Notes under the pieces: model-generated
Databases searched by the model: none
What the model saw: the letters and a program-made list of their open reading frames with translations, nothing else
Told to the model about the DNA's origin: nothing
Part shown: positions 1-64,000 of the stretch, in pieces
Layout: each line of letters opens with the position of its first letter
Position numbering within the stretch: position 1 is the stretch's first letter
Origin: Gloeobacterales cyanobacterium
GTDB lineage: Bacteria > Cyanobacteriota > Cyanobacteriia > Gloeobacterales > PMM-0068
Direction of reading: 5' to 3'
NCBI GenBank assembly: GCA_038245785.1
Contig: JBBRSB010000018.1
Coordinates: 1 to 64,000, forward strand
DNA length: 64,000 bases
Program-made: the position numbers and the translations under genes

Positions 1-111
1 AGGACTATTTTTAAGGAGTCCATCGAGATGACCGATGACATTCTTGATGTTGGTGGATTCGTTATAAGTTGGTAGGACAAGAGAAATCATGGGGCGCTGA
101 GTATCTAGCAT
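1..111 (-). CDS. Glycosyltransferase family 2 protein, N-terminal part (runs off window start)
   Basis: Own minus-strand translation from ATG at 111: MLDTQRPMISLVLPTYNESTNIKNVIGHLDGLLKNSP; ISLVLPTYNE is the typical GT2 N-terminal motif. Not in the ORF track because it is truncated. Confidence 0.8.
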   Translation of the reverse strand, partial: MLDTQRPMISLVLPTYNESTNIKNVIGHLDGLLKNSP

Positions 112-1627
112 TAGGATATTCCTAGGTAAAGTAGATAAGAATTAAGTCACTAAGATTAGAGATTTCTTGCACGGTACGTCTCCGGGATGTAGTCATATAG
201 CACGGGCTCCAGGGTAATGGTAGTCAATGCAATAAGAGTCTCTAGTGTGCAGATCTCCACTGTACTCAATGGAAATATAACCTTTTGTATAGGAGAAGAC
301 TTGGGGGAAGCGACAACTCTCTGAAATCTATACCTAGTGGGTTACCAATAGCAACGTGACACGAAGAGAGATTAACCCTTATGAAGTCACACTCTCCATG
401 CAACAGACTGAAAATAGCATTCTCGCGTTCCCTATAACTCTATAGTCGGACGGATCTCGTGATAAGCAACCAGGGCATAGCGCATGTCCACAATTAACTG
501 TGCAGCAAATTCCTGCGCTATCGTATCGATACTTAGCCTCTTAGATCAGCGGTTCATAGAAAATAGAGTCTCTTTTTGCTTGTAAATAAAGTATGCATAG
601 CTTATTTGAGTATGCGTATTTTAGTTTAACATAAATATATTCATGAAAGCTAAGTTAAAATAACTTTGGATACTAAGTATACAAACTAAATATTTATAGT
701 GCTAGATATTTGCTTGCAGGAGTCATCTTTGGCTCTTTGAAATGAAAACTTATTTGTTGAAATCCTCTGCTCAAGGGATTTGAAGGAAATTGTCTGTTTA
801 AAGTATATAATTGACTATACTAAAAGTGATTATAAATTTTTATATAATTCGCTGGGAAAACATCTTTTTAGCAAATTAACTTTTGAATAAGCATGTTTTA
901 TAAATATACTTTTATTATCCAGTAGTGTTTTCTATTTACAAGATAACTATTATTTAAATAGCTTGTGCAGAGTATTTTTAAAATATTTGTTCAGAAAATC
1001 AGAAAAGTTTATAGATTTGGGGACCTAGAGAACTTAGTATTTTTTAGTCCATACAAGGGGATGCTCATTATTCTCTTCGGTTCTAGGGAATGTTCAAAAA
1101 ATCTAAGATGTACTAGTTATGTAGATTTCTACTCTCTTAAAATCTGAAGAATGATCCTGCTTGGTTTGTCATTTATGCTCAAGCAATATTTCATAGACTA
1201 TCTTTTTGTATATAGTTTGGATTATCTATTACCCTTTTATTACTACTTCTATTAAAAATTAAACCCTCTAAAGCCTATCTAACTAGTAACTTTGCTGATT
1301 AGAGCTAACTTTTAAACTTTTACATTATTTAAATCATAACTGATGCCCTTTCGGAGAAGATTCTGCTTTTAGCTATAGCATAGTGCTCATGGCTCTAAAA
1401 TCCATATTTGTTAGCTGCTTAGTTAGAGATAGCTTCTATTTGTTGTTTGGACTCAATCGACACTCTAATTGAGTCTTGGTACCTACGGCATGTGGCGCTG
1501 TCGTTCTAGGTAATGATGAAAGAAAGCTTGGTTCTGTTACAGCCATTGCAGATACGATACCTAGGCAATTTCATGTTTCTGGTTTCCGGATGGGTCCACC
1601 ATTCCACCCAATAGCCATCATTCCCTG

Positions 1628-1675
1628 TGTGCGTCATGTAGAGACGCGATATATCGCGTCTCTACATGACGCACA
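1628..1675. repeat. Perfect 48-bp palindrome, REP-like (GTAGAGACGCGAT core)
   Basis: tgtgcgtcatgtagagacgcgata|tatcgcgtctctacatgacgcaca; the arms are exact reverse complements. Confidence 0.9.
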
Positions 1676-1892
1676 GCGCAATTTTTTGGGATATTTAGAA
1701 TGGGACCCCATAATGAACCTTCAGGGGAAATGGTGGAACCCACGCCTTTGATTAAGGTTTGTAACCTTACAGGGTAAATCTACTTGCCCTATATAACTAC
1801 CATGTGTTGACTAGGAGATGAAGCGGTTGACTTTGGAAGGGGATTTTGAAAATGGACCTGTATGAGCACCTAAAAGACAGGCAAAATCCCAA

Positions 1893-1920
1893 AACGCACA
1901 TAATGTAAATTATGCGTAGT
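1893..1920. other. dif-like / tyrosine-recombinase target-like site (11-6-11)
   Basis: AACGCACATAA-TGTAAA-TTATGCGTAGT; 19/28 identical to E. coli dif by manual alignment; inner CATAA/TTATG inverted repeat around a 6-bp spacer. Confidence 0.45.
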
Positions 1921-2274
1921 TAAATAGGCCTTTTTGAGAGTAGCTGCTGTAGATGCTTTAAGCCCTGAAAAGCTCTCTGTGAGGCTATTTCAGCTTTTAT
2001 ATGCCAAAAGGCTCACTAACCTCTGGTGAGCGTCCTAACAGTCACTGAAAAGTGCAAAATTAAACGGCTTTTGAGAGCCAAGCAAATTTATGAGGCTCAT
2101 TGATCAATCTGCCGTTGCTTCAGGCAGAGTTTGTCAATAGCTCTGGACGTATCCAACTTTATGGAATCGTTGCGAGATGGGACCTATGGTCAAGCCCGAT
2201 GCTACCTGGCCACACACACTATTTTTAAACAAACAGCATGGATCACTCTTAAAGACATCTCCGCGTCTATTGCC

Positions 2275-2736
2275 CTATTCTTTATAAGGTCTTCCACAGT
2301 GTGGGCAGAAACGGAATCGGAAAGAGGCAATAGCCTCTCCACATCCGGCACAGCGGCTCCGCAAGCCTGTTCCGCAAGCAAAGCAAAACTTCGATCGGGA
2401 GTTGTTCCATATAGCTTCCGGTTCGGTACCCGCTATCCAGCAGTTGGGGCAAATCTTGAGCGTTTGCGCGATCGCTGGAGTCACCACACCGGAGAGCTTG
2501 TCTAGATATTCCTCTGGCACTTCTAAAGCACTCGCCAAAGCTCGTCGCGTTTTCTGATTTAGGCGAGCAGTTTTGCCCCGCTCTATCTTGCCCAAACTTT
2601 GTAGATGAAGTCCGGATTTCTCTGCTAGCTCTTTTTGACTAAGCGCAAGATGGCCACGAATCCGTCGAATATATTCGGCAAGGGACTCTTCAGGACTTGG
2701 AGCACTATCTTTCTGAGAGAAAATGTACATAATCAA
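2275..2736 (-). CDS. XRE-family HTH regulator with C-terminal double zinc ribbon
   Basis: LSQKELAEKSGLHLQSLGKIERG HTH; four CxxC motifs (CPNC, CFAC, CAGC, CPHC). Confidence 0.9.
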   Translation of the reverse strand: MIMYIFSQKDSAPSPEESLAEYIRRIRGHLALSQKELAEKSGLHLQSLGKIERGKTARLNQKTRRALASALEVPEEYLDKLSGVVTPAIAQTLKICPNCWIAGTEPEAIWNNSRSKFCFACGTGLRSRCAGCGEAIASFRFRFCPHCGRPYKE

Positions 2737-2795
2737 CTATGAATATATTCTTTATAAGTATATAGTGTTCTCTTAGTATTCATAAAATATTTTGT

Positions 2796-3677
2796 ATGAC
2801 TATTACACTTGCTAGAGTAGCCACAGAATTTTTGGAACGTCCAGAAATAGCAGCATCAACCTTAAAGTCTTATGAGCTCACCCTGCTTTCTCTAGTTAAA
2901 GAGTATGGACGTTGGCCTATAGATTTAATGAGTCGGCAAATGTTAGAAGGCTATATCAATCGGCTTACTGGCCTATCTTTGAACACCCGTCATCGCCATC
3001 GCACTATTATCCAAGCTCTATTTAATTTCGCTGTTGAAAAAGATTACTTAAGCTCCAATCCACTGCCTCGTTTTAAGCAGTCTCCGATGGCGCAGAAGTC
3101 CACCACCGTGAGGTTCTTTAGTTCAGAACAAATGGCTACGCTGTACTACCGAGTGGCCCCTGATTTGCGTATGTATGCCCTTATAAGTCTATTGCATCGT
3201 AGTGGAGCTACCGTTACTGAACTATTAGCCCTTGATCTTGTTGATCTAGACAGGGTGAATCGCAAATTTCAGGTAACTGGTCGAGGAAATCGGCAACGTT
3301 TCTGCTTCTATAATGCAGACACAGCAGAAATTCTAGAGCGTTACATCACATCAGAGCGTTCCTCCGATTGCTCGCCTCTATTTACGGTTGAACAATATTT
3401 CAGCAAGCAAGTGAGCCGTCTGAGTTACCGCACAGTCCATAAATACTGGAAAGACCTTACTGTACATGATGCAGCGATAAAAAATATGCGTATCTCGGAT
3501 CTTCGTAATATATTTATAAATGAGCGCATAAAGCTTATGAGCGCTGAGGAAATTAATATACTACTTGGAACTAAGTCTATAAAAGTAGGATCGTTTAGGG
3601 AAAATGGTATGCATAAAAAAGCTGAATATATTGCTCAAAAAGCTTTTTCAATATTGAATTCTAAAAATATACTATAA
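2796..3677 (+). CDS. Tyrosine recombinase/integrase-like protein with degenerate catalytic residues
   Basis: SAM-like N-terminus (ALFNFAVEKDYLSSNP), VTGRGNRQR, DLR box II; catalytic boxes read SGATVTE, ISDLRN, LLGTKS. Confidence 0.8.
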   Translation: MTITLARVATEFLERPEIAASTLKSYELTLLSLVKEYGRWPIDLMSRQMLEGYINRLTGLSLNTRHRHRTIIQALFNFAVEKDYLSSNPLPRFKQSPMAQKSTTVRFFSSEQMATLYYRVAPDLRMYALISLLHRSGATVTELLALDLVDLDRVNRKFQVTGRGNRQRFCFYNADTAEILERYITSERSSDCSPLFTVEQYFSKQVSRLSYRTVHKYWKDLTVHDAAIKNMRISDLRNIFINERIKLMSAEEINILLGTKSIKVGSFRENGMHKKAEYIAQKAFSILNSKNIL

Positions 3678-3736
3678 GTTATTTGAATATTAATTTTGTG
3701 TGTTTATACAGAGTATTTAAAATACTCTGTATCATT

Positions 3737-3892
3737 TCAGATGATGATTTGGGCACACGTAGAGGTATTCACCGGATTTATGGCTTAGCCGAGCTTCCTG
3801 ATAAAAAGACTGTAGAAAAAATAGGGCTTCCATGGTTGCCCTATTCCACCATTGCCTCCTGGTATCTGTGGCAAAGTTTAGCGTCTAAGTAA
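3737..3892 (+). pseudogene. C-terminal fragment of AlkA/HhH-GPD DNA-3-methyladenine glycosylase
   Basis: DDLGTRRGIHRIYGL...WLPYSTIASWYLWQSL matches the AlkA-family C-terminus; no N-terminal part upstream. Confidence 0.7.
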
Positions 3893-3986
3893 AATTGCCC
3901 GCTACTGAGAAAAGCTACGGTAAGTGATTACTCATGACAGGAGTATGTAGAGTTTGGCATGATGTTTCACTAACTGCTAGCAAGCA

Positions 3987-4262
3987 ATGCCCATGCCTAA
4001 TATTGAGATCTCTCTATCTGAATCGGCACAAGCCTATGTTGAACAACAAGTTGCTAGTCAGGGCTATAGTTCGATCAGCGCATATTTTGAAGAGCTAGTC
4101 CGTCGCGATCAGGCAAATAAAAATTTTAAAAGCCTCAAAGACCTTTTGGAAGAAAGTTTGGATTCTGGAGTGGCTACTCCGATAACCGTTCAGGATTGGG
4201 GGGCTATTCGATATGCTTTACGAGAGAGCACTACACAGGGTCAGAATCCACCCAATGCCTGA
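3987..4262 (+). CDS. ParD-like (CC2985-type) RHH antitoxin
   Basis: ISLSE..AYVEQQVASQGYSSISAYFEELVRRDQ; overlaps a ParE-like gene. Confidence 0.85.
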   Translation: MPMPNIEISLSESAQAYVEQQVASQGYSSISAYFEELVRRDQANKNFKSLKDLLEESLDSGVATPITVQDWGAIRYALRESTTQGQNPPNA

Positions 4263-4578
4263 AATTAGTAAACATCCCATAGTCATTCGTGACTTAATCG
4301 AGCTAGCCACAGCTATTGCAAAGGATAACCTGAGTGCTGCGGAGCGCTTTCTGATCCTCGCAGAAGAAACATTTAAGTTGTTAGATAAGTTGCCAGGCAT
4401 TGGGCAATCTGCTGAGCTATCCGATCCTAAATTTGCAGATGTGCGACAACATCCGATGGAAGGATTTAGGCGTTATCTCGTCTTTTACCGTGCTACTGAT
4501 CGGGGTATCGAGATTCTGCGGGTTCTGCATGAAACAGCGGCATTGCCGGTATCTATAGACGAAAATACGAACATATAA
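4255..4578 (+). CDS. ParE/RelE family toxin
   Basis: RDLIELATAIAKDNLSAAERF...YLVFYR...IEILRVLH; ATG at 4255 overlaps the antitoxin stop. Confidence 0.85.
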   Translation: MPEISKHPIVIRDLIELATAIAKDNLSAAERFLILAEETFKLLDKLPGIGQSAELSDPKFADVRQHPMEGFRRYLVFYRATDRGIEILRVLHETAALPVSIDENTNI

Positions 4579-4605
4579 ACACCTCAGCTTGATGCGATAG
4601 GGTAT

Positions 4606-5454
4606 TCATTCTGAAATAAAGCAGTCTGGACAAGAGATGTCTTGTTGATAGTAAACAGAAGCTTTATCGGCTTCTGATATAGGATTTCCACAAGCTTGGC
4701 ACAAATCATAGGAACCAACGGCCAGGCTATGGTCAATTGCTACTCGCTGATCAAAAACAAAACACTCTCCCTGCCAAAGGCTCTCTTCTAAAGGAACTTC
4801 TTCCAAGTATTTAAGAATGCCTCCTTGCAGGTGATATACCTCCTGAAATCCATGCGCTAAAAGAAAAGAAGAGGCTTTTTCACATCGGATACCGCCTGTA
4901 CAAAAAAGGGCTACTTTTTGATGCTGCTTAGGATTTAAGCGATTTCGAACATAGTTAGGAAATTCTCGGAATGAGCCCGTGTGTGGGTTTTCTGCCCTTA
5001 TAAACGTGCCTAACTTCACTTCAAACTCATTGCGCGTGTCCAGGACGAGCACTTCTGGGTCTGAGATCAAAGCGTTCCACGCCTGGGGGCGGACATAGGT
5101 GCCTACTGCTCGATTTGGATCGATCCCAGGCATGCCTAAGGTGACAATCTCTTTTTTCAGGCGCACTTTGAGTCGTTCAAAAATTGGACCGTCTGCGTAG
5201 GACTCTTTATGTTTAAGGTCTGCTAATCGTGGATCAGAACGCAGAAAAGAAAGCATCGCATTGATGGCTTGGCGTGTACCGCTAATCGTCGCATTAATTC
5301 CTTCATGCGCCAGCAAAATCGTTCCTTTGATGTCCTGCTCCTGACAGTAGAGAAGCAAGGATTCTCGCTTCTCTACACAGTCTGCCAACGGTACGAACTT
5401 ATAAAAGGCAGCAACGACTTGAGGTTTCGTTTTCATAGCATCAGGTGTCATCAA
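4606..5454 (-). CDS. trhO: Rhodanese-related tRNA uridine(34) hydroxylase (TrhO/YceA, UPF0176)
   Basis: FYKF...[16 protein letters not shown]...[24 protein letters not shown] motifs. Confidence 0.9.
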
Positions 5455-5474
5455 AGTTTCGATAGAGATAGCCC

Positions 5475-6335
5475 CTAGAATTTTAAAGTTTCTCCCACCT
5501 GCATCACCTTCATCTGGCTCTTCACACCCTTACGCTTCAAAGATTCTTGTAGAGCATTTGGGGTGCCCGTCAAGGCAGGAAAAGTACCAAAGTGCATAGG
5601 AATAATAGTATCGGGTTTGACTAAATTTGCTGCTTCCGCTGCCCGCTCAGGACCCATAGTAAAGTGATCACCAATACAGGCCAGCATGACGTTCACTCTA
5701 TGAAAATGCGGAATCAAAGCCATGTCCGCGAATAAATCAGTGTCTCCAGTATGGTAAAAAGTCGGGCCATTTTTCACCATAATGAGAAAACCTCCAGGAT
5801 TGCCAGCACTGTGAAAATCTTCATTTTCCTGTGCTCCTCCAAAGGCAACAGTAGAACTATGGACGGCAGGAATAAAGGCAATTTCAACTTCACCACCTAA
5901 AAGCGTTAATTTGCCGCCAAAGTTTCCCTGGGTATCGAAGGTAGCCAGGTCCTTTGGATAACCTTTGTATTTAGTCATGGCCTGCCCTAAGTCAAAGGTC
6001 GATACTAGCTGCGCTTTAGTCTTTTTAGCAATCTCTGTTGCGTCTCCAATATGGTCGAAATGACCATGAGAGACAAGGATCAGGTCGGCTCGATTGAGTG
6101 TGGCGAGGTCCTCCTTACCGTTCTTGTTCGTAGGATTAGTAATCCATGGGTCAAGCAGGAGCACTTTGCCAGAGGGTGTCGTAATTTTGAAGGCCGCATG
6201 TCCATACCAAAGCAGTTGCGTTTTATTGGCTGTTTGAGCCATAACTCCTGACGTATGAGTACCCCAAATCAGAGACAACAGAACAAGAAACTTGAGGGCT
6301 CGATCTAATAAACTGCTCACACACTCCTCCTTCAC
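5475..6335 (-). CDS. Metal-dependent hydrolase, metallo-beta-lactamase fold (UPF0173-like), with predicted signal peptide
   Basis: [28 protein letters not shown]; hydrophobic N-terminus ending VMA. Confidence 0.85.
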
Positions 6336-6364
6336 TGCTGATGAGATTTGAATGTCTCGGATAG

Positions 6365-7075
6365 CTATGTCTTTTCCGATTGGATCGTATTTGCCGATTG
6401 GTTAAATAACAAGGCGCGCGACTTTTCGATATCGAGTGCTTGTTCTTTGAATGCTTCTGCCTTCTCGTAGGCCCGGATGGTCGCTGGGCGTATTTGAATG
6501 GCTTCGAACCAACGCTTTAAGTTTGGAAAGTTCTCCAATTTCTGGCCTTGGCGCTCGTAGGGAATAATCCAGGGATAAGAGGCTATATCAGCAATCGAGT
6601 AAAAGTTACCCGCAATAAATTCGCGGTCGCTCAAGCGCTTATCCAGCACTGCATATAGGCGTCCAGTCTCATTGACGTAGCGGTTGATCGCATAGTCAAT
6701 TTTCTCTGGCGCATATTGACTGAAATGATGGTTTTGTCCAGCCATGGGACCCAGCCCTCCCATTTGCCAGAATAACCACTGCAAGACTTCAACCCGCTCA
6801 CGCACATCCGTTGAGATAAACTTTCCCGTCTTTTCTGCTAAGTAGAGGAGGATAGCGCCCGATTCAAAAACCGAAATGGGCGCATCGCCTGTACTCGGCT
6901 GATGGTCAATAATGGCGGGTATACGATTATTGGGTGCAATCTTCAAAAAGTCGGGTTTAAACTGGTCACCCGCACCAATATTGATCGGCACAATCGTATA
7001 GGGCAATCCTACTTCTTCCAAAAACATTGTAATTTTGTGACCGTTTGGGGTCATCCAGTAGAAAAGTTCAATCAT
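6365..7075 (-). CDS. Glutathione S-transferase / disulfide-bond oxidoreductase (YfcG-like)
   Basis: TPNGHK, PNNRIPAI, FESGAILLYLAEK, QMGGLGPMAGQ; start taken at ATG 7075 behind an AGGAG RBS. Confidence 0.9.
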   Translation of the reverse strand: MIELFYWMTPNGHKITMFLEEVGLPYTIVPINIGAGDQFKPDFLKIAPNNRIPAIIDHQPSTGDAPISVFESGAILLYLAEKTGKFISTDVRERVEVLQWLFWQMGGLGPMAGQNHHFSQYAPEKIDYAINRYVNETGRLYAVLDKRLSDREFIAGNFYSIADIASYPWIIPYERQGQKLENFPNLKRWFEAIQIRPATIRAYEKAEAFKEQALDIEKSRALLFNQSANTIQSEKT

Positions 7076-7171
7076 CGTTTTATCTCCTACTACAAATGAG
7101 CTCACACCAATGCGAGAGCCCATCTGCTTATATGCCAGAGGAAATCTCTGGGTCTAAGTGCACTACGTGAC

Positions 7172-7495
7172 TTAAAGGTGCTTTTCTACCGCGTTGGTTA
7201 AGGTCGTTTTTGGTACAGCACCTACCACCTGATCAACCACCTTTCCATCTTTGAAGATGATCAGGGTCGGAATGCTGCGGATGCTATATTCTTTGGCAAT
7301 ACCGGGACTTTCATCCGTATTCACCTTTACAACCTTGAGTTGTCCGTCGTACTGAGTAGCCACTTCATCTACTACAGGAGCAACCATGCGGCAAGGACCG
7401 CACCAAGGGGCCCAAAAGTCCACGAGCACAGGAAGTTTACTATCGATGACTTCCTCTTGGAACGTAGAATCTGTAATAGCTACAACTGATGACAT
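7172..7495 (-). CDS. trxA: Thioredoxin
   Basis: [11 protein letters not shown] active site, SIPT, GAVPK. Confidence 0.97.
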
Positions 7496-7514
7496 TAACG
7501 CCCTCCTTTGGTTA

Positions 7515-7531
7515 GTTCGACATTCTCGAAC
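7515..7531. promoter_or_regulatory. Inverted repeat GTTCGA-N5-TCGAAC, putative RexT operator
   Basis: Perfect 6-bp inverted repeat in the 77-bp gap between divergent trxA and the ArsR gene. Confidence 0.6.
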
Positions 7532-7572
7532 AATTAGACTATAGCGTTTGCTATGACATAATTACAAGTATT

Positions 7573-7899
7573 ATGAGGCCCATTTATCACCCAGACAAAA
7601 AAGATATTTCCTTGGCAGGGGTCCTCTATGCCTTGGGAGACCCTGTGCGCCTAGAAATTGTGCGGTGCTTGGCCGAACGCGGAGCGCTACCCTGCTGCGC
7701 TTTATCGGTCCCTGTTGCCAAGTCCACCCTTTCTCACCACTTTAAAATACTACGGGAATCTGGCGTACTCCTCTGTCGCAAGGACGGTACCCAACATATC
7801 AACTCTTTACGCCGTGAAGATCTAGATATGCTCTTTCCCGGTCTTTTGGCTGCTGTATTGAGCTACGGCATCCAAGCCAGTGTTGAGGCCCCGCTTTAA
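7573..7899 (+). CDS. rexT: Redox-sensing ArsR/SmtB repressor (RexT-like)
   Basis: VLYALGDPVRLEIV, vicinal CC, AKSTLSHHFKILRESGV; divergent from trxA as for Anabaena rexT/trxA2. Confidence 0.8.
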   Translation: MRPIYHPDKKDISLAGVLYALGDPVRLEIVRCLAERGALPCCALSVPVAKSTLSHHFKILRESGVLLCRKDGTQHINSLRREDLDMLFPGLLAAVLSYGIQASVEAPL

Positions 7900-8559
7900 A
7901 TAGTGCACGGCTGAAGGCTGTTACACTGCTTCTCTAAGGTTTTTGGTAGTGGCAAGCCGGTTTTCTCTGCAGCCTTCAGCCAGAATGTCAATCATATCTA
8001 TAAGCTAGTAGAAAGCTTGCAATTGATGCGTAAACAGTTCAGTTCCATACATAAAAGCTATCATTCTTAGAGTTGGTCCTTTTGACTACGCCTTTACGTT
8101 AGTCTTTCTAAAACTTGCGATATCTTCATCATTTTAAATGCCAATTTTTGTATAACTAGTTGCATTTTTGAGCTTCAGTTCCTATGAATCTAGCGGCACA
8201 GAGATTCGCTAAGGTGAGATTTTTCTTGGAAATACCCGGTTAATTGGTCAAAAGTTTGCTCTAAACCGAATAGAGGTCTCTAGAAGCCTTTACCGATAAA
8301 TTCGCAGAAAGATACCCTTTTTCCTATATGAATATAACTATAAGTAATTAATATTTATATCTCTTAGGGCCATACTTATTGCCTGATTATTTTCCTTGGC
8401 TCCTCACAAATATGAAGATCTCAAAATTTCTGCTCCAACCTGATCCCTGTTCCTAAGAAAAGACTATAACCAAGAGAGGGAGTCAATTTTCTGGGGTCAG
8501 AGAAAGATTAGCCTTCCTGCTTTAGGTGGCAGGAAATATCAGTTTGGAGAGGTAACGAA

Positions 8560-8787
8560 ATGGCACAAAAGTTAATAGAAAAGCAAGTTACGGATAAAGA
8601 AATGATTGAAGAAAAAATTTACTTAGAGCTGACTACACGCCCTCGCTCTATTGTGCAACTGAGTCAAGACCTTCCTTTAGCGCCCTGGAAAATTTTTCGG
8701 GCCGTGCATGAACTAGATAAGGTTGGCAGAGCGGCTTACTTGCCTGCACGGGGACATTGGGTGGTTACAGATTTATCAAATGCTTAG
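8560..8787 (+). CDS. Small hypothetical protein, possible winged HTH
   Basis: GAGG RBS before ATG; RSIVQLSQDL...IFRAVHELDKVG pattern. Confidence 0.6.
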   Translation: MAQKLIEKQVTDKEMIEEKIYLELTTRPRSIVQLSQDLPLAPWKIFRAVHELDKVGRAAYLPARGHWVVTDLSNA

Positions 8788-8960
8788 AGCCGATTGATTT
8801 TGCGCCTACGACAAGCCAACTTATAGAGGATCTGGAGATTACTATAGGAAGGGCTTATGTCAATGATTAGGAAATCATATAGTTCTTGAATTTGGTATCA
8901 AAATATACAAAATTGCTTTTCAGAACTTAATATTCTATGTAAAGAAGCTGATACATAACG

Positions 8961-9341
8961 ATGTACTTTCCAACGTCGTCCTGTAGCTCTTCTCCTAAAG
9001 TTACTGAATCAAAAATGAAAGCCTGCGCCCCTCCTGAACGCTTGAAGCAGTACATCTCTCCTGCTCCTGCCTATCCTCGCAAAAACCTCTTGAGCCCTCT
9101 AAGCAACTGGTTTGAAGCCTTAGAGGTAAGCAGCCCAAAAATGGCCCATTGGATTTGTAAACTCATCCCCTCCCAATGCCCTTTTGAACGGGATGTCCAA
9201 CTATTCGGACGGACGCTTCTTCATATTCCCCCCATGTGCAAACTTAATCCTTTCTACGAGCAGTTTGTCGTGCTGCGCTTCCGGGCTTTAACCTTCCTGG
9301 CAGACCAATGCGGCGAAGATGTTACTAAATATTGCCGCTAA
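8961..9341 (+). CDS. Mo-dependent nitrogenase C-terminal domain protein (cyanobacterial, function unknown)
   Basis: IPSQCPFERD..LFG....HIPPMCKLNPFYEQ..LRFRAL.FLADQCGED signature. Confidence 0.9.
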   Translation: MYFPTSSCSSSPKVTESKMKACAPPERLKQYISPAPAYPRKNLLSPLSNWFEALEVSSPKMAHWICKLIPSQCPFERDVQLFGRTLLHIPPMCKLNPFYEQFVVLRFRALTFLADQCGEDVTKYCR

Positions 9342-10213
9342 TTCTTCAACTGCTTTAACCAAGGCAACAGATAGCGATGGACAAGCTCTGGTTGGTCATC
9401 GTGGGGACAATGCCCTGTCTGGGGAAGGGCTACAAACTCAAGATTAGGATGATGCTTCACAAACGCTTGACCTCGCTTTATAGGAGTCCAAGGATCATCT
9501 TCGCCCCAAAGGACTAAAATCGGGTTCGGAACGAGGGGTAAAAGCTCTTCGGGCAATTCATCCCCCGCAGGCCCTGTAATAATTTTTATAAAAACTCGGG
9601 CTGCCCCTAGATCTTCTGCTGGTTTGCATAGCAGGTCTACCAGTTCGTCGGTGACCGCTTCCTTGTTTCCATAGACTTGGAGCAGGGTCTTGCGTACATT
9701 CTGAGGAGAGCGAACTCGGTTAAACAAAAACTCGCCTAAACCAGGAAGCTGCAAGGCCAAGCGAAAGCCTTCCATAACTGGGCGAAGGAATGGTGGAAGC
9801 TCTTCGGGACGATGGGTAAGGCCACCCGCACAGTTGAGGAGCACGGTTCCTTTGATCGTTACGCCGATCGGTTGATGGGCACTGGCCATCAAAGCGACTA
9901 AGGAACCAATGGAATTACCGACCAGTACCACAGGTTCTGTGACAAAAGCGTTTAAAAAATCGATCAGCTGTTCTTCAAACAACTTCAGCGTGTATTCAAG
10001 ATCTGGTTTAGCGGACGCCCCGAACCCAATCCAATCCAAGGCGTAGACCTGATAGTGCTCTGCCAGAACAGGAATATTTTTGCGCCAGTGTCCTACCGAA
10101 GCACCAAATCCATGGAGTAAAACTAGAGGCTGGCCTTGACCCATGACGGTGTAGTTGATTTTATGTCCACGCCACAACCAAGTATGCGTTTCAGATTGAA
10201 CCGTAGAAACCAT
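9338..10213 (-). CDS. Alpha/beta fold hydrolase
   Basis: HGFGAS, GNSIG nucleophile elbow, WGEDDPW, GHCPHD. Confidence 0.92.
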   Translation of the reverse strand: MVSTVQSETHTWLWRGHKINYTVMGQGQPLVLLHGFGASVGHWRKNIPVLAEHYQVYALDWIGFGASAKPDLEYTLKLFEEQLIDFLNAFVTEPVVLVGNSIGSLVALMASAHQPIGVTIKGTVLLNCAGGLTHRPEELPPFLRPVMEGFRLALQLPGLGEFLFNRVRSPQNVRKTLLQVYGNKEAVTDELVDLLCKPAEDLGAARVFIKIITGPAGDELPEELLPLVPNPILVLWGEDDPWTPIKRGQAFVKHHPNLEFVALPQTGHCPHDDQPELVHRYLLPWLKQLKN

Positions 10214-10278
10214 GCTAGCCTTCCAAGAAATTCAAAAGAGGTAGTTCGTTAAGAGTAATTAACGCGCTTTTAACAGTA

Positions 10279-11100
10279 TTACCCTGCTTTTGAATTATGA
10301 AACGCAAAATTCTTTACGAGTCCCCAGTGATGAAGGCCATCTACGATGCCTTGGGTGTGTGGATAGGGACTGCGATAGAGCTGAGACATTCTTTCAAGGT
10401 TAGCCGTCAGTTCCGTGCGTGCATTACCCAAAACAGTTCCCTGACAGGGCAACTTGAGTAAACTCAGTTCTGAAGGGTGGTCTCCAAAGAAGTAACTCTC
10501 TTCTTCAGAGATTCCCAACTGTGCCCGTAGATAATCCACGGCTTCTGCTTTGTCAGCGGCCAGCACATCTAGGCACCAATCCTGGCTAGATACGATCTGC
10601 GCTTTGATTTGATGCTGTAGGAATAATTCTTCCAGATGCTGCACTACCCATTCTTGCCCAGGATCTAGGGAGAACCGCAATCTGAAAGGTCCTCCAGCAC
10701 TAGTCACATCTCCTGGTTCATCTGGCTGGAGTGCCAGTACATCGGAGGAAACCTCCTGTGTGATCTTTAGGATTTGTTCTCTGGACCAATTCTGATTCAG
10801 TTCATTCATCCACTGCACCAAAGGAAGGTACTCCGTTCCTTCGCGTTGATACATTCCAATTCCCCCTTCACAAATCAAGTAGTCTGGGGGCAATAAACCA
10901 ACGGGGCGGCGGCTGAGCATCTGCTCTAAGGCCACAACCGAGCCTAAGCTATAGTCCGTGGTGTACACCAAAAATACTTGGTCTCGGATGGTATTAAGTT
11001 GTTCATTAAAGAAGCTTAAATCTGCAGAATCTCCCGGCAACACTTGCTCTAGGCCTACTACCAAAAGCTTTTTTGCTTTTTGCCCCATCAGTATGACCAT
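10279..11100 (-). CDS. Sucrose-phosphate phosphatase-like HAD-IIB protein with degenerate active site
   Basis: PDYLIC..G, LDVL..DKAEAVDYL, GNA..EL, GIVDGLHHWG resemble SPP; motif I reads VVGLEQ and motif IV GDHPSE. Confidence 0.75.
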   Translation of the reverse strand: MVILMGQKAKKLLVVGLEQVLPGDSADLSFFNEQLNTIRDQVFLVYTTDYSLGSVVALEQMLSRRPVGLLPPDYLICEGGIGMYQREGTEYLPLVQWMNELNQNWSREQILKITQEVSSDVLALQPDEPGDVTSAGGPFRLRFSLDPGQEWVVQHLEELFLQHQIKAQIVSSQDWCLDVLAADKAEAVDYLRAQLGISEEESYFFGDHPSELSLLKLPCQGTVLGNARTELTANLERMSQLYRSPYPHTQGIVDGLHHWGLVKNFAFHNSKAG

Positions 11101-11275
11101 ATAGATACCCGTCTATCCTATAGGTCAACCTTAGCTACGGAATGTCGAACTGTCGTCAGACCCTGGACGGATTAATGAACTTCGTTAAGCGTTTGTTATT
11201 AATTATTTCTTAAGCTTCGGGTTTAGGAAGGAGGAGAAACCCTAGAAGAGATCCAAGTTTCTCCTTAAAACCTTG

Positions 11276-12865
11276 CTACATCGGACGGTAACAGCGGTAA
11301 TCTATCTCCGGGAAAATATTGTCGATATACTCGACCTTCCCTAGCCACTCACTGTCTACTTTGCCCTTATTCATATCTTCCCAAATCTTGTTGAAGCGAA
11401 GGACATGGGAGCGGGTCCGTCGGATGGCATAGGGGACCATCGTCCCTGTGCGCATGATGAAAGCCCAGTCAGAAGACTGTGCCAAAAGCACTTCCCGTGC
11501 TGCTTGATTCAAGGCTCGCCATTCCAACTCATCAACAGGTTCCCGTTTGGATAACTCAATCATCCGTTCGGTAGTTTTGTGGAGATAGGGATAGACCCAA
11601 GAGTTGGTATCGTTGAGCCAAAATTCATGGAAGCCCTTGGCTCCCCAACTAGATTGGGCCGGATTGGCTACCTGTTGGGTAGGGTTATGTTGGAGATAGT
11701 CTGCAAGGTTGGTCATTTGATAGACGCCTTGGTCATAGTACGACTTGCGGATTAGGTAATCGATAAACCAAGGACCTTCGTACCACCAGTGCCCGAAAAG
11801 CTCGGCATCGTAGGGACTGACCACAATTGGTTCACGACCCATCACCCCATGCAGATACTCAACCTGGCGTTGGCGATTAAACATAAAGTTGCTGGCATGA
11901 TCCGCTGCTTTTTCTCTCGCCCAGTAGGGGTCGTAGAGATCTTTTTGGTCTAAACCACCTGTCCTGCTAGTGATTTTGTGATACTTGATGCCTGTATTCT
12001 TGCGCGTGCCATTGGGAATAATGTAGGGCTTGATGTATTCGTATTCCGCTTCGTAGCCCAGGTCTTTGTAAAATTCACGATAGACCGGATCGCCGGGATA
12101 ACCAACTTCAGAGGACCAAACTTGCTGCGAGGATTCGTAATCCCGCCCAAAGGCAGCCACACCCGTAGGGGTGAAAATGGGCGCATAGGCTCCATAGCGA
12201 GGGCGAGGAGTGGCGTAGAGAATGCCATGGGCATCGGTTATGAAATAGCGCAGACCAACATCAGCGAGCATCCGCTCCAAGCCAGGATAATAGGCGCATT
12301 CAGGTAACCAGATTCCTGCGGGAGCACGACCAAAAGCTTCTCCGTAGGAATCCACGGCTACTTTGAGCTGGGCCCAAACCGCCTGAGGATACATCTGCAT
12401 TAAAGGGAGATAACCGTGGGTTGCGCCACAGGTCAAAATGTCTAAATTCCCTGAGTCCTGATACTTTTTAAAGGCTGTTACTAGGTTGCCGTTATAGCGT
12501 TCAACGGTTTCACGTACAGTTTTTAGGCATTGGGCATTGTACTCAGCGAGATAGTGCAAATGGCCGTGGGTGCTCGTTCTATCTAATTCTTTTTCAGCCA
12601 GTTCCTGGGTAAGCGTCAAGTGTTCATCAAACTTTTCTTGAAGGTAGTGGTCCTGAAGCATCGCTACCAAAGGGGGCGTCATGGACATGGTTAGTTTGAA
12701 ATTAATCCCGTCAGCGGCTAATCCCTCAAACATGTTGATCAGAGGAACATACGTCTCCATGATCGCTTCAAACAACCATTCTTCTTCCAGAACATAATCA
12801 CTTTCTGGGTGGCGAACAAAGGGCAAATGAGCATGAAGCACCAACGCCAAATATCCCAGGGCCAT
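11276..12865 (-). CDS. GH57 family 1,4-alpha-glucan branching enzyme (DUF1957)
   Basis: HAHLPFV, GIWLPECAY, PYDAELFGHWWYEGP, LAQSSDWAF. Confidence 0.95.
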   Translation of the reverse strand: MALGYLALVLHAHLPFVRHPESDYVLEEEWLFEAIMETYVPLINMFEGLAADGINFKLTMSMTPPLVAMLQDHYLQEKFDEHLTLTQELAEKELDRTSTHGHLHYLAEYNAQCLKTVRETVERYNGNLVTAFKKYQDSGNLDILTCGATHGYLPLMQMYPQAVWAQLKVAVDSYGEAFGRAPAGIWLPECAYYPGLERMLADVGLRYFITDAHGILYATPRPRYGAYAPIFTPTGVAAFGRDYESSQQVWSSEVGYPGDPVYREFYKDLGYEAEYEYIKPYIIPNGTRKNTGIKYHKITSRTGGLDQKDLYDPYWAREKAADHASNFMFNRQRQVEYLHGVMGREPIVVSPYDAELFGHWWYEGPWFIDYLIRKSYYDQGVYQMTNLADYLQHNPTQQVANPAQSSWGAKGFHEFWLNDTNSWVYPYLHKTTERMIELSKREPVDELEWRALNQAAREVLLAQSSDWAFIMRTGTMVPYAIRRTRSHVLRFNKIWEDMNKGKVDSEWLGKVEYIDNIFPEIDYRCYRPM

Positions 12866-12891
12866 GTAAACCTCCTACGCTGCGATGCGCC

Positions 12892-12928
12892 AAAAAACCA
12901 AAAAACAAGGGGGGCCTATACCCCCCCT
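12892..12928 (-). terminator. Intrinsic terminator-like hairpin between DUF4912 and GH57 genes
   Basis: Minus strand: GGGGGG-tataggc-CCCCC stem-loop followed by TTGTTTTTTGGTTTTTT. Confidence 0.65.
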
Positions 12929-12941
12929 ATTAGACCAGTAA

Positions 12942-14180
12942 CTAGTACGTCTCGAGCACCATTTCTTCTTTCGTGTTGGTATTGCGTACGGGTGTATCCC
13001 GAAGGAAGTTCATCGTGATCGAACGACTCTGTTCTCCATCCTCGGCTACAGCTACAATCGGCTGACCGATAAAGCCATCAGGGAAGTGGTATTGGAAGCG
13101 GAATGTGCCATCAGGATTCAGCTTTACCGGCTTGCCTGCAATCGTGACAGAGGCAGTAGGCTCTGTTGCCCCGTAAACAATGAGTTCGGCGTCAGCAACC
13201 AGCCAGAAAGAGTGGGCGCGGGCTGGAGCCGCAGTGACAGAGAAAAGTTCGGAAGCTCCCATGAATCCCATACCAGAGAGCCCGATGCCAGAGAAGGAAG
13301 TAGGAACAGCACCTGCCAGTCCCACACCAGACACCATCTGTTGAGAACCAAACAGCGAACCTGGGTTGACACCCACTTGGGTGGCCATGTACTCGAGCAA
13401 GGATTGGTGCGTACCCGTAACGGTAGTCGTGGGTGCAGCCGCAGTTCCAAAGCCGACCCCCTGGAAAGCAGCCCGTTGCTTGGAAGGGGGTGTCAAAGAC
13501 ACGAACGTCTTACCGCGTAGGTCCGCATCAAAGGGAATGGTCAAGAAGCGGTCATCAACCCAATCAGAAGGGTAAACCGGAGGAATCTGGACAGATGCAG
13601 AGCGGGACAAAATCATGAACCCGCCGCCCTCCGTGGTGTAGCCGATATCGATAACATAGGTGCGGTCGCTAATTGGAATCGGAATGTACCACTCGCGAGC
13701 CACCTCATCACAGGGATACTCATTCATGTTGTGGGCGTTGAACCCATCGAAATAAACCTCAGTCACGTCATAAAGACGTAAGACCAGCTGCCGTCCACCT
13801 TGCCACCGCAAGTGGTCCTTATGCTCATTGGAGATGTCCCAGTAGGCATAACCCCACTGAGGGTCCCGAGGCAACAGCACAATCCGGCTTTCACCGTAGC
13901 CTCCAGGCAAGTCCCCTAGATCTTCATCCACATCATCCAGTTCAACGATCGGTTCACCGAGTCCGACGCGAAATTTAGTACTTTCCACTTGTTCCTGTGC
14001 CTCCATAGGATTGCGGCCCATACTCTGCTTCGCTTCTGATACGCGCATGGCATCCTGTATGGACTCTAAAAGTTCAGACTTGGTCATTCGACTGTATCGA
14101 GAAATTTGGTATTGCTGAGCGACCAACCGCAGTTGGCGGAGGGTCATCTCTTCAAGCGGGAGCTGTGGACGTCTAGACAT
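12942..14180 (-). CDS. DUF4912 domain protein with Rho-termination N-terminal domain
   Basis: LEEMTLRQLR..A....ISRYSRM.K.EL; RIVLLPRDPQWGYAYWD; FWLVADAELIVYGATEP. Confidence 0.9.
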   Translation of the reverse strand: MSRRPQLPLEEMTLRQLRLVAQQYQISRYSRMTKSELLESIQDAMRVSEAKQSMGRNPMEAQEQVESTKFRVGLGEPIVELDDVDEDLGDLPGGYGESRIVLLPRDPQWGYAYWDISNEHKDHLRWQGGRQLVLRLYDVTEVYFDGFNAHNMNEYPCDEVAREWYIPIPISDRTYVIDIGYTTEGGGFMILSRSASVQIPPVYPSDWVDDRFLTIPFDADLRGKTFVSLTPPSKQRAAFQGVGFGTAAAPTTTVTGTHQSLLEYMATQVGVNPGSLFGSQQMVSGVGLAGAVPTSFSGIGLSGMGFMGASELFSVTAAPARAHSFWLVADAELIVYGATEPTASVTIAGKPVKLNPDGTFRFQYHFPDGFIGQPIVAVAEDGEQSRSITMNFLRDTPVRNTNTKEEMVLETY

Positions 14181-14403
14181 GGCTTGGCCTCTACTATCTG
14201 GAATAACTTAGAAACGCAGATGATCCTCCGCGCATGCAGAACATGCACTATTTAGAAAAAATTAATCTTTTTCTTTAGTCTTACAATACCGACTGATCCC
14301 GCAGGGATCAATAGGGGATCAAGGGGATCATAGGACCCAAAATGCTTATAATCCTTACGAAGAGAGCTTTCTAGGGTGAGGAAGTATTTTTACTCATTCT
14401 TTG

Positions 14404-15189
14404 CTAGGGAACTGCGATCCCAGAGAGATCAAGCTGTAATTTTCCATCTATTTGTTCTGAGAGGGAAAGGTTAAGCTTTGCCGGTCGATCTTGAGGGTCT
14501 ATCTCCACTTCGATTACTCCCGCATAGTTCTGACCATCGGGTGGCACAATTGCAGGCAGTCCAGTGGTATAGGGATCTAGTTCTTGCCCTCTGTCATCGG
14601 AAACTTTTAACAGGTTGAATGCAGGACTGTAGAGGAAGCGCACAGAACGCCCACTCTTATTGCGGAGTACTACCTGGAGCACAATCTTGCTTCCAGTTCT
14701 CTGAGCAGACTCTACCTTAAGAAGCACCCCTTGTGCTTCTGCTTGGACTGATTGAACCTTAGTCACTGTTTCAACTTTGACAACTGCTCCTTCAGTCTTA
14801 GAGACAGGAATAGCCGGTTCGTTAGAATTTGTTTTGGGGAAATCCGGGAAGGCATCGCGATTAGGATTGATATATTCCGGGTCACGTTCGATGGCGCTTA
14901 AGCTTACTTCTTTTATAGGCGCAATGACGAAGGCTCTCTTATCTTTAGCCATCCGCGCCAGGAGGTCTTCTTCCTTGAGTAAGGCTTGCTTTCGGGGTTT
15001 TTGGCTTTTTGGGATGAATAAAGAAGGGATGGACACGTCTTTTAAGGCCGACGAGCCAAACCAGAAGGCCAGGCTGGCCATAGAGATAACAGCACCTCCC
15101 ATAGCCAATAGCAGGAACAAGAAGGGCCGTGGCATGGTAGCGGACGTTTTTGCCATGGGCTTAGTTTGCCACACTGTGGGGCTGAACAT
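14404..15189 (-). CDS. Hypothetical membrane-anchored protein with C-terminal beta-rich domain
   Basis: Long ORF with an N-terminal hydrophobic helix; no family recognised with certainty. Confidence 0.7.
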   Translation of the reverse strand: MFSPTVWQTKPMAKTSATMPRPFLFLLLAMGGAVISMASLAFWFGSSALKDVSIPSLFIPKSQKPRKQALLKEEDLLARMAKDKRAFVIAPIKEVSLSAIERDPEYINPNRDAFPDFPKTNSNEPAIPVSKTEGAVVKVETVTKVQSVQAEAQGVLLKVESAQRTGSKIVLQVVLRNKSGRSVRFLYSPAFNLLKVSDDRGQELDPYTTGLPAIVPPDGQNYAGVIEVEIDPQDRPAKLNLSLSEQIDGKLQLDLSGIAVP

Positions 15190-15275
15190 CCAGTCTCACA
15201 AGCCAGCTCACGGCTCACCGAATCTTGTTTTCGCAACAAAGCTTTACGTTAAGATAGGATTTTAGCGCAACCTCT

Positions 15276-15473
15276 ATGGACTCTCCCCAAGAAGTCATTT
15301 GTAGCTGTACTTTGGTGACCTACGGCCAGGTTTATAAGCTGGCCCAACAAAATCTCAGCTTTGATGACATCGTTCGCCGCAGCGGAGCCTGTTCAGGTTG
15401 TGGCAGTTGTCAGTTTGAGGTGGAAACCTTAATCGAAGAGGTAGGTTCCACCATGTTGCACGAAGGTTTGTGA
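15276..15473 (+). CDS. BFD-like [2Fe-2S]-binding protein
   Basis: ICSC...GCGSC cysteine pattern in 65 aa. Confidence 0.8.
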   Translation: MDSPQEVICSCTLVTYGQVYKLAQQNLSFDDIVRRSGACSGCGSCQFEVETLIEEVGSTMLHEGL

Positions 15474-15578
15474 TTGGGTCCCATTTTGAATATCGCAAGA
15501 CATCGCGTCTCTACCGAACGCAAACGGGGGATGGGACGATCAGGCAGAATGTCATGCCCACCCAGAAAACAAAATTTC

Positions 15579-17057
15579 CTAGGTATCGGCAGAATTTGCA
15601 ATCTGACCAGCCAAGGCCAAACGCTTCGCCACCACCTTGCGCTTTAGCAATAACGCGATAGTTGGCACCAATTCTGGTCCACTCTTGGTTCCTGTAATTG
15701 CCATACGCAAGGTTTTCATGACCAAACCCTTTTTCACTCCTAGCACGCTGATCTGTTCATTAATTGCTGCTTGAATTTTTTCCCCCAAAGCTTTCCAGTT
15801 GCCATCCAGGTCCTCCTGTTCCCATGCCTGAAAAAGCTGTTCAAACGCAAGAACAATCGCTGATACACCTGCTTGTTTCAGATGGGCTAGAGCTTCTGGC
15901 TCGTAGGTAGGCTCCACAAAGAAAGTCCGAGCCATCTCCGGCGCTTCTTTCACATTATTGAGACTTTGGCCTAAGAGTACACACAAGCCTTCTAACCACA
16001 CCGAATCATCTGGAACGTCATATCCTGCCGCCTGCCACAACGGGACGAGCTGTGCGCTTAATTGTGAAGGCGTCAAATGTCGAAGATATTGGGCATTGAT
16101 CCAGTTGAGTTTATCCCAACCAAATTTAGCTCCTGCTTTATTAACGCGGTCAAAGCTAAAGTGTTGGGCAGCCTGTTCCAGACTAAAGATTTCCTCCATT
16201 GCTCCCTCAGGCGGCGACCAGCCTAGCAGCGTCATATAGTTGGCAAGGGCCTCGGCAGAGTATCCCATCGCCTGGAAATCACCGATGGAGGTCACCCCAT
16301 CTCGTTTAGAAAGTTTGGCTCCTGCTTGATTAAGTATCAATGGGGTATGCCCAAACTCAGGGACAGTCGCACCTAGGGCCTCATAGAGCAGGATTTGCTT
16401 CGGCGTATTACTAATGTGGTCTTCCCCTCGAATCACATGGCTGATGCACATGTCAATGTCATCGACCACCACCACAAAGTTGTAGAGAGGCTGACCAATA
16501 TCACTGCCCTCGGCTGCACGGGCAATAACCATGTCACCGCCCAGGTCTCGACCTTTCCAGACAACTTGGCCCCGCACCAGATCATTCCAAGCAATTTCAC
16601 GGTCATCCTGGATCTTGAAGCGAATCACAGGCTTGCGCCCTTCTGTTTTGTAAGCAGCTTCTTGCTCCGCCGTTAAGTTTCGATGACGGTTATCATAACG
16701 CGGAGCCTCATGGTTTGCCTTTTGGGCTTCCCGCATCGCATCAAGTTCTTCGGGGGTGTCATAGGCCCGATAGACTATCCCTTGGTCGAGCAGTTCTTGG
16801 ATCTTCTGACGATAGAGGTCCATCCGCTTGCTTTGAAAGAACGGTCCCTCATCCCAGTTCAAGCCCAGCCATTTCAGACCCTCAAGAATATTTTCTGTAA
16901 ATTCTGGGCGAGAACGCTCCAGATCGGTATCTTCAATCCTCAGAACAAATTGCCCCTGATTGTGACGAGCAAAGAGGTAGTTGAATACAGCGGTGCGGGC
17001 AGTCCCGATATGGAGATTTCCGGTGGGAGAAGGAGCGATACGGACACGTACAGTCAT
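15579..17057 (-). CDS. gltX: Glutamate--tRNA ligase
   Basis: [13 protein letters not shown] (HIGH-like), [19 protein letters not shown]. Confidence 0.98.
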
Positions 17058-17121
17058 GATGGAGCGCTAAAGGGCCTTTCCATTGTATGTAGAGAAAGCC
17101 CTCTGCTAAACGCTGAATTCT

Positions 17122-17748
17122 TTACTTCACGTAGAAATTGAAGGTGTGACCATTACTGGTGATCGGTATGTATTGGGTCGTGCCTAAAGGAGGAAAAATC
17201 TGAGACTGGAACTGGCGTAGAGCCGTGCATTCCTCAGGATGGAAAGGTTTTGCTACGGGAATATCATTCCATCCCAGAACAAAAGAGCCCCCTGTACGCA
17301 GAATCTTATAACATCCTCCAAATGCATTTTTAGTTTGCTCTTTGGTATTGAGCCCCCAACCAAAAACGCCATTACAAACAATCACATCAAAATAGTTTTC
17401 TGCGAAGTACGTACCTATATGCTCTATGGAATCTACGATATGACGGCCTTTGGAACCATATGTACTTTTAGAAGCATCAAAGTCAATAGTCCAATACTCT
17501 TTGCCTGCAAAAAACTTCTTATAGTGCCGCGTATACCATTCGCAGCCGACGAACAGAACTCTATGGGTATTCTGCTGAGAAGCCAGATAGGGAATAATAA
17601 TTTGCTCTAAAATGCGGCGGTCATCTGTTCTGATGGAAATCGTAAGACCCAGAGAATTTCTTACCCTGAAGGCAATATTTTTCAGCTCTTGAGGCAATAT
17701 TCCCTTTAACGTCTCTGTAAGTCCTGTCTGCCTTCCTGATGCATCCAT
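17122..17748 (-). CDS. Class I SAM-dependent methyltransferase
   Basis: VLFVGC, YWTID, FDVIVCNGVFGWG, LRTGG.FVLGWN. Confidence 0.8.
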   Translation of the reverse strand: MDASGRQTGLTETLKGILPQELKNIAFRVRNSLGLTISIRTDDRRILEQIIIPYLASQQNTHRVLFVGCEWYTRHYKKFFAGKEYWTIDFDASKSTYGSKGRHIVDSIEHIGTYFAENYFDVIVCNGVFGWGLNTKEQTKNAFGGCYKILRTGGSFVLGWNDIPVAKPFHPEECTALRQFQSQIFPPLGTTQYIPITSNGHTFNFYVK

Positions 17749-17873
17749 AGCAGTCTCCTATACCTATGGCAAGGTATCAAAACATCCTCTTAAAGAAGAG
17801 AAGCTGTGTAATTATTAGTAGGCTTAACATCTAAATGTAAACAGGAGGTTAATAGAGTTCTTTCACAATCGAT

Positions 17874-17901
17874 CCCCCCGTTCCCCCCTTAGTAAGGGGG
17901 G
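17874..17901. repeat. Short dispersed palindromic repeat (CCCCCCTT-N3-AAGGGGGG)
   Basis: cccccc gtt cccccctt agt aagggggg; related copy at 20810-20852. Confidence 0.65.
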
Positions 17902-17960
17902 CAATGCCATTTACAGCTTAAAGTTCTCTTTTGGTAGGGGGGATCTTGCAATATTGAAAG

Positions 17961-18866
17961 TTAGCAATAATGCGCAAAAGAATCTTTAGGGGCCAGTCCC
18001 TGAAAAATTTCAGGATGGATTACTTCCGCTACGATTTCCAGCGAATCTACTAAGCGAGGACCGGGTCGATTGAAATAGCTATTGCCATCGGCAGCATAAA
18101 CCCGCCTGTTTTGGACGGCCTTCAGTTCAGGCCAGGCAGGATGCGCAGCAAGAATAGGCATTTCTTGGATCGTACGCTCCAGAGAAAACCCACAGGGCAT
18201 CACCAAAATCACTTCCGGATCAAAATCAACTAAGCTGTCCCAATCCATCCTGTGGGAGGGAGCTGACGTGACATCCATCGGGATGCCCCCTGCTAAATGC
18301 ACCAATTCAGGATTCCATTGACCAGCACTATAGAGCGGCTCAATCCACTCCAACAGCGCTACTTTGACAGGGGGTAATGGGCGCACTTTTTCTACCACCT
18401 GGGCAACCCGTTGGCGCAAATGGGCAATCACCTTGATCGCTCGTTCAGGATATCCTGCGGCTTGGGCAATGGCTTGAATACTCTCATACATTTCTTCGAG
18501 TGAGGTTGGTTCGACAGAGAGAAGCTGGGGCCGGGGATTTAGCGTAGCTACCACCCTTTCTACCAGCGGATAGGAAACGGCACATACATCGCACAATTTC
18601 TGAGTCAGGACTAAATCAGGTTTGAGTGCTTTAAAAGTCTCGGTATCCAGAGCATATAGACCATCAGCCTTTTCAAACCTCGCGTTGACTTGCGTTTCAA
18701 TAGAAGCGCTGCTGGCATTGGCATCGATGGAACTGGACGTGAGACGGGGCTTCGTCTTTGCAGAATCTGGATAGTCGCATTCATGGGTAACTCCCACCGT
18801 CTCAGCCTCTAAATGCAGGACCGCCAGGACTTCGGTCAGGCTAGGTAGTAGGGAGATAATGCGCAC
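17961..18866 (-). CDS. Cobalamin/iron-siderophore-type ABC substrate-binding family protein
   Basis: RIISLLPS.TE, GVTHECDYP, LTQ.LCDVCAV, YFNRPGPRLVDSLE. Confidence 0.88.
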   Translation of the reverse strand: MRIISLLPSLTEVLAVLHLEAETVGVTHECDYPDSAKTKPRLTSSSIDANASSASIETQVNARFEKADGLYALDTETFKALKPDLVLTQKLCDVCAVSYPLVERVVATLNPRPQLLSVEPTSLEEMYESIQAIAQAAGYPERAIKVIAHLRQRVAQVVEKVRPLPPVKVALLEWIEPLYSAGQWNPELVHLAGGIPMDVTSAPSHRMDWDSLVDFDPEVILVMPCGFSLERTIQEMPILAAHPAWPELKAVQNRRVYAADGNSYFNRPGPRLVDSLEIVAEVIHPEIFQGLAPKDSFAHYC

Positions 18867-18875
18867 AGAAAAAAC

Positions 18876-19130
18876 CTATCCGGCGAAAGTTTGCAATCCC
18901 TGCTGCAGAAAACTTAAAAGTAAAAAGGCCACAATCGGAGAAAGGTCAAGTCCACCAATAGGTGGTATGACTTGGCGGAAAAGATTGAGATAGGGGTCCG
19001 TTAACTGAGCCAGCGTGGCCCACGGCTGACCGGACCAATCCTGGATAAACCAAGTGGCGAGAACCCGGATAGTCAGGATGACAATGTAAATTTGGAGAAA
19101 ATTTAAAAGCGTAATAACAATGGATTCCAT
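18876..19130 (-). CDS. YggT/YlmG family membrane protein
   Basis: LTDPYLNLFRQVIPPIGGLDLSPIVAF. Confidence 0.92.
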   Translation of the reverse strand: MESIVITLLNFLQIYIVILTIRVLATWFIQDWSGQPWATLAQLTDPYLNLFRQVIPPIGGLDLSPIVAFLLLSFLQQGLQTFAG

Positions 19131-19220
19131 CTGAGTTTTTGCCTTCAGTTGAGACTCTTCTACCAGCATAATACTTTTGACTTTGTCATCGCCCCTAATG
19201 GCTGCGAATTCTTTCAGGGC

Positions 19221-19598
19221 TCAGAGCATCTCCCCATGAGACGGAGACTCTTCTTCAATCTTAGTATGATTGCTGGTGCCTAGTTTTCCTCTAGCTTGCT
19301 CGATCGCCTCATTAAGTTGGGCAATTTTGACATTAATACTCTGGCGAGCATCGCTAATCACTTGGTCCGCGCTTTGCTGTACTTCATCCAAAACGACCTG
19401 TGCGTTAGCCGTTGCCAAAGTGCCATCGTTTCTTCTGTTCTTGCTCGCTCTGCGGATGCGCTTTGCTGCATCAGACTTCAAGGGTTCTGCTTCTGGGGAT
19501 GGAGCGGATAGTAAATATCCCATCAGTCCCCCAGCGAGTCCACCTAAAAGAGCACCAATGGCAAGGCCACTGTAGAAACGGTCTTGGCTATCTGCCAT
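19221..19598 (-). CDS. Hypothetical membrane-anchored protein (YtxH-like, upstream of YggT)
   Basis: FYSGLAIGALLGGLAGGLMG anchor; ARQSINVKIAQLNEAI coiled coil. Confidence 0.75.
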   Translation of the reverse strand: MADSQDRFYSGLAIGALLGGLAGGLMGYLLSAPSPEAEPLKSDAAKRIRRASKNRRNDGTLATANAQVVLDEVQQSADQVISDARQSINVKIAQLNEAIEQARGKLGTSNHTKIEEESPSHGEML

Positions 19599-19674
19599 GG
19601 TTCTTCCCTCTCTCTACCTCTTTCAACAATCTTAGCAACCTTATCAACTTTCTAGGACAGCCCTTGCTAAGCCT

Positions 19675-20805
19675 TCACGCGACAGGATGATATGTTCCCA
19701 ATAGAGCAGGTCTGCTCGCGCCTGTAACGCCCGGCAAATTTCCTGGTAATCCTGCGTGATAGAGGACTGCGAGCAGCGCAAAGGCGATGGCCTCTTTTGC
19801 ATCAGCATTAAGTACCAAGCTAACTTTTGCGGGAGCAAGTAAATCTTGCAAACGAGCAACTAGATACTGGTTATGAACGCCCCCTCCTCCAAGAAGAACT
19901 TTCTCAGGCTGGTGGGGTAAAAAAGTATGGTAACTATCGGCCACAGAACAAGCCGTCCATTCCGTTAAAGTTGCCAAGAGGTCGGCTGCAGACAAATCCC
20001 AGCCTAATACTCTTTCTAGATAGGCTCTCCCAAAATATTCCCGGCCAGTGGACTTTGGCGGTACCCGCTTGAGATAGGGGTCTGATAGCAGTTCGGCCAG
20101 ACGCTCTGGCTGTACCATTCCTTGGCTAGCCCACATTCCGCCTCGGTCATAGGTCTGCTTGCCTTGCGTCAAATGGCTGACTACGCCGTCCAAGAGCATA
20201 TTTCCTGGTCCTGTATCAAAGGCCAGGACCCTGTCCCGATCTTGATAGGGCAGGTAGGTCACATTGCCAATGCCTCCAAGATTTTGCACACAAAGGACTT
20301 TATCTTTCTGGCTGTAGAGCATGAAATCAATCATTGGCACCAGCGGCGCACCTTGCCCGCCTAAGGCCATATCAGCGGCCCGAAAATTGCTAACCGTAGG
20401 AATTCTCGTCTGCTGAGCAATGATCGTTCCGGAGCCTAGTTGCAGGCTAAATCCCAGCGTTGAGTCTGTGGGAGGTTGATGATGTACGGTCTGACCATGA
20501 GAACCAATCAGGGCGATGTCTTTAGGCGAGAATCCTGCTTGCTGCGTAAGAGCCAATGCACTTTCGGCAAAAGCAAAACCAATCGCCTGGTCCAGGGCTC
20601 CAAAGGTTTCAGCAGTGATGGCTTTACCTTCCGCAAGGGCTAAGATTTGTTGTTTGAGGGAGTCACTATAGGGTGTGCAATGCTCCTCAAGCATTTCTAC
20701 GGAGAGGTTATAGCCTTCGCCAGTTACTCGAACTAGGGCTGCATCAATGCCATCACAGGAAGTGCCACTCATCAGGCCAATCGCTAGCATCTCTTTGATA
20801 TCCAT
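19675..20805 (-). CDS. anmK: Anhydro-N-acetylmuramic acid kinase
   Basis: IGLMSGTSCDGID, GSHGQT, GGQGAPLVP, AFDTGPGN, PKSTGRE, KEAIAFA. Confidence 0.96.
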   Translation of the reverse strand: MDIKEMLAIGLMSGTSCDGIDAALVRVTGEGYNLSVEMLEEHCTPYSDSLKQQILALAEGKAITAETFGALDQAIGFAFAESALALTQQAGFSPKDIALIGSHGQTVHHQPPTDSTLGFSLQLGSGTIIAQQTRIPTVSNFRAADMALGGQGAPLVPMIDFMLYSQKDKVLCVQNLGGIGNVTYLPYQDRDRVLAFDTGPGNMLLDGVVSHLTQGKQTYDRGGMWASQGMVQPERLAELLSDPYLKRVPPKSTGREYFGRAYLERVLGWDLSAADLLATLTEWTACSVADSYHTFLPHQPEKVLLGGGGVHNQYLVARLQDLLAPAKVSLVLNADAKEAIAFALLAVLYHAGLPGNLPGVTGASRPALLGTYHPVA

Positions 20806-20809
20806 AAGA

Positions 20810-20852
20810 CCCCCCTTAGTCCCCCCTTGCCAAGGGGAGGGCTAGGGTGGGG
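20810..20852. repeat. Short dispersed palindromic repeat (same family as 17874)
   Basis: ccccccttagtccccccttgccaaggggagggctagggtgggg. Confidence 0.6.
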
Positions 20853-20942
20853 TAGTACAATGTGCCCAAGCTCATGCTCTCAAACTTGTGTATACACCGT
20901 AGTCTCGAGGGGGAAAGAACTCGCAGCTCAAGTATTCTGTTC

Positions 20943-21977
20943 CTAGGTAGGGGTTTCCAAACCAGAGAGAACGATTTTACCAATGGTTCTGCCAGATTCG
21001 AGTTGAGCATGTGCTTTTGCTAAGTTTTCAGGTGTTAAAGGACCTAGTGTTTCAGTGAGTGTCATCTTGATCACTGCCTTATCAACTAAATCAGCAACAT
21101 GGCTAAGCAAATCATGCTGGGACTGGATATCTTCTGTCTCATACGTGGATTTTGTAAACATAAATTCCCAGGCAAAGGTGGCACTTTTGTTTTTGAGTAG
21201 ATTCATATCTAAGGGTGCTCTGTTTTCAACGATAGAGCAGATTTTTCCTTGAGGCTTAATTACTTCTGCCATATTAGAGAAGTGCTGGTCAGTCTCACTG
21301 AAGCAGAGAATATAATCTACCTCTTTAATATTTAACTTCTGCAACTCACTGGAAAATGGTTCGTAGTGATTGATGCAATAATCTGCGCCTAGATAGGTGC
21401 ACCAGGCAATAGATTCTGTCCTGGAGGCCGTAGCAATCACCTGCAATCCTGCCACCTGTTTCGCTAACTGAATCGCAATCGAACCGACACCACCTGCCCC
21501 AGCGATAATAAGCACCGTACTATGCTGATTCTTGATAGTTTTTTGTGGCTCAATGCCCAATCGCTCAAACAACGCTTCCCAGGCTGTGATAGTAGTCAAG
21601 GGTAAAGCGGCGGCTTCTTCAAAAGAAAAACTGCTCGGTTTGCGCCCAACAATACGTTCATCTACTAACTGAAATTCACTGTTTGATCCAGGGCGGGTAA
21701 TACTGCCAGCATAGTAGACTTCATCGCCCACTTGGAACAGCGATACATCTTCTCCAATCTGTTCGACAACCCCAGCAGCATCCCAGCCTAAAATGCGGGG
21801 TACCTCTTGCCTTTGCTTCACCGAAGACCGCACTTTGTAATCTACAGGGTTAACAGAAATGGCCTTGATGCGAACCAGTAAGTCTTTGCCTGTGGGATTA
21901 GGTTTATCGAGTTCAATTTCTGCGAAACAATCAGGAGAATCGGTGGGCTGATATTGATAGACACCGATGGCTTTCAT
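20943..21977 (-). CDS. Zinc-binding alcohol dehydrogenase family / quinone oxidoreductase
   Basis: ISVNPVDYK, LGWDAAG, AAALPLTTITAWE, AGAGGVGS, WEFMF. Confidence 0.93.
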   Translation of the reverse strand: MKAIGVYQYQPTDSPDCFAEIELDKPNPTGKDLLVRIKAISVNPVDYKVRSSVKQRQEVPRILGWDAAGVVEQIGEDVSLFQVGDEVYYAGSITRPGSNSEFQLVDERIVGRKPSSFSFEEAAALPLTTITAWEALFERLGIEPQKTIKNQHSTVLIIAGAGGVGSIAIQLAKQVAGLQVIATASRTESIAWCTYLGADYCINHYEPFSSELQKLNIKEVDYILCFSETDQHFSNMAEVIKPQGKICSIVENRAPLDMNLLKNKSATFAWEFMFTKSTYETEDIQSQHDLLSHVADLVDKAVIKMTLTETLGPLTPENLAKAHAQLESGRTIGKIVLSGLETPT

Positions 21978-22133
21978 AGGATTTAACCTCGGAATAACAA
22001 CAGTTTCAGGGATTTCTACCTTTTTTATACTGTTCTGGAAACCATATTTTTATCAATTTTTTAGATAAACTAGGGTCGTTTCCAATCTGGCTTTGGTCTA
22101 TAAACGAATGGCAGGGATGCTTAGGACAGAACA

Positions 22134-23189
22134 ATGAAGATTCTTGTAGTAGAAGACGATGAGTTCACCGCCTGCGCCCTCACGGCTATTCTAGACAAGC
22201 ATCGCTATACCGTGGAAGTGGCCGTCGATGGAATGGCGGCCTGGGAACTCGTTCAAGCTTTTGCCTACGACTTAATCTTGCTCGATGTGATGTTGCCTAA
22301 GCTCGATGGGATTGGCCTCTGTCAAAAACTGCGGTCAGAAGGCTATCGGATGCCTATTTTATTGCTGACAGGCCGGGACAGTAGCCACGATAAGGCGGTC
22401 GGGCTCGATGCAGGGGCAGATGATTATGTGAGCAAGCCCTTTAGTGAAGAGGAATTGATGGCCCGTATCCGCGCTTTGCTACGCCGAGGCGGACCGATGG
22501 CTCAGCCCATTTTGGAATGGGGAGGTCTGCATCTAGATCCTAGTACCTGCGAAGTGTCCTACAAAGCCCAACTTCTGTCTCTAACGCCCAAGGAATATGG
22601 CATTCTAGAGCTTTTCCTGCGTAATCATCATCGCGTCTTCAATTGCGGCATGATCCTCGAACATCTGTGGTCCTATGATGAAGCCCCCGGAGAAGAAGCA
22701 ATCAGAACCCATATCAAGGGGCTCCGGCACAAATTAAAAGTAGCTGGAATTCCCACCGATCCGATTGAGACGGTCTACGGGATCGGTTATCGCTTGAAAG
22801 CCTTAGAATCTTCAGAGTCTTCATCTTCACTTAATCAAAAAGAGACTCATAAACAGACCTTAGCCTCAGTCGCCGAAGTTTGGACCCGATTTCAGAAACG
22901 AGTTTCTGAGCAGATAGCCGTGCTGGATCAAGCGGCATCAGCCCTTTCAGAGAAAGCGTTAACTCAGGAACTGCAGCAAAAAGCGATACAGGAAGCACAT
23001 ACGTTAGCCGGAGCTTTAGGCACTTTTAGTTTTATGGAAGGATCTCGGCGGGCACGGGAAATTGAGCATCTCTTGCAATCCAAGCAGGGGCAAGAAGCTG
23101 AGCATCTTCATACATTGGTGACTGCTTTACGTCAGGAAATTGGCGATGTGACAGTTTCTTCTTCGCCAACGGAAGGAATTAAACGTTAG
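22134..23189 (+). CDS. RcaC-like response regulator: REC + OmpR winged HTH + Hpt
   Basis: VEDD, LLDVMLP, DAGADDY.SKP; LTPKEYGILELF, IETVYGIGY; AHTLAGALGTF Hpt motif. Confidence 0.92.
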   Translation: MKILVVEDDEFTACALTAILDKHRYTVEVAVDGMAAWELVQAFAYDLILLDVMLPKLDGIGLCQKLRSEGYRMPILLLTGRDSSHDKAVGLDAGADDYVSKPFSEEELMARIRALLRRGGPMAQPILEWGGLHLDPSTCEVSYKAQLLSLTPKEYGILELFLRNHHRVFNCGMILEHLWSYDEAPGEEAIRTHIKGLRHKLKVAGIPTDPIETVYGIGYRLKALESSESSSSLNQKETHKQTLASVAEVWTRFQKRVSEQIAVLDQAASALSEKALTQELQQKAIQEAHTLAGALGTFSFMEGSRRAREIEHLLQSKQGQEAEHLHTLVTALRQEIGDVTVSSSPTEGIKR

Positions 23190-23229
23190 GTTTGCGTGTA
23201 GATGTGTAGATGGGATTCCCTGCTGTCGC

Positions 23230-23646
23230 CTAAGCGTGTTGATTTTTATTTGGCAAAATATGCCAAATCTTTGCAGCAATTAAGGGAGACAGGGTCAACC
23301 AAACCATACCAAAGGGCATTAATCCACCTTGCATCACATTGTAGTCAGCGGCGATTTGTTCCCACGAATAGCCTAAAATGAAGCGACCCAAAACCATCTC
23401 AAATACAACCGTTAGTAGTAGCCATAGCACGCCAACGCTGAGCAATTGAGAGACGCGCGAAGCATGAAGCCAACGCACAAAAAGGGTGGCAATTGTCAAC
23501 ATCAAAATTGACGCCATCACAAAGGAGAGTTGATGTGCCCGCAGATCACCCAAGGTTGGTACTAGCCATAGCATGCGAATAGTTCCATTCAGGCTTTCAG
23601 CAAGAATAAGCACGAACCAAACAATAATGCCCTTGAGCAGTATCAT
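23230..23646 (-). CDS. Hypothetical multi-pass membrane protein
   Basis: Four hydrophobic segments, AESLNGTIR motif; AGGAG RBS. Confidence 0.8.
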   Translation of the reverse strand: MILLKGIIVWFVLILAESLNGTIRMLWLVPTLGDLRAHQLSFVMASILMLTIATLFVRWLHASRVSQLLSVGVLWLLLTVVFEMVLGRFILGYSWEQIAADYNVMQGGLMPFGMVWLTLSPLIAAKIWHILPNKNQHA

Positions 23647-23673
23647 GTCTCAACTCCTTAAGGTTTCATGTTT

Positions 23674-23706
23674 ACCTTAGACAACAAAGTTGAGAAACTT
23701 GTGAGG
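23674..23706 (-). promoter_or_regulatory. CCTCA direct-repeat box + -10 (copy 1)
   Basis: Minus strand: CCTCA caagtt TCTCA actttgttgtc TAAGGT, upstream of 23230-23646. Confidence 0.75.
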
Positions 23707-23760
23707 GTAAAAATAGGAGTAAAAGAGTCCTACTTCAAAATACTAAGTTTTGATAGGTTC

Positions 23761-25269
23761 CTATGAATGGGGTTTTCGGGTATAGCGGTGTTTGACGCCT
23801 ACTGGGAAATCCTGCGGATCTCCTGTGGGTGCAAGCATTACCTGTGGTTTCTGATATTCAGCCGGAACATAGTTGGCAAACTCGCTGTTAAGCCTGAGTA
23901 GCTGAGATTGTATCGATTCAGCGATCGCTTGCTGTTTTTGTTCGTTTGCTTCAATGCCCGGTGCCAGTTCCACCGCTATCCATAAAAATCGATTCTGGTC
24001 TGCGTCTTCCTGGACTTGGAGCACAAACTTTCCGGTTACCCAATCTTGAATAACAGGTTGCTCTAAACCAACGGTGACATTTTCGGGATAGATGTTTGCG
24101 CCAAAGTAGGAAACGGTGAAATCAGACCGTCCGAAGACATAAACAAAAGGCAAGGGATATATTCCTCTAGCTTTGTCCAAGGTGCTAAGAGGATCAAATC
24201 CCTGGGCTGCCAAGAACTGAAGCATGGATTCATAGGCGATCAAACCGCCCGTGTCCGCAATGTGATAGCGCACTAGAGGAATTCCGTTGTCTCCAGAGAA
24301 TAGGAGCGTGCCTTCGTGGGCTTCAAAGAAGCGGCTAAACGGATCGTACTGGACCAAAGTAGGCAAGCGAGATTCGCCAAAGAGACTGCGGGCCGCCTCA
24401 GGATGGTCTGCCAAGAAACGGCGGATCGTAATACTCAACGGAGTTTCATTGCCTAAAACGCCTGCATCGGCCGTGCCATAGAGAGAAGCAAAGTCATAGC
24501 AAGGATTATGGGAGCCCATGCGCTCACCGACGAGCGTGCGCCATTCTTCACTAAATACTTCTCCGGCTAAAACCAGCTTGATTGCATATTGTGACCAGTT
24601 AATCCCTTGGCTGATACCACGGTCCAAGGTGTCCTTGAGAAAAGGAGGATAGCCGAGGAGGACCACTTGCTCATAAGCGGGGCCTAGTTCCTGCACCACC
24701 CGAAGAATCTCAACTTGGTTGTTGCCAGGAGTAATCACGGTAATTGGATAACCTTTGCTCGCCAGCCAACGGCAGCAGTTGGTCGTAAACATCCCACCTA
24801 CCCAAGTGCCCAAGGTGAAACAAATCACGGCCAAGGTGCGGCGCTGATCCGCCCCAAAGCTATCCCGAAATATCTGTTCAAACCGAGTAGCAATATGCAG
24901 TTCATCGGTCAAAAAACGGGGCCAAAAGGTTGGCTTTCCTGTGGAACCTGAGGAGGCGGCAATCATATCGCACTGTTCCAGTTGCCCATTGCGGCAGAGG
25001 TTGGAGAGTGGGTGCTGAAGTATATAATTCCGCTTGGTGATCAGGGGCAGTTTCTGGAAATCTTCTAATGTTTGAACGGAAGTCGGGTTTAGATTATGTT
25101 CTTGCAAAAAAGTTTGATAGGCCGGAACCGTAGTAGCGACCCTATGAAAAAGATCGAGCACAGCAGACTCTGCCTTTGTTGCTGCTGAAAGAGAAAGTAA
25201 TTCTTCCAATGGAGTGGCTAGAAAATTCTGTACTGCCTCAAGTGCTTGGTTCCGCCGTTCTTCGAGCAT
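23761..25269 (-). CDS. Phenylacetate-CoA ligase (PaaK)-like adenylate-forming protein
   Basis: SSGSTGKP, LAGE, YGTAD, PLVRY.IAD, GRSD motifs. Confidence 0.88.
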   Translation of the reverse strand: MLEERRNQALEAVQNFLATPLEELLSLSAATKAESAVLDLFHRVATTVPAYQTFLQEHNLNPTSVQTLEDFQKLPLITKRNYILQHPLSNLCRNGQLEQCDMIAASSGSTGKPTFWPRFLTDELHIATRFEQIFRDSFGADQRRTLAVICFTLGTWVGGMFTTNCCRWLASKGYPITVITPGNNQVEILRVVQELGPAYEQVVLLGYPPFLKDTLDRGISQGINWSQYAIKLVLAGEVFSEEWRTLVGERMGSHNPCYDFASLYGTADAGVLGNETPLSITIRRFLADHPEAARSLFGESRLPTLVQYDPFSRFFEAHEGTLLFSGDNGIPLVRYHIADTGGLIAYESMLQFLAAQGFDPLSTLDKARGIYPLPFVYVFGRSDFTVSYFGANIYPENVTVGLEQPVIQDWVTGKFVLQVQEDADQNRFLWIAVELAPGIEANEQKQQAIAESIQSQLLRLNSEFANYVPAEYQKPQVMLAPTGDPQDFPVGVKHRYTRKPHS

Positions 25270-25400
25270 AGGGCTACCTAATCTACACAACCGTCAGCTC
25301 TATTTTCAAACTTTTTTAGAATTTGGCGAAGGTTAGTCAGCCCGATTGATACGCTGAGGAGCAGGGGATGGATGATTAGAGAGCCGCAGGAGTAAAGGAA

Positions 25401-27386
25401 ATGGCAGACCAGCCGATCAAAATCTTATTGGTTGAAGATAATCCTGGAGATGTCCGTTTACTGCAGGAACTCTTAGAAGAGGTCGCTAATGCTCCATTCC
25501 TATTGACTGTAGTGGAGCGGCTAGAGGGAGCACTTCACTATTTAGCAAAAGAACAGGTAGACCTTATTCTCTTGGATCTTTCCTTGCCAGACAGTCAGGG
25601 GCTAGAAACTTTTACCAAGATCCATGATCATGCCGTTGCCATTCCAATCGTAGTACTTACAGGACTAGATCATGAAACCCTGACCAAACAAGTAATACAG
25701 GCAGGAGCTCAGGATTATCTGGTCAAAGGGCAGGTGGATGGACCTTTGTTGGTGCGCTCTATGCGCTATGCCATCGAACGTAAACGGACAGAAGAGACCT
25801 TACGCAGAGTGAATGATGAGCTGGAATTGAGAGTGGCAGAGCGAACTGCTGAACTTATTAATATCAACAGCCAGCTAGAACTGGAACTTGAAGAGCGAAA
25901 GCAAATAGAAGAGTCTCTCAGAGTTTCCCAAACTCGCTTTGCAGGCATCCTGGAAATTGCCAATGATGCCATTATTTCTGTGGATACGCATCAACGTATT
26001 ACCTTATTTAATCAAGGGGCCGAAAAGATTTTTGGCTATTCTACCCAAGAAGTTTTAGGTCAACCCCTTAACTTGCTTTTGCCAGGACGGTTTGCCAGCG
26101 CTCATCGCCAACACGTCGTTGACTTTACCCATACTCCTGGGAAGGCCCGGAAAATGGGTGAGCGACAGGAGATTTTTGGCCGTCGTAAGGATGGAACCGA
26201 ATTTCCGGCAGAAGCCTCGATTTCAAGGCTGGAAGTCGGAGGTGAACAGGTCTTTACGGCAATTTTGAGAGACATTAGTGACCGTAAGCAGGCAGAAGAA
26301 GCGCTAGAACAGCTCGGTCGTCAGAATGAACTGATTTTGACTTCCGTGGGGGAAGGGCTCTGCGGGGTGGACCTACAGGGAAAGACTACCTTTGTGAATC
26401 CAGCCGCCGCCAAACTCTTGGGATACTCCGTGGAAGAGCTACTGGGTCAGTCGATAGAAGTCCTACTTCCTCCCTATAAAACAGACGGAACAGCCTATGA
26501 TCTGACCTCATCACCCCTTTATGCCGCTCTGCGCAGAGGTCTGATTCATCAGGGCATGGATGAAATATTTCAGCGCAAAAATGGTTCTATTTTTCCAGTT
26601 GAATATATCTGTACACCGATTCGAGAGCAGAAAGAGATTGTAGGCGTCGTTATTGCTTTTAAAGATATTACCGAACGGCAAATGGTCGAGCGCATGAAGG
26701 ACGAGTTCGTCTCAGTAGTAAGCCATGAACTGCGAACGCCCTTAACCTCTATCCATGGGGCCTTAAGAATGCTTGCCAGCGGTTTGCTGAATAACCAACC
26801 GGAAAAGGGGAAGCGTCTACTAGAGATTGCGGTAGATAGTACAGACCGTTTAGCGCGCTTGATCAACGACATTTTGGATGTGGAACGCATCGAGTCAGGC
26901 AAAGTGACCATGAATAAAAAAGTCTGCTACACGACTGACTTGATGGATCGGGCGGCAGATGTCATGCAAGCGATGGCAGAGAAAGGAGGTGTCACCCTAT
27001 CGGCTTCTGCGGTATCTGTTCCTCTATGGGTAGACCCAGACCGGATTATGCAGACCTTGACCAATCTACTCAGTAACGCGATTAAATTCTCTCCCCGAGG
27101 GGCGACCGTTTGGCTAAAAGCCGAGGAACAAGGCGAACATGTTCTGTTTCAGGTCAAAGATCAAGGCCGAGGGATTCCTCAAGATAAACTCGAATCTATT
27201 TTTGAGCGTTTCCAACAGGTGGATACTTCTGATGCGCGTAACCATGAAGGTACAGGGTTAGGTTTAGCCATTTGCCGGAGTATCGTTCAGCAGCATGACG
27301 GCCAGATTTGGGTTGAAAGTACCCTTGGAGAAGGGAGCACATTTTACTTCACCCTCCCTCTAGCGCGTCCGAGAGGCAAGAAATGA
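25401..27386 (+). CDS. Hybrid histidine kinase REC-PAS-PAS-HisKA-HATPase
   Basis: VEDNPGD/LLDLSLPD receiver; two PAS domains; SHELRTPL, NLLSNAIKFS, DQGRGIP, GTGLGL. Confidence 0.95.
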   Translation: MADQPIKILLVEDNPGDVRLLQELLEEVANAPFLLTVVERLEGALHYLAKEQVDLILLDLSLPDSQGLETFTKIHDHAVAIPIVVLTGLDHETLTKQVIQAGAQDYLVKGQVDGPLLVRSMRYAIERKRTEETLRRVNDELELRVAERTAELININSQLELELEERKQIEESLRVSQTRFAGILEIANDAIISVDTHQRITLFNQGAEKIFGYSTQEVLGQPLNLLLPGRFASAHRQHVVDFTHTPGKARKMGERQEIFGRRKDGTEFPAEASISRLEVGGEQVFTAILRDISDRKQAEEALEQLGRQNELILTSVGEGLCGVDLQGKTTFVNPAAAKLLGYSVEELLGQSIEVLLPPYKTDGTAYDLTSSPLYAALRRGLIHQGMDEIFQRKNGSIFPVEYICTPIREQKEIVGVVIAFKDITERQMVERMKDEFVSVVSHELRTPLTSIHGALRMLASGLLNNQPEKGKRLLEIAVDSTDRLARLINDILDVERIESGKVTMNKKVCYTTDLMDRAADVMQAMAEKGGVTLSASAVSVPLWVDPDRIMQTLTNLLSNAIKFSPRGATVWLKAEEQGEHVLFQVKDQGRGIPQDKLESIFERFQQVDTSDARNHEGTGLGLAICRSIVQQHDGQIWVESTLGEGSTFYFTLPLARPRGKK

Positions 27387-27751
27387 AACGCATTCTGGTC
27401 ATTGATAACGAGCCCTATATCCAAGAAGTGACTCAAATTAGCCTGGAAACTGTAGCGGGTTGGGAGGTTCTAACGGCTGGGTCGGGCCAGGAAGGATTAG
27501 TCGTGGCAGAACGGGAGCAGCCAGACGCCATTCTTTTAGATGTGATGATGCCTGATATGGACGGACCGACCACCTTTCAACAGCTGCAGAAGAATCCTCA
27601 GACCTGCCAGATCCCGGTGATTCTATTGACGGCTAAGGTTCAGGACTCCGACCGCCGCCGCTACCAAGAAATGGGCATGACGGCCACTATTGCAAAGCCT
27701 TTCGATCCTCTGCAACTAGCCAATCAGGTGGCAGAAGCCTTGGGTTGGTAA
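27383..27751 (+). CDS. Single-domain response regulator (CheY-like)
   Basis: LLDVMMPDMDG, LTAK, KPFDP; start overlaps the kinase stop. Confidence 0.95.
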   Translation: MKRILVIDNEPYIQEVTQISLETVAGWEVLTAGSGQEGLVVAEREQPDAILLDVMMPDMDGPTTFQQLQKNPQTCQIPVILLTAKVQDSDRRRYQEMGMTATIAKPFDPLQLANQVAEALGW

Positions 27752-27784
27752 CCTCACAAGTTCCTCAAATTGTTTGTTTATCCT
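27752..27784 (+). promoter_or_regulatory. CCTCA direct-repeat box + -10 (copy 2)
   Basis: CCTCA caagtt CCTCA aattgtttgtt TATCCT, upstream of hsp20. Confidence 0.8.
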
Positions 27785-27852
27785 CAGAGTAGAGTTCATT
27801 GGGTTCTATACAGAACCGATGACTCCTCTGCACTCCAAGGAGGTAAATCCTC

Positions 27853-28521
27853 ATGTCATTAATTCGTTGGCAGCCTTTTCATGAATTAGATAATTTACGA
27901 AATCAAATGAATCATTTGTTTGAGGAGCTTGTCCATGGCGAACGTGAGATTCCATTCTTTCCTAAAGGTGAGATTGTTTGGTCTCCTGCTGTTGAACTAA
28001 AAGAAACAGAAACGGAAGTGATCCTGAAAGCTCAAATCCCTGGCATTGATGCCAAAGATCTCAATGTGGAAGTGAGCCAGGAATCTGTTTCAATTGCGGG
28101 AGAGCATCGAGAAGAGAAAAAGTCAGAAGAGAAAGGCTTTTTCCGTTCTGAATTCCGTTATGGGAAGTTTGAACGCTTAGTTCCATTGCCTGCCCCTATT
28201 AAAACAGACCAGATCCAGTCTGAATTCAAAAATGGTCTCTTGACCTTGACTATGCCGAAAATGGCACAAGCTGATCGGAAAGTAGTGAAAGTCAATCTAA
28301 CGGAAGACACTCGAAAAGTTGCGACTGAAGCACGTCAGTATCAAGAACATCTGCAAGACACGATGACTAGCCGTTTGGCAGGAGATATAGATGCCCAACA
28401 AGCGTCTGACATTCAGCAAACCGCTAGAGAATTAGCGACGGAACAACATCAACAAGAAGGGCAAGTTCAGAAGAATATGCTGGAGCGCTCGGAAGAGAAT
28501 CTAGCGAGTACTTCTTCTTAG
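27853..28521 (+). CDS. hspA: Small heat-shock protein (Hsp20) with long C-terminal extension
   Basis: MSLIRWQPF, PAVEL.ET, SEFRYGKFERLVPLP, NGLLTLTMPK; strong AGGAGG RBS. Confidence 0.9.
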   Translation: MSLIRWQPFHELDNLRNQMNHLFEELVHGEREIPFFPKGEIVWSPAVELKETETEVILKAQIPGIDAKDLNVEVSQESVSIAGEHREEKKSEEKGFFRSEFRYGKFERLVPLPAPIKTDQIQSEFKNGLLTLTMPKMAQADRKVVKVNLTEDTRKVATEARQYQEHLQDTMTSRLAGDIDAQQASDIQQTARELATEQHQQEGQVQKNMLERSEENLASTSS

Positions 28522-28552
28522 AGAAAGGAGCCCCTGCTCTTTCTCTAAGAAG
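28514..28552. terminator. Stem-loop at the end of hsp20
   Basis: cttcttagagaaag ... ctttctctaagaag, 14-bp perfect stem. Confidence 0.6.
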
Positions 28553-28789
28553 AGTAGTAAAAGGGTAGGGGCCGTTTATTTTAACTTTGAGGATTCACTA
28601 TGTTGCCACAATATGATCCTATTAAGCTTAAATTCCCCCTTGGGAAATACCTTTTTCAATTGCGCAGTAATTCTAGAATATGGAGTCCGATGGCATTTTG
28701 GTTTAAGTACAGAGTTGAACTCTTTGAAAAATGTTTGGCTCTGAACGCTTTGGAAGGAAAATATTAGATAGCCTCTAAAGGAGGCGAGT

Positions 28790-29197
28790 GTGGAGACTAT
28801 CAGGAAGATAAATAATGAACTGGCTATTGCTGGTAAAATCGGGCCAGAACAGCTTAAGCAGATTGCCCAGGAGGGTTTTAAATCTGTACTCAACTTGCAG
28901 ATTCCAGAGGAAAAAGGCTTCCTGATCAATGAACAGCAGCAGGCTGAAGACTTAGGCTTGAAATATGTTCATATGCCTATTGCTCTTGAGGCTATTAATC
29001 ATAATGAGATTACAGCTCAAGTCCTTCAGAAAATCGCAGAGCTAGCTAAACCTGTCTTAGTTCATTGCAGTAGTGATGTGCGGGCCGCTGCTATAGTTTT
29101 GATCTATATCTCTACCCGCCAGGGAGTGCCCCTAGATAAGGCTTTTCAACAAGCAGAAAAACTGGGTTTATTTAGAGGATTAAGCCATATCTCCTAA
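28790..29197 (+). CDS. DUF442 / phosphatase-like (beta-lactamase-hydrolase-like) sulfur transferase domain protein
   Basis: GFKSVLNL, LGLKYVHMP, KPVLVHCSS..RAA. Confidence 0.82.
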   Translation: METIRKINNELAIAGKIGPEQLKQIAQEGFKSVLNLQIPEEKGFLINEQQQAEDLGLKYVHMPIALEAINHNEITAQVLQKIAELAKPVLVHCSSDVRAAAIVLIYISTRQGVPLDKAFQQAEKLGLFRGLSHIS

Positions 29198-29252
29198 TAG
29201 ATATATTTGAGTCATTTTTAATGCTAGATCAACTATAAGGAGGCGATAGATA

Positions 29253-29864
29253 ATGAGTATAGGTCAAAAAGTAGTTGGCATCGTCGGCAGTTATCGAAAA
29301 AATGGCATTATTGACTCTGTTGTGACAGAGATTCTTGCAGAGGCTGAGCAGCAAGGTGCAGAAACCAAAAAGATTTACCTCCAGGACCAACATATTGAAT
29401 TTTGTACCAACTGCCGTGTATGTCTTCAAGAACCAGGCTTGGAGAGAGGTCATTGTGTCCTAAAAGACGATATGGAAAATGTTTTGAAAGAAATTGAAAG
29501 TGCTGATTCTCTTGTCATTGGAGCACCCGTAAATTTTGGAAATATTAATGCACTGACAAGACAGTTCTTAGAAAGGTGCGTAGTTTACGGCTATTGGCCG
29601 TGGAATGCAGCAAGTCCCAAGATCAGGAATCCAAAGATGCGCAAAAAAGCGGTTCTCGTTTCATCCAGTGCTGCCCCTGCTTGGATGGGAAGGTTCCTGA
29701 CAGGAGCACTCGGTGCTTTGAAAGACTTAGCTAAGATGCTGGGAGCAAAAACTATTGGGGTTATCTGGGTTAGTTTGGTGAACTCAAAAGAGGTGAAGCT
29801 CTCTGACAAGATTAAACAAAAAGCGAAGCGATTAGGTCGGTCTCTGGTACTTGAGCCTCTTTAA
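29253..29864 (+). CDS. Flavodoxin-family / iron-sulfur flavoprotein (NADPH-dependent FMN reductase fold)
   Basis: GSYRKNG, CxxCxxC...C, ADSLVIGAPVNFG. Confidence 0.88.
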   Translation: MSIGQKVVGIVGSYRKNGIIDSVVTEILAEAEQQGAETKKIYLQDQHIEFCTNCRVCLQEPGLERGHCVLKDDMENVLKEIESADSLVIGAPVNFGNINALTRQFLERCVVYGYWPWNAASPKIRNPKMRKKAVLVSSSAAPAWMGRFLTGALGALKDLAKMLGAKTIGVIWVSLVNSKEVKLSDKIKQKAKRLGRSLVLEPL

Positions 29865-29896
29865 CTCAATGAAAACTACTGGAGGACGCTCTGGAC

Positions 29897-29982
29897 GATT
29901 CATTTCCGGAAGAGTTATTTCAGGAACTTGGACACAGAGAGGGATTCAAGCTTGAGCTTATTATTTCCATGGGGCATACAAC
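29897..29982 (+). pseudogene. Truncated diverged duplicate of the 5' part of the cupin gene at 30846
   Basis: DSFPEELFQELGHREGFKLELIISMGHT vs DSLPEELFQELRYGKGFKLERIISMGHA at 30885-30970. Confidence 0.85.
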
Positions 29983-30048
29983 GGTGGGCAGGAGACGTTG
30001 GGCTGTGACAAGATTGTGGTGCAGGCGGCATGGAAAAAATGAGGATTA

Positions 30049-30300
30049 ATGATGTCAACACCTACTGAACATTTATTGTCACGGATTGCGTTTGACCAGA
30101 AGGTTCTAGCAGGTGAGCCAATCATTCGAGGACTGAGGATTTCGGTGGCGATGATTTTAGAGCTGCTGGCGAAGGGAGCAACGGTACAAGAAATTCTAGA
30201 AGATTATCCAGATTTAGAAATGGACGATATTCACGCGGCGTTGCAATGGAGAATTAAGGACAGAAAATTATCAATTATGGAGGATAACGAGAATCAATAA
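30049..30300 (+). CDS. DUF433 antitoxin-like protein (C-terminus atypical)
   Basis: VLAGEPIIRGLRISVAMILELLA.G....EILEDYPDL..DDI.AAL. Confidence 0.85.
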   Translation: MMSTPTEHLLSRIAFDQKVLAGEPIIRGLRISVAMILELLAKGATVQEILEDYPDLEMDDIHAALQWRIKDRKLSIMEDNENQ

Positions 30301-30304
30301 TGAT

Positions 30305-30523
30305 GTGATCGAATATCTGACGGATACTCAAGGAAACCTTAGCACAGTTGTGATTCCTATTGCCTTTTGGCGACAGATCTTTCCTGAGAATGTCAGTTCT
30401 ATGGAAGGTGCGGTTGAAGGTATTGAGGATTATTGCCTTAGTCGAGCCATGGATGAAGCTACGCAGACCTCTCTTCTAGGGCGTGATGAGGCGCTAGCAT
30501 TTTTGGCCGAGGAATCTGATTGA
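30305..30523 (+). CDS. Putative antitoxin preceding RelE
   Basis: YLTD.QGN...VVIPI..W...IEDYCLSRAMDEA; stop overlaps the RelE start. Confidence 0.7.
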   Translation: MIEYLTDTQGNLSTVVIPIAFWRQIFPENVSSMEGAVEGIEDYCLSRAMDEATQTSLLGRDEALAFLAEESD

Positions 30524-30782
30524 AAGTTGAGCATCGACAGTTGTTCTTAAAGGACTTGAAGAAACTTATAAAGCAGCCCATTTATCAGCAGGTGCATGAT
30601 CTGGCTTTTTCTACTCTACCAAATATAGACTCTCTTCAAGATTTACCCAATGTTAAAGCTCTTGTGGGAAGTGCTAATCATTATCGTATTCGGATTATCT
30701 TATAGGGATTGAGATAAATGGAGATGCTTTGGAGTTATCTCGTGTTCTCCATCGCAGCGAATTCTATCGTTATTTTCCTTGA
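30520..30782 (+). pseudogene. RelE/StbE toxin, frameshifted
   Basis: FLKDLKKL...HYRIRI, then in another frame DYLIGIEINGDALELSRVLHRSEFYRYFP*; break near 30695. Confidence 0.85.
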
Positions 30783-30845
30783 TCATCAATTATTAATGCT
30801 GACGAGAAACTGGGGACATAACCAACCACTGAAATAGGCAAAACT

Positions 30846-31178
30846 ATGACAGATGCTTGCGGAAATATATTTGCACATCTCCCCGATTCGTTGCCAGAGG
30901 AATTATTTCAAGAACTTAGGTACGGAAAGGGATTTAAGCTTGAGCGCATTATTTCCATGGGGCATGCAACCCCAGCCGACCAATGGTATGACCAAGAGCA
31001 GCATGAATGGGTAATGTTGCTTTCCGGCTCGGCAGGTCTGCGTTTTGAAGGGGAAGAGAATGTACAAGAGTTGCGTCCTGGCGACTTTGTAGATATCCCC
31101 GCTCATAAGCGTCACAGGGTGGAATGGACAGACCCAAAAGAAAAAACTATTTGGCTGGCTCTTCACTATGCGATGTGA
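30846..31178 (+). CDS. Cupin domain protein
   Basis: ERIISMGHATP..WYDQ...EWV.LL.G, IPAHKRHRVEWT, WLALHY. Confidence 0.9.
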   Translation: MTDACGNIFAHLPDSLPEELFQELRYGKGFKLERIISMGHATPADQWYDQEQHEWVMLLSGSAGLRFEGEENVQELRPGDFVDIPAHKRHRVEWTDPKEKTIWLALHYAM

Positions 31179-31195
31179 GACAAGAGTACTGCTTA

Positions 31196-31228
31196 CTTCA
31201 CAAGTTCCTCATTTTTGGCCTCTATTCT
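31196..31228 (+). promoter_or_regulatory. CCTCA direct-repeat box + -10 (copy 3)
   Basis: CTTCA caagtt CCTCA ttttggcctc.TATTCT with 11-nt spacer, upstream of the sigma factor gene. Confidence 0.78.
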
Positions 31229-31282
31229 AGCTTCTAGGAGCAGATGAATAAAATGCAACGCTGATGGCAGAGGAAGAAGCAT

Positions 31283-32158
31283 ATGGAAAAGAAAGACTCT
31301 GTAGGACTTTACTTAAGAGAAATTGGCAGGATTCCCCTGCTGAAGCCAGAAGAGGAAGTGGCGTTAGCTCGCCAAATTGCCGGGGGAGGACCGAGAGCGG
31401 ACCGAGCCAAAAGTAAATTAGTTCAGGCAAATCTGCGTTTGGTAGTTTCGATTGCCAAGAAATATCTTAATCGGGGAGTGCCTCTGATGGACCTTGTGCA
31501 AGAGGGTTCTATCGGGCTAATACGCGCTGCCGAGAAATTTGAATATGAGCGCGGATTTAAGTTCTCCACCTATGCCTATTGGTGGATTCGTCAAGCGATT
31601 ACCCGTGCGGTGGCCTCTCAATCGCGCACCGTCCGCCTGCCTGTCCACATGGTTGAAAAGATTAATCGAGTCAAAAAAATTCGCCGACAACTCGCTCAGG
31701 AACTTGGCCGCACACCCATTGCAGAAGAAATAGCCCAGGCGCTAGAAATTGATGTCGAAGAACTAGGGGATATTACTCGTGCTTCTCGTAGGACTATCTC
31801 TCTGAATGTGAGCGTAGGTAAGGAAGAAGATACAGAGTTGATCCAGTTGATTGAAGACCATGAAGTCCTTCCTCCTGAAGAGCATCTAGATCACGAAGCA
31901 CTTTGTTCAGAAGTCTATGAACTCCTCCATCGCCATCTCACTCCTCGGGAGCGAGACATTTTGGTGTTGCGTTTTGGCCTACTAGATGGGCAACGCCATA
32001 CGCTAGACCAAGTAGGCCAGACTTTTGGCCTTTCTCGGGAGCGGATTCGACAGCTCCAAGCTAAAGCCTTCCGTAAACTTCGTCGCACGCGTAGTCGTCA
32101 GCGTCTCTATGAGTGGATTAACCCAGTCGCCCTTGAGGAATCAGCTTTTTCAGGCTAG
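31283..32158 (+). CDS. RNA polymerase sigma-70 factor, group-2-like (no region 1.1)
   Basis: DSVGLYLREIGRIPLL, ANLRLVVSIAKKY, FKFSTYAYWWIRQAITRA, SRERIRQ. Confidence 0.95.
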   Translation: MEKKDSVGLYLREIGRIPLLKPEEEVALARQIAGGGPRADRAKSKLVQANLRLVVSIAKKYLNRGVPLMDLVQEGSIGLIRAAEKFEYERGFKFSTYAYWWIRQAITRAVASQSRTVRLPVHMVEKINRVKKIRRQLAQELGRTPIAEEIAQALEIDVEELGDITRASRRTISLNVSVGKEEDTELIQLIEDHEVLPPEEHLDHEALCSEVYELLHRHLTPRERDILVLRFGLLDGQRHTLDQVGQTFGLSRERIRQLQAKAFRKLRRTRSRQRLYEWINPVALEESAFSG

Positions 32159-32864
32159 GAAAACAAGCTTTTTCCTGCGACAAAGAAGAAAGGCTAATTA
32201 TACAAATTCCTATGCTTTGGTTATGAGCAGTCGCTGTATAGGTCCTGATTATCTCTGTAGAATTTGTTCACGGGGCGTTGCAGACGTTATTTCTCTCACC
32301 TGCTATAGGCGATTTTCAGGCACATCAAGTTAGTGTTTTTACTGCGTTGCTGTTCATTTTGTTTACTGCATGGCGCACTCAAGATTCTTCTGACGTTTGG
32401 CGGAACCTAAAGAACTAATTATAGCTAATTTCCGAGTATTAGCGCTGATGCAATGAGATAGACTATCTCATGACCCACTGGAAGTTTTTTGCTGACGAGT
32501 AATTGATTTTGGCTGTCATCTGTTTATACGAATATTAACTGCAACTAACTTACAATACTAATTACTAGCTTGGATTGTGGGTGATTCATATATGCTTTCA
32601 ATGAGAAAATAAAAACATAGCTATGTATCGCACTATACACGCCAAATAGATTTATTAATGGTTGAGTATAAAACGAACTAGTGATGCTAACGCACTTTCT
32701 AAAGTTAGAATCAAGGAAAAGCGATCCTCACGTTATGAACCGCACCTATATGGAGAGTTTCAGTAGTTATTAATGACTAAACAGAGCTAATTTGCCTATC
32801 ACATGTGTGTTTTAACTTTGCCCGAACACTTGATTTCCTACGCTTAAGTTGTGAGCAGAAAGTC

Positions 32865-34541
32865 GTGGATAGACAGCATGAATCAAGATATTTTTCTAGA
32901 AGAGACGCACTCAAGTTAGCTGCTGTAGGTAGTGCCACCCTTTATGGAATAGGTGCATTTTTGAGACCTGCCTCAGCTCAAGTGCTTAAGGCTGATGCGT
33001 ATCAAGCTCCTACCGTCCCATGGCTCCCTCAGCATGATCCTGACCTTTCACAGCGGGCCATGCAGCTTGCTGATCAACAGCAACAGCATCAATACAACTT
33101 TACTTATTTTCCGCCTTTGCCCCTAGTGGACAAAGTCCCACCAGCAGATCAGTTTACCTTGCCGTGGCAACAACTGGCCAATGCGATAGAAACAGAAAGG
33201 CGTTCCAATACCACTCAAGCAGGTCAAGCCAGAACCATAGCGAATCTCGATGATTATGCTGCTCTTTTTCCAGTGATTCCCCTGCCTCAAATCAGTAAGA
33301 CTTTTCAAGAAGATAGTGTATTTGCGCGTATGCGGGTTGCTGGTCCAAATCCTCTAGTCATTGAGCACGTAATGGCCCTGGATAACCGTTTTCCTGTTAC
33401 CAATGAACATTATCAATCAGCGATGGGAGAAGTGGATTCCTTAGCAGTAGCTGGGCAAGAGGGGAGGCTCTACCTGGCTGATTACGCAATCTTCGATGGA
33501 GCGGCCAATGGGAGCTACGCTGCGGGGCAGAAGTATCTCTATGCACCCCTGGCCCTGTTTGCTGTGCCACGTCCAAACCAGCGTTTACGGTCGCTAGTCC
33601 CTGTCGCTATTCAGTGTGGACAAAAGCCCGGACCGGATAACCCTATTTTCACCCCAAAGAACGGTACAAACTGGTTGCTTGCTAAAACCATCGTTCAGAT
33701 CGCCGATGCCAACTTCCACGAACTGGTCATCCATCTTGGCAGCATTCATCTGTTTATCGAGCCGCTGGTCATTGCTACCCAGAGGCAACTTGCTGCCCGT
33801 CATCCCCTTGGAATCTTGTTGCGCCCGCACTTTGAAGGAACTCTAGCCACAAACTTCCGCGCGGTCTTCGAACTAATCAATCCAGGCGGACCCGTGGATA
33901 GGCTTCTGGGGACTACCCTCTATAGCTCGCTAGCCTTTGCGGTCGAAGGGGTTCGCAGTTATCCGTTCAATGACTCGATGCTGCCTGATACCCTCAAACG
34001 CCGTGGAGTCGATGACCGCAATCTGCTGCCTGACTCTGAATTGCAAAACTGGTTGTCAGAACTACTATCGGTCAACGGGGGAAGAATGGTTGGTATTGGT
34101 CAAGACGGTCGCATTCAAACACAAGCGTACCTGATTGAAGCCACCACCCTGATCCTCTTTACTGCCAGTGCCCAGCATGCTGCTATCGGCACACCTCAGG
34201 GGTCTTTAATGACCTATGCACCAGCTTTCCCGCTGGCTGGCTATTCTCCAGCACCCGTATCTAATCAGGGTGCCACCGAATCGGACTATCTCAGATTGCT
34301 ACCACCCTGGCTCCAAGCCCAAGGCCAACTGAGTACCCTCTACTTGCTGGGGACGGTGGATTACACCCGACTAGGAAGATATCAAAGTGGATATTTCAGC
34401 GATGAACGAGTACGGCCAAAGCTAGAGCGTTTTCAAGCCCGCCTCGAGCGAATTGAAGCGGTCATTGGCCGGAGAAACCAAACGCGGCCCGCCTATGAGT
34501 TTCTACTCCCCTCTCAAATTCCCCAGACCATCCAATGGTAG
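32865..34541 (+). CDS. Lipoxygenase-family protein with Tat signal; internal in-frame deletion and altered iron ligands
   Basis: SRRDALK...ASA signal; FARMRVAGPNP, W.LAK..VQ.AD.NFHEL..HL...HL, HPL..LLRPHF, FTASAQHAA. Start GTG 32865 inferred; the ORF is open from 32805. Confidence 0.85.
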   Translation: MDRQHESRYFSRRDALKLAAVGSATLYGIGAFLRPASAQVLKADAYQAPTVPWLPQHDPDLSQRAMQLADQQQQHQYNFTYFPPLPLVDKVPPADQFTLPWQQLANAIETERRSNTTQAGQARTIANLDDYAALFPVIPLPQISKTFQEDSVFARMRVAGPNPLVIEHVMALDNRFPVTNEHYQSAMGEVDSLAVAGQEGRLYLADYAIFDGAANGSYAAGQKYLYAPLALFAVPRPNQRLRSLVPVAIQCGQKPGPDNPIFTPKNGTNWLLAKTIVQIADANFHELVIHLGSIHLFIEPLVIATQRQLAARHPLGILLRPHFEGTLATNFRAVFELINPGGPVDRLLGTTLYSSLAFAVEGVRSYPFNDSMLPDTLKRRGVDDRNLLPDSELQNWLSELLSVNGGRMVGIGQDGRIQTQAYLIEATTLILFTASAQHAAIGTPQGSLMTYAPAFPLAGYSPAPVSNQGATESDYLRLLPPWLQAQGQLSTLYLLGTVDYTRLGRYQSGYFSDERVRPKLERFQARLERIEAVIGRRNQTRPAYEFLLPSQIPQTIQW

Positions 34542-34567
34542 AGGTTGTGCCATAACCTGACTTTCCC

Positions 34568-35188
34568 CTATCTCGCTCTCACTGCTTTAGGCGCGGTTAG
34601 CACTACATAGTAGTATTTGTAATAACTTCGGGGAGAGCAAGCTACCCCGATACCGATTTCTGAATGTTCAAGATAAAACGGATCCATCGCCAACAGATGA
34701 ATTCGATGAGCAGGAGGATATACACCCTCATCGGCAATCAACTGATCAACCGCTTCAATGCCATTAGGAGCACCTGCCGCTAATGACTCTAGACTGTTGG
34801 ATGCAGGATCTTCAGCATAATCAGCAGGTAGAGAATAGCCAGCGCGAATCACCCGTTGATTGGCACCTACTCCATCTGGATCGAAGTGAGAGACATAGTT
34901 GTCCTTAGCCATACGTTCAGCCGCTTGGCGAGCTATGGTAGCAAGCGGTTGATTCCAATGCAGGGCAGGAACAGGGCCACCAGGTAATTGAACCCCAAGT
35001 TTAGAAGCATAGTTTTTGGGCTCAGCCCGAAAATGATTCAGATAATCATAGGCTTGGACGGCTTCACGATTGGAGTCTATACAGGAATCGGCACGTGCTA
35101 CTTCCTGGAGAAATCCAATCATAATGCAAGCAAAAATTACCCTCAGAAATAGATACTTCAGAGGTCTTTCTATGGATAAAAAAATCAT
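34568..35188 (-). CDS. Secreted CAP/SCP domain protein
   Basis: Signal peptide; LNHFRA, LHWN..L...A...AE.M....YVSH, ES.A.G, HR.HLL, EIGIG. Confidence 0.85.
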   Translation of the reverse strand: MIFLSIERPLKYLFLRVIFACIMIGFLQEVARADSCIDSNREAVQAYDYLNHFRAEPKNYASKLGVQLPGGPVPALHWNQPLATIARQAAERMAKDNYVSHFDPDGVGANQRVIRAGYSLPADYAEDPASNSLESLAAGAPNGIEAVDQLIADEGVYPPAHRIHLLAMDPFYLEHSEIGIGVACSPRSYYKYYYVVLTAPKAVRAR

Positions 35189-35537
35189 AGGCTAGCGTCT
35201 TTAGAAGGATAGAGATCTTGCGTTTGATCCAGATTGTGAAACTGCATCATTCGCTCTTGCAGGCAATGAGAAATTGGGTCTATTTTAATTGCTAGATCTA
35301 CTTCATCCATAGGTTCTCTCTCTGAATACAGTGCTTCAGCCGTTTTATTAAAAAGATTGAAGTTATACTAAGCGAATTCTTAAGTGCTTAATATGAAGCG
35401 TTTATGAAGTTTCCGAAAAAACTAAAAAACATTTTCAGCAGTAGGTTTTATTTCATTTTTAGGGAACTCTATACTGCGCAAAACTCAACGGTCAAACTTA
35501 AAAAATAGCAGTTTTGCTCAGTGGAAGTTGCGATAGT

Positions 35538-35570
35538 CCTCACAAGTTCCTCAAATTGACGGTTTAACGT
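35538..35570 (+). promoter_or_regulatory. CCTCA direct-repeat box + -10 (copy 4)
   Basis: CCTCA caagtt CCTCA aattgacggtt TAACGT, upstream of the USP operon. Confidence 0.8.
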
Positions 35571-35592
35571 GGAAGTAGAACTGGAGACGATT

Positions 35593-36111
35593 ATGTTTCA
35601 AAAGATTCTTGTAGCCGTAGACAACTCCGCCTCAGGCGAGTACGTCTTCCGTAAGGCTTTGGAACTAGCTAAGAAAACTGAGGCTAGCCTTATGCTTTTG
35701 CACGTTTTGTCCTCTGATGAAGAGGGCTATCCGGCAGTGCCTGGGTTTGATTTTGGGATAGGTGCCCAGGATGACGTGATGAGACTCTACTTGCAGCAGT
35801 GGCATGACTTTAGAGAACAAGGACTTGAGCTACTGCGGGCACGCATCTATGAAGCGACTGCAGCAGGGGTGAGTGCAGAATCCAATCAGGTGCCTGGGGA
35901 TTCAGGTAAGGCTATTTGTGAACAGGCACGTGCGTGGGGTGCAGACTTGATTGTGATCGGTCGTCGCGGCCGTTCTGGTCTTAGTGAACTCTTCCTCGGT
36001 AGTGCTAGCAATTATGTCTTGCACCATGCTCATTGCTCGGTTCTGACGGTACAACCGCTCGTCCGTGTCCCTGATGAAGAGACTCAAACCGCACAAATGA
36101 TGTCTATTTGA
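35593..36111 (+). CDS. Universal stress protein (USP)
   Basis: FQKILVAVD, ADLIVIGRRGRSGLSELFLGSASNYVLHHAHCSVL; start at ATG 35593 behind GGAG. Confidence 0.93.
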   Translation: MFQKILVAVDNSASGEYVFRKALELAKKTEASLMLLHVLSSDEEGYPAVPGFDFGIGAQDDVMRLYLQQWHDFREQGLELLRARIYEATAAGVSAESNQVPGDSGKAICEQARAWGADLIVIGRRGRSGLSELFLGSASNYVLHHAHCSVLTVQPLVRVPDEETQTAQMMSI

Positions 36112-36120
36112 GGTGAGGCT

Positions 36121-36552
36121 ATGCAGGTCAAGGTTCAACATAAAGAGCATCTGCGATTTGAGGCAATGGCTAGGGGCCATCGTATTCTGGGCGACCAACC
36201 TCTGGAGAACGAGGGCGAAGACTCAGGAATGACGCCTACTGAGTGGTTCTTGGCATCTATTGGCGGATGTGTGGGTTTCTACGCCGTTAAGTACTGTCAG
36301 TCCAGAGGCTTAGAGGCCACAGGCCTTAGTGTGGATGTTTCTGCCCAGAAAACAACGGATATGCCTGTTCGTCTGGATGATATCCAGATTCAGGTAAATG
36401 TCCCCATAGTCTTAGATGCTCACCACTACCAAGGGCTAGAAAGAGCGGTGGATGCCTGCTTAATTCATAAAACCCTGTCAAACCCGCCCCATACGACCAT
36501 CCAGATTTCTACGTCTGTGGTTCAATCAGTCCAAGCACAAACCTCCCCCTAA
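36121..36552 (+). CDS. OsmC/YhfA family protein
   Basis: DQP...G.D.G.TP.E.FLAS.GGC...C.IHKTL..PP. Confidence 0.9.
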   Translation: MQVKVQHKEHLRFEAMARGHRILGDQPLENEGEDSGMTPTEWFLASIGGCVGFYAVKYCQSRGLEATGLSVDVSAQKTTDMPVRLDDIQIQVNVPIVLDAHHYQGLERAVDACLIHKTLSNPPHTTIQISTSVVQSVQAQTSP

Positions 36553-36607
36553 GCCCTTCGCAGCCCTAGTGCCAGCGAACTAGAATAAGAACAAAGTGGT
36601 GCATAAA

Positions 36608-37261
36608 ATGACTGCGCGATTCCGTAATCGGATTGAAGCAGGCCAATTACTAGCCCAAAAACTTACGGCCTATGCTTACCGTCCGGACGTATTGGTGTTG
36701 GGGTTGCCTCGGGGTGGAGTGCCTGTAGCCTTCGAAGTGGCTAGTGCTCTTCATGTCCCCCTGGACATCTGGTTGGTGAGGAAACTGGGAGTGCCAGGGC
36801 AAAAGGAACTAGCCATGGGGGCTATTGCAACAGGGGGCATCCGAGTACTAAATCCTGAAACAATCTATTGGCTGCATATTGCTGAGCAGGACATTGCGCA
36901 GGTGGCCACGCAAGAACAAAAGGAATTGGAGCGCCGTGAGCTTCTTTATCGAGGAAATCGCCCTGCTCCTGATGTGCGGAATCGGACCGTGATTCTAATA
37001 GATGACGGCCTAGCTACAGGCTCAACCATGCGTGCAGCGATAGCTTCCCTTCGTCCACAACAGCCTGAACGAATCGTTGTCGCTGTTCCCGTTGCGCCTC
37101 CATCCGTGTACAGCGAATTCAAGACCGAAGCAGACGAAGTTGTCTGTCTGAGAACTCCTGAGCTATTCCATGCCATTGGTGCCTGGTACGAAGATTTTTC
37201 CCAAACCACGGATCAGGAAGTGCGTAATTTATTAGAGCGGGCTAGCCACGGAGTTTGTTAA
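36608..37261 (+). CDS. Phosphoribosyltransferase-family protein
   Basis: [44 protein letters not shown]. Confidence 0.92.
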
Positions 37262-37273
37262 TCAATGAGAATC

Positions 37274-37298
37274 TGACCTTCCCCCAATTTAGTGGACA
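37274..37298. mobile_element. Orphan IS3-family-like terminal inverted repeat
   Basis: TGACCTTCCCCCAATTTAGTGGACA resembles IS3/IS150 ends (TG..C.CCCC...GGACA); no transposase adjacent. Confidence 0.45.
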
Positions 37299-37350
37299 TT
37301 CCCGAAGAGTCGATAACTACTGAACTATCGATCGATTATTGGAGTTAAAG

Positions 37351-37989
37351 ATGAAACTCATTTCTGTCAACGTCGGACTGCCACGTGAAGTGACCTGGAA
37401 AGGGAAAACAGTTACAACTGGAATTTTCAAAGAGCCAGTCAGTGCAAGGGTGATGGTGCGATCGCTCAATTTAGAGGGTGATGGACAGGCTGATCTAACT
37501 GTTCATGGGGGAGTAGACAAAGCCGTCTATGTCTATCCGTTTGAGCATTACGATTACTGGCGAAGTGAATTGCCTGATACAGAGTTGCCGCTAGGTATCT
37601 TTGGCGAAAATTTTACCATCACTGGATTGAGAGAAGAGGAAGTGAACATTGGCGATCGCTTTAGTATCGGCACTGTAAACCTGATGGTGACACAACCGCG
37701 ACTACCCTGCTATAAACTGGGGATTCGGTTTGGACGACCGGATATGGTGAAACGATTTCTCGCAAGTCGTCGAACCGGATTTTACTTCCGTGTTTTGCAA
37801 GAGGGTGAAGTCGAAGCCGGAGACACTCTTGAGTTGGTGAGCCGAGATGAAAACAACATTACGGTTGCTGATATCACTCAACTTTATACCCGTGAGCAGA
37901 AAAATCCAGCGTTACTTCACCGCGCGGCTCAACTGGAAGCGTTACCTGAAAGTTGGCGCGACTATTTCCAGCAACAGGGTCTTCATTAA
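37351..37989 (+). CDS. MOSC domain protein (YiiM-like)
   Basis: GDGQADL.VHGG.DKAVY, FGENFT, QPRLPCYKL, GFYFRVL.EG. Confidence 0.92.
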   Translation: MKLISVNVGLPREVTWKGKTVTTGIFKEPVSARVMVRSLNLEGDGQADLTVHGGVDKAVYVYPFEHYDYWRSELPDTELPLGIFGENFTITGLREEEVNIGDRFSIGTVNLMVTQPRLPCYKLGIRFGRPDMVKRFLASRRTGFYFRVLQEGEVEAGDTLELVSRDENNITVADITQLYTREQKNPALLHRAAQLEALPESWRDYFQQQGLH

Positions 37990-38055
37990 TTCGTAGTACA
38001 AGGAGTGGGAATAGGTACGACAGTCAACCGTTTGTCCTCCCAGAAGGCAACTACT

Positions 38056-38445
38056 ATGAATGAAAATAACGGCATCATTAGCCAGCCCAGCCCATATTCA
38101 GTGACTGAAACAATCGATCGCTTAGAAGCCGTACTTCAGGCAAAAGGGATCACTATTTTTGCCCGTATCGATCAACAGGCTGAAGCCGAGAAGGTCGGAC
38201 TAAGCCTACGTCCGACGCAGTTGTTACTGTTTGGCAGCCCGAAAGCCGGAACTCCTTTGATGGTGGCAGAACCGACGATCGCCCTGGATTTACCCCTAAA
38301 AGTGCTGGCCTGGGAAGCGGCTGACGGCAAAGTGTGGCTGAGCTATAACGATCCCGATTATTTAAAACAGCGCTTCTCACTTTCCGATGAATTAGTCAAA
38401 AACATCGCGGTCATCGCCTCTTTAATCGAGCAAACACTGGCTTAA
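38056..38445 (+). CDS. DUF302 domain protein
   Basis: S.YSV.ET..RL...L..KG..IFARID, FGSPKAGTPLM, ALDLPLKVL. Confidence 0.9.
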   Translation: MNENNGIISQPSPYSVTETIDRLEAVLQAKGITIFARIDQQAEAEKVGLSLRPTQLLLFGSPKAGTPLMVAEPTIALDLPLKVLAWEAADGKVWLSYNDPDYLKQRFSLSDELVKNIAVIASLIEQTLA

Positions 38446-38460
38446 GTAAGGATCAAGGCA

Positions 38461-38610
38461 GTGGGCAAAGATACAGATGAAACGTATGCCTTGTGCGAAG
38501 TGATTGTTGCACCCCAGGGCGGTAGCACACCTCTTCATCGGCACAGTCGGAAAAATGAGTCATTTTACGTTCAAGAGAGAGAACTAGAATCCCAGCTTGA
38601 CAAAGTATAA
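38461..38610 (+). pseudogene. Cupin (quercetin-dioxygenase-like) gene fragment
   Basis: GKDTDETYALCEVIVAPQGGSTPLHRHSRKNESFYVQE: H.H...E.FYV cupin motif 1 only, truncated. Confidence 0.65.
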
Positions 38611-38682
38611 AACAAAGTAAAACCGCTAGAGGTATTGTTACGTAGACTGTTTAGAAGCTATTCCGAAGAACGCAACAACACC

Positions 38683-39354
38683 ATGTCCAACCACAACTTC
38701 ATGTTCAATCGCCCTCTAGCAAGCCGTTTCGTGCTCCTTGCAATCACTTCCCTGGGTATTCTGTCTCCGACAATGCTGCCAGCGTACGCCACCAATATCC
38801 CAGCTGCGACAGGAATAAAACCTCAGACAGCTGTTTTTGCAGGAGGTTGTTTCTGGGGAGTAGAAGCAGTTTTTGAGCATCTAAAAGGAGTCTCAGAGGT
38901 CGTTTCAGGTTATTCAGGGGGTAAGCCTAAAACCGCACAATATAAGACTGTCAGCTCGGGGCATACGGGCCATGCGGAGTCTGTGAGAGTAATCTATGAT
39001 CCATCTAAGATCTCTTATCCCCAACTGCTGAAGATCTATTTTCTAGTCGCCCACAATCCGACTCAGCTAAATCGGCAAGGACCAGACTTCGGTACACAGT
39101 ACCGTTCAGCGATCTTTTATGCCAATGATGAACAGAAAAAGGCCGCGCAAGCTTACATTATTCAGCTCAATAAACAACACTCTTTCCAACAACCAATCGT
39201 CACTGAACTTGCACCTTTGAACAAATTTTATCAGGCAGAAGAATACCATCAGGATTTCATCTCCCGTCATCCGTACGACCCTTATGTAGTATTTAATGAC
39301 TTGCCCAAGCTATCTCAACTTCAGAAAAAGTTTCCTGATTTATATAAGCAATAG
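38683..39354 (+). CDS. msrA: Peptide-methionine (S)-S-oxide reductase with signal peptide
   Basis: FAGGCFWG, TGHAESV, RQGPD.GTQYRSAIF, FY.AEEYHQ. Confidence 0.95.
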   Translation: MSNHNFMFNRPLASRFVLLAITSLGILSPTMLPAYATNIPAATGIKPQTAVFAGGCFWGVEAVFEHLKGVSEVVSGYSGGKPKTAQYKTVSSGHTGHAESVRVIYDPSKISYPQLLKIYFLVAHNPTQLNRQGPDFGTQYRSAIFYANDEQKKAAQAYIIQLNKQHSFQQPIVTELAPLNKFYQAEEYHQDFISRHPYDPYVVFNDLPKLSQLQKKFPDLYKQ

Positions 39355-39511
39355 ATTCATTTTATTGAGGTCTGAATGACTGAAAAGTAGAGAGAATAAT
39401 GCAAAAAACTGCCAATATTTGGGAGTTTTGGTGCTAATAATATTTATAAAAGTGGTTTCTCTCTTTTTTTCCTCTCTACAATAGGGGCAAAGCTTCTCTA
39501 GGAGCTTCCGA

Positions 39512-41374
39512 ATGAAAATTCTACTCGTAGAGGATGATGAACATACGGCTGCTGTCCTTGCAGAATCGCTAACAGCTCATCACTATCTGGTGGATACAAC
39601 CAATAATGGTCAAACTGCCCTAGAGTTTACAAAAGCGTATGACTATGATCTGATTGTTCTAGATGTAATGATGCCTGGATTGGATGGTGTGAGCCTGTGT
39701 CGCCAGCTCCGCTTGCAAGGCTATCGGATGGCCATTGTGATGTTGACGGCAAAGGATAGCACGAGCGATCGGATCATGGGGTTAGAGGCAGGTGCTGATG
39801 ATTGTGTGATCAAGCCCTTTGATTTACCAGAATTGCTAGCTCGGATTCAAGCGCTACTAAGGCGGCCAAGAGAGACCTTTCAGGAGATTCTTAGCTGGGA
39901 AAACCTGAGGCTTAATCTCAACACGAGCGAAGTTACTTATAGCGAAAATCCTATCCACCTGACTCCGAAAGAATATGGTCTACTGGAACTTTTTCTGCGA
40001 AATCCCGGCAGAATCTTCAGTAGATTTGCACTTTTAGACCGTGTCTGGCCTCTTGGTGAATTTCCTGGGGAACAGGCCGTTAATACGCAGATTAAGGGGC
40101 TGCGCCAGAAGCTAAAAGCAGCGGGAATGAGCAAGAATTTGATTGAGTCCTTATATGGATTGGGATACCAGCTTAAACCTGCTTCAAATCAGGAAGCTAC
40201 AGCAAGGAAAGAGGAAACCAAGCAGAGCACAACGAAAGAATCCTTGCTCTCCCTAGTTGACATGGAAGTTATGGCTGATATTGCCAGGAGTTGGCTAAAT
40301 TTTAAGGAGAAATTGAGCCAACAATTTGAATTGTTTGAGCAAATAATTACTGATCTTTCAGCTGGAACTTTGGATCGTGAACGGTGGCAGCAAGCAGAGG
40401 CAAACGCTCATCGCTTGATTGGTTCTCTGGGCACGTTTGGTTTATCGCAAGGCTCAGAGGTCGCACGACAAATCGAGCAATTACTTCAGTCTGAAATTGT
40501 TTCAAATCAGCGTGCAGCGCTACAGCTTGCAGAATGGGTAACGCTGTTGAGGCAAATTGTAGAGCGAAGGAAAAAAAGTCCAGAAGTAAGGGAAGCCCTT
40601 TTAAGCAATGCTCCACCATTGCCTATTACCTCGGCTCGGTTACTGCTGATCAGTGTTGATAGTGTTTTGACAGAACAGATCAACACAGCAGCCCGCTTGT
40701 ACGGCTTGCAGGTAGAAGCGGCAACCAACCTAGCGGCAGCGAGGAAAGCGATTGCCCGTGAGCTTCCTGATGTCATTCTCCTAGACCTTCTCTTTTCTAC
40801 CCGTACTGAAGATGGATTGAGGCTACTGGCAGAGTTAGCTAGACAGAACCCATCTCTGCCAGTTCTAGTGTTCATAGAGGGGAATCAACTGATTGAGCGA
40901 GTCGCTATTGCGCGGTTAGGAGGTCGGGCCTGCTTACAAAAACCTGTTTCCTCTGAGCAACTGCTCAAGGCAGTGATTCAGTCGCTCAATCCAGTGCAAA
41001 GTGTGGATGCTCGGGTGATGATAGTGGACGATGACCCTCAAATATTGCAGAAGCTCGTGACTCTACTGAAGCCTTTGGGGCTTCAAGTCACCACCCTGGA
41101 TGACCCCCGAAAGTTTTGGGATGTATTAGAAGCATCTCGCCCCGATTTGCTGATTTTAGATATAAAAATGCCCAGTTTTAGCGGACTGGAACTGTGCCAA
41201 GTAGTGCGCAATGATCCCTACTGGCGAGAACTCCCGATTCTGTTTTTGTCTGCTCTGACGGATGAAGAGATGGTAAAACGGGGCTTTGCTGCTGGCGTAG
41301 ATGATTATGTGCGCAAGCCAGTAGTGGATACTGAACTCATTGCTCGTGTTCTGAATTGGTTGAAACGGTTTTAA
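39512..41374 (+). CDS. RcaC-like multidomain response regulator REC-wHTH-Hpt-REC-REC
   Basis: LDVMMP receiver; LTPKEYGLLELF...YGLGY wHTH; AHRLIGSLGTFG Hpt; two further receivers, the first partly degenerate. Confidence 0.92.
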   Translation: MKILLVEDDEHTAAVLAESLTAHHYLVDTTNNGQTALEFTKAYDYDLIVLDVMMPGLDGVSLCRQLRLQGYRMAIVMLTAKDSTSDRIMGLEAGADDCVIKPFDLPELLARIQALLRRPRETFQEILSWENLRLNLNTSEVTYSENPIHLTPKEYGLLELFLRNPGRIFSRFALLDRVWPLGEFPGEQAVNTQIKGLRQKLKAAGMSKNLIESLYGLGYQLKPASNQEATARKEETKQSTTKESLLSLVDMEVMADIARSWLNFKEKLSQQFELFEQIITDLSAGTLDRERWQQAEANAHRLIGSLGTFGLSQGSEVARQIEQLLQSEIVSNQRAALQLAEWVTLLRQIVERRKKSPEVREALLSNAPPLPITSARLLLISVDSVLTEQINTAARLYGLQVEAATNLAAARKAIARELPDVILLDLLFSTRTEDGLRLLAELARQNPSLPVLVFIEGNQLIERVAIARLGGRACLQKPVSSEQLLKAVIQSLNPVQSVDARVMIVDDDPQILQKLVTLLKPLGLQVTTLDDPRKFWDVLEASRPDLLILDIKMPSFSGLELCQVVRNDPYWRELPILFLSALTDEEMVKRGFAAGVDDYVRKPVVDTELIARVLNWLKRF

Positions 41375-41499
41375 ATTCAAAATCGTGAATTTAGTGCTTC
41401 AGGGAGCATAACGCTTCATACAGAAAGTTAAGGCTAAGTTGGCTGCCCAGATGTTTTTCTTGAGTATGATTTTTTACCCTACAGAAAGATGGCAAACAA

Positions 41500-42135
41500 A
41501 TGGAGCATCAAAAAACGTATGATTCACAGGAGCAATCGCACAATTCTCCAGGCCTAGCATTTGATATTGTTGCTCTAGCAGCCTCTGCTGGCGGCTTGAA
41601 CGCTTTGAGCCAGGTCCTCTCGCAACTACCTGCCAATTTTCCAGTGCCCATTTTGATCGTGCAGCATCTTGATCCCAGGCACCGCTCCCTGATGGCAGAG
41701 ATTCTCAGTCGCAGAACTCCGTTGCAGGTGAAGCAGGCTGAAGAAGGAGATCTCTTAACCGCAGGCATTGTCTACATTGCACCTCCCAATCGTCATCTTC
41801 TTGTCAATCCAGACCGGACCCTGTCGCTCAGTCAATCCGAGTTGGTGCATTTTCTACGACCCTCTGCAGACCTGATGTTTGACTCTATTGCGGCTAGCCA
41901 CAAAGACCTCGCGATCGCCTTCGTGCTAACAGGCACAGGGAAAGATGGAGCGATGGGCGTGCAAGCGATCCGCAAAATAGGTGGAACGGTGATTGCCCAG
42001 GATGAGGCAACGTCCGAATTCTTTAGCATGCCCAGCGCAGCTATCCAAATGGGAGCCGATTTTGTATTGCCCTTATCAGAAATTGCTGTTGCCTTAGTCT
42101 CTCTGGTCATGCAGCCTGCAGAAAATGATGCTTAG
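41500..42135 (+). CDS. cheB: Stand-alone CheB methylesterase domain protein
   Basis: AASAGG, VQH, RPSAD..F, LTGTGKDG, QDEATS.F.SMP; no receiver domain. Confidence 0.92.
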   Translation: MEHQKTYDSQEQSHNSPGLAFDIVALAASAGGLNALSQVLSQLPANFPVPILIVQHLDPRHRSLMAEILSRRTPLQVKQAEEGDLLTAGIVYIAPPNRHLLVNPDRTLSLSQSELVHFLRPSADLMFDSIAASHKDLAIAFVLTGTGKDGAMGVQAIRKIGGTVIAQDEATSEFFSMPSAAIQMGADFVLPLSEIAVALVSLVMQPAENDA

Positions 42136-42235
42136 TAAGCCATATGTGTAGTAATCAAATAATTGAGAGACACTCCAAGCGTTGTCCAATACCCTAGAGG
42201 GGAGGATAGGTCCTTAGGACAAGTGACCGTTCGCG

Positions 42236-44036
42236 ATGAAATCAGAGCAGCAAGAGCAAGCTTTTGGAGATCTTCTAAACCATCTACAACAAGAGCGGGG
42301 ATTCGATTTTACCGGTTACAAGCCCGCCAGTCTGAAGCGACGGGTGCTAAAACAAATGCAGACCCATCGCCTGGAAAATTTTGGCGAATACCTGGACTAT
42401 TTACAGGTTCACCCTGAAGAATTCTCGCTGCTCTTCAACACCATTTTAATTAATGTGACATCCTTTTTTAGGGACCGTGAAGCTTGGTCTTATCTACAGA
42501 AGGAGGTTCTACCGCAACTGATTGCCGCCAAACCAGAGCAATCACCGATTCGAGTATGGAGTGCGGGGTGTGCTTCAGGAGAAGAGCCTACACGCTGGCA
42601 ATTATTTTGACTGAAATCTTAGGAGAAGCGGCATTTCGGCAGCGGGTAAAAATTTATGCAACTGATGTAGATGAAGAAGCCCTAGAGCAGGCACGTCATT
42701 ATGGCTATCGTGCCCAAGACTTGGAGTCTATCCCTGAAGAATTGCAAGCGCGATACTTCGATGCTGGAGGGCAATATGCAGATCTTCGCCGCTCAGTCAT
42801 TTTCGGTCGTCATGACCTAGTCCAAGATGCTCCTATCTCCCGTCTCGATCTGTTAGTTTGCCGCAATACCCTCATCTATCTCAACACTGAGACACAGACC
42901 AAGATTCTGCGCCGATTTCACTTTGCCCTCAATGACACAGGGGTTCTATTTTTGGGCAAGGCAGAGATGCTGCTGAGCCACGCAGACCTGTTTACACCTA
43001 TCAGCCTGACCCATCGGATCTTCCGCCAGGTATCGAGAAGCAATGGACGCGAATTTCTTCTAGAATTACCTCGGACAAGCCAAACCGCCCGTAAAACTCT
43101 TGAGTCTTGCCTGCGCTTACAAGAGTTGGGCTTTGACGCTGTTCCCTCGGCCCATCTCATCATCGACTTCAGCGGTAAGCTCGTGCTTGCTAATACCCTC
43201 GCTCAGACGATGTTCAGCATTACGGCCATGGATCTGGGCCGTCTTTTGCAAGATTTAGAAATTTCTTACCGTCCTCTAGAATTGCGGTCTTGTATCGAAC
43301 AGGTATATCAGCAGCATCGCCTAGTTCTGGTTCAAAATGTGATTTGGGATGTGCCGGGCAAGAGCAGGCAGTATGTGGATGTACAAATCAACCCCCTGGA
43401 AGAGGAGAATGGCGAAATCCTCGGGATAAGTGTCTTTTTTATCGAGTCAGCCGCGCCCACGAACTTCAAGAGGAGCTTCAGCACGCTAACCAGGAACTGG
43501 AAACTACGAATGAGAAACTACAATCGACCAATGAAGAGCTAGAGACTACCAACGAGGAACTGCAATCGACCAATGAAGAACTGGAAACCATCAACGAGGA
43601 GCTCCAGTCCACTAACGTAGAATTGCAAACGATTAATGATGAGGTGCAGCAGCGTACAAACGACCTGAATCGGAGCAATGCCTTCTTGAATTCTATTCTG
43701 GCTTGCTTAAAGGCTGGCGTTATAGTGATTGACAATAGCTATAAAATTCTCAGTTGGAACAACGAAGCTGAAAATTTGTGGGGTTTACGCGCGCAGGAAG
43801 TTCAAGAGCAGTTTCTCTGGGCACTCGATATTGGCTTGCCTCTTGAACAGCTTAGGGAACCGTTGCGTAACTGCCTGACAGGGGCAACAGACCGACAAGA
43901 AAGCGTGATTTCAGCTACTAATCGCCGGGGCCAACCTATCCACTGTCGCCTCACGTACAATCCTTTAATGGGGCACGAGAAGGATATACAAGGTGTCATT
44001 ATCTTGATGGAAGAGACAGAGCTATGTAAACCGTAG
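42236..44036 (+). pseudogene. cheR: CheR methyltransferase-PAS-coiled coil-PAS fusion, split by two single-base frameshifts (real or assembly error)
   Basis: INVTSFFRD, WSAGCASGEE|YTLA (break ~42590), CRNTLIY, LGKAE; FFIE|VSRAHELQEE (break ~43446); ELQSTNEELETTNEE heptads. Confidence 0.85.
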
Positions 44037-44049
44037 AGAGTGTAGAAAA

Positions 44050-46542
44050 ATGGGTTTAGAGCAACAAATTCAAGGGGTCCAACAGCGGTTTGAGGCCATT
44101 CGACAGAATGCAGAGAATGCATCAACTCCGTCCCAGAATTTGCTGGAAGAAGCAATCACCGAACTGGGTATTACTCTAGAAGAGTTACAGGTCACCGCAG
44201 AAGAGTTATACCAGCAAAATGCGGAATTGCTGGCGACGCGCGAAGACCTAGAAGCAGAGCGCCAGCGCTACCGGATGCTCTTTGAGTTAGCGCCTGACGG
44301 CTACCTGGTGACCGATGCCAAAGGCGTCATTCAAGAAGCGAACCGTGCATCGGAAATACTGCTCAACGTACCCCGATCCCTACTAATAGGCAAACCGCTT
44401 GTTGTCTTTGTTTCTCCAGCAGACCGTCCTTCTTTTCGAACTCAACTGACCCAACTAGAGGTATCAGCCGTTCAAGCTATGGACCCAACCAGTAAGCACT
44501 TGGATAAGGAGCAAGATTGGGAAATACATATCCAACCACGGCAAGGGAAAGCCTTTCCGGTAGCGGTCTCTATTTCTGTAAGGTATACTCCCGCAAGCAA
44601 GAAGATAGCGAGCATCCACTGGCTAATTCGTGACGTCACCGAGCGCGTACAGGCCAATACCCTTTTGCAGCAGAGTGAGCAACGCTATCGCACGTTGACT
44701 GAAGCAGTCCCAAACATGATCTGGGTGGCAAATGCTGAAGGTTTTAGCTACGACTTCAACGAGCCATACCAAGAGTACTTGGGGATGACCATTGAAGAAA
44801 TCCGAGGTCACGGATGGATAGAGGCTGTCCATCCCGATGACAGAGAGGTAGCTCTGACGAAGTGGCAAAAGTCTCTACAAAACAGTACCCCTTTTGAGGC
44901 AGAGTATCGGTTGCGGCGAGTAGACGGTGTTTACCGTTGGCATGTTGTGCGGGGGTTACCTGTCTATGACGACCAAAAGGTTGCCCTGTGGATTGGTTCA
45001 TGTACAGATATTGACGATTTAAAACAAATGGAGGCGGCGCAGGGAGAAATTGGAGAACGGCTCACCTTAGCGCTGGATGCCGCAAATTTGGGCACATGGG
45101 ATTGGGATATGCAGACCAATCGGATAATTTGGTCAGGGCACCACAGTGACCTATTCGGCTTACCCAGCGGCACGTTTGGCAACTCTTTCGCCTCCTTTAT
45201 AGACTGTGTCCATCCTGAAGACCGTCCGCATATTCTGGAAGCGATTGAGTCAGCGAAGCAGGATAAAAGTTCCTATGCCTCTGATTTTCGGGTGATTTGG
45301 CCGGATGGTAGCCTTCACCATGTATCAGGAACAGGCAAGTACTACTACAACACAGAAGGGGAACCCATAAGGATGCTTGGGGTGGTGATGGACACCAGTA
45401 ATCGTAAAAAGGTAGAAGAAACCCTAAAGAAATTCAGTAAAGAATTAGAAATCCGAGTTCAAGAGCGTACACAACAACTCCAAGAAAGTGAGGAGCGCTT
45501 TCGTCACGCCTTCGACAATAGCGTCGCGGGCATAGCCTTAGTCGCCTTAGGCGGTCGCTGGCTAAAAGTCAATCCTGCTTTGTGTCAGCTTTTAGGTTAT
45601 TCAGAGCAAGAATTGCTCAGGTTGGACTACCAGACCGTTACCCATCAGGATGACCTGGAGCAGTCCCTTAATGAGGTGTACCAACTTCTGACCAGCGAGA
45701 TTGCCAGTGCCCAAATCGAGAAACGTTTTTTGCATAAACAGGGACACTCTGTTTGGGTGATTTGTAGCATGTCGATGGTACGGGATGAACAGGGGCACCC
45801 TCTATATATTGTCAAACAAATTCAAGACATCTCCGAACGTCGTGCGATAGAACAAATGAAGAGCGAGTTTATCTCCGTAGTCAGTCACGAACTGAGGACC
45901 CCCCTTGCTTCTATTCGTGGATCTTTAGGACTATTAGCTTCCGGTGTACTCGATGATGAACCTCTCACCACCAAGCAGATGTTGAGCATTGCAACCCATG
46001 AAGCTGAGCGCTTAGTACGCTTAGTCAATGACATCCTGGATTTGGAACGGTTTGAAGCTAGCAAAGTCGTGTTAGAGAAGCAGTGGTGCGATGCAGCCAC
46101 TTTAATGCAACAAGTGGCTGAAGTGATCAAACCTCTGGCGGAGGAAAGCAAAATTACGGTTTCCCTTCTCCCTCAGTCTCATTCAGTACCCGTTTGGGCA
46201 GCTCCTGACCGACTGGTGCAAGTACTGGTCAATCTCTTGAGCAACGCAATCAAATTTTCTCCTAGAGAAAGCACCGTAACCCTAACGGCCCAAAATCAGA
46301 TAGACCGAGTTTTGTTTCAGGTTCAAGATCGAGGAAGAGGAATCCCCGCTGATAAAATAGAGACTATCTTTAGACAGTTTCAACAGGTCGATGCCTCAGA
46401 CGCGCGCGATAAGGGAGGTACAGGGCTGGGTTTAACCATCTGTCGCAACATCGTTCAGAAACATGGTGGACGAATCTGGGTCGAGAGTGCGTTAAGGAAG
46501 GGGAGTACGTTTTATTTCACCTTACCGATTCCCTTGGAGTAG
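44050..46542 (+). CDS. Multi-PAS sensor histidine kinase with N-terminal coiled coil
   Basis: LEELQVTAEEL; four PAS/PAC domains (VHPDD, VHPED); SHELRTPL, NLLSNAIKFS, GTGLGL. Confidence 0.95.
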   Translation: MGLEQQIQGVQQRFEAIRQNAENASTPSQNLLEEAITELGITLEELQVTAEELYQQNAELLATREDLEAERQRYRMLFELAPDGYLVTDAKGVIQEANRASEILLNVPRSLLIGKPLVVFVSPADRPSFRTQLTQLEVSAVQAMDPTSKHLDKEQDWEIHIQPRQGKAFPVAVSISVRYTPASKKIASIHWLIRDVTERVQANTLLQQSEQRYRTLTEAVPNMIWVANAEGFSYDFNEPYQEYLGMTIEEIRGHGWIEAVHPDDREVALTKWQKSLQNSTPFEAEYRLRRVDGVYRWHVVRGLPVYDDQKVALWIGSCTDIDDLKQMEAAQGEIGERLTLALDAANLGTWDWDMQTNRIIWSGHHSDLFGLPSGTFGNSFASFIDCVHPEDRPHILEAIESAKQDKSSYASDFRVIWPDGSLHHVSGTGKYYYNTEGEPIRMLGVVMDTSNRKKVEETLKKFSKELEIRVQERTQQLQESEERFRHAFDNSVAGIALVALGGRWLKVNPALCQLLGYSEQELLRLDYQTVTHQDDLEQSLNEVYQLLTSEIASAQIEKRFLHKQGHSVWVICSMSMVRDEQGHPLYIVKQIQDISERRAIEQMKSEFISVVSHELRTPLASIRGSLGLLASGVLDDEPLTTKQMLSIATHEAERLVRLVNDILDLERFEASKVVLEKQWCDAATLMQQVAEVIKPLAEESKITVSLLPQSHSVPVWAAPDRLVQVLVNLLSNAIKFSPRESTVTLTAQNQIDRVLFQVQDRGRGIPADKIETIFRQFQQVDASDARDKGGTGLGLTICRNIVQKHGGRIWVESALRKGSTFYFTLPIPLE

Positions 46543-46550
46543 AAATTGCT

Positions 46551-46940
46551 ATGTCCACCAAGTGCATTCTCTTGATTGATGATGAAAAAGACCTGAGTGC
46601 GGTGATTCAGACTTGTCTAAGAAAATTGGGGGGTTGGAAAGTACTGATGGCTCAATCAGGCCACGAAGGACTACAAAAAGCCGGAACTGAGCAACCTGAT
46701 GCCATTTTGCTCGATGTGATGATGCCGGATATGGATGGCTTTACCGTTCTAAGTAATCTCCAGGGGAATCCTGCGACCCAAAACATCCCCGTCATTTTGC
46801 TAACAGCCAAGGTTCAGCCTGCAGACCATCATCAATATGCCCTGTTAGGCATCGCCGGAGTGATTACCAAACCCTTCGACCCCTTGAAAATATCTCACCA
46901 AGTAGCGGAGAAGCTAGGCTGGTCCTCAGAAGCAAAATGA
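46551..46940 (+). CDS. Single-domain response regulator (paralogue of 27383)
   Basis: IDDE, LLDVMMPDMDG, LTAK, KPFDP. Confidence 0.95.
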   Translation: MSTKCILLIDDEKDLSAVIQTCLRKLGGWKVLMAQSGHEGLQKAGTEQPDAILLDVMMPDMDGFTVLSNLQGNPATQNIPVILLTAKVQPADHHQYALLGIAGVITKPFDPLKISHQVAEKLGWSSEAK

Positions 46941-47013
46941 GGGATTCAGGAGATAAATGCGTAAATCCTGCATTTATTACCCTTTATTACAGAAAATAGG
47001 AAAAATTTCGCTT

Positions 47014-47046
47014 CCTCATCATTTCCTCACTTTTCCCCTTTACCTT
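47014..47046 (+). promoter_or_regulatory. CCTCA direct-repeat box + -10 (copy 5)
   Basis: CCTCA tcattt CCTCA cttttcccctt TACCTT, upstream of DUF2949-Crp-Trx. Confidence 0.7.
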
Positions 47047-47100
47047 TGAACAACCATCTCCGAATCTCACATGTTCGCTCATAGGAAGGCTAAGGTACTC

Positions 47101-47316
47101 ATGACATACGAGAACTACCTCCAGTTTATTCACTTCTTACAGGAAGAATTAGCAATTTCCACTCGTGCTATTGCTTGTGCGGAGCGTATACGTAAAAGGA
47201 TCTCACCCTATGAGAAGAATCAAAGCTCTCACCTACTTTCCATGATTCTTTGGCAACATGGGCTGATGGACATTGAACAATTGAATCGCAGCTTTGCCTG
47301 GTTAGAAGGAGCCTAA
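47101..47316 (+). CDS. DUF2949 family protein
   Basis: FIHFLQEELAIS..AI......L.MILWQ.GL....QL...FAWLE. Confidence 0.8.
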   Translation: MTYENYLQFIHFLQEELAISTRAIACAERIRKRISPYEKNQSSHLLSMILWQHGLMDIEQLNRSFAWLEGA

Positions 47317-47376
47317 TGCTAGATAGTTTCTACAAATCAATCCACTCTGAACTTATTTCTACAATGCAGGCATTCT

Positions 47377-48015
47377 ATGTACTCTTCTCCTCCTACCCTC
47401 ACCCTGGCTGTTGACCTGAAAGGACGAGTATTTAAGCAACAGGAACGGATTCCACTTCATGACAGCTATCTCTGGAAGATCAATGAAGGTACGGTTCGTA
47501 CGCTCACATGGAGTAAAGAAGGAACCTTAGTTACTCTAGGGCTTTGGGGTCCAGGAGATGTCATTGGCAAACCCCTATCTAGGACAAATCCCTACCTGAT
47601 TGAATGTTTGGAAACTGTAAGAGTTGTGGCTGTGCCCACGTACCTGTGGAATCGAGAACTCGATGCCATACTCCTTCATGCTCAATATGTAGAAGAGCTA
47701 CTCACTATTGTTCACAATGAAACAATCTATTTGCGCTTATTGGAATTCTTAATTTGGCTTGCTAACAGGTTTGGTTTTGAAGTTGAGCAAGGAAGGTTAA
47801 TTAATCTCCAATTGACCCATCAAGAAATCGCTGAAACGATTGCTGCAACACGAGTAACCGTGACCCGTGTTCTTGGAGTTTTAGAACAGGAAGGTAAGCT
47901 CTTTCGGAAGAATAGAAAATTAATTTTGCCCTACTCAGTTTATTGTTCTAAGACGATCGCAGTCGAAAGAAGTCGCCCAACTGGAAGTTATTTAACTGAG
48001 GGAAAACAGCTATGA
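47377..48015 (+). CDS. Crp/Fnr family transcriptional regulator (short cyanobacterial type)
   Basis: G.VRTLTW...G...TLG.WG.GD..G; LTHQEIAETIAATRVTVTRVL HTH. Confidence 0.92.
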   Translation: MYSSPPTLTLAVDLKGRVFKQQERIPLHDSYLWKINEGTVRTLTWSKEGTLVTLGLWGPGDVIGKPLSRTNPYLIECLETVRVVAVPTYLWNRELDAILLHAQYVEELLTIVHNETIYLRLLEFLIWLANRFGFEVEQGRLINLQLTHQEIAETIAATRVTVTRVLGVLEQEGKLFRKNRKLILPYSVYCSKTIAVERSRPTGSYLTEGKQL

Positions 48016-48362
48016 GCACACCAGTTAATTTAGCAAATAGCGAATGGCAGGAAATGTATACTTATAAGGGGCTCACTGTAGTCAATTGTTGGGCATCTTG
48101 GTGTGCCCAGTCTCAGAATATTATCCCTTTAGTTGACAAACTAGCTGATGAGTATAAAGACCGCATCAAAGTGCTCAAACTCAATATAGATGAGAACCAG
48201 GCAATAGCTAGTGAACTTGGGCTCCTGGGTCTTAATAGCCTTCCTATTACTTTTATCTTCAAATCCGGCAAATTAGTGGAAACGGTAGCAGGTTTGGCTC
48301 CCTACGAAGCTTTTCGTGAAGCCATTCGCAAACATCTCAGGGAAGGAAAGAGCGTGCATTAA
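48012..48362 (+). CDS. Thioredoxin-like protein, atypical WCAQS site
   Basis: CWASWCAQS, KLNIDEN, FKSGK.V.TVAG; start overlaps the Crp stop. Confidence 0.85.
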   Translation: MSTPVNLANSEWQEMYTYKGLTVVNCWASWCAQSQNIIPLVDKLADEYKDRIKVLKLNIDENQAIASELGLLGLNSLPITFIFKSGKLVETVAGLAPYEAFREAIRKHLREGKSVH

Positions 48363-48384
48363 CTTCAGGTTGAGTATCTATTGC

Positions 48385-49138
48385 TCAAGATACTGCAATC
48401 TGACCGATATCTGCGGGTGTTAAATATGCTTGCAGCACTTGACCATCTAGAAACCAAATAATGCGACGGCTGCGACGGGCCATATCGGGTTCATGGGTGA
48501 CCATCACTACAGTAATTCCTTCCTCGTTCAGCGCTGAAAAAATGTCCATAACCTCCTGAGAAGTGCGTGAGTCTAAAGCTCCGGTCGGTTCATCCGCCAG
48601 TAAATAATACAGGCCGATTGACGATGGCACGAGCGATAGCAACCCGTTGCTGTTGGCCTCCAGAGAGTTGGTTCGGTTTGTTATTGATGCGATTTCCCAA
48701 TCCCATACGTTCTAATGCTTCCATCGCTTTTTGGCGACGTTCTTGTGTATGAATCCCTGCATAGACCATTGGTAACATCACATTTTCTAGGGCTGTAAGC
48801 TGTGATAAGAGATGAAATTGTTGGAAAACAAAGCCGATTTTCAAATTGCGAATATGGGCTAAAGCTTGGTCATCTAACTGTGACACATCCACTCCATCCA
48901 GTTCATAGTGACCAGAAGTAGGTTTATCGAGACAGCCAATGATATTCATCGCCGTAGACTTGCCTGAACCAGAGGCCCCCATAATTGCGCAGTATTCCCC
49001 TTTTCCTATGGTCAAATTGACATCAGAGAGAGCTTTTACTTCCGTATCTCCCGAACCATATAGCTTATAAATATGCTCTAGACGAATAATAGGCTGTTCA
49101 TTGGTTTTTGATAACGCTGAACTATTGTTACTTTCCAT
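48385..49138 (-). pseudogene. ABC transporter ATP-binding subunit (MacB/DevA/LolD type), +1 frameshift near 48603
   Basis: [17 protein letters not shown]; the Walker B LLADEPTG lies in a second frame (GTATTATTTACTGGCGGAT has one extra T). Confidence 0.85.
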
Positions 49139-49141
49139 CCT

Positions 49142-50359
49142 TCAAATCCCTCTCAAAGCAACAATCGGATCTAACTTTGCCGCTTGTCGTGCTGGAAATA
49201 CGCCAAAGAAAAGACCAATACCTCCAGAAACGGTCAAGGAAATCAAGATAGCCAGCGGAGACACCGTTGCTTTCAAAGGACTAAGAACACTGATAAGCAA
49301 AGTTCCTCCAGCACCAAGCAAGGTGCCGATTAAGCCTCCTACGGCAGATAGAATGACGGCCTCAATCATGAACTGAATCAAAATATCCTGTTGCGAAGCG
49401 CCAATCGCTTTGCGCAATCCAATTTCATGGGTACGCTCGGTCACTGAGACCAGCATGATATTCATAATGCCAATCCCCCCGACCAAGAGGGAAATACCAG
49501 CAATCGCACCCAACATAATCGTTAGTCCGCCAGTAATATTACCAATAATGTCTAGAACATCTTTTTGGGTTTGGACATTAAAGTCATCTTCAACCGTGAT
49601 TTTATGTCTCAGGCGCAGTAGATTGGTAATCTGAAACTGGGCTGCTCGGATACTCGATTCATTTTTAGCAGAGGCTGCAATAAACGTTAGCTCAATGCCA
49701 TAGGGAGAAGTTCTGCCCACAATCCGGCTAGCCATCGTGCTCAAAGGGATATAGGCTATATCATCTTGATTATTGCCTAGGAAAGCGCCTTTAGCTTTCA
49801 TCACCCCAATCACTAGAAAACTGACATTCTTAATCCGAATCTGTTGTCCTATTGGGTTTTGATTACCAAAAAGTTTCTTGGCCAATTCTGAACCTAAAGC
49901 TACCACTCGGTCGTCTCTTTTGACATCATCATTGGAGAGAAAACGCCCCCTAGCCACATCAAAGCTACGAACCGTGAGGAAACTTGGAGTTGCTCCTACC
50001 AATCCAGTATTGGTAGTTTTATTGCGGTATACGACCAATCCGCTAGCATTAACCTGCGGGGCAACGGATGTGATGGAAGGAACCTCCGCCGCAATAGCAT
50101 CTGCATCGGCTAATACTAAAGTTTTCGGCAGATTGGTGGTATGTCTCCGAGAAGTTTGGGTCCCAGCCGTTATAAACAATACATTCGGACCCAAAGATTC
50201 AAACTGTTCTGCCGCTAATCTTTGCGCCCCTTCTCCAATACCAATCATCGCAATCACAGAGGCAATACCAATAATAATGCCCAACATCGTAAGGCTACTG
50301 CGTAGCTTATTTGCTATCAGCGTCGTCGATGCCATCTTGATGCTTTCTAAAATATCCAT
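49142..50359 (-). CDS. ABC transporter permease (MacB/FtsX type)
   Basis: NKLRS.LTMLGIIIG, GGIGIMNIMLVSVTERT.EIGLRKAIGA, PA..AA.LDPI.ALR. Confidence 0.95.
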   Translation of the reverse strand: MDILESIKMASTTLIANKLRSSLTMLGIIIGIASVIAMIGIGEGAQRLAAEQFESLGPNVLFITAGTQTSRRHTTNLPKTLVLADADAIAAEVPSITSVAPQVNASGLVVYRNKTTNTGLVGATPSFLTVRSFDVARGRFLSNDDVKRDDRVVALGSELAKKLFGNQNPIGQQIRIKNVSFLVIGVMKAKGAFLGNNQDDIAYIPLSTMASRIVGRTSPYGIELTFIAASAKNESSIRAAQFQITNLLRLRHKITVEDDFNVQTQKDVLDIIGNITGGLTIMLGAIAGISLLVGGIGIMNIMLVSVTERTHEIGLRKAIGASQQDILIQFMIEAVILSAVGGLIGTLLGAGGTLLISVLSPLKATVSPLAILISLTVSGGIGLFFGVFPARQAAKLDPIVALRGI

Positions 50360-50363
50360 ATAC

Positions 50364-51686
50364 TTACTTACTGCTTGTTTCTAACTCTTTAGGCAGGTCT
50401 ACAAATACCCGTTCACCAGGTTTTACTCCTTTAAGAATCTGCGTTTGATTACCAATACTGGAACCCAGGGTGACGGGCCGGAATTGGGCTTTCCCTTTTA
50501 AATCGGGAATCATTACTCCGGTTTGCCCTTGCTGGGTAACCACAGCCACCGTAGGAATGACCAAAGAATGATTTAACTGTTTACCAAGAAACGTGGCATC
50601 CACATTCATGTGTGAGCGCAACAAGACAAGACCTGTTTTAATCGTTACCCGCACTTCAAAGGAGGTGACATCCTGTTGAACTACGGCCTCTGGTGCAATC
50701 AGCCGGACTTGTCCCCGAAACGTTTTATCTGGATAGGAATCCGCCACAATTTCCACAGGCTGACCAAGCTTGACTTGACTAAGATCTACCTCAGGCACCT
50801 TGGCTAGGACTTCTAGACCATTGGCGATGGCAACAATCGAGGTTGAAGTGGCCGAAGAAGTGCTGGAAGCGGTTGTGGTTGGGGTGACGAAAGCGCCAAC
50901 TGTGGCATATTTCTGGGTCACCACTCCGGAGAAAGGGGCACGGACTAAAGTATCTTCCTGCTGTACTTCGATAGCCTGTAATCGCCCCTTAGCTTCAGCA
51001 ACAGCGGCGGCAGCTTGAGCAATTTGTTCTGGTCGCGTGCCCTTGCGCAACAGCTGTAAACGCTGCTCTGCCTCACGCACACTGGCCTGGGCGCGCTCCA
51101 GTCCTGCTCTCGCCGTTCGCTCTTCATTGAGCACGGCATCTAATTGGTCACGGGAAATAGCACCCTCTGAAGCCAGTGCTTGGTTCCGGTTGACCCGTTC
51201 ACGGGCTAAATTCAAACGAGCTTGAGCATCGGCCACTTGCGCTTGATTTTGAACTACATTTGCCTGAGCTTGCTCGATTTCCTCAGGCCGATTCCCCACC
51301 TGCAGTTCTTCTAAACGAGCCTGGACCTGAGCGATATTTGCCTTTGCTTGCACCCGTTGCGCCTCAATGTCTCTGCTCTCCATTCGGGCAATCACTTCCC
51401 CCGACTTCACCTTGTCCCCTTGCTCCACATATAGCTGGGCAATACGACCCGACGTTTTGGGACTCAAGTTCACAGTCTGAATGGGAACGACCGTGCCACT
51501 TTCGGTAATCCGTACCGCTAAGTTCTTCTCCTGCACTGGAACGGTTAGCGCATTGATATCTAGGGGCGCAGTGGCCCTAAGCACAGCCAAGTAAATCGCT
51601 ATCGATAATCCCGACAGCCCAACTAGCGCCAAGGCAATCAACCAGAGGGTCGATTTACTGACTTTGCCTATAAGAGGAAGTTGCAT
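50364..51686 (-). CDS. Efflux periplasmic adaptor (MFP, HlyD/MacA family)
   Basis: N-terminal TM, lipoyl-like VNLSPK.SGRI...V.QGD.V, long coiled coil, RAPFSG.V. Confidence 0.93.
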   Translation of the reverse strand: MQLPLIGKVSKSTLWLIALALVGLSGLSIAIYLAVLRATAPLDINALTVPVQEKNLAVRITESGTVVPIQTVNLSPKTSGRIAQLYVEQGDKVKSGEVIARMESRDIEAQRVQAKANIAQVQARLEELQVGNRPEEIEQAQANVVQNQAQVADAQARLNLARERVNRNQALASEGAISRDQLDAVLNEERTARAGLERAQASVREAEQRLQLLRKGTRPEQIAQAAAAVAEAKGRLQAIEVQQEDTLVRAPFSGVVTQKYATVGAFVTPTTTASSTSSATSTSIVAIANGLEVLAKVPEVDLSQVKLGQPVEIVADSYPDKTFRGQVRLIAPEAVVQQDVTSFEVRVTIKTGLVLLRSHMNVDATFLGKQLNHSLVIPTVAVVTQQGQTGVMIPDLKGKAQFRPVTLGSSIGNQTQILKGVKPGERVFVDLPKELETSSK

Positions 51687-51749
51687 TGGAGGAGCAATCC
51701 TAAAATCAGGGAAATCTTTGCCTAGAGATATTCCCTCTTATGTAAGTTC

Positions 51750-51782
51750 AGACTAGATCTCAAAATTGAAGAACTTGTGAGG
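51750..51782 (-). promoter_or_regulatory. CCTCA direct-repeat box + -10 (copy 6)
   Basis: Minus strand: CCTCA caagtt CTTCA attttgagatc TAGTCT, upstream of the efflux operon. Confidence 0.78.
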
Positions 51783-51862
51783 AAGACTGCTAGGATTTCG
51801 GCTCATTATTGGGTATGAATTTGGTATAACTGAGGAGTAACAAGTACTTGAGGAGCCTGGTT

Positions 51863-52099
51863 GTGAAAACTGCTATTTCTCTTCCAGACCCAGTTTTTGA
51901 GGAAGCAGAAGCACTTGCTCAACAGTTGGGAATGTCCCGGAGTGAACTTTATGCTGAAGCATTGAAAGCATATTTGCGTCGACATAACCGAGAGCAAATT
52001 CTAGCAAAACTGAACGAGGTTTACGCTAATGAGTCATCAGAATTAGATCCGGTTATGGCAAAAATGCAGTTCATCTCTCTACCACATGAGGATTGGTAG
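51863..52099 (+). CDS. RHH antitoxin (ChpI-like)
   Basis: KTAISLPD.VFEEAE.LA..LGMSRSELY; GTG at 51863 behind GAGGAG. Confidence 0.88.
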   Translation: MKTAISLPDPVFEEAEALAQQLGMSRSELYAEALKAYLRRHNREQILAKLNEVYANESSELDPVMAKMQFISLPHEDW

Positions 52100-52440
52100 T
52101 GTATCGCGGAGAGATTTGGTGGGCAAACCTCCCCGAACTAGAAGGTTCTGCACCTGGCTATCGTAGACCTGTCCTGATTATTCAGGATGATATATTTATA
52201 CAAAGTCGTCTTAGAACGGTAATTGTCATCATTATCACCTCTAACCTTGAACTTGCAAACGCACCGGGAAATGTTCTATTACTGGGTAATGCAACGGGTC
52301 TATCAAGAAGTTCAGTTGCACATGTCTCCCAAATATTTACCGTAGACAAAACATTTTTAACTGAGCGTATTGGTTCATTACCAGCAAGTTCACAAGACGA
52401 AGTGGATGAAGGTTTGCGGACAATTTTGTATCTACAATAA
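52093..52440 (+). CDS. MazF/PemK family toxin
   Basis: RGEIWWANL...GS.PGYRRPVLIIQ.D, ITSN...A..PGNV, SQI.TVDK..L.E.IG. Confidence 0.92.
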   Translation: MVVYRGEIWWANLPELEGSAPGYRRPVLIIQDDIFIQSRLRTVIVIIITSNLELANAPGNVLLLGNATGLSRSSVAHVSQIFTVDKTFLTERIGSLPASSQDEVDEGLRTILYLQ

Positions 52441-52468
52441 ATATTAGTTAATGGTTGTGTCCAAAGCC

Positions 52469-52744
52469 ATGTAAACAAAAATAACGCTGAGAATTGATAA
52501 GGCGCTGGTTGAGAAAGCCAAGCGACTGGCGGCTGCCCAAGGAATGAGCGTATCAAAAATGGTTGCCCGCTTGATCGAAGTGATGCCGGAATCTGAAGGG
52601 CAGTATGAGAGCCGAGAACAAGATTTAGACCCGTGGACGCGCAGCCTCATTGGAATGCTGAATACTGATAAGACCAACCCACCGCTGACCAACGAACAAT
52701 CGAAAGAGCAGTACTATCAATATCTTGAGGAAAAGTATCGTTGA
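52469..52744 (+). pseudogene. DUF6364-type RHH antitoxin with stop at codon 2; partner toxin absent
   Basis: ATG TAA ACA AAA ATA ACG CTG AGA = M*TKITLRIDKALVEKAKRLAAAQGMSVSKMV...YYQYLEEKYR. Confidence 0.75.
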
Positions 52745-52761
52745 GATCCCCGCTTTTTGAG

Positions 52762-53367
52762 TTAGCCTTTTCTGGAAACAGCCGAACAATTGCGTAGATA
52801 CCAGCGCCAGGGTAAATCAGTGCCTTTCGTCAAGCCAATTCGAATTGTTTGCGCAATCGTCAATGTGCCCTTCTCTGTCTGCTGCTGAAAATTAGCGTGG
52901 CGATGCTCAAGCCATAAGGGACAATTTGGCTCTAGCGTTGTTGCATTCAAAGACAAATCAATTTTAAGCGCGCGACAGAGTTTTCCTGGTCCTGCGGCAA
53001 TGCGAGCAGGTTTGGGTTCCTTCTGTGGATCGATCCATGCGGGGACAGAATCAAGTTGGAGTGCGCGAATCAGAACAGCGCTGGGAGTTCCCTCTTGATC
53101 AGTAACGATGTTTAAACAGTGGTAGACGCCATAGATAAAGTAAACGTAGGCTGTTCCAGCGGGACCAAACAAAGCGCCGTTCCGCTGGGTGCGGCTACGG
53201 TACGCGTGCATCGCCGGATCGCCGTGCATGTAAGCTTCCGTCTCTACAATCAGTCCTCTCACAATGGTTTCGTCCGGGAACCTACGAACGAGCGTGCAGC
53301 CGATCAGTTCTGGCGCAACGGCTGTAGACAAGCGATTTAACCAGGATGGAGCAATGGGAGCGATCAC
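52762..53367 (-). CDS. DNA-3-methyladenine glycosylase (MPG/AAG family)
   Basis: GLIVETEAY, AYVYFIYGVYHCLNIV, AVLIRAL, GPGKLC, RIG, WRWY. Confidence 0.95.
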   Translation of the reverse strand: MIAPIAPSWLNRLSTAVAPELIGCTLVRRFPDETIVRGLIVETEAYMHGDPAMHAYRSRTQRNGALFGPAGTAYVYFIYGVYHCLNIVTDQEGTPSAVLIRALQLDSVPAWIDPQKEPKPARIAAGPGKLCRALKIDLSLNATTLEPNCPLWLEHRHANFQQQTEKGTLTIAQTIRIGLTKGTDLPWRWYLRNCSAVSRKG

Positions 53368-53601
53368 GGGGATCTCAGCAAAGTAGAGATTTTTAGATTA
53401 AATCAAGTGGAAGTTAATTTCGTCTTTTAGCTACTGCTCATGAGCAGTAGCGGGATCACCAAAGTTTCTACGCTGTATGTTTTTGAGGAGAAATCATACT
53501 TATTTTTCGTGGCAAAGCGCATCTGGACTGAGGTTCTAAGCGCGCGTAGAATAGAAGGTAGGAATAGTGTTCACCTGATGTGGACGCGAGGAGAATACCC
53601 T

Positions 53602-54738
53602 ATGACCGACACCCCTTTGCTTAAATTGCAAGACTATGGCCAAAGCGTCTGGTTAGATTATCTTAGACGTAGCTTGGTCACTTCTGGGGAATTGGCTCAA
53701 AAAATTGAGAACGATGGACTGCGTGGGTTGACCTCTAACCCAGCCATTTTTAAGGAAGCGATTGTGGGCAGCCCTGATTACGATGATGCAATTCGGGAAC
53801 TAACGGCCCAAGGTTTAAAAGAAGACGCCATTTACGAAACGATGTCTGTTGAAGACATCCAAGGCGCAGCTGACGCCTTTCGGCCTCTCTATGACCGCTT
53901 AGATGGTAAAGATGGCTTTGTCAGTCTCGAAGTCTCTCCGTATTTGGCGAGGGATACGGCTGGAACGGTCGCTGAAGCTAAGCATCTCTGGCAAAAAGTT
54001 AATCGCCCCAATCTAATGATCAAGGTACCCGGAACTCCTGAAGGATTACCCGCCATCCAAGAACTGATTGGCGAAGGCATCAATGTTAACGTCACGCTTC
54101 TGTTCTCACGGGAAGCCTACAGAGGCTGTGCCGAAGCCTACATCGCTGGGTTGGAAGCCTACCATGCTAAGGGCGGAAATCTAAGCCGAGTGGCGAGTGT
54201 AGCCAGTTTCTTCCTCAGCCGCATTGATAGTTTGATCGATTCCAAACTAGAAGCTTTGATTGCCAAAGCAACGGACCCGGCAGAAGTAGAGAAGCTCCAT
54301 GGACTGATGGGAAGCGTGGCGATTGCCAATGCCAAACTGGCCTATCAGGACTACAAAGAACTCTTCACCAGTGAACGGTTCAAAGTGCTTGCTCAAGCAG
54401 GAGCTTTTCCTCAAAGACTCTTGTGGGCTAGTACAGGCACCAAAAACCCCCATTACCGGGATGTGCGCTACGTAGAAGAGCTGGTTGGGCCTAATACCGT
54501 CAATACGATGCCCGTCTCAACCCTCAATGCCTGTGCAGATCACTGTGAGCTGCGTTCTAGCTTAGAAGAAAATCTAGAGCAAGCTCAAAACTCTCTAACA
54601 GACCTGGAATCTGTGGGCATTAGCTTAGACCAAATTACCCTGGACCTTCTGGTAGATGGTTTGAGCAAATTCACAGGTCCTTTTGATGAATTGCTCCTAA
54701 GCATCCGCAATAAGCGGGCGCTCGTGGCCAGTCCTTAG
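53602..54738 (+). CDS. tal: Transaldolase
   Basis: GQSVWLD, GLTSNPAIF, SLEVSP, MIKVP, NVTLLFS, LWASTGTK; ATG 53602 behind GAGGAG. Confidence 0.95.
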   Translation: MTDTPLLKLQDYGQSVWLDYLRRSLVTSGELAQKIENDGLRGLTSNPAIFKEAIVGSPDYDDAIRELTAQGLKEDAIYETMSVEDIQGAADAFRPLYDRLDGKDGFVSLEVSPYLARDTAGTVAEAKHLWQKVNRPNLMIKVPGTPEGLPAIQELIGEGINVNVTLLFSREAYRGCAEAYIAGLEAYHAKGGNLSRVASVASFFLSRIDSLIDSKLEALIAKATDPAEVEKLHGLMGSVAIANAKLAYQDYKELFTSERFKVLAQAGAFPQRLLWASTGTKNPHYRDVRYVEELVGPNTVNTMPVSTLNACADHCELRSSLEENLEQAQNSLTDLESVGISLDQITLDLLVDGLSKFTGPFDELLLSIRNKRALVASP

Positions 54739-54794
54739 GCTGATTAGGTTCACTTCAGGTTCATTTCGTCGTACTTAATCTATGGGAAACCTCT

Positions 54795-56204
54795 ATGTCT
54801 AAACCGAGTATTGGTCTGATTGGTTTGGCCGTGATGGGAGAAAACCTGGCGCTCAATATTGAGAGTCGGGGCTTTCCGATTGCTGTATATAACCGCACCA
54901 CTTCCGTCACGGAGAAATTTTTAGCAACCCGTGCTAAGGGTAAGCAATTTTACGGCTCCTCCACCCTGGAAGAATTTGTCGAGAGTATGGAATCTCCCCG
55001 CAAAATCATCATCCTGGTCAAAGCTGGTGCTCCGGTAGATGCGGTGATCGACCAACTCAAGCCACTCCTGAGTCCTGGAGACATCATCATTGATGGTGGC
55101 AACTCTCTCTATGAAGACACCGAACGCCGGGCCGTTGCCATAGAAGCCTCAGGCTTGCGGTTTATGGGCATGGGCGTTAGCGGAGGGGAAGAAGGGGCTC
55201 TAAACGGTCCCTCTTTGATGCCTGGTGGCCCGAAAGAAGGCTACGAAGAAATGGCACCGATTCTTACCAAGATTGCCGCTCAAGTAGATGATGGTCCTTG
55301 CGTGACCTACATTGGTCCTCGCGGAGCGGGTCATTACGTGAAGATGGTCCACAACGGTATTGAGTATGGAGACATGCAGCTGATTGCTGAAGCCTATGAC
55401 TTACTAAGAAGAGTCTTGGGTCTAAACGCCGGAGAATTGCACGAAGTTTTCACTGAGTGGAATAAGACCGAGCTGGAATCCTACCTGATTGAAATCACCG
55501 CCGACATTTTCACCAAGATGGATGACCAGACAGGCAAGCCTTTGGTGGACATGGTCATGGATAAAGCGGCTCAAAAAGGGACCGGCAAGTGGACGATCAT
55601 GAGTGCCCTAGACCTGGGAATCCCGATTCCGACTATGGATGCAGCCGTGAATGCTCGAATCTTGTCTTCCCAGAAAGACCAACGGGTGGCGGCATCTGCC
55701 ATGCTCAAAGGGCCGGAAGTAGCCTTTACAGGTGACCGTCAGGTCTTTATCAATGCTGTACGCGATGCCCTCTACTGCTCGAAGATCTGTTCTTATGCTC
55801 AGGGAATGGCCCTGATCAAAGCGGCTTCCGATTCTTTTGAGTACAACCTGAACTTGGGAGAAATTGCCCGGATCTGGAAGGGAGGATGCATCATCCGCGC
55901 AGGTTTCTTAGACAAGATTAAGCTGGCTTTTCAGAAGAATCCTCAGCTCGCTAACCTTCTTTTGGATGATAGCTTCCGAGGAGATATTGAGCAAAAGCAA
56001 AAAGGTTGGCGCTATGTCGTTGAAACGGCAGCTACCCAGGGCGTACCGATCTATGCCCTGGGCGCTTCCCTAGCCTATTTCGATGCCTATCGTCAGGCCA
56101 ACCTACCCCAAAATCTGACCCAGGCCCAGCGTGATTACTTTGGCGCGCATACCTATGAGCGCATTGACCAACCAGGGTCCTTCCATACGGAATGGGCAGA
56201 ATAA
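54795..56204 (+). CDS. gndA: NADP-dependent 6-phosphogluconate dehydrogenase
   Basis: GLAVMGENLA, GVSGGEEGA, KMVHNGIEYGDMQ, QRDYFGAHTY. Confidence 0.98.
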   Translation: MSKPSIGLIGLAVMGENLALNIESRGFPIAVYNRTTSVTEKFLATRAKGKQFYGSSTLEEFVESMESPRKIIILVKAGAPVDAVIDQLKPLLSPGDIIIDGGNSLYEDTERRAVAIEASGLRFMGMGVSGGEEGALNGPSLMPGGPKEGYEEMAPILTKIAAQVDDGPCVTYIGPRGAGHYVKMVHNGIEYGDMQLIAEAYDLLRRVLGLNAGELHEVFTEWNKTELESYLIEITADIFTKMDDQTGKPLVDMVMDKAAQKGTGKWTIMSALDLGIPIPTMDAAVNARILSSQKDQRVAASAMLKGPEVAFTGDRQVFINAVRDALYCSKICSYAQGMALIKAASDSFEYNLNLGEIARIWKGGCIIRAGFLDKIKLAFQKNPQLANLLLDDSFRGDIEQKQKGWRYVVETAATQGVPIYALGASLAYFDAYRQANLPQNLTQAQRDYFGAHTYERIDQPGSFHTEWAE

Positions 56205-56207
56205 TGC

Positions 56208-56294
56208 CCTCACCCCTCATCCCATCTTCCATGCGGCATAAGGTGACATTCCCCTCTCCCGAGGGAGAGGGGTGCCCGTAGGGCGGGGTGAGGG
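56208..56294. repeat. Nested palindromic intergenic repeat (CCCTCACCCC...CCCCTCTCCC-GA-GGGAGAGGGG...GGGGTGAGGG)
   Basis: Outer ccctcacccc/ggggtgaggg and inner cccctctccc/gggagagggg inverted repeats between gnd and prlC. Confidence 0.75.
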
Positions 56295-56351
56295 TGAGAT
56301 ACTATCAAGATATAACCCCATATGGCATGCCCTTTTTTAGAGGATCTCCCT

Positions 56352-58457
56352 GTGAACACTGCAACAATCCTGAATAATCCTCTACTCCTCGGTCAAGGAC
56401 TGCCCCCTTTTGATACCATCACGCCGGAACATGTTGTACCAGGCATCACACAGTTACTTTCTGAATTAGATAGTGAGCTGACCAAACTGGAATCAGAAGT
56501 GGTACCAACCTGGCAAGGCTTGGTGGAACCGCTAGACCGTATTACAGAACGATTGACATGGAGCTGGGGTGCCGCAGGACATCTGATGGGCGTCAAGAAT
56601 AGCCCGGAATTGCGGGAAGCCTACCAAGCGATGGAACCGCTCGTGGTCCAATTCGCGAGCAAATTGGGGCAGAGCAAGCCTCTTTATCGAGCCTTTAAAG
56701 CGATGATGGAAGGAGAGCCTTGGGCAACGCTGGATGAAGGTCAAAAGCGGCTTGTAGAGGCGGCGATCAAAGAGGCACAACTTTCTGGGGTGGGACTGGA
56801 AGGGGAAGAGCGGGAACGGTTTAATGCTATTCAGATGGAGCTGGCTGAGCTGGCGACTAAATTTTCTAACCATGTGTTGGATGCGACTAAAGCTTTTGGT
56901 ATGACCCTGACGACCAAGGAAGAAGTGGATGGCCTACCGCCGAGTTTGCTTAGTCTGACGGCTCAGATCGCTCGGGCCTCCGGCGAGACCCTGTTAGAGA
57001 ACGCCACGCCGGAAGCAGGTCCCTGGCGCATTACGCTGGACGCTCCTAGCTATGGTCCTTTTTTACAGCACAGCACGCGACGGGATTTGCGAGAAAAAAT
57101 CTATCGGGCTCTGATCAGCCGAGCCTCTTCCGGGGATTTGGACAATAGCCCTTTGATTGATCAGATCCTAACTTTGCGTAAAGAAAAGGCGAATCTGCTT
57201 GGGTTTGATAATTTTGCGGCGCTGAGTCTCGCCAGTAAAATGGCTCCATCAGTAGAAGCAGTGGAAAAACTACTGGAAGAGCTACGGGTGGCGAGCTTTG
57301 ATGCAGCCACCGAAGAATTGCAAGAGTTAAAAGCGTTTGCTAAAGCCAAGGGCTTCCAAGACGAACTGCTGCACTGGGATATGGGCTTCTGGTCAGAGCG
57401 TCAACGGGAAGAAAAGTTTGCCTTTAATGATGAAGAGCTACGGCCCTATTTTCCGCTGGCTCAAGTTTTGGATGGTCTATTCGATCTCAGCCACCGCATT
57501 TTTGGCGTAACGGTGAAGGCTGCAGACGGTCAAGCGCCTGTTTGGCATGAAGATATACGTTATTTCCAAATCGCTGATGCCTCTGGTAGAGCGATTGCCT
57601 ACTTCTATCTTGACCCCTATAGCCGTCCTGCGGAGAAACGGGGGGGAGCCTGGATGGATGTCTGCATCAACCGTGGCAAAATCACCCACGAGGGCGTCAC
57701 CGTCACCCGTTTGCCCGTTGCCTATTTGGTCTGTAACCAGACCCCTCCTGTAGACGGCAAGCCGAGCCTGATGAATTTCCGGGAAGTGGAAACGCTATTT
57801 CATGAGTTTGGTCATGGTCTGCAACATATGCTGACGACGGTGGATTACAGCGGAGTGGCTGGTATCAACAATGTGGAATGGGATGCAGTGGAACTGCCCA
57901 GCCAGTTTATGGAAAATTGGTGCTACGACCGGGCGACTTTACTGAGCTTGGGCAAACACTATGAAACAGGAGAATCTTTGCCGGAGCATTATTACCAGAA
58001 GCTCCTGGCTGCTCGAAACTACATGAGTGGCAGTGCCATGCTCCGACAGGTCCACTTTAGCCTGGTAGACCTGGAACTCCATAACCGCTATCAGCCTGGA
58101 GGTTCTGAGTCTGTCCGTGGTTTGCGCAATCGGATTGCCCAAACCACTACGGTTCTACAGCCTCTACCTGAAGATGCTTTCCTCTGCTCCTTTGGCCATA
58201 TCTTCGCCGGAGGCTATGCGGCGGGCTACTACAGCTACAAATGGGCGGAAGTACTCAGCGCTGATGCTTTTGCGGCCTTTGAAGATGCTGGTTTAGAAGA
58301 CGAGGAGGCCGTAGCCGCCACGGGTCAACTCTTCCGCGATACAGTTCTTGCTTTGGGCGGTAGTAAGCACCCGATGGAAGTCTTCAAGAAATTCCGGGGT
58401 CGTGAGCCGAGTACAGAGCCTCTGCTTCGTCACAGTGGTTTGGTAATAGCTTCTTGA
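56352..58457 (+). CDS. prlC: Oligopeptidase A (M3A peptidase)
   Basis: NPLL...LPPF, KRGGAWM, HEFGHGLQH, WDAVELPSQFME, GGYAAGYYSYKWAEVL. Confidence 0.96.
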   Translation: MNTATILNNPLLLGQGLPPFDTITPEHVVPGITQLLSELDSELTKLESEVVPTWQGLVEPLDRITERLTWSWGAAGHLMGVKNSPELREAYQAMEPLVVQFASKLGQSKPLYRAFKAMMEGEPWATLDEGQKRLVEAAIKEAQLSGVGLEGEERERFNAIQMELAELATKFSNHVLDATKAFGMTLTTKEEVDGLPPSLLSLTAQIARASGETLLENATPEAGPWRITLDAPSYGPFLQHSTRRDLREKIYRALISRASSGDLDNSPLIDQILTLRKEKANLLGFDNFAALSLASKMAPSVEAVEKLLEELRVASFDAATEELQELKAFAKAKGFQDELLHWDMGFWSERQREEKFAFNDEELRPYFPLAQVLDGLFDLSHRIFGVTVKAADGQAPVWHEDIRYFQIADASGRAIAYFYLDPYSRPAEKRGGAWMDVCINRGKITHEGVTVTRLPVAYLVCNQTPPVDGKPSLMNFREVETLFHEFGHGLQHMLTTVDYSGVAGINNVEWDAVELPSQFMENWCYDRATLLSLGKHYETGESLPEHYYQKLLAARNYMSGSAMLRQVHFSLVDLELHNRYQPGGSESVRGLRNRIAQTTTVLQPLPEDAFLCSFGHIFAGGYAAGYYSYKWAEVLSADAFAAFEDAGLEDEEAVAATGQLFRDTVLALGGSKHPMEVFKKFRGREPSTEPLLRHSGLVIAS

Positions 58458-58545
58458 AGCGTTAAACCTGAATTATGCAGCAAATAGCAAATAGTGGGTT
58501 GCGTAGGCTAACGATGTTTCTGAGGCCCCATAAGGAGGGTACACG

Positions 58546-58674
58546 ATGACCTTTGAATTGTTTAGTCACGCAGTCAGTGAAATGATTGCTGTTTTGGTCG
58601 TATCAGAAGCTCAAATAGAGCCGTTGCTCAATAGTGAAGTGATGCACATTAGGGTCCTAGATGAAGCAGTGTGA
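58546..58674 (+). pseudogene. Internally deleted DUF4926-like remnant
   Basis: AAGGAGG RBS; MTFELFS|HAVSEMIAVLVVSEAQIEPL...EVMHIR keeps the family's ends but lacks the middle (recalled from memory of the family). Confidence 0.5.
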
Positions 58675-58769
58675 CACTCCAGCGGTCTCAGAGTTCACAC
58701 AATAGGCCCTGAGTAGAACGAGAAGTCCTTCAGCGGTTCAGTGAGCGATAATAGTTAGTACCTTTTGAT

Positions 58770-59003
58770 ATGAGTACTTTAGCGATGACTGACTTACTGG
58801 AACAGGCGATTGCTCGATTGAAGACTATACCAGCCAGTGATCAGGATGCAATTGCTGCACTGATTTTGGAAGAACTTGAAGATGAAGCCCGATGGGATGC
58901 AAGCTTTGCAAAGTCTCAAGATGCCCTTGCCAAGTTTGCCTCTGAGGCAATGGCTGAGTACCGTACAGGTAAAACCCAAGCGTTAGATCCAGAGACGTTG
59001 TGA
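58770..59003 (+). CDS. Putative antitoxin
   Basis: LLEQAI......QDAIAALILEELEDEARWD..FAKSQD.LAK.A.EA; overlaps a RelE/ParE-like gene. Confidence 0.8.
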   Translation: MSTLAMTDLLEQAIARLKTIPASDQDAIAALILEELEDEARWDASFAKSQDALAKFASEAMAEYRTGKTQALDPETL

Positions 59004-59269
59004 AGTCACGTACTACTCTCCAATTCCGTAAAGCGCTTGAGAGACTACCTGAGCAAGTTCAAGAGCAGGCACGCGGAGCATATCGCCAATTCATACAAGA
59101 TCCTAGTCATCCAAGTTTACGCTTCAAAAAAGTGCATCCAGAATTACCAGTTTATTCCGCTCGGATCAGTAAAAGTTATCGAGCAGTGGGACAGCTAGAT
59201 GGAGATACTGTCGTTTGGTTTTGGGTCGGTTCACATGCAGAATACGACAGGTTAATCTCTCAGTTATAG
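59000..59269 (+). CDS. ParE/RelE-like toxin
   Basis: FRKAL..LP..VQ.QAR.AY..F..DP.HPSLRFKKV...SARI...YRAVG...WFWVGSHAEYD. Confidence 0.85.
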   Translation: MKSRTTLQFRKALERLPEQVQEQARGAYRQFIQDPSHPSLRFKKVHPELPVYSARISKSYRAVGQLDGDTVVWFWVGSHAEYDRLISQL

Positions 59270-59394
59270 CGCAAGCAACTAACCAGTACGTTGCAGCGGA
59301 TGAAGCAAAGAATAACAGAGCAAAACTTGATCAGAAGACTTCTTAAATTGAGCTCAATTGGAGAAACTATCCTCAACGGTTGAAGGCAGTGGGC

Positions 59395-60363
59395 TTATGA
59401 ACCTCCTATTTCGGTATCTAAGCGTTCTGCTTTTTCAGCCTCTAATTGCTGCACCGTTCGCTGTAAGGTTTCAATAATCTCGTACATTTCCACGGGGTCA
59501 AAGATGCGTAACAAGCTGGTTTGAGTGACAATTCCCAGGTTTCTACCCCAATTCCAGGACACTACTAAGCGCCGGACATGGAGATGCTGCATTTGTTGAT
59601 GCGCTGTCCATAGAGAATCCTCAGGACTGAGAAGGCAAAGGGGGGTACTCATCACAGCTTCAGCCTTAGTTTTTGCCAGATCCAGTCTGAGTGCCTGAAA
59701 TTGTACAATATCCCGCTCCGTAACAATCCCAAGCGGCTGGTTATGCTCTTCAGCATCTTTTTCGGTAATCAGGATGCAACTGACCTGCTGCTCTGCCATC
59801 ATTTGGGCCAAGTCCAATACCGAGGCCGTCTTAGAGGCGTGAACTACTTGATGGGTCATCACATCTGCAACTCGCCGCAGCTTGAGAAGATTAGCTGGTC
59901 TCAGTACTTGACGAATACTTTCAGGGGAGACAACCCCTACAAGCTGACCTTGGACATTCACCACCACCAAATGACGGATCCGATAGCGCCGAAATAAAAA
60001 TAAAACGGCGAATAGATCTTGAAAATCAGTTTCAGTCAAAGTAATCACGGGATGGGTCATCACCTCAGCAATTTGTACCCCTTCGAAATCCTTGCCCTTG
60101 GCCGTGAGCCGCACAATATCTCGTTCTGTGAAAATTCCGACGACCTCTGTTCCTTGCGTCACCAAAGCATAGCTGGAGCGAGCACTACGAGTAGACAACG
60201 ACTCTTCATCAGCAGAAAGCTCTATATCCCGTACGGGTCTCTGTGTCAGACTCATGAAGGCAATGACATCCATGAGGGAAGTAGTGGGGGGTACCGTCAG
60301 CGGATGACGATCGATGGCTTCTTCTACGCCTGGAATAGCAATACGTGGGTCGTTAAAGGGCAT
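59395..60363 (-). CDS. Tandem CBS-domain protein (two Bateman modules) with short C-terminal coiled coil
   Basis: GIFTERDIV, VMT.PV.TL, IRHLVV, GIVTERDIV, VRRLVV, GIVTQTSLL. Confidence 0.9.
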   Translation of the reverse strand: MPFNDPRIAIPGVEEAIDRHPLTVPPTTSLMDVIAFMSLTQRPVRDIELSADEESLSTRSARSSYALVTQGTEVVGIFTERDIVRLTAKGKDFEGVQIAEVMTHPVITLTETDFQDLFAVLFLFRRYRIRHLVVVNVQGQLVGVVSPESIRQVLRPANLLKLRRVADVMTHQVVHASKTASVLDLAQMMAEQQVSCILITEKDAEEHNQPLGIVTERDIVQFQALRLDLAKTKAEAVMSTPLCLLSPEDSLWTAHQQMQHLHVRRLVVSWNWGRNLGIVTQTSLLRIFDPVEMYEIIETLQRTVQQLEAEKAERLDTEIGGS

Positions 60364-60546
60364 CCAAAAATCCGGTTAAACACTGAGAGGAGAGACTCAG
60401 GCAAGGTCCAGGAGAGATGTTACACCAAAACCTTCAAATGTCCTAAAAAGAACATCTTTACGGTTCCTAGAGGTGTATCCTTGAGGGATGTTACAGAAAA
60501 AGCCAATGAAACACTCTTACTAAGGGATTTTTAGCCTTTTTTGGTT

Positions 60547-60894
60547 TCACCTACTATCCCTGGCTACGCCAGACATTTTGGGGTTCTGCCCATAGAGTCT
60601 ATCCAAAACCCGCTTGACCGAGATACGCTTCCATTCTTGTTTCCGCTTGGTCTGGTATCCCTGCTGATTCAGCCAGTCTGCAATCTGTTGCAGAGACTTA
60701 CCCGACTTATGGTGGCGGCGAATGAGTTCAATGACTTGCTGCTCTTCGGGAACTGCTACCAGTTCACCTTCTACCGATTTCAGGCCAAACGCTGGCGAAC
60801 CATAACCTGCATAACCACCCTCGGCAGCTTTCGCCTTTCTCCCTTGGTTTAGGCGTTCCCAAATCGAAAAATTTTCCAGGTTTTCAGCAGCCAT
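60547..60894 (-). CDS. Stand-alone serine-recombinase C-terminal (recombinase/HTH) domain protein
   Basis: ERL..GR.AKA..GGY.G...PAFG...E..VI..I......G.SL.QIA..LN..GY.T; no catalytic serine domain. Confidence 0.75.
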   Translation of the reverse strand: MAAENLENFSIWERLNQGRKAKAAEGGYAGYGSPAFGLKSVEGELVAVPEEQQVIELIRRHHKSGKSLQQIADWLNQQGYQTKRKQEWKRISVKRVLDRLYGQNPKMSGVARDSR

Positions 60895-60981
60895 CGTTAC
60901 TAAAATTTAGCGCTTTGTCCATCGTACCTCCCATCGGAAAGCAAATCTAGTGAATTAGAAATTTCTCAAACTCGGAGTTCT

Positions 60982-61566
60982 ATGTCTTATTCCAATCTCA
61001 CTTCTAATGTAATTTCTGGCTTGACGGAACGAGTGTTTAAGGAACAAGAACGGATTCCACTTAGTGATAGTGTTCTCTGGAAGATTGAGCAAGGTATAGT
61101 TCGTACGCTGACATGGAGTGGGGAAGGAACAGCCGTTACTCTTGGGATTTGGGGACCAGGAGATGTTGTTGGCAAGCCACTATCCAAGGCTGAACCCTAT
61201 GAAATTGAATGTTTGGATTGTGTAAGAGTTCTGGCTTTACCTCTTTCCCTTTGGGCTCAAGAACTAAACGCAATAATTTTACATGCTCAGCAAATAGAAG
61301 AATTGCTCAGCATTGTTAACAGTGAAAAAATACATACACGTTTATTAGAGTTCTTAATTTGGCTTACGCAAAAATTTGGTCATGGAGTTAGTCAAGGATG
61401 GTTGCTTGAACTGTGCTTGACCCACCAAGAAATTGCTGAATCGATTGCTACAACGCGAGTGACTGTGACGCGGATGCTTGGAATTCTAGAACAGGAAGGC
61501 AAAATTATCCGAAATCACCACCAATTAATCTTGCCCTATGACCTTATTCTTTCTGATAACGATTGA
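60982..61566 (+). CDS. Crp/Fnr family regulator (paralogue of 47377)
   Basis: RVFKEQERIPL, VRTLTWS, LTHQEIAESIATTRVTVTR. Confidence 0.92.
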   Translation: MSYSNLTSNVISGLTERVFKEQERIPLSDSVLWKIEQGIVRTLTWSGEGTAVTLGIWGPGDVVGKPLSKAEPYEIECLDCVRVLALPLSLWAQELNAIILHAQQIEELLSIVNSEKIHTRLLEFLIWLTQKFGHGVSQGWLLELCLTHQEIAESIATTRVTVTRMLGILEQEGKIIRNHHQLILPYDLILSDND

Positions 61567-61599
61567 TAGTAGAAAATCCTTCAGCTAAGGGAAAATACG

Positions 61600-61950
61600 A
61601 TGGACAACACAACTAACTTAGAAAATAATGAACGGCATAAATTATTTACCTACCAACGACCCGTTGTAATCTATTGTTGGGCTCATTGGTGTACCGATTG
61701 CCATACAGTCAGTCCTTTGATCGACCAACTTGCTGAAGAGTATAGAGGATATATCAAAGTAATCAAGCTCAATATAGATGAAAAGTCTAAAATAGCTAGT
61801 AAACTTGGAATCCTTGGTGTCAATAGCATTCCGATTATGTTCATTTTTAAAGGTGGTAAACTTGTAGAAAAAATAGCAGGTATTGCTCCTTATGAATTAT
61901 TTTGCAGCGCTATTAGAAAACACCTTTCTGATGAGCGGTGCATGCATTGA
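61600..61950 (+). CDS. Thioredoxin-like protein, WCTDC site (paralogue of 48012)
   Basis: CWAHWCTDC, KLNIDE, SIP, AIRKHL. Confidence 0.85.
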   Translation: MDNTTNLENNERHKLFTYQRPVVIYCWAHWCTDCHTVSPLIDQLAEEYRGYIKVIKLNIDEKSKIASKLGILGVNSIPIMFIFKGGKLVEKIAGIAPYELFCSAIRKHLSDERCMH

Positions 61951-61961
61951 CTTCATCATCA

Positions 61962-62927
61962 TTAATGTTGGCCCGGTACTAACAAAGCAGCCAAAATAGC
62001 CTTCTGGGCATGTAGCCTATTTTCTGCTTGGTCCCAGACTCTTGATTGAGGGCCTTCTAGAGCTTCTGCGCTGATTTCTTCTCCGCGATGGGCAGGCAAA
62101 CAATGCAAGATAATCGCCTTTGGGTCGGCCAGAGCGCAGAGCGCATCATTGACTTGATAGTCAGCAAAGGCTTTCTGTCGCGTTGCGGATTCTTCCTCTT
62201 GCCCCATACTGGCCCACACATCCGTGTAGAGGGCATGGGCATCCTGAGCGGCTTCGGCTGGGTCTTTCAGAAGGCTAATCGTACACTCCGTATGAGCAGC
62301 AATCTCTTGAGCCCGTTGAACAACGGTACTTAGGGGTTCATAGCCTGGTGGAGTGGCTACCTTTAGATTCATGCCCACCTTGGCACAGCCCAACAAGAGT
62401 GAATGAACAATATTGTTTCCATCCCCGATATAGGCTATGGTCAGCCCTTTTAGAGTGCCAAAGGTCTCTTTCATCGTCAGCAAATCAGCCAGAATTTGAC
62501 AAGGATGTTCAAGATCCGTCAGGGCATTAATGACAGGAATCGAACAATAATTGGCAAACTCCTCTAGCTCAGCTTGTTCAAAAGTACGGATGGCTAAAGC
62601 ATCTACATATCGGGAAAGGACCCGAGCAGTATCCTTTACCGATTCTCCTCTGCCCACCTGAATCACATTCGGGTTTAGGTCAATCGCTTCGCCACCCAAG
62701 TGATACATGGCCACCATAAAACTAACCCGAGTCCGGGTAGAGGCTTTACGAAAAAGCAACCCTAAGGTCTGGCCTGCGAGTGGTTTTACGGCTCGATTCG
62801 CTTTGTAGTATTGGGCCGAATCCAACAACGCATGCAGTTGAAGGGTGTTCAACTCATCCAAGCTCAACAGGTCTTTGCCTGAGAGTGTACGAATCGCATC
62901 GATCGAGGGTCCTTCTGCAGAAATCAC
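61962..62927 (-). CDS. argF: Ornithine carbamoyltransferase
   Basis: STRTRVSF, HPCQILAD, GDGNN, DVWASMG, HCLPA, QAENRLH. Confidence 0.97.
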   Translation of the reverse strand: MISAEGPSIDAIRTLSGKDLLSLDELNTLQLHALLDSAQYYKANRAVKPLAGQTLGLLFRKASTRTRVSFMVAMYHLGGEAIDLNPNVIQVGRGESVKDTARVLSRYVDALAIRTFEQAELEEFANYCSIPVINALTDLEHPCQILADLLTMKETFGTLKGLTIAYIGDGNNIVHSLLLGCAKVGMNLKVATPPGYEPLSTVVQRAQEIAAHTECTISLLKDPAEAAQDAHALYTDVWASMGQEEESATRQKAFADYQVNDALCALADPKAIILHCLPAHRGEEISAEALEGPQSRVWDQAENRLHAQKAILAALLVPGQH

Positions 62928-64000
62928 GGTGTGCTAGCGCCCTTATCTTCAGGTTGCGTTCCCTGAGAAACAGGCGTTTGAGGCTGATTGGCATCGGCTG
63001 CAGGCGTCACTGGTGTACCTGCTTTCGCTTCTGCAATCACTTTAGTCAGTGCCTGCACGGCCCGGACATACTGGGGGTCAGAAGCAGTTGCAATCTCTAT
63101 GCCTTTTGCTTTATTTTTCTTAGTCAGCTTAGGCAACTCCACTTGGATATCTGGTTGAATACCCTTTTTGTGAATATCCGCTCCAGAGGGGGTTTTGTAA
63201 TGAGCAATGGTCACGGCCATTCCAGAACCATCAGATAGAGAGTGAACGGATTGAACCAGCCCTTTACCGAACGTTTTGGTACCTACCAAAACAGCCCGCT
63301 TGTTGTCCTTAAGTGCTCCAGAAAGAATTTCACTGGCACTGGCTGACCCGCCGTCCACCAGAATCACCAAAGGTTTATCCGTTAAGGAGTGATGGTTTGC
63401 ACTCAGACGTTCTACCTCTCCTTCACGGTTTTGGGTGGAGACGATAGTACCTTCTTCCATAAACAATTCAGCAATCTCGGCAGAAGCATAGAGCAAACCA
63501 CCAGGATTTTGTCTAAGGTCTAGAACAAATCCTTCCACTTGCTTCTTATTGAGGTCTTGCACCGCTTGGCGCATTTCCTTTGCGGCCGTACCTGTAAATT
63601 GCGTTAGGCGGATGTAGCCCAGCTGACCCGGCTGCGTTCCCACCGCACCTACAATCGGGCGAGCATCACTCTTGACCGCTTTTAGTTCGATCCGGCTACG
63701 GACCAAATCGACATTAAATACTTCGGTGCCGCGACGGATTGTAAACTTTACAGAACTTCCGGCTTTGCCCCGAATTTTGCCTACCGCTTCTTCCCTGCTC
63801 ATCCCTTTAGTAGGTGTGCCATCAATGGCCTGAACGATATCCTTGGATACTATTCCAGCCTTCGCCGCAGGAGTGTCTTCAATAGGGGCGATGACCAACA
63901 ATTCTTTGGTTTTGGGCTCAATATCAATTTGGATGCCTACTCCCGTGAGTTCGCCTGAGGTGTCAACCTGCATACTGGCGTATGCTTTTGGGTCCATGAA
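62924..64000 (-). CDS. ctpA: C-terminal processing peptidase S41A (5' end beyond window)
   Basis: PDZ (GVGIQI, PAAKAGI), DLRQNPGGLL, SASASEI, TFGKGLVQ; frame open to the window edge. Confidence 0.93.
   Translation of the reverse strand, partial: FMDPKAYASMQVDTSGELTGVGIQIDIEPKTKELLVIAPIEDTPAAKAGIVSKDIVQAIDGTPTKGMSREEAVGKIRGKAGSSVKFTIRRGTEVFNVDLVRSRIELKAVKSDARPIVGAVGTQPGQLGYIRLTQFTGTAAKEMRQAVQDLNKKQVEGFVLDLRQNPGGLLYASAEIAELFMEEGTIVSTQNREGEVERLSANHHSLTDKPLVILVDGGSASASEILSGALKDNKRAVLVGTKTFGKGLVQSVHSLSDGSGMAVTIAHYKTPSGADIHKKGIQPDIQVELPKLTKKNKAKGIEIATASDPQYVRAVQALTKVIAEAKAGTPVTPAADANQPQTPVSQGTQPEDKGASTP

Follow-up and report, generated by a model that had tools for sequence, protein, structure and literature searches.

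We describe here a conserved promoter box, the 16-mer CCTCACAAGTTCCTCA followed 11 nt further on by a TAnnnT hexamer, which we regard with high confidence as the box of a regulon. Sequence comparisons indicate that it is very probably read by the family of REC-wHTH-Hpt response regulators represented by the gene at position 22134. The explanation that we somewhat favor is that the box would be the site of an OmpR-type activator of a FixL/DosR-like low-oxygen fermentation regulon, with regulator 22134 switched by the kinase encoded at 25401. Genes are named by their start positions in the window, that is, the whole 64,000-nucleotide stretch of DNA that was analyzed.

The first-pass annotation of the window had described six elements of the form CCTCA-N6-CCTCA, and our check recovered all six at the coordinates and on the strands given below, with the spacer CAAGTT in five of the six and TAnnnT 11 nt past the second half-site in every one. 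The half-site pattern itself held only in part, being exact in three elements and inexact in the other three. Box 1 (23674-23706, minus strand, 38.0 bits) reads CCTCA CAAGTT TCTCA with the -10 TAAGGT and is followed by a hydrophobic 138-aa ORF (23230-23646, minus) that gave zero Pfam or NCBIfam matches. The genes behind the remaining five boxes agree with the earlier assignments. Box 2 (27752-27784, plus, 45.5 bits), a perfect 16-mer with the -10 TATCCT, precedes an Hsp20 gene (27853-28521, plus, by Pfam), and box 3 (31196-31228, plus, 26.6 bits; CTTCA CAAGTT CCTCA, -10 TATTCT) precedes an RpoD-family sigma factor (31283-32158, plus). Box 4 (35538-35570, plus, 38.4 bits), again perfect and with the -10 TAACGT, leads codirectional genes for Usp, OsmC, phosphoribosyltransferase, MOSC, DUF302 and MsrA proteins, a putative operon (35593-39354, plus). 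Behind box 5 (47014-47046, plus; CCTCA TCATTT CCTCA, -10 TACCTT), the weakest of the six at 21.3 bits, are genes for a DUF2949 protein, a Crp-family regulator and a thioredoxin (47071-48362, plus), and behind box 6 (51750-51782, minus, 36.4 bits; CCTCA CAAGTT CTTCA, -10 TAGTCT) those for an HlyD adaptor, a MacB/FtsX permease and an ABC ATPase (48590-51686, minus).

Exact CCTCA-N6-CCTCA occurs three times in the window against 0.20 expected, a count reached in 0 of 100 shuffles. When one mismatch is allowed, the bare pattern occurs 8 times against 4.69 +/- 2.68 (17 of 100 shuffles), which is not above chance, and only 5 of its 14 exact matches across the genome are members of the box family. 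The signal is carried by the whole 16-mer plus the -10 rather than by the bare half-site pattern. A matrix built from the 16-mer only gave 17 matches in the genome at a threshold of at least 20 bits, 16 of them outside ORFs of at least 150 aa. TAnnnT stands 11 nt away in 16 of the 17, and in 10 of the 11 sites outside the training set, against a genome background of 1.2%. The same 17 sites were recovered by a matrix trained on other genomes only; the reversed matrix found 1. That these matches are a dispersed repeat or the product of chance, to which the one-mismatch count in the window would lend itself, seems to us extremely unlikely: the sequence flanking the matches is not conserved, the matches face genes, and control matches number 0 to 1 per genome.

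The regulon had been proposed as a local one, a description that does not survive, since the 17 sites lie on six contigs and the box extends to many cyanobacterial genera. The box-led genes of this genome include hsp20 (twice), USP, pyruvate kinase, TPR-hoxFUYH, hypA-acetate-CoA ligase, SQR, the sigma factor and Crp, together with units for a P-type ATPase and Hsp20-HPF. Fermentation, hydrogenase and dormancy-type genes dominate the targets, a feature that the earlier annotation had missed. No antenna or photosystem genes were identified among the 17 box-led units. The divergent hoxE/nifJ region of this genome has no box even at 5 mismatches, and none was found within 5 mismatches before 22134, 25401 or the second Crp gene.

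Searches of other genomes found the box in 51 of 185 genomes of the same class and in 0 of 215 genomes of other classes, with 6 control matches in 401 genomes. Of the 81 cyanobacterial matches 52 have the hexamer at 11 nt, compared with 1 of 45 other matches; at each of the remaining spacings between 6 and 17 nt it occurs in at most 4 of the 81. After the second half-site an AATT repeats the spacer, and one position there that had not been selected for is T in 80 of 81 sites. Both our own sites and the cyanobacterial matches bear out the 11-bp period and pho-box-like geometry previously assigned to the box. The same features bear on the idea that an alternative sigma factor uses CAAGTT as its -35 element, or that the box is a repressor site, with the repeat incidental. 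The spacer is almost as conserved as the half-sites (the training selected for it), CAAGTT stands some 16-18 nt upstream of the -10, and a sigma gene is among the targets. We nevertheless hold this to be quite improbable, for both half-sites are conserved, the AATT echoes the spacer, the rigid 11-nt spacing with no alternative suits an activator, and the box tracks a wHTH domain.

Plasmids carry the box as well. Acaryochloris pREB4 has a regulator 59% identical to 22134 and 21 boxes against 0 controls, found among hox, hyp, usp, ppsA, pfk, hsp20 and nifJ. Stanieria pSTA7437.01 has 17 boxes against 1 control, Chroococcidiopsis pA 7 against 0, and the plasmid of a probable RfpB 1 against 0. Leptolyngbya boryana plasmid1 encodes a 57% identical regulator, yet it has 2 boxes and 2 controls, which counts against our reading.

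Two REC-wHTH-Hpt regulators encoded in the window had been put forward as activators of these operons. Regulator 22134 (22134-23189, plus; 351 aa, Asp51, Hpt His289, recognition helix EEAIRTHIKGLR) was characterized by Pfam, residue inspection, box co-occurrence and helix alignment; the phosphoacceptors of its REC-wHTH-Hpt architecture are present, and extra C-terminal receivers are absent. Its paralogue 39512 (39512-41374, plus; Pfam, helix alignment) is REC-wHTH-Hpt-REC-REC with the helix EQAVNTQIKGLR. The proposal was upheld for 22134 as the probable reader, its wHTH domain co-occurring with the box across genomes. All 21 of the best matches to this domain (at least 151 bits, 67-76% identity) fell in box-bearing genomes among the 79 genomes searched. 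Of the 25 genomes with at least two boxes 20 have such a match, as does 1 of the remaining 54, in a sample picked after the box counts were known, 30 members of which are one family and in which kin are not independent, so that Fisher values for the co-occurrence overstate it. Three of the five exceptions, genomes with at least two boxes and no close match, hold a more distant copy that shares the EAVRTHIK helix. The genome G002 (best wHTH match 149 bits) is borderline, because a relaxed pattern gave 2, 1, 0, 0 and 0 sites in five box-negative genomes near the threshold. In 8 of 20 loci a divergent box in front of usp, for the most part usp-hox, is found no more than 760 bp from the regulator gene. 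The wHTH tree is poorly resolved and gives the 22134 family no supported clade.

The claim for 39512 as co-regulator fell away: it has no association with the box across genomes, and of its nine closest matches 3 go with two or more boxes. It could still be argued that the reader is some other OmpR-family protein (39512, another RcaC-like paralogue or a short regulator like Hrr1) and that 22134 merely travels with the genes. This genome encodes 12 wHTH proteins, and two queries found no 22134-type gene in G099 (6 boxes) or G191 (3 boxes). Read on the opposite strand, the Hrr1 H box has an AA.TTCCT core and an 11-nt period in common with our box (PMC13079394). Against this, of the two wHTH domains compared across genomes only that of 22134 tracks the box, and 18 of our own sites differ from the tandem H box (AGGAATTTACM) at 8-11 of 22 positions, a comparison of motifs by which the H box was rejected as the same motif. 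We consider another reader improbable and retain 22134 as the candidate.

Kinase 25401 (25401-27386, plus; REC-PAS-PAS-HisKA-HATPase by Pfam, PDB search and alignment) is likely the partner of 22134, as predicted from gene fusions. Among the relatives of 22134, 15 of 21 are fused to a 25401-like kinase, often in polypeptides of 850-1770 aa, and when the kinase halves of 14 fused relatives are compared with this genome, 25401 comes out as the best match for 11 of them. A single receiver similar to 27383 (27383-27751, plus; Pfam) comes after many of them, and 27383 may occupy an RcaF/RfpC-like relay position. The first PAS domain of 25401 had FixL (E 4.6e-23) and DosP as its best matches in the PDB search; PAS domains only were found, with no GAF match in Pfam. 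The equivalent of the FixL haem-ligand histidine, His235 in 25401, is kept in 17 of 17 FixL-like PAS domains, 15 of which were realigned; in FixL it is the proximal histidine of the haem. At the position of the FixL distal arginine HMMER aligns Gln, and an invariant Arg lies one residue before. The FixL-like PAS shares one reading frame with the wHTH in 15 of 21 relatives. It is present also in genomes having no box or one box, and it was not found on the pREB4 stretches examined.

Our proposed mechanism begins with falling oxygen, which the FixL-like haem PAS of 25401 would sense and so switch 22134; the signal is, on balance, predicted to be oxygen or a related haem ligand. A His-Asp-His-Asp relay would join 25401, 27383 and 22134, and a head-to-tail wHTH dimer would bind two 11-bp units (CCTCACAAGTT, CCTCAAATTTT) over the -35 region, where bound 22134 would recruit RNA polymerase in the manner of PhoB. 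The proteins made in response would be of the fermentation, hydrogenase and dormancy types, and the sigma factor and Crp may form a second tier.

The competing view of the signal keeps the same box and regulator and makes carbon, energy or light state (high CO2, darkness, a reduced cytoplasm) the main input, with the haem PAS one of several inputs or absent in some lineages. In Acaryochloris, a 7-day exposure to N2 in the light lowered 7 of the 9 box-led first genes listed as changed and raised hoxE, a result that counts against the low-oxygen reading; under high O2, 8 of 9 were down too (PMC5295598 Table S3), and both gases may strip CO2. In Nostoc PCC 7120, hox, nifJ and ppsA fell together by 74, 42 and 107 fold within 1 h of a CO2 step-down, not an O2 change (PMC7699953); that they move together also speaks for the main reading. 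Some fused relatives have extra GAF/PAS domains, or a GGDEF end in place of the kinase, and the PAS match is absent from G011, G177, G231, G273 and G038, which bear boxes and the regulator. On the other side, the FixL-like PAS directly precedes HisKA in fused relatives, with its histidine kept. The microoxic induction of hox and nifJ in Synechocystis is transient (PMC11368403), and therefore the 7-day Acaryochloris sample could miss a response. We judge carbon, energy or light state unlikely as the main signal, if a serious competitor, and keep the oxygen reading.

At an OmpR/PhoB-type activator site a transcription start is expected about 7 nt past the hexamer. In Acaryochloris, the RNA-seq boundaries of two genes fall 13 and 18 nt downstream of the start so predicted, and that of a third falls 42 nt upstream of it. 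Four metatranscriptome runs on the locus L171 cover the usp-hox side and leave 600 bases above the box uncovered; contigs of this kind cannot mark starts.

No description of the box was found in the literature searched; most subscription papers fall outside that scope, and studies of hox start sites or circadian genes could contain the motif. Sjoholm 2007 reportedly deals with Nostoc hox start sites and Kushige 2013 with Anabaena circadian genes. PMC2408588, PMC4183373 and PMC4320622 hold nothing on the box. A haem-PAS oxygen switch acting through it was likewise not found in the literature searched, its parts being of known kinds. In that literature, hydrogenase and fermentation induction has so far been explained by global regulators of two unicellular models only. 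Tentatively, and short of an even chance, we suggest a dedicated cyanobacterial oxygen switch in which a haem kinase of the FixL type, connected or fused to an RcaC-type factor, would drive a DosR-like dormancy and fermentation program (hydrogenase, PFOR, PEP synthase, USPs, Hsp20) through the box. Such a switch would supply the upstream activator that is missing for the bidirectional hydrogenase of filamentous strains, and it would pass from lineage to lineage on plasmids with its regulon complete. The work puts a name to the box, offers candidates for the regulator and the sensor residue and lists the targets, and the question can therefore be tested by one knockout and one binding assay. 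If true, an oxygen-sensing haem kinase in an oxygen producer would bear on the biology of mats and crusts and on night-time physiology, and work on hydrogen production would gain a useful part in the box promoter.

The sites of PhoB and other OmpR-family activators are built from two 11-bp units that cover the -35 region and keep a constant distance to the -10 below them. The box shares this geometry and its candidate reader the wHTH family (PF00486); the half-site is different, the candidate reader carries an Hpt domain, and the targets are not phosphate genes. Hrr1 of Nostoc flagelliforme is likewise a cyanobacterial OmpR regulator with 11-nt direct repeats, a related core and a sigma gene target, its targets being given as sigB1, cpeR1 and wspA (PMC13079394). 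For hox and nifJ, PMC13421787 and PMC11368403 describe control by CyAbrB1/2, SigE and LexA in Synechocystis and RpaA in S. elongatus, and by ChlR of low-O2 tetrapyrrole genes; these share target genes and a low-oxygen or dark context with our system, and as there described none is a haem-PAS phosphorelay or a user of the box. Neither RcaC nor Hpt occurs in the review of hox/nifJ control. CdgKA (All0729) is a REC-GAF/PAS-HK-REC kinase acting on c-di-GMP (preprint), and it was rejected as a characterized orthologue on a published domain list that names no wHTH or Hpt.

The RcaE-RcaF-RcaC (CA3) and RfpA-RfpC-RfpB (FaRLiP) systems also combine a kinase, a single receiver and a REC-wHTH-Hpt regulator (PMC5737509), and 22134 is 51% identical to the probable RfpB of a FaRLiP-like plasmid cluster, the RfpB motif itself still being sought (PMC10127269). 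They differ in having a bilin GAF where our system has a FixL-like PAS sensor, in the recognition helix (EDTVTAHIK vs EEAIRTHIK), and in their phycobilisome or photosystem targets, which are not those of the box. The RcaC L-box was rejected as the same motif, with 3-6 mismatches in 14 positions at 18 of our own sites. FixL-FixJ-FixK of rhizobia and DosS/DosT-DosR of Mycobacterium control regulons with USP, Hsp20, CBS, phosphoribosyltransferase, nitroreductase and cation ATPase types. The present system resembles them in these target types, in a Crp-family gene downstream and in a predicted haem-type sensor domain on a histidine kinase; it departs from them in using an OmpR wHTH (PF00486) on a direct repeat via an Hpt relay instead of a NarL-type regulator, in being often one fused polypeptide, and in a host that produces its own oxygen.

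The six elements that the first-pass annotation had described were recovered at 23674-23706 (-), 27752-27784 (+), 31196-31228 (+), 35538-35570 (+), 47014-47046 (+) and 51750-51782 (-), and all six have a TAnnnT hexamer 11 nt past the second half-site. The consensus given for them, CCTCA-N6-CCTCA, held only in its strict form: it is exact in three window elements where 0.20 were expected, but with one mismatch allowed it is at chance (8 vs 4.69). The informative unit of the element is the 16-mer CCTCACAAGTTCCTCA. A matrix built from the six window 16-mers, with the -10 hexamer left out and a cut-off of 20 bits, gave 17 matches in the source genome and one more above 17 bits; TAnnnT lies at 11 nt in 16 of the 17, including 10 of the 11 outside the training set, and 16 of the 17 fall outside long ORFs. 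A matrix from 121 sites of other genomes finds the same 17 here, while the reversed matrix finds one. Among the matches listed from the genome collection, TAnnnT is found at 11 nt in 52/81 cyanobacterial matches vs 1/45 others, a count that omits matches too close to a locus end, and AATT at unselected positions past the second half-site repeats the spacer, so the unit of the box is an 11-bp repeat. The box is real, and we are highly confident that it is the box of a regulon.

This regulon had been proposed to be local, which did not hold, since the 17 sites are distributed over six contigs (six on the window contig, six on C8, two on C2 and one each on C6, C15 and C16). The target genes named for the window are borne out by Pfam. 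Boxes outside the window precede genes for pyruvate kinase, a P-type ATPase, a 2-hydroxyacid dehydrogenase, a desaturase-like protein and a YHS/DUF2933 protein, and one ORF without a family. In the other cases several genes line up behind the box: a TPR gene and then hoxF, hoxU, hoxY and hoxH; hypA with acetate-CoA ligase; Hsp20 and then an HPF-like gene; a YgaP-like gene together with sulfide:quinone reductase and an RND pump; and a second efflux operon. The C8 cluster also holds PFOR, pfk, hypD, hypE and hoxE, and its divergent nifJ/hoxE region has no box even allowing 5 mismatches. Small toxin-antitoxin-like and HTH genes, named by eye, break the hox-hyp cluster (G000:C8:53147-59000). Within the window, Crp-thioredoxin pairs are located at 47377-48362 and 60982-61950, with a box only at the first; the ABC ATPase at 48590-49138 has 182 aa and its Pfam match stops at position 129 of 137, so it may be shortened; and no box was found at the lipoxygenase gene (32805-34541) adjoining the sigma factor. 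The flanks of the boxes at window 31196 and G000:C16:93940 are near-identical over some tens of bases and their downstream genes differ, which suggests a copied promoter.

Scanning the genome collection for exact matches to 15 bases gave at least 122 loci, of which at least 77 are cyanobacterial by title. Among the matches listed, inspection of N-termini by eye gave the ORFs behind the box such names as nifJ, USPs, Hsp20 and CBS proteins, as well as ppsA, pyruvate formate-lyase and Acg-like nitroreductase. Across 401 genomes of the phylum, a box with TA at 11 nt is present in 51/185 genomes of the same class vs 0/215 others, with 6 control matches, and its distribution is patchy (35/46 genomes in family f7, 4/26 in f3, 0/21 in f8 and 0/33 in f18).

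The boxes had been ascribed to two regulators, 22134 (REC-wHTH-Hpt) and its paralogue 39512 (REC-wHTH-Hpt-REC-REC). We searched the wHTH domain of each against 79 of the 185 same-class genomes, picked after the box counts were known (35 with and 44 without a box). The nine best matches to 39512 in these genomes are unassociated with the box, which does not support its part in the proposal. The best 21 matches to 22134 are all in box-bearing genomes, and such a match occurs in 20/25 genomes with two or more boxes vs 1/54 others, with cut-offs (150 and 140 bits) fixed after the scores were seen and related genomes that are not independent. Among the exceptions, G038, G097 and G271 each encode a less closely related protein whose helix likewise reads EAVRTHIK, and two queries found no 22134-type gene in G099 and G191. 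The latter two genomes (L187-L191) keep boxes at usp-hox and nifJ with no regulator upstream, where G099 has kdp-like genes instead; a recent loss of the regulator is possible. A tree of 50 wHTH domains gave no supported clade. Of 20 loci compared, 8 have the regulator gene divergent from a box no more than 760 bp off, and among the loci listed this divergent box leads into usp, mostly usp-hoxEFU. The 22134 family is thus a candidate reader of the box, and quite probably the right one.

The relatives of 22134, of which 15 proteins were compared, are longer than 22134 itself: many join REC-wHTH-Hpt-REC, PAS/GAF, HisKA-HATPase and further receivers in a single protein, and others end in GGDEF. 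When the kinase halves of 14 fused forms are matched to the source genome, the kinase 25401 (REC-PAS-PAS-HisKA-HATPase) comes first for 11 of them and 44050, a PAS kinase, for the other three, which points to 22134, 25401 and the single receiver 27383 as a putative split version. The best PDB matches of the first PAS of 25401 are FixL (E 4.6e-23) and DosP, and its His235 aligns with the haem-ligand histidine of FixL; the equivalent histidine is kept in 17/17 such domains. Of 21 relatives of 22134, 15 have this FixL-like PAS in frame with the wHTH, and one has it in the gene that follows. The domain also occurs outside box-bearing genomes, and it was not found in five genomes with both box and regulator (large genomes scored in part) or on the examined stretches of the Acaryochloris plasmid pREB4. 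Between regulator and kinase lies a 509-aa phenylacetate-CoA-ligase-like gene (23761-25290, weak NCBIfam match). The 39512 gene is followed by CheB, CheR, 44050 and a single receiver (41500-46940), likely a separate relay of 39512; CheR spans two ORFs in different frames (42236-42610 and 42484-43542), possibly through a frameshift. The window also has a phage-type integrase with a ParE gene (2796-4578) and a PemK/MazF gene (52093-52440).

On pREB4 of Acaryochloris marina a regulator 59% identical to 22134, AM1_RS34120, is accompanied by 21 boxes vs 0 controls, among annotated hox, hyp, usp, nitroreductase, ppsA, pfk, hsp20 and alternative ATPase genes; the alternative F-type ATPase operon is directly behind a box (L199, L206, L207, 111-204 kb). 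Five further plasmids, making six scanned of 26 with matches, have 17, 7, 3, 2 and 1 boxes vs 1, 0, 1, 2 and 0 controls; the plasmid with two carries a 57% identical regulator and the plasmid with one a probable RfpB. Boxes of the plasmid loci L200, L202 and L205 (records W02, W04, W06) mostly read CTCATAA, not CTCACAA, a sub-lineage variant, and in two of these loci they are beside heavy-metal ATPase genes.

The box, its spacing, targets and spread, the co-occurrence, the fusion and the conserved histidine are the observations from which a model can be drawn. O2 on the haem would keep the kinase off; its loss would trigger a His-Asp-His-Asp relay to 22134, whose wHTH dimer would occupy both 11-bp units, which cover the -35 region, and would recruit polymerase, and the sigma and Crp genes would extend the response. 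We lean slightly towards this predicted model as a whole. The same wiring with carbon, energy or light state as its main driver we regard as rather unlikely. According to the sections consulted, a 1-h CO2 step-down in Nostoc PCC 7120 lowered hox 74-fold, nifJ 42-fold and ppsA 107-fold (PMC7699953), the boxes before these genes being from other genomes. In the consulted part of the Acaryochloris data (PMC5295598, Table S3), 7/9 box-led first genes listed as changed fell after 7 days of N2 in light and 8/9 under high O2; hoxE, which no box directly precedes, increased fourfold under N2. This fits co-regulation and disagrees with simple low-oxygen induction. Because induction of hox and nifJ in Synechocystis is described as transient in the sections consulted (PMC11368403), and given the result for the FixL-like PAS on pREB4, these data leave room for O2 sensing elsewhere.

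The literature searched, with older papers and supplements partly covered, gave no description of the box, and the consulted sections of PMC2408588, PMC4183373 and PMC4320622 do not mention it. For hox and nifJ, the sections used of a 2026 review give RpaA and CyAbrB1/2 and do not mention RcaC or Hpt (PMC13421787). CdgKA/All0729 was set aside, its description in the consulted part being without a DNA-binding domain (bioRxiv 10.64898/2026.09.11.750938), and membership in the Rca, Rfp, FixLJ, DosR and Hrr1 systems failed on the tested features. The Hrr1 H box, as presented in the sections consulted, is related to the box described here yet distinct (PMC13079394), and 22134 is 51% identical to a probable RfpB. 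The box would work like a pho box under a regulator of the RcaC/RfpB type, as in the Rca/Rfp phosphorelays (PMC5737509 and PMC10127269), with a sensor and an output that would be FixL/DosR-like.
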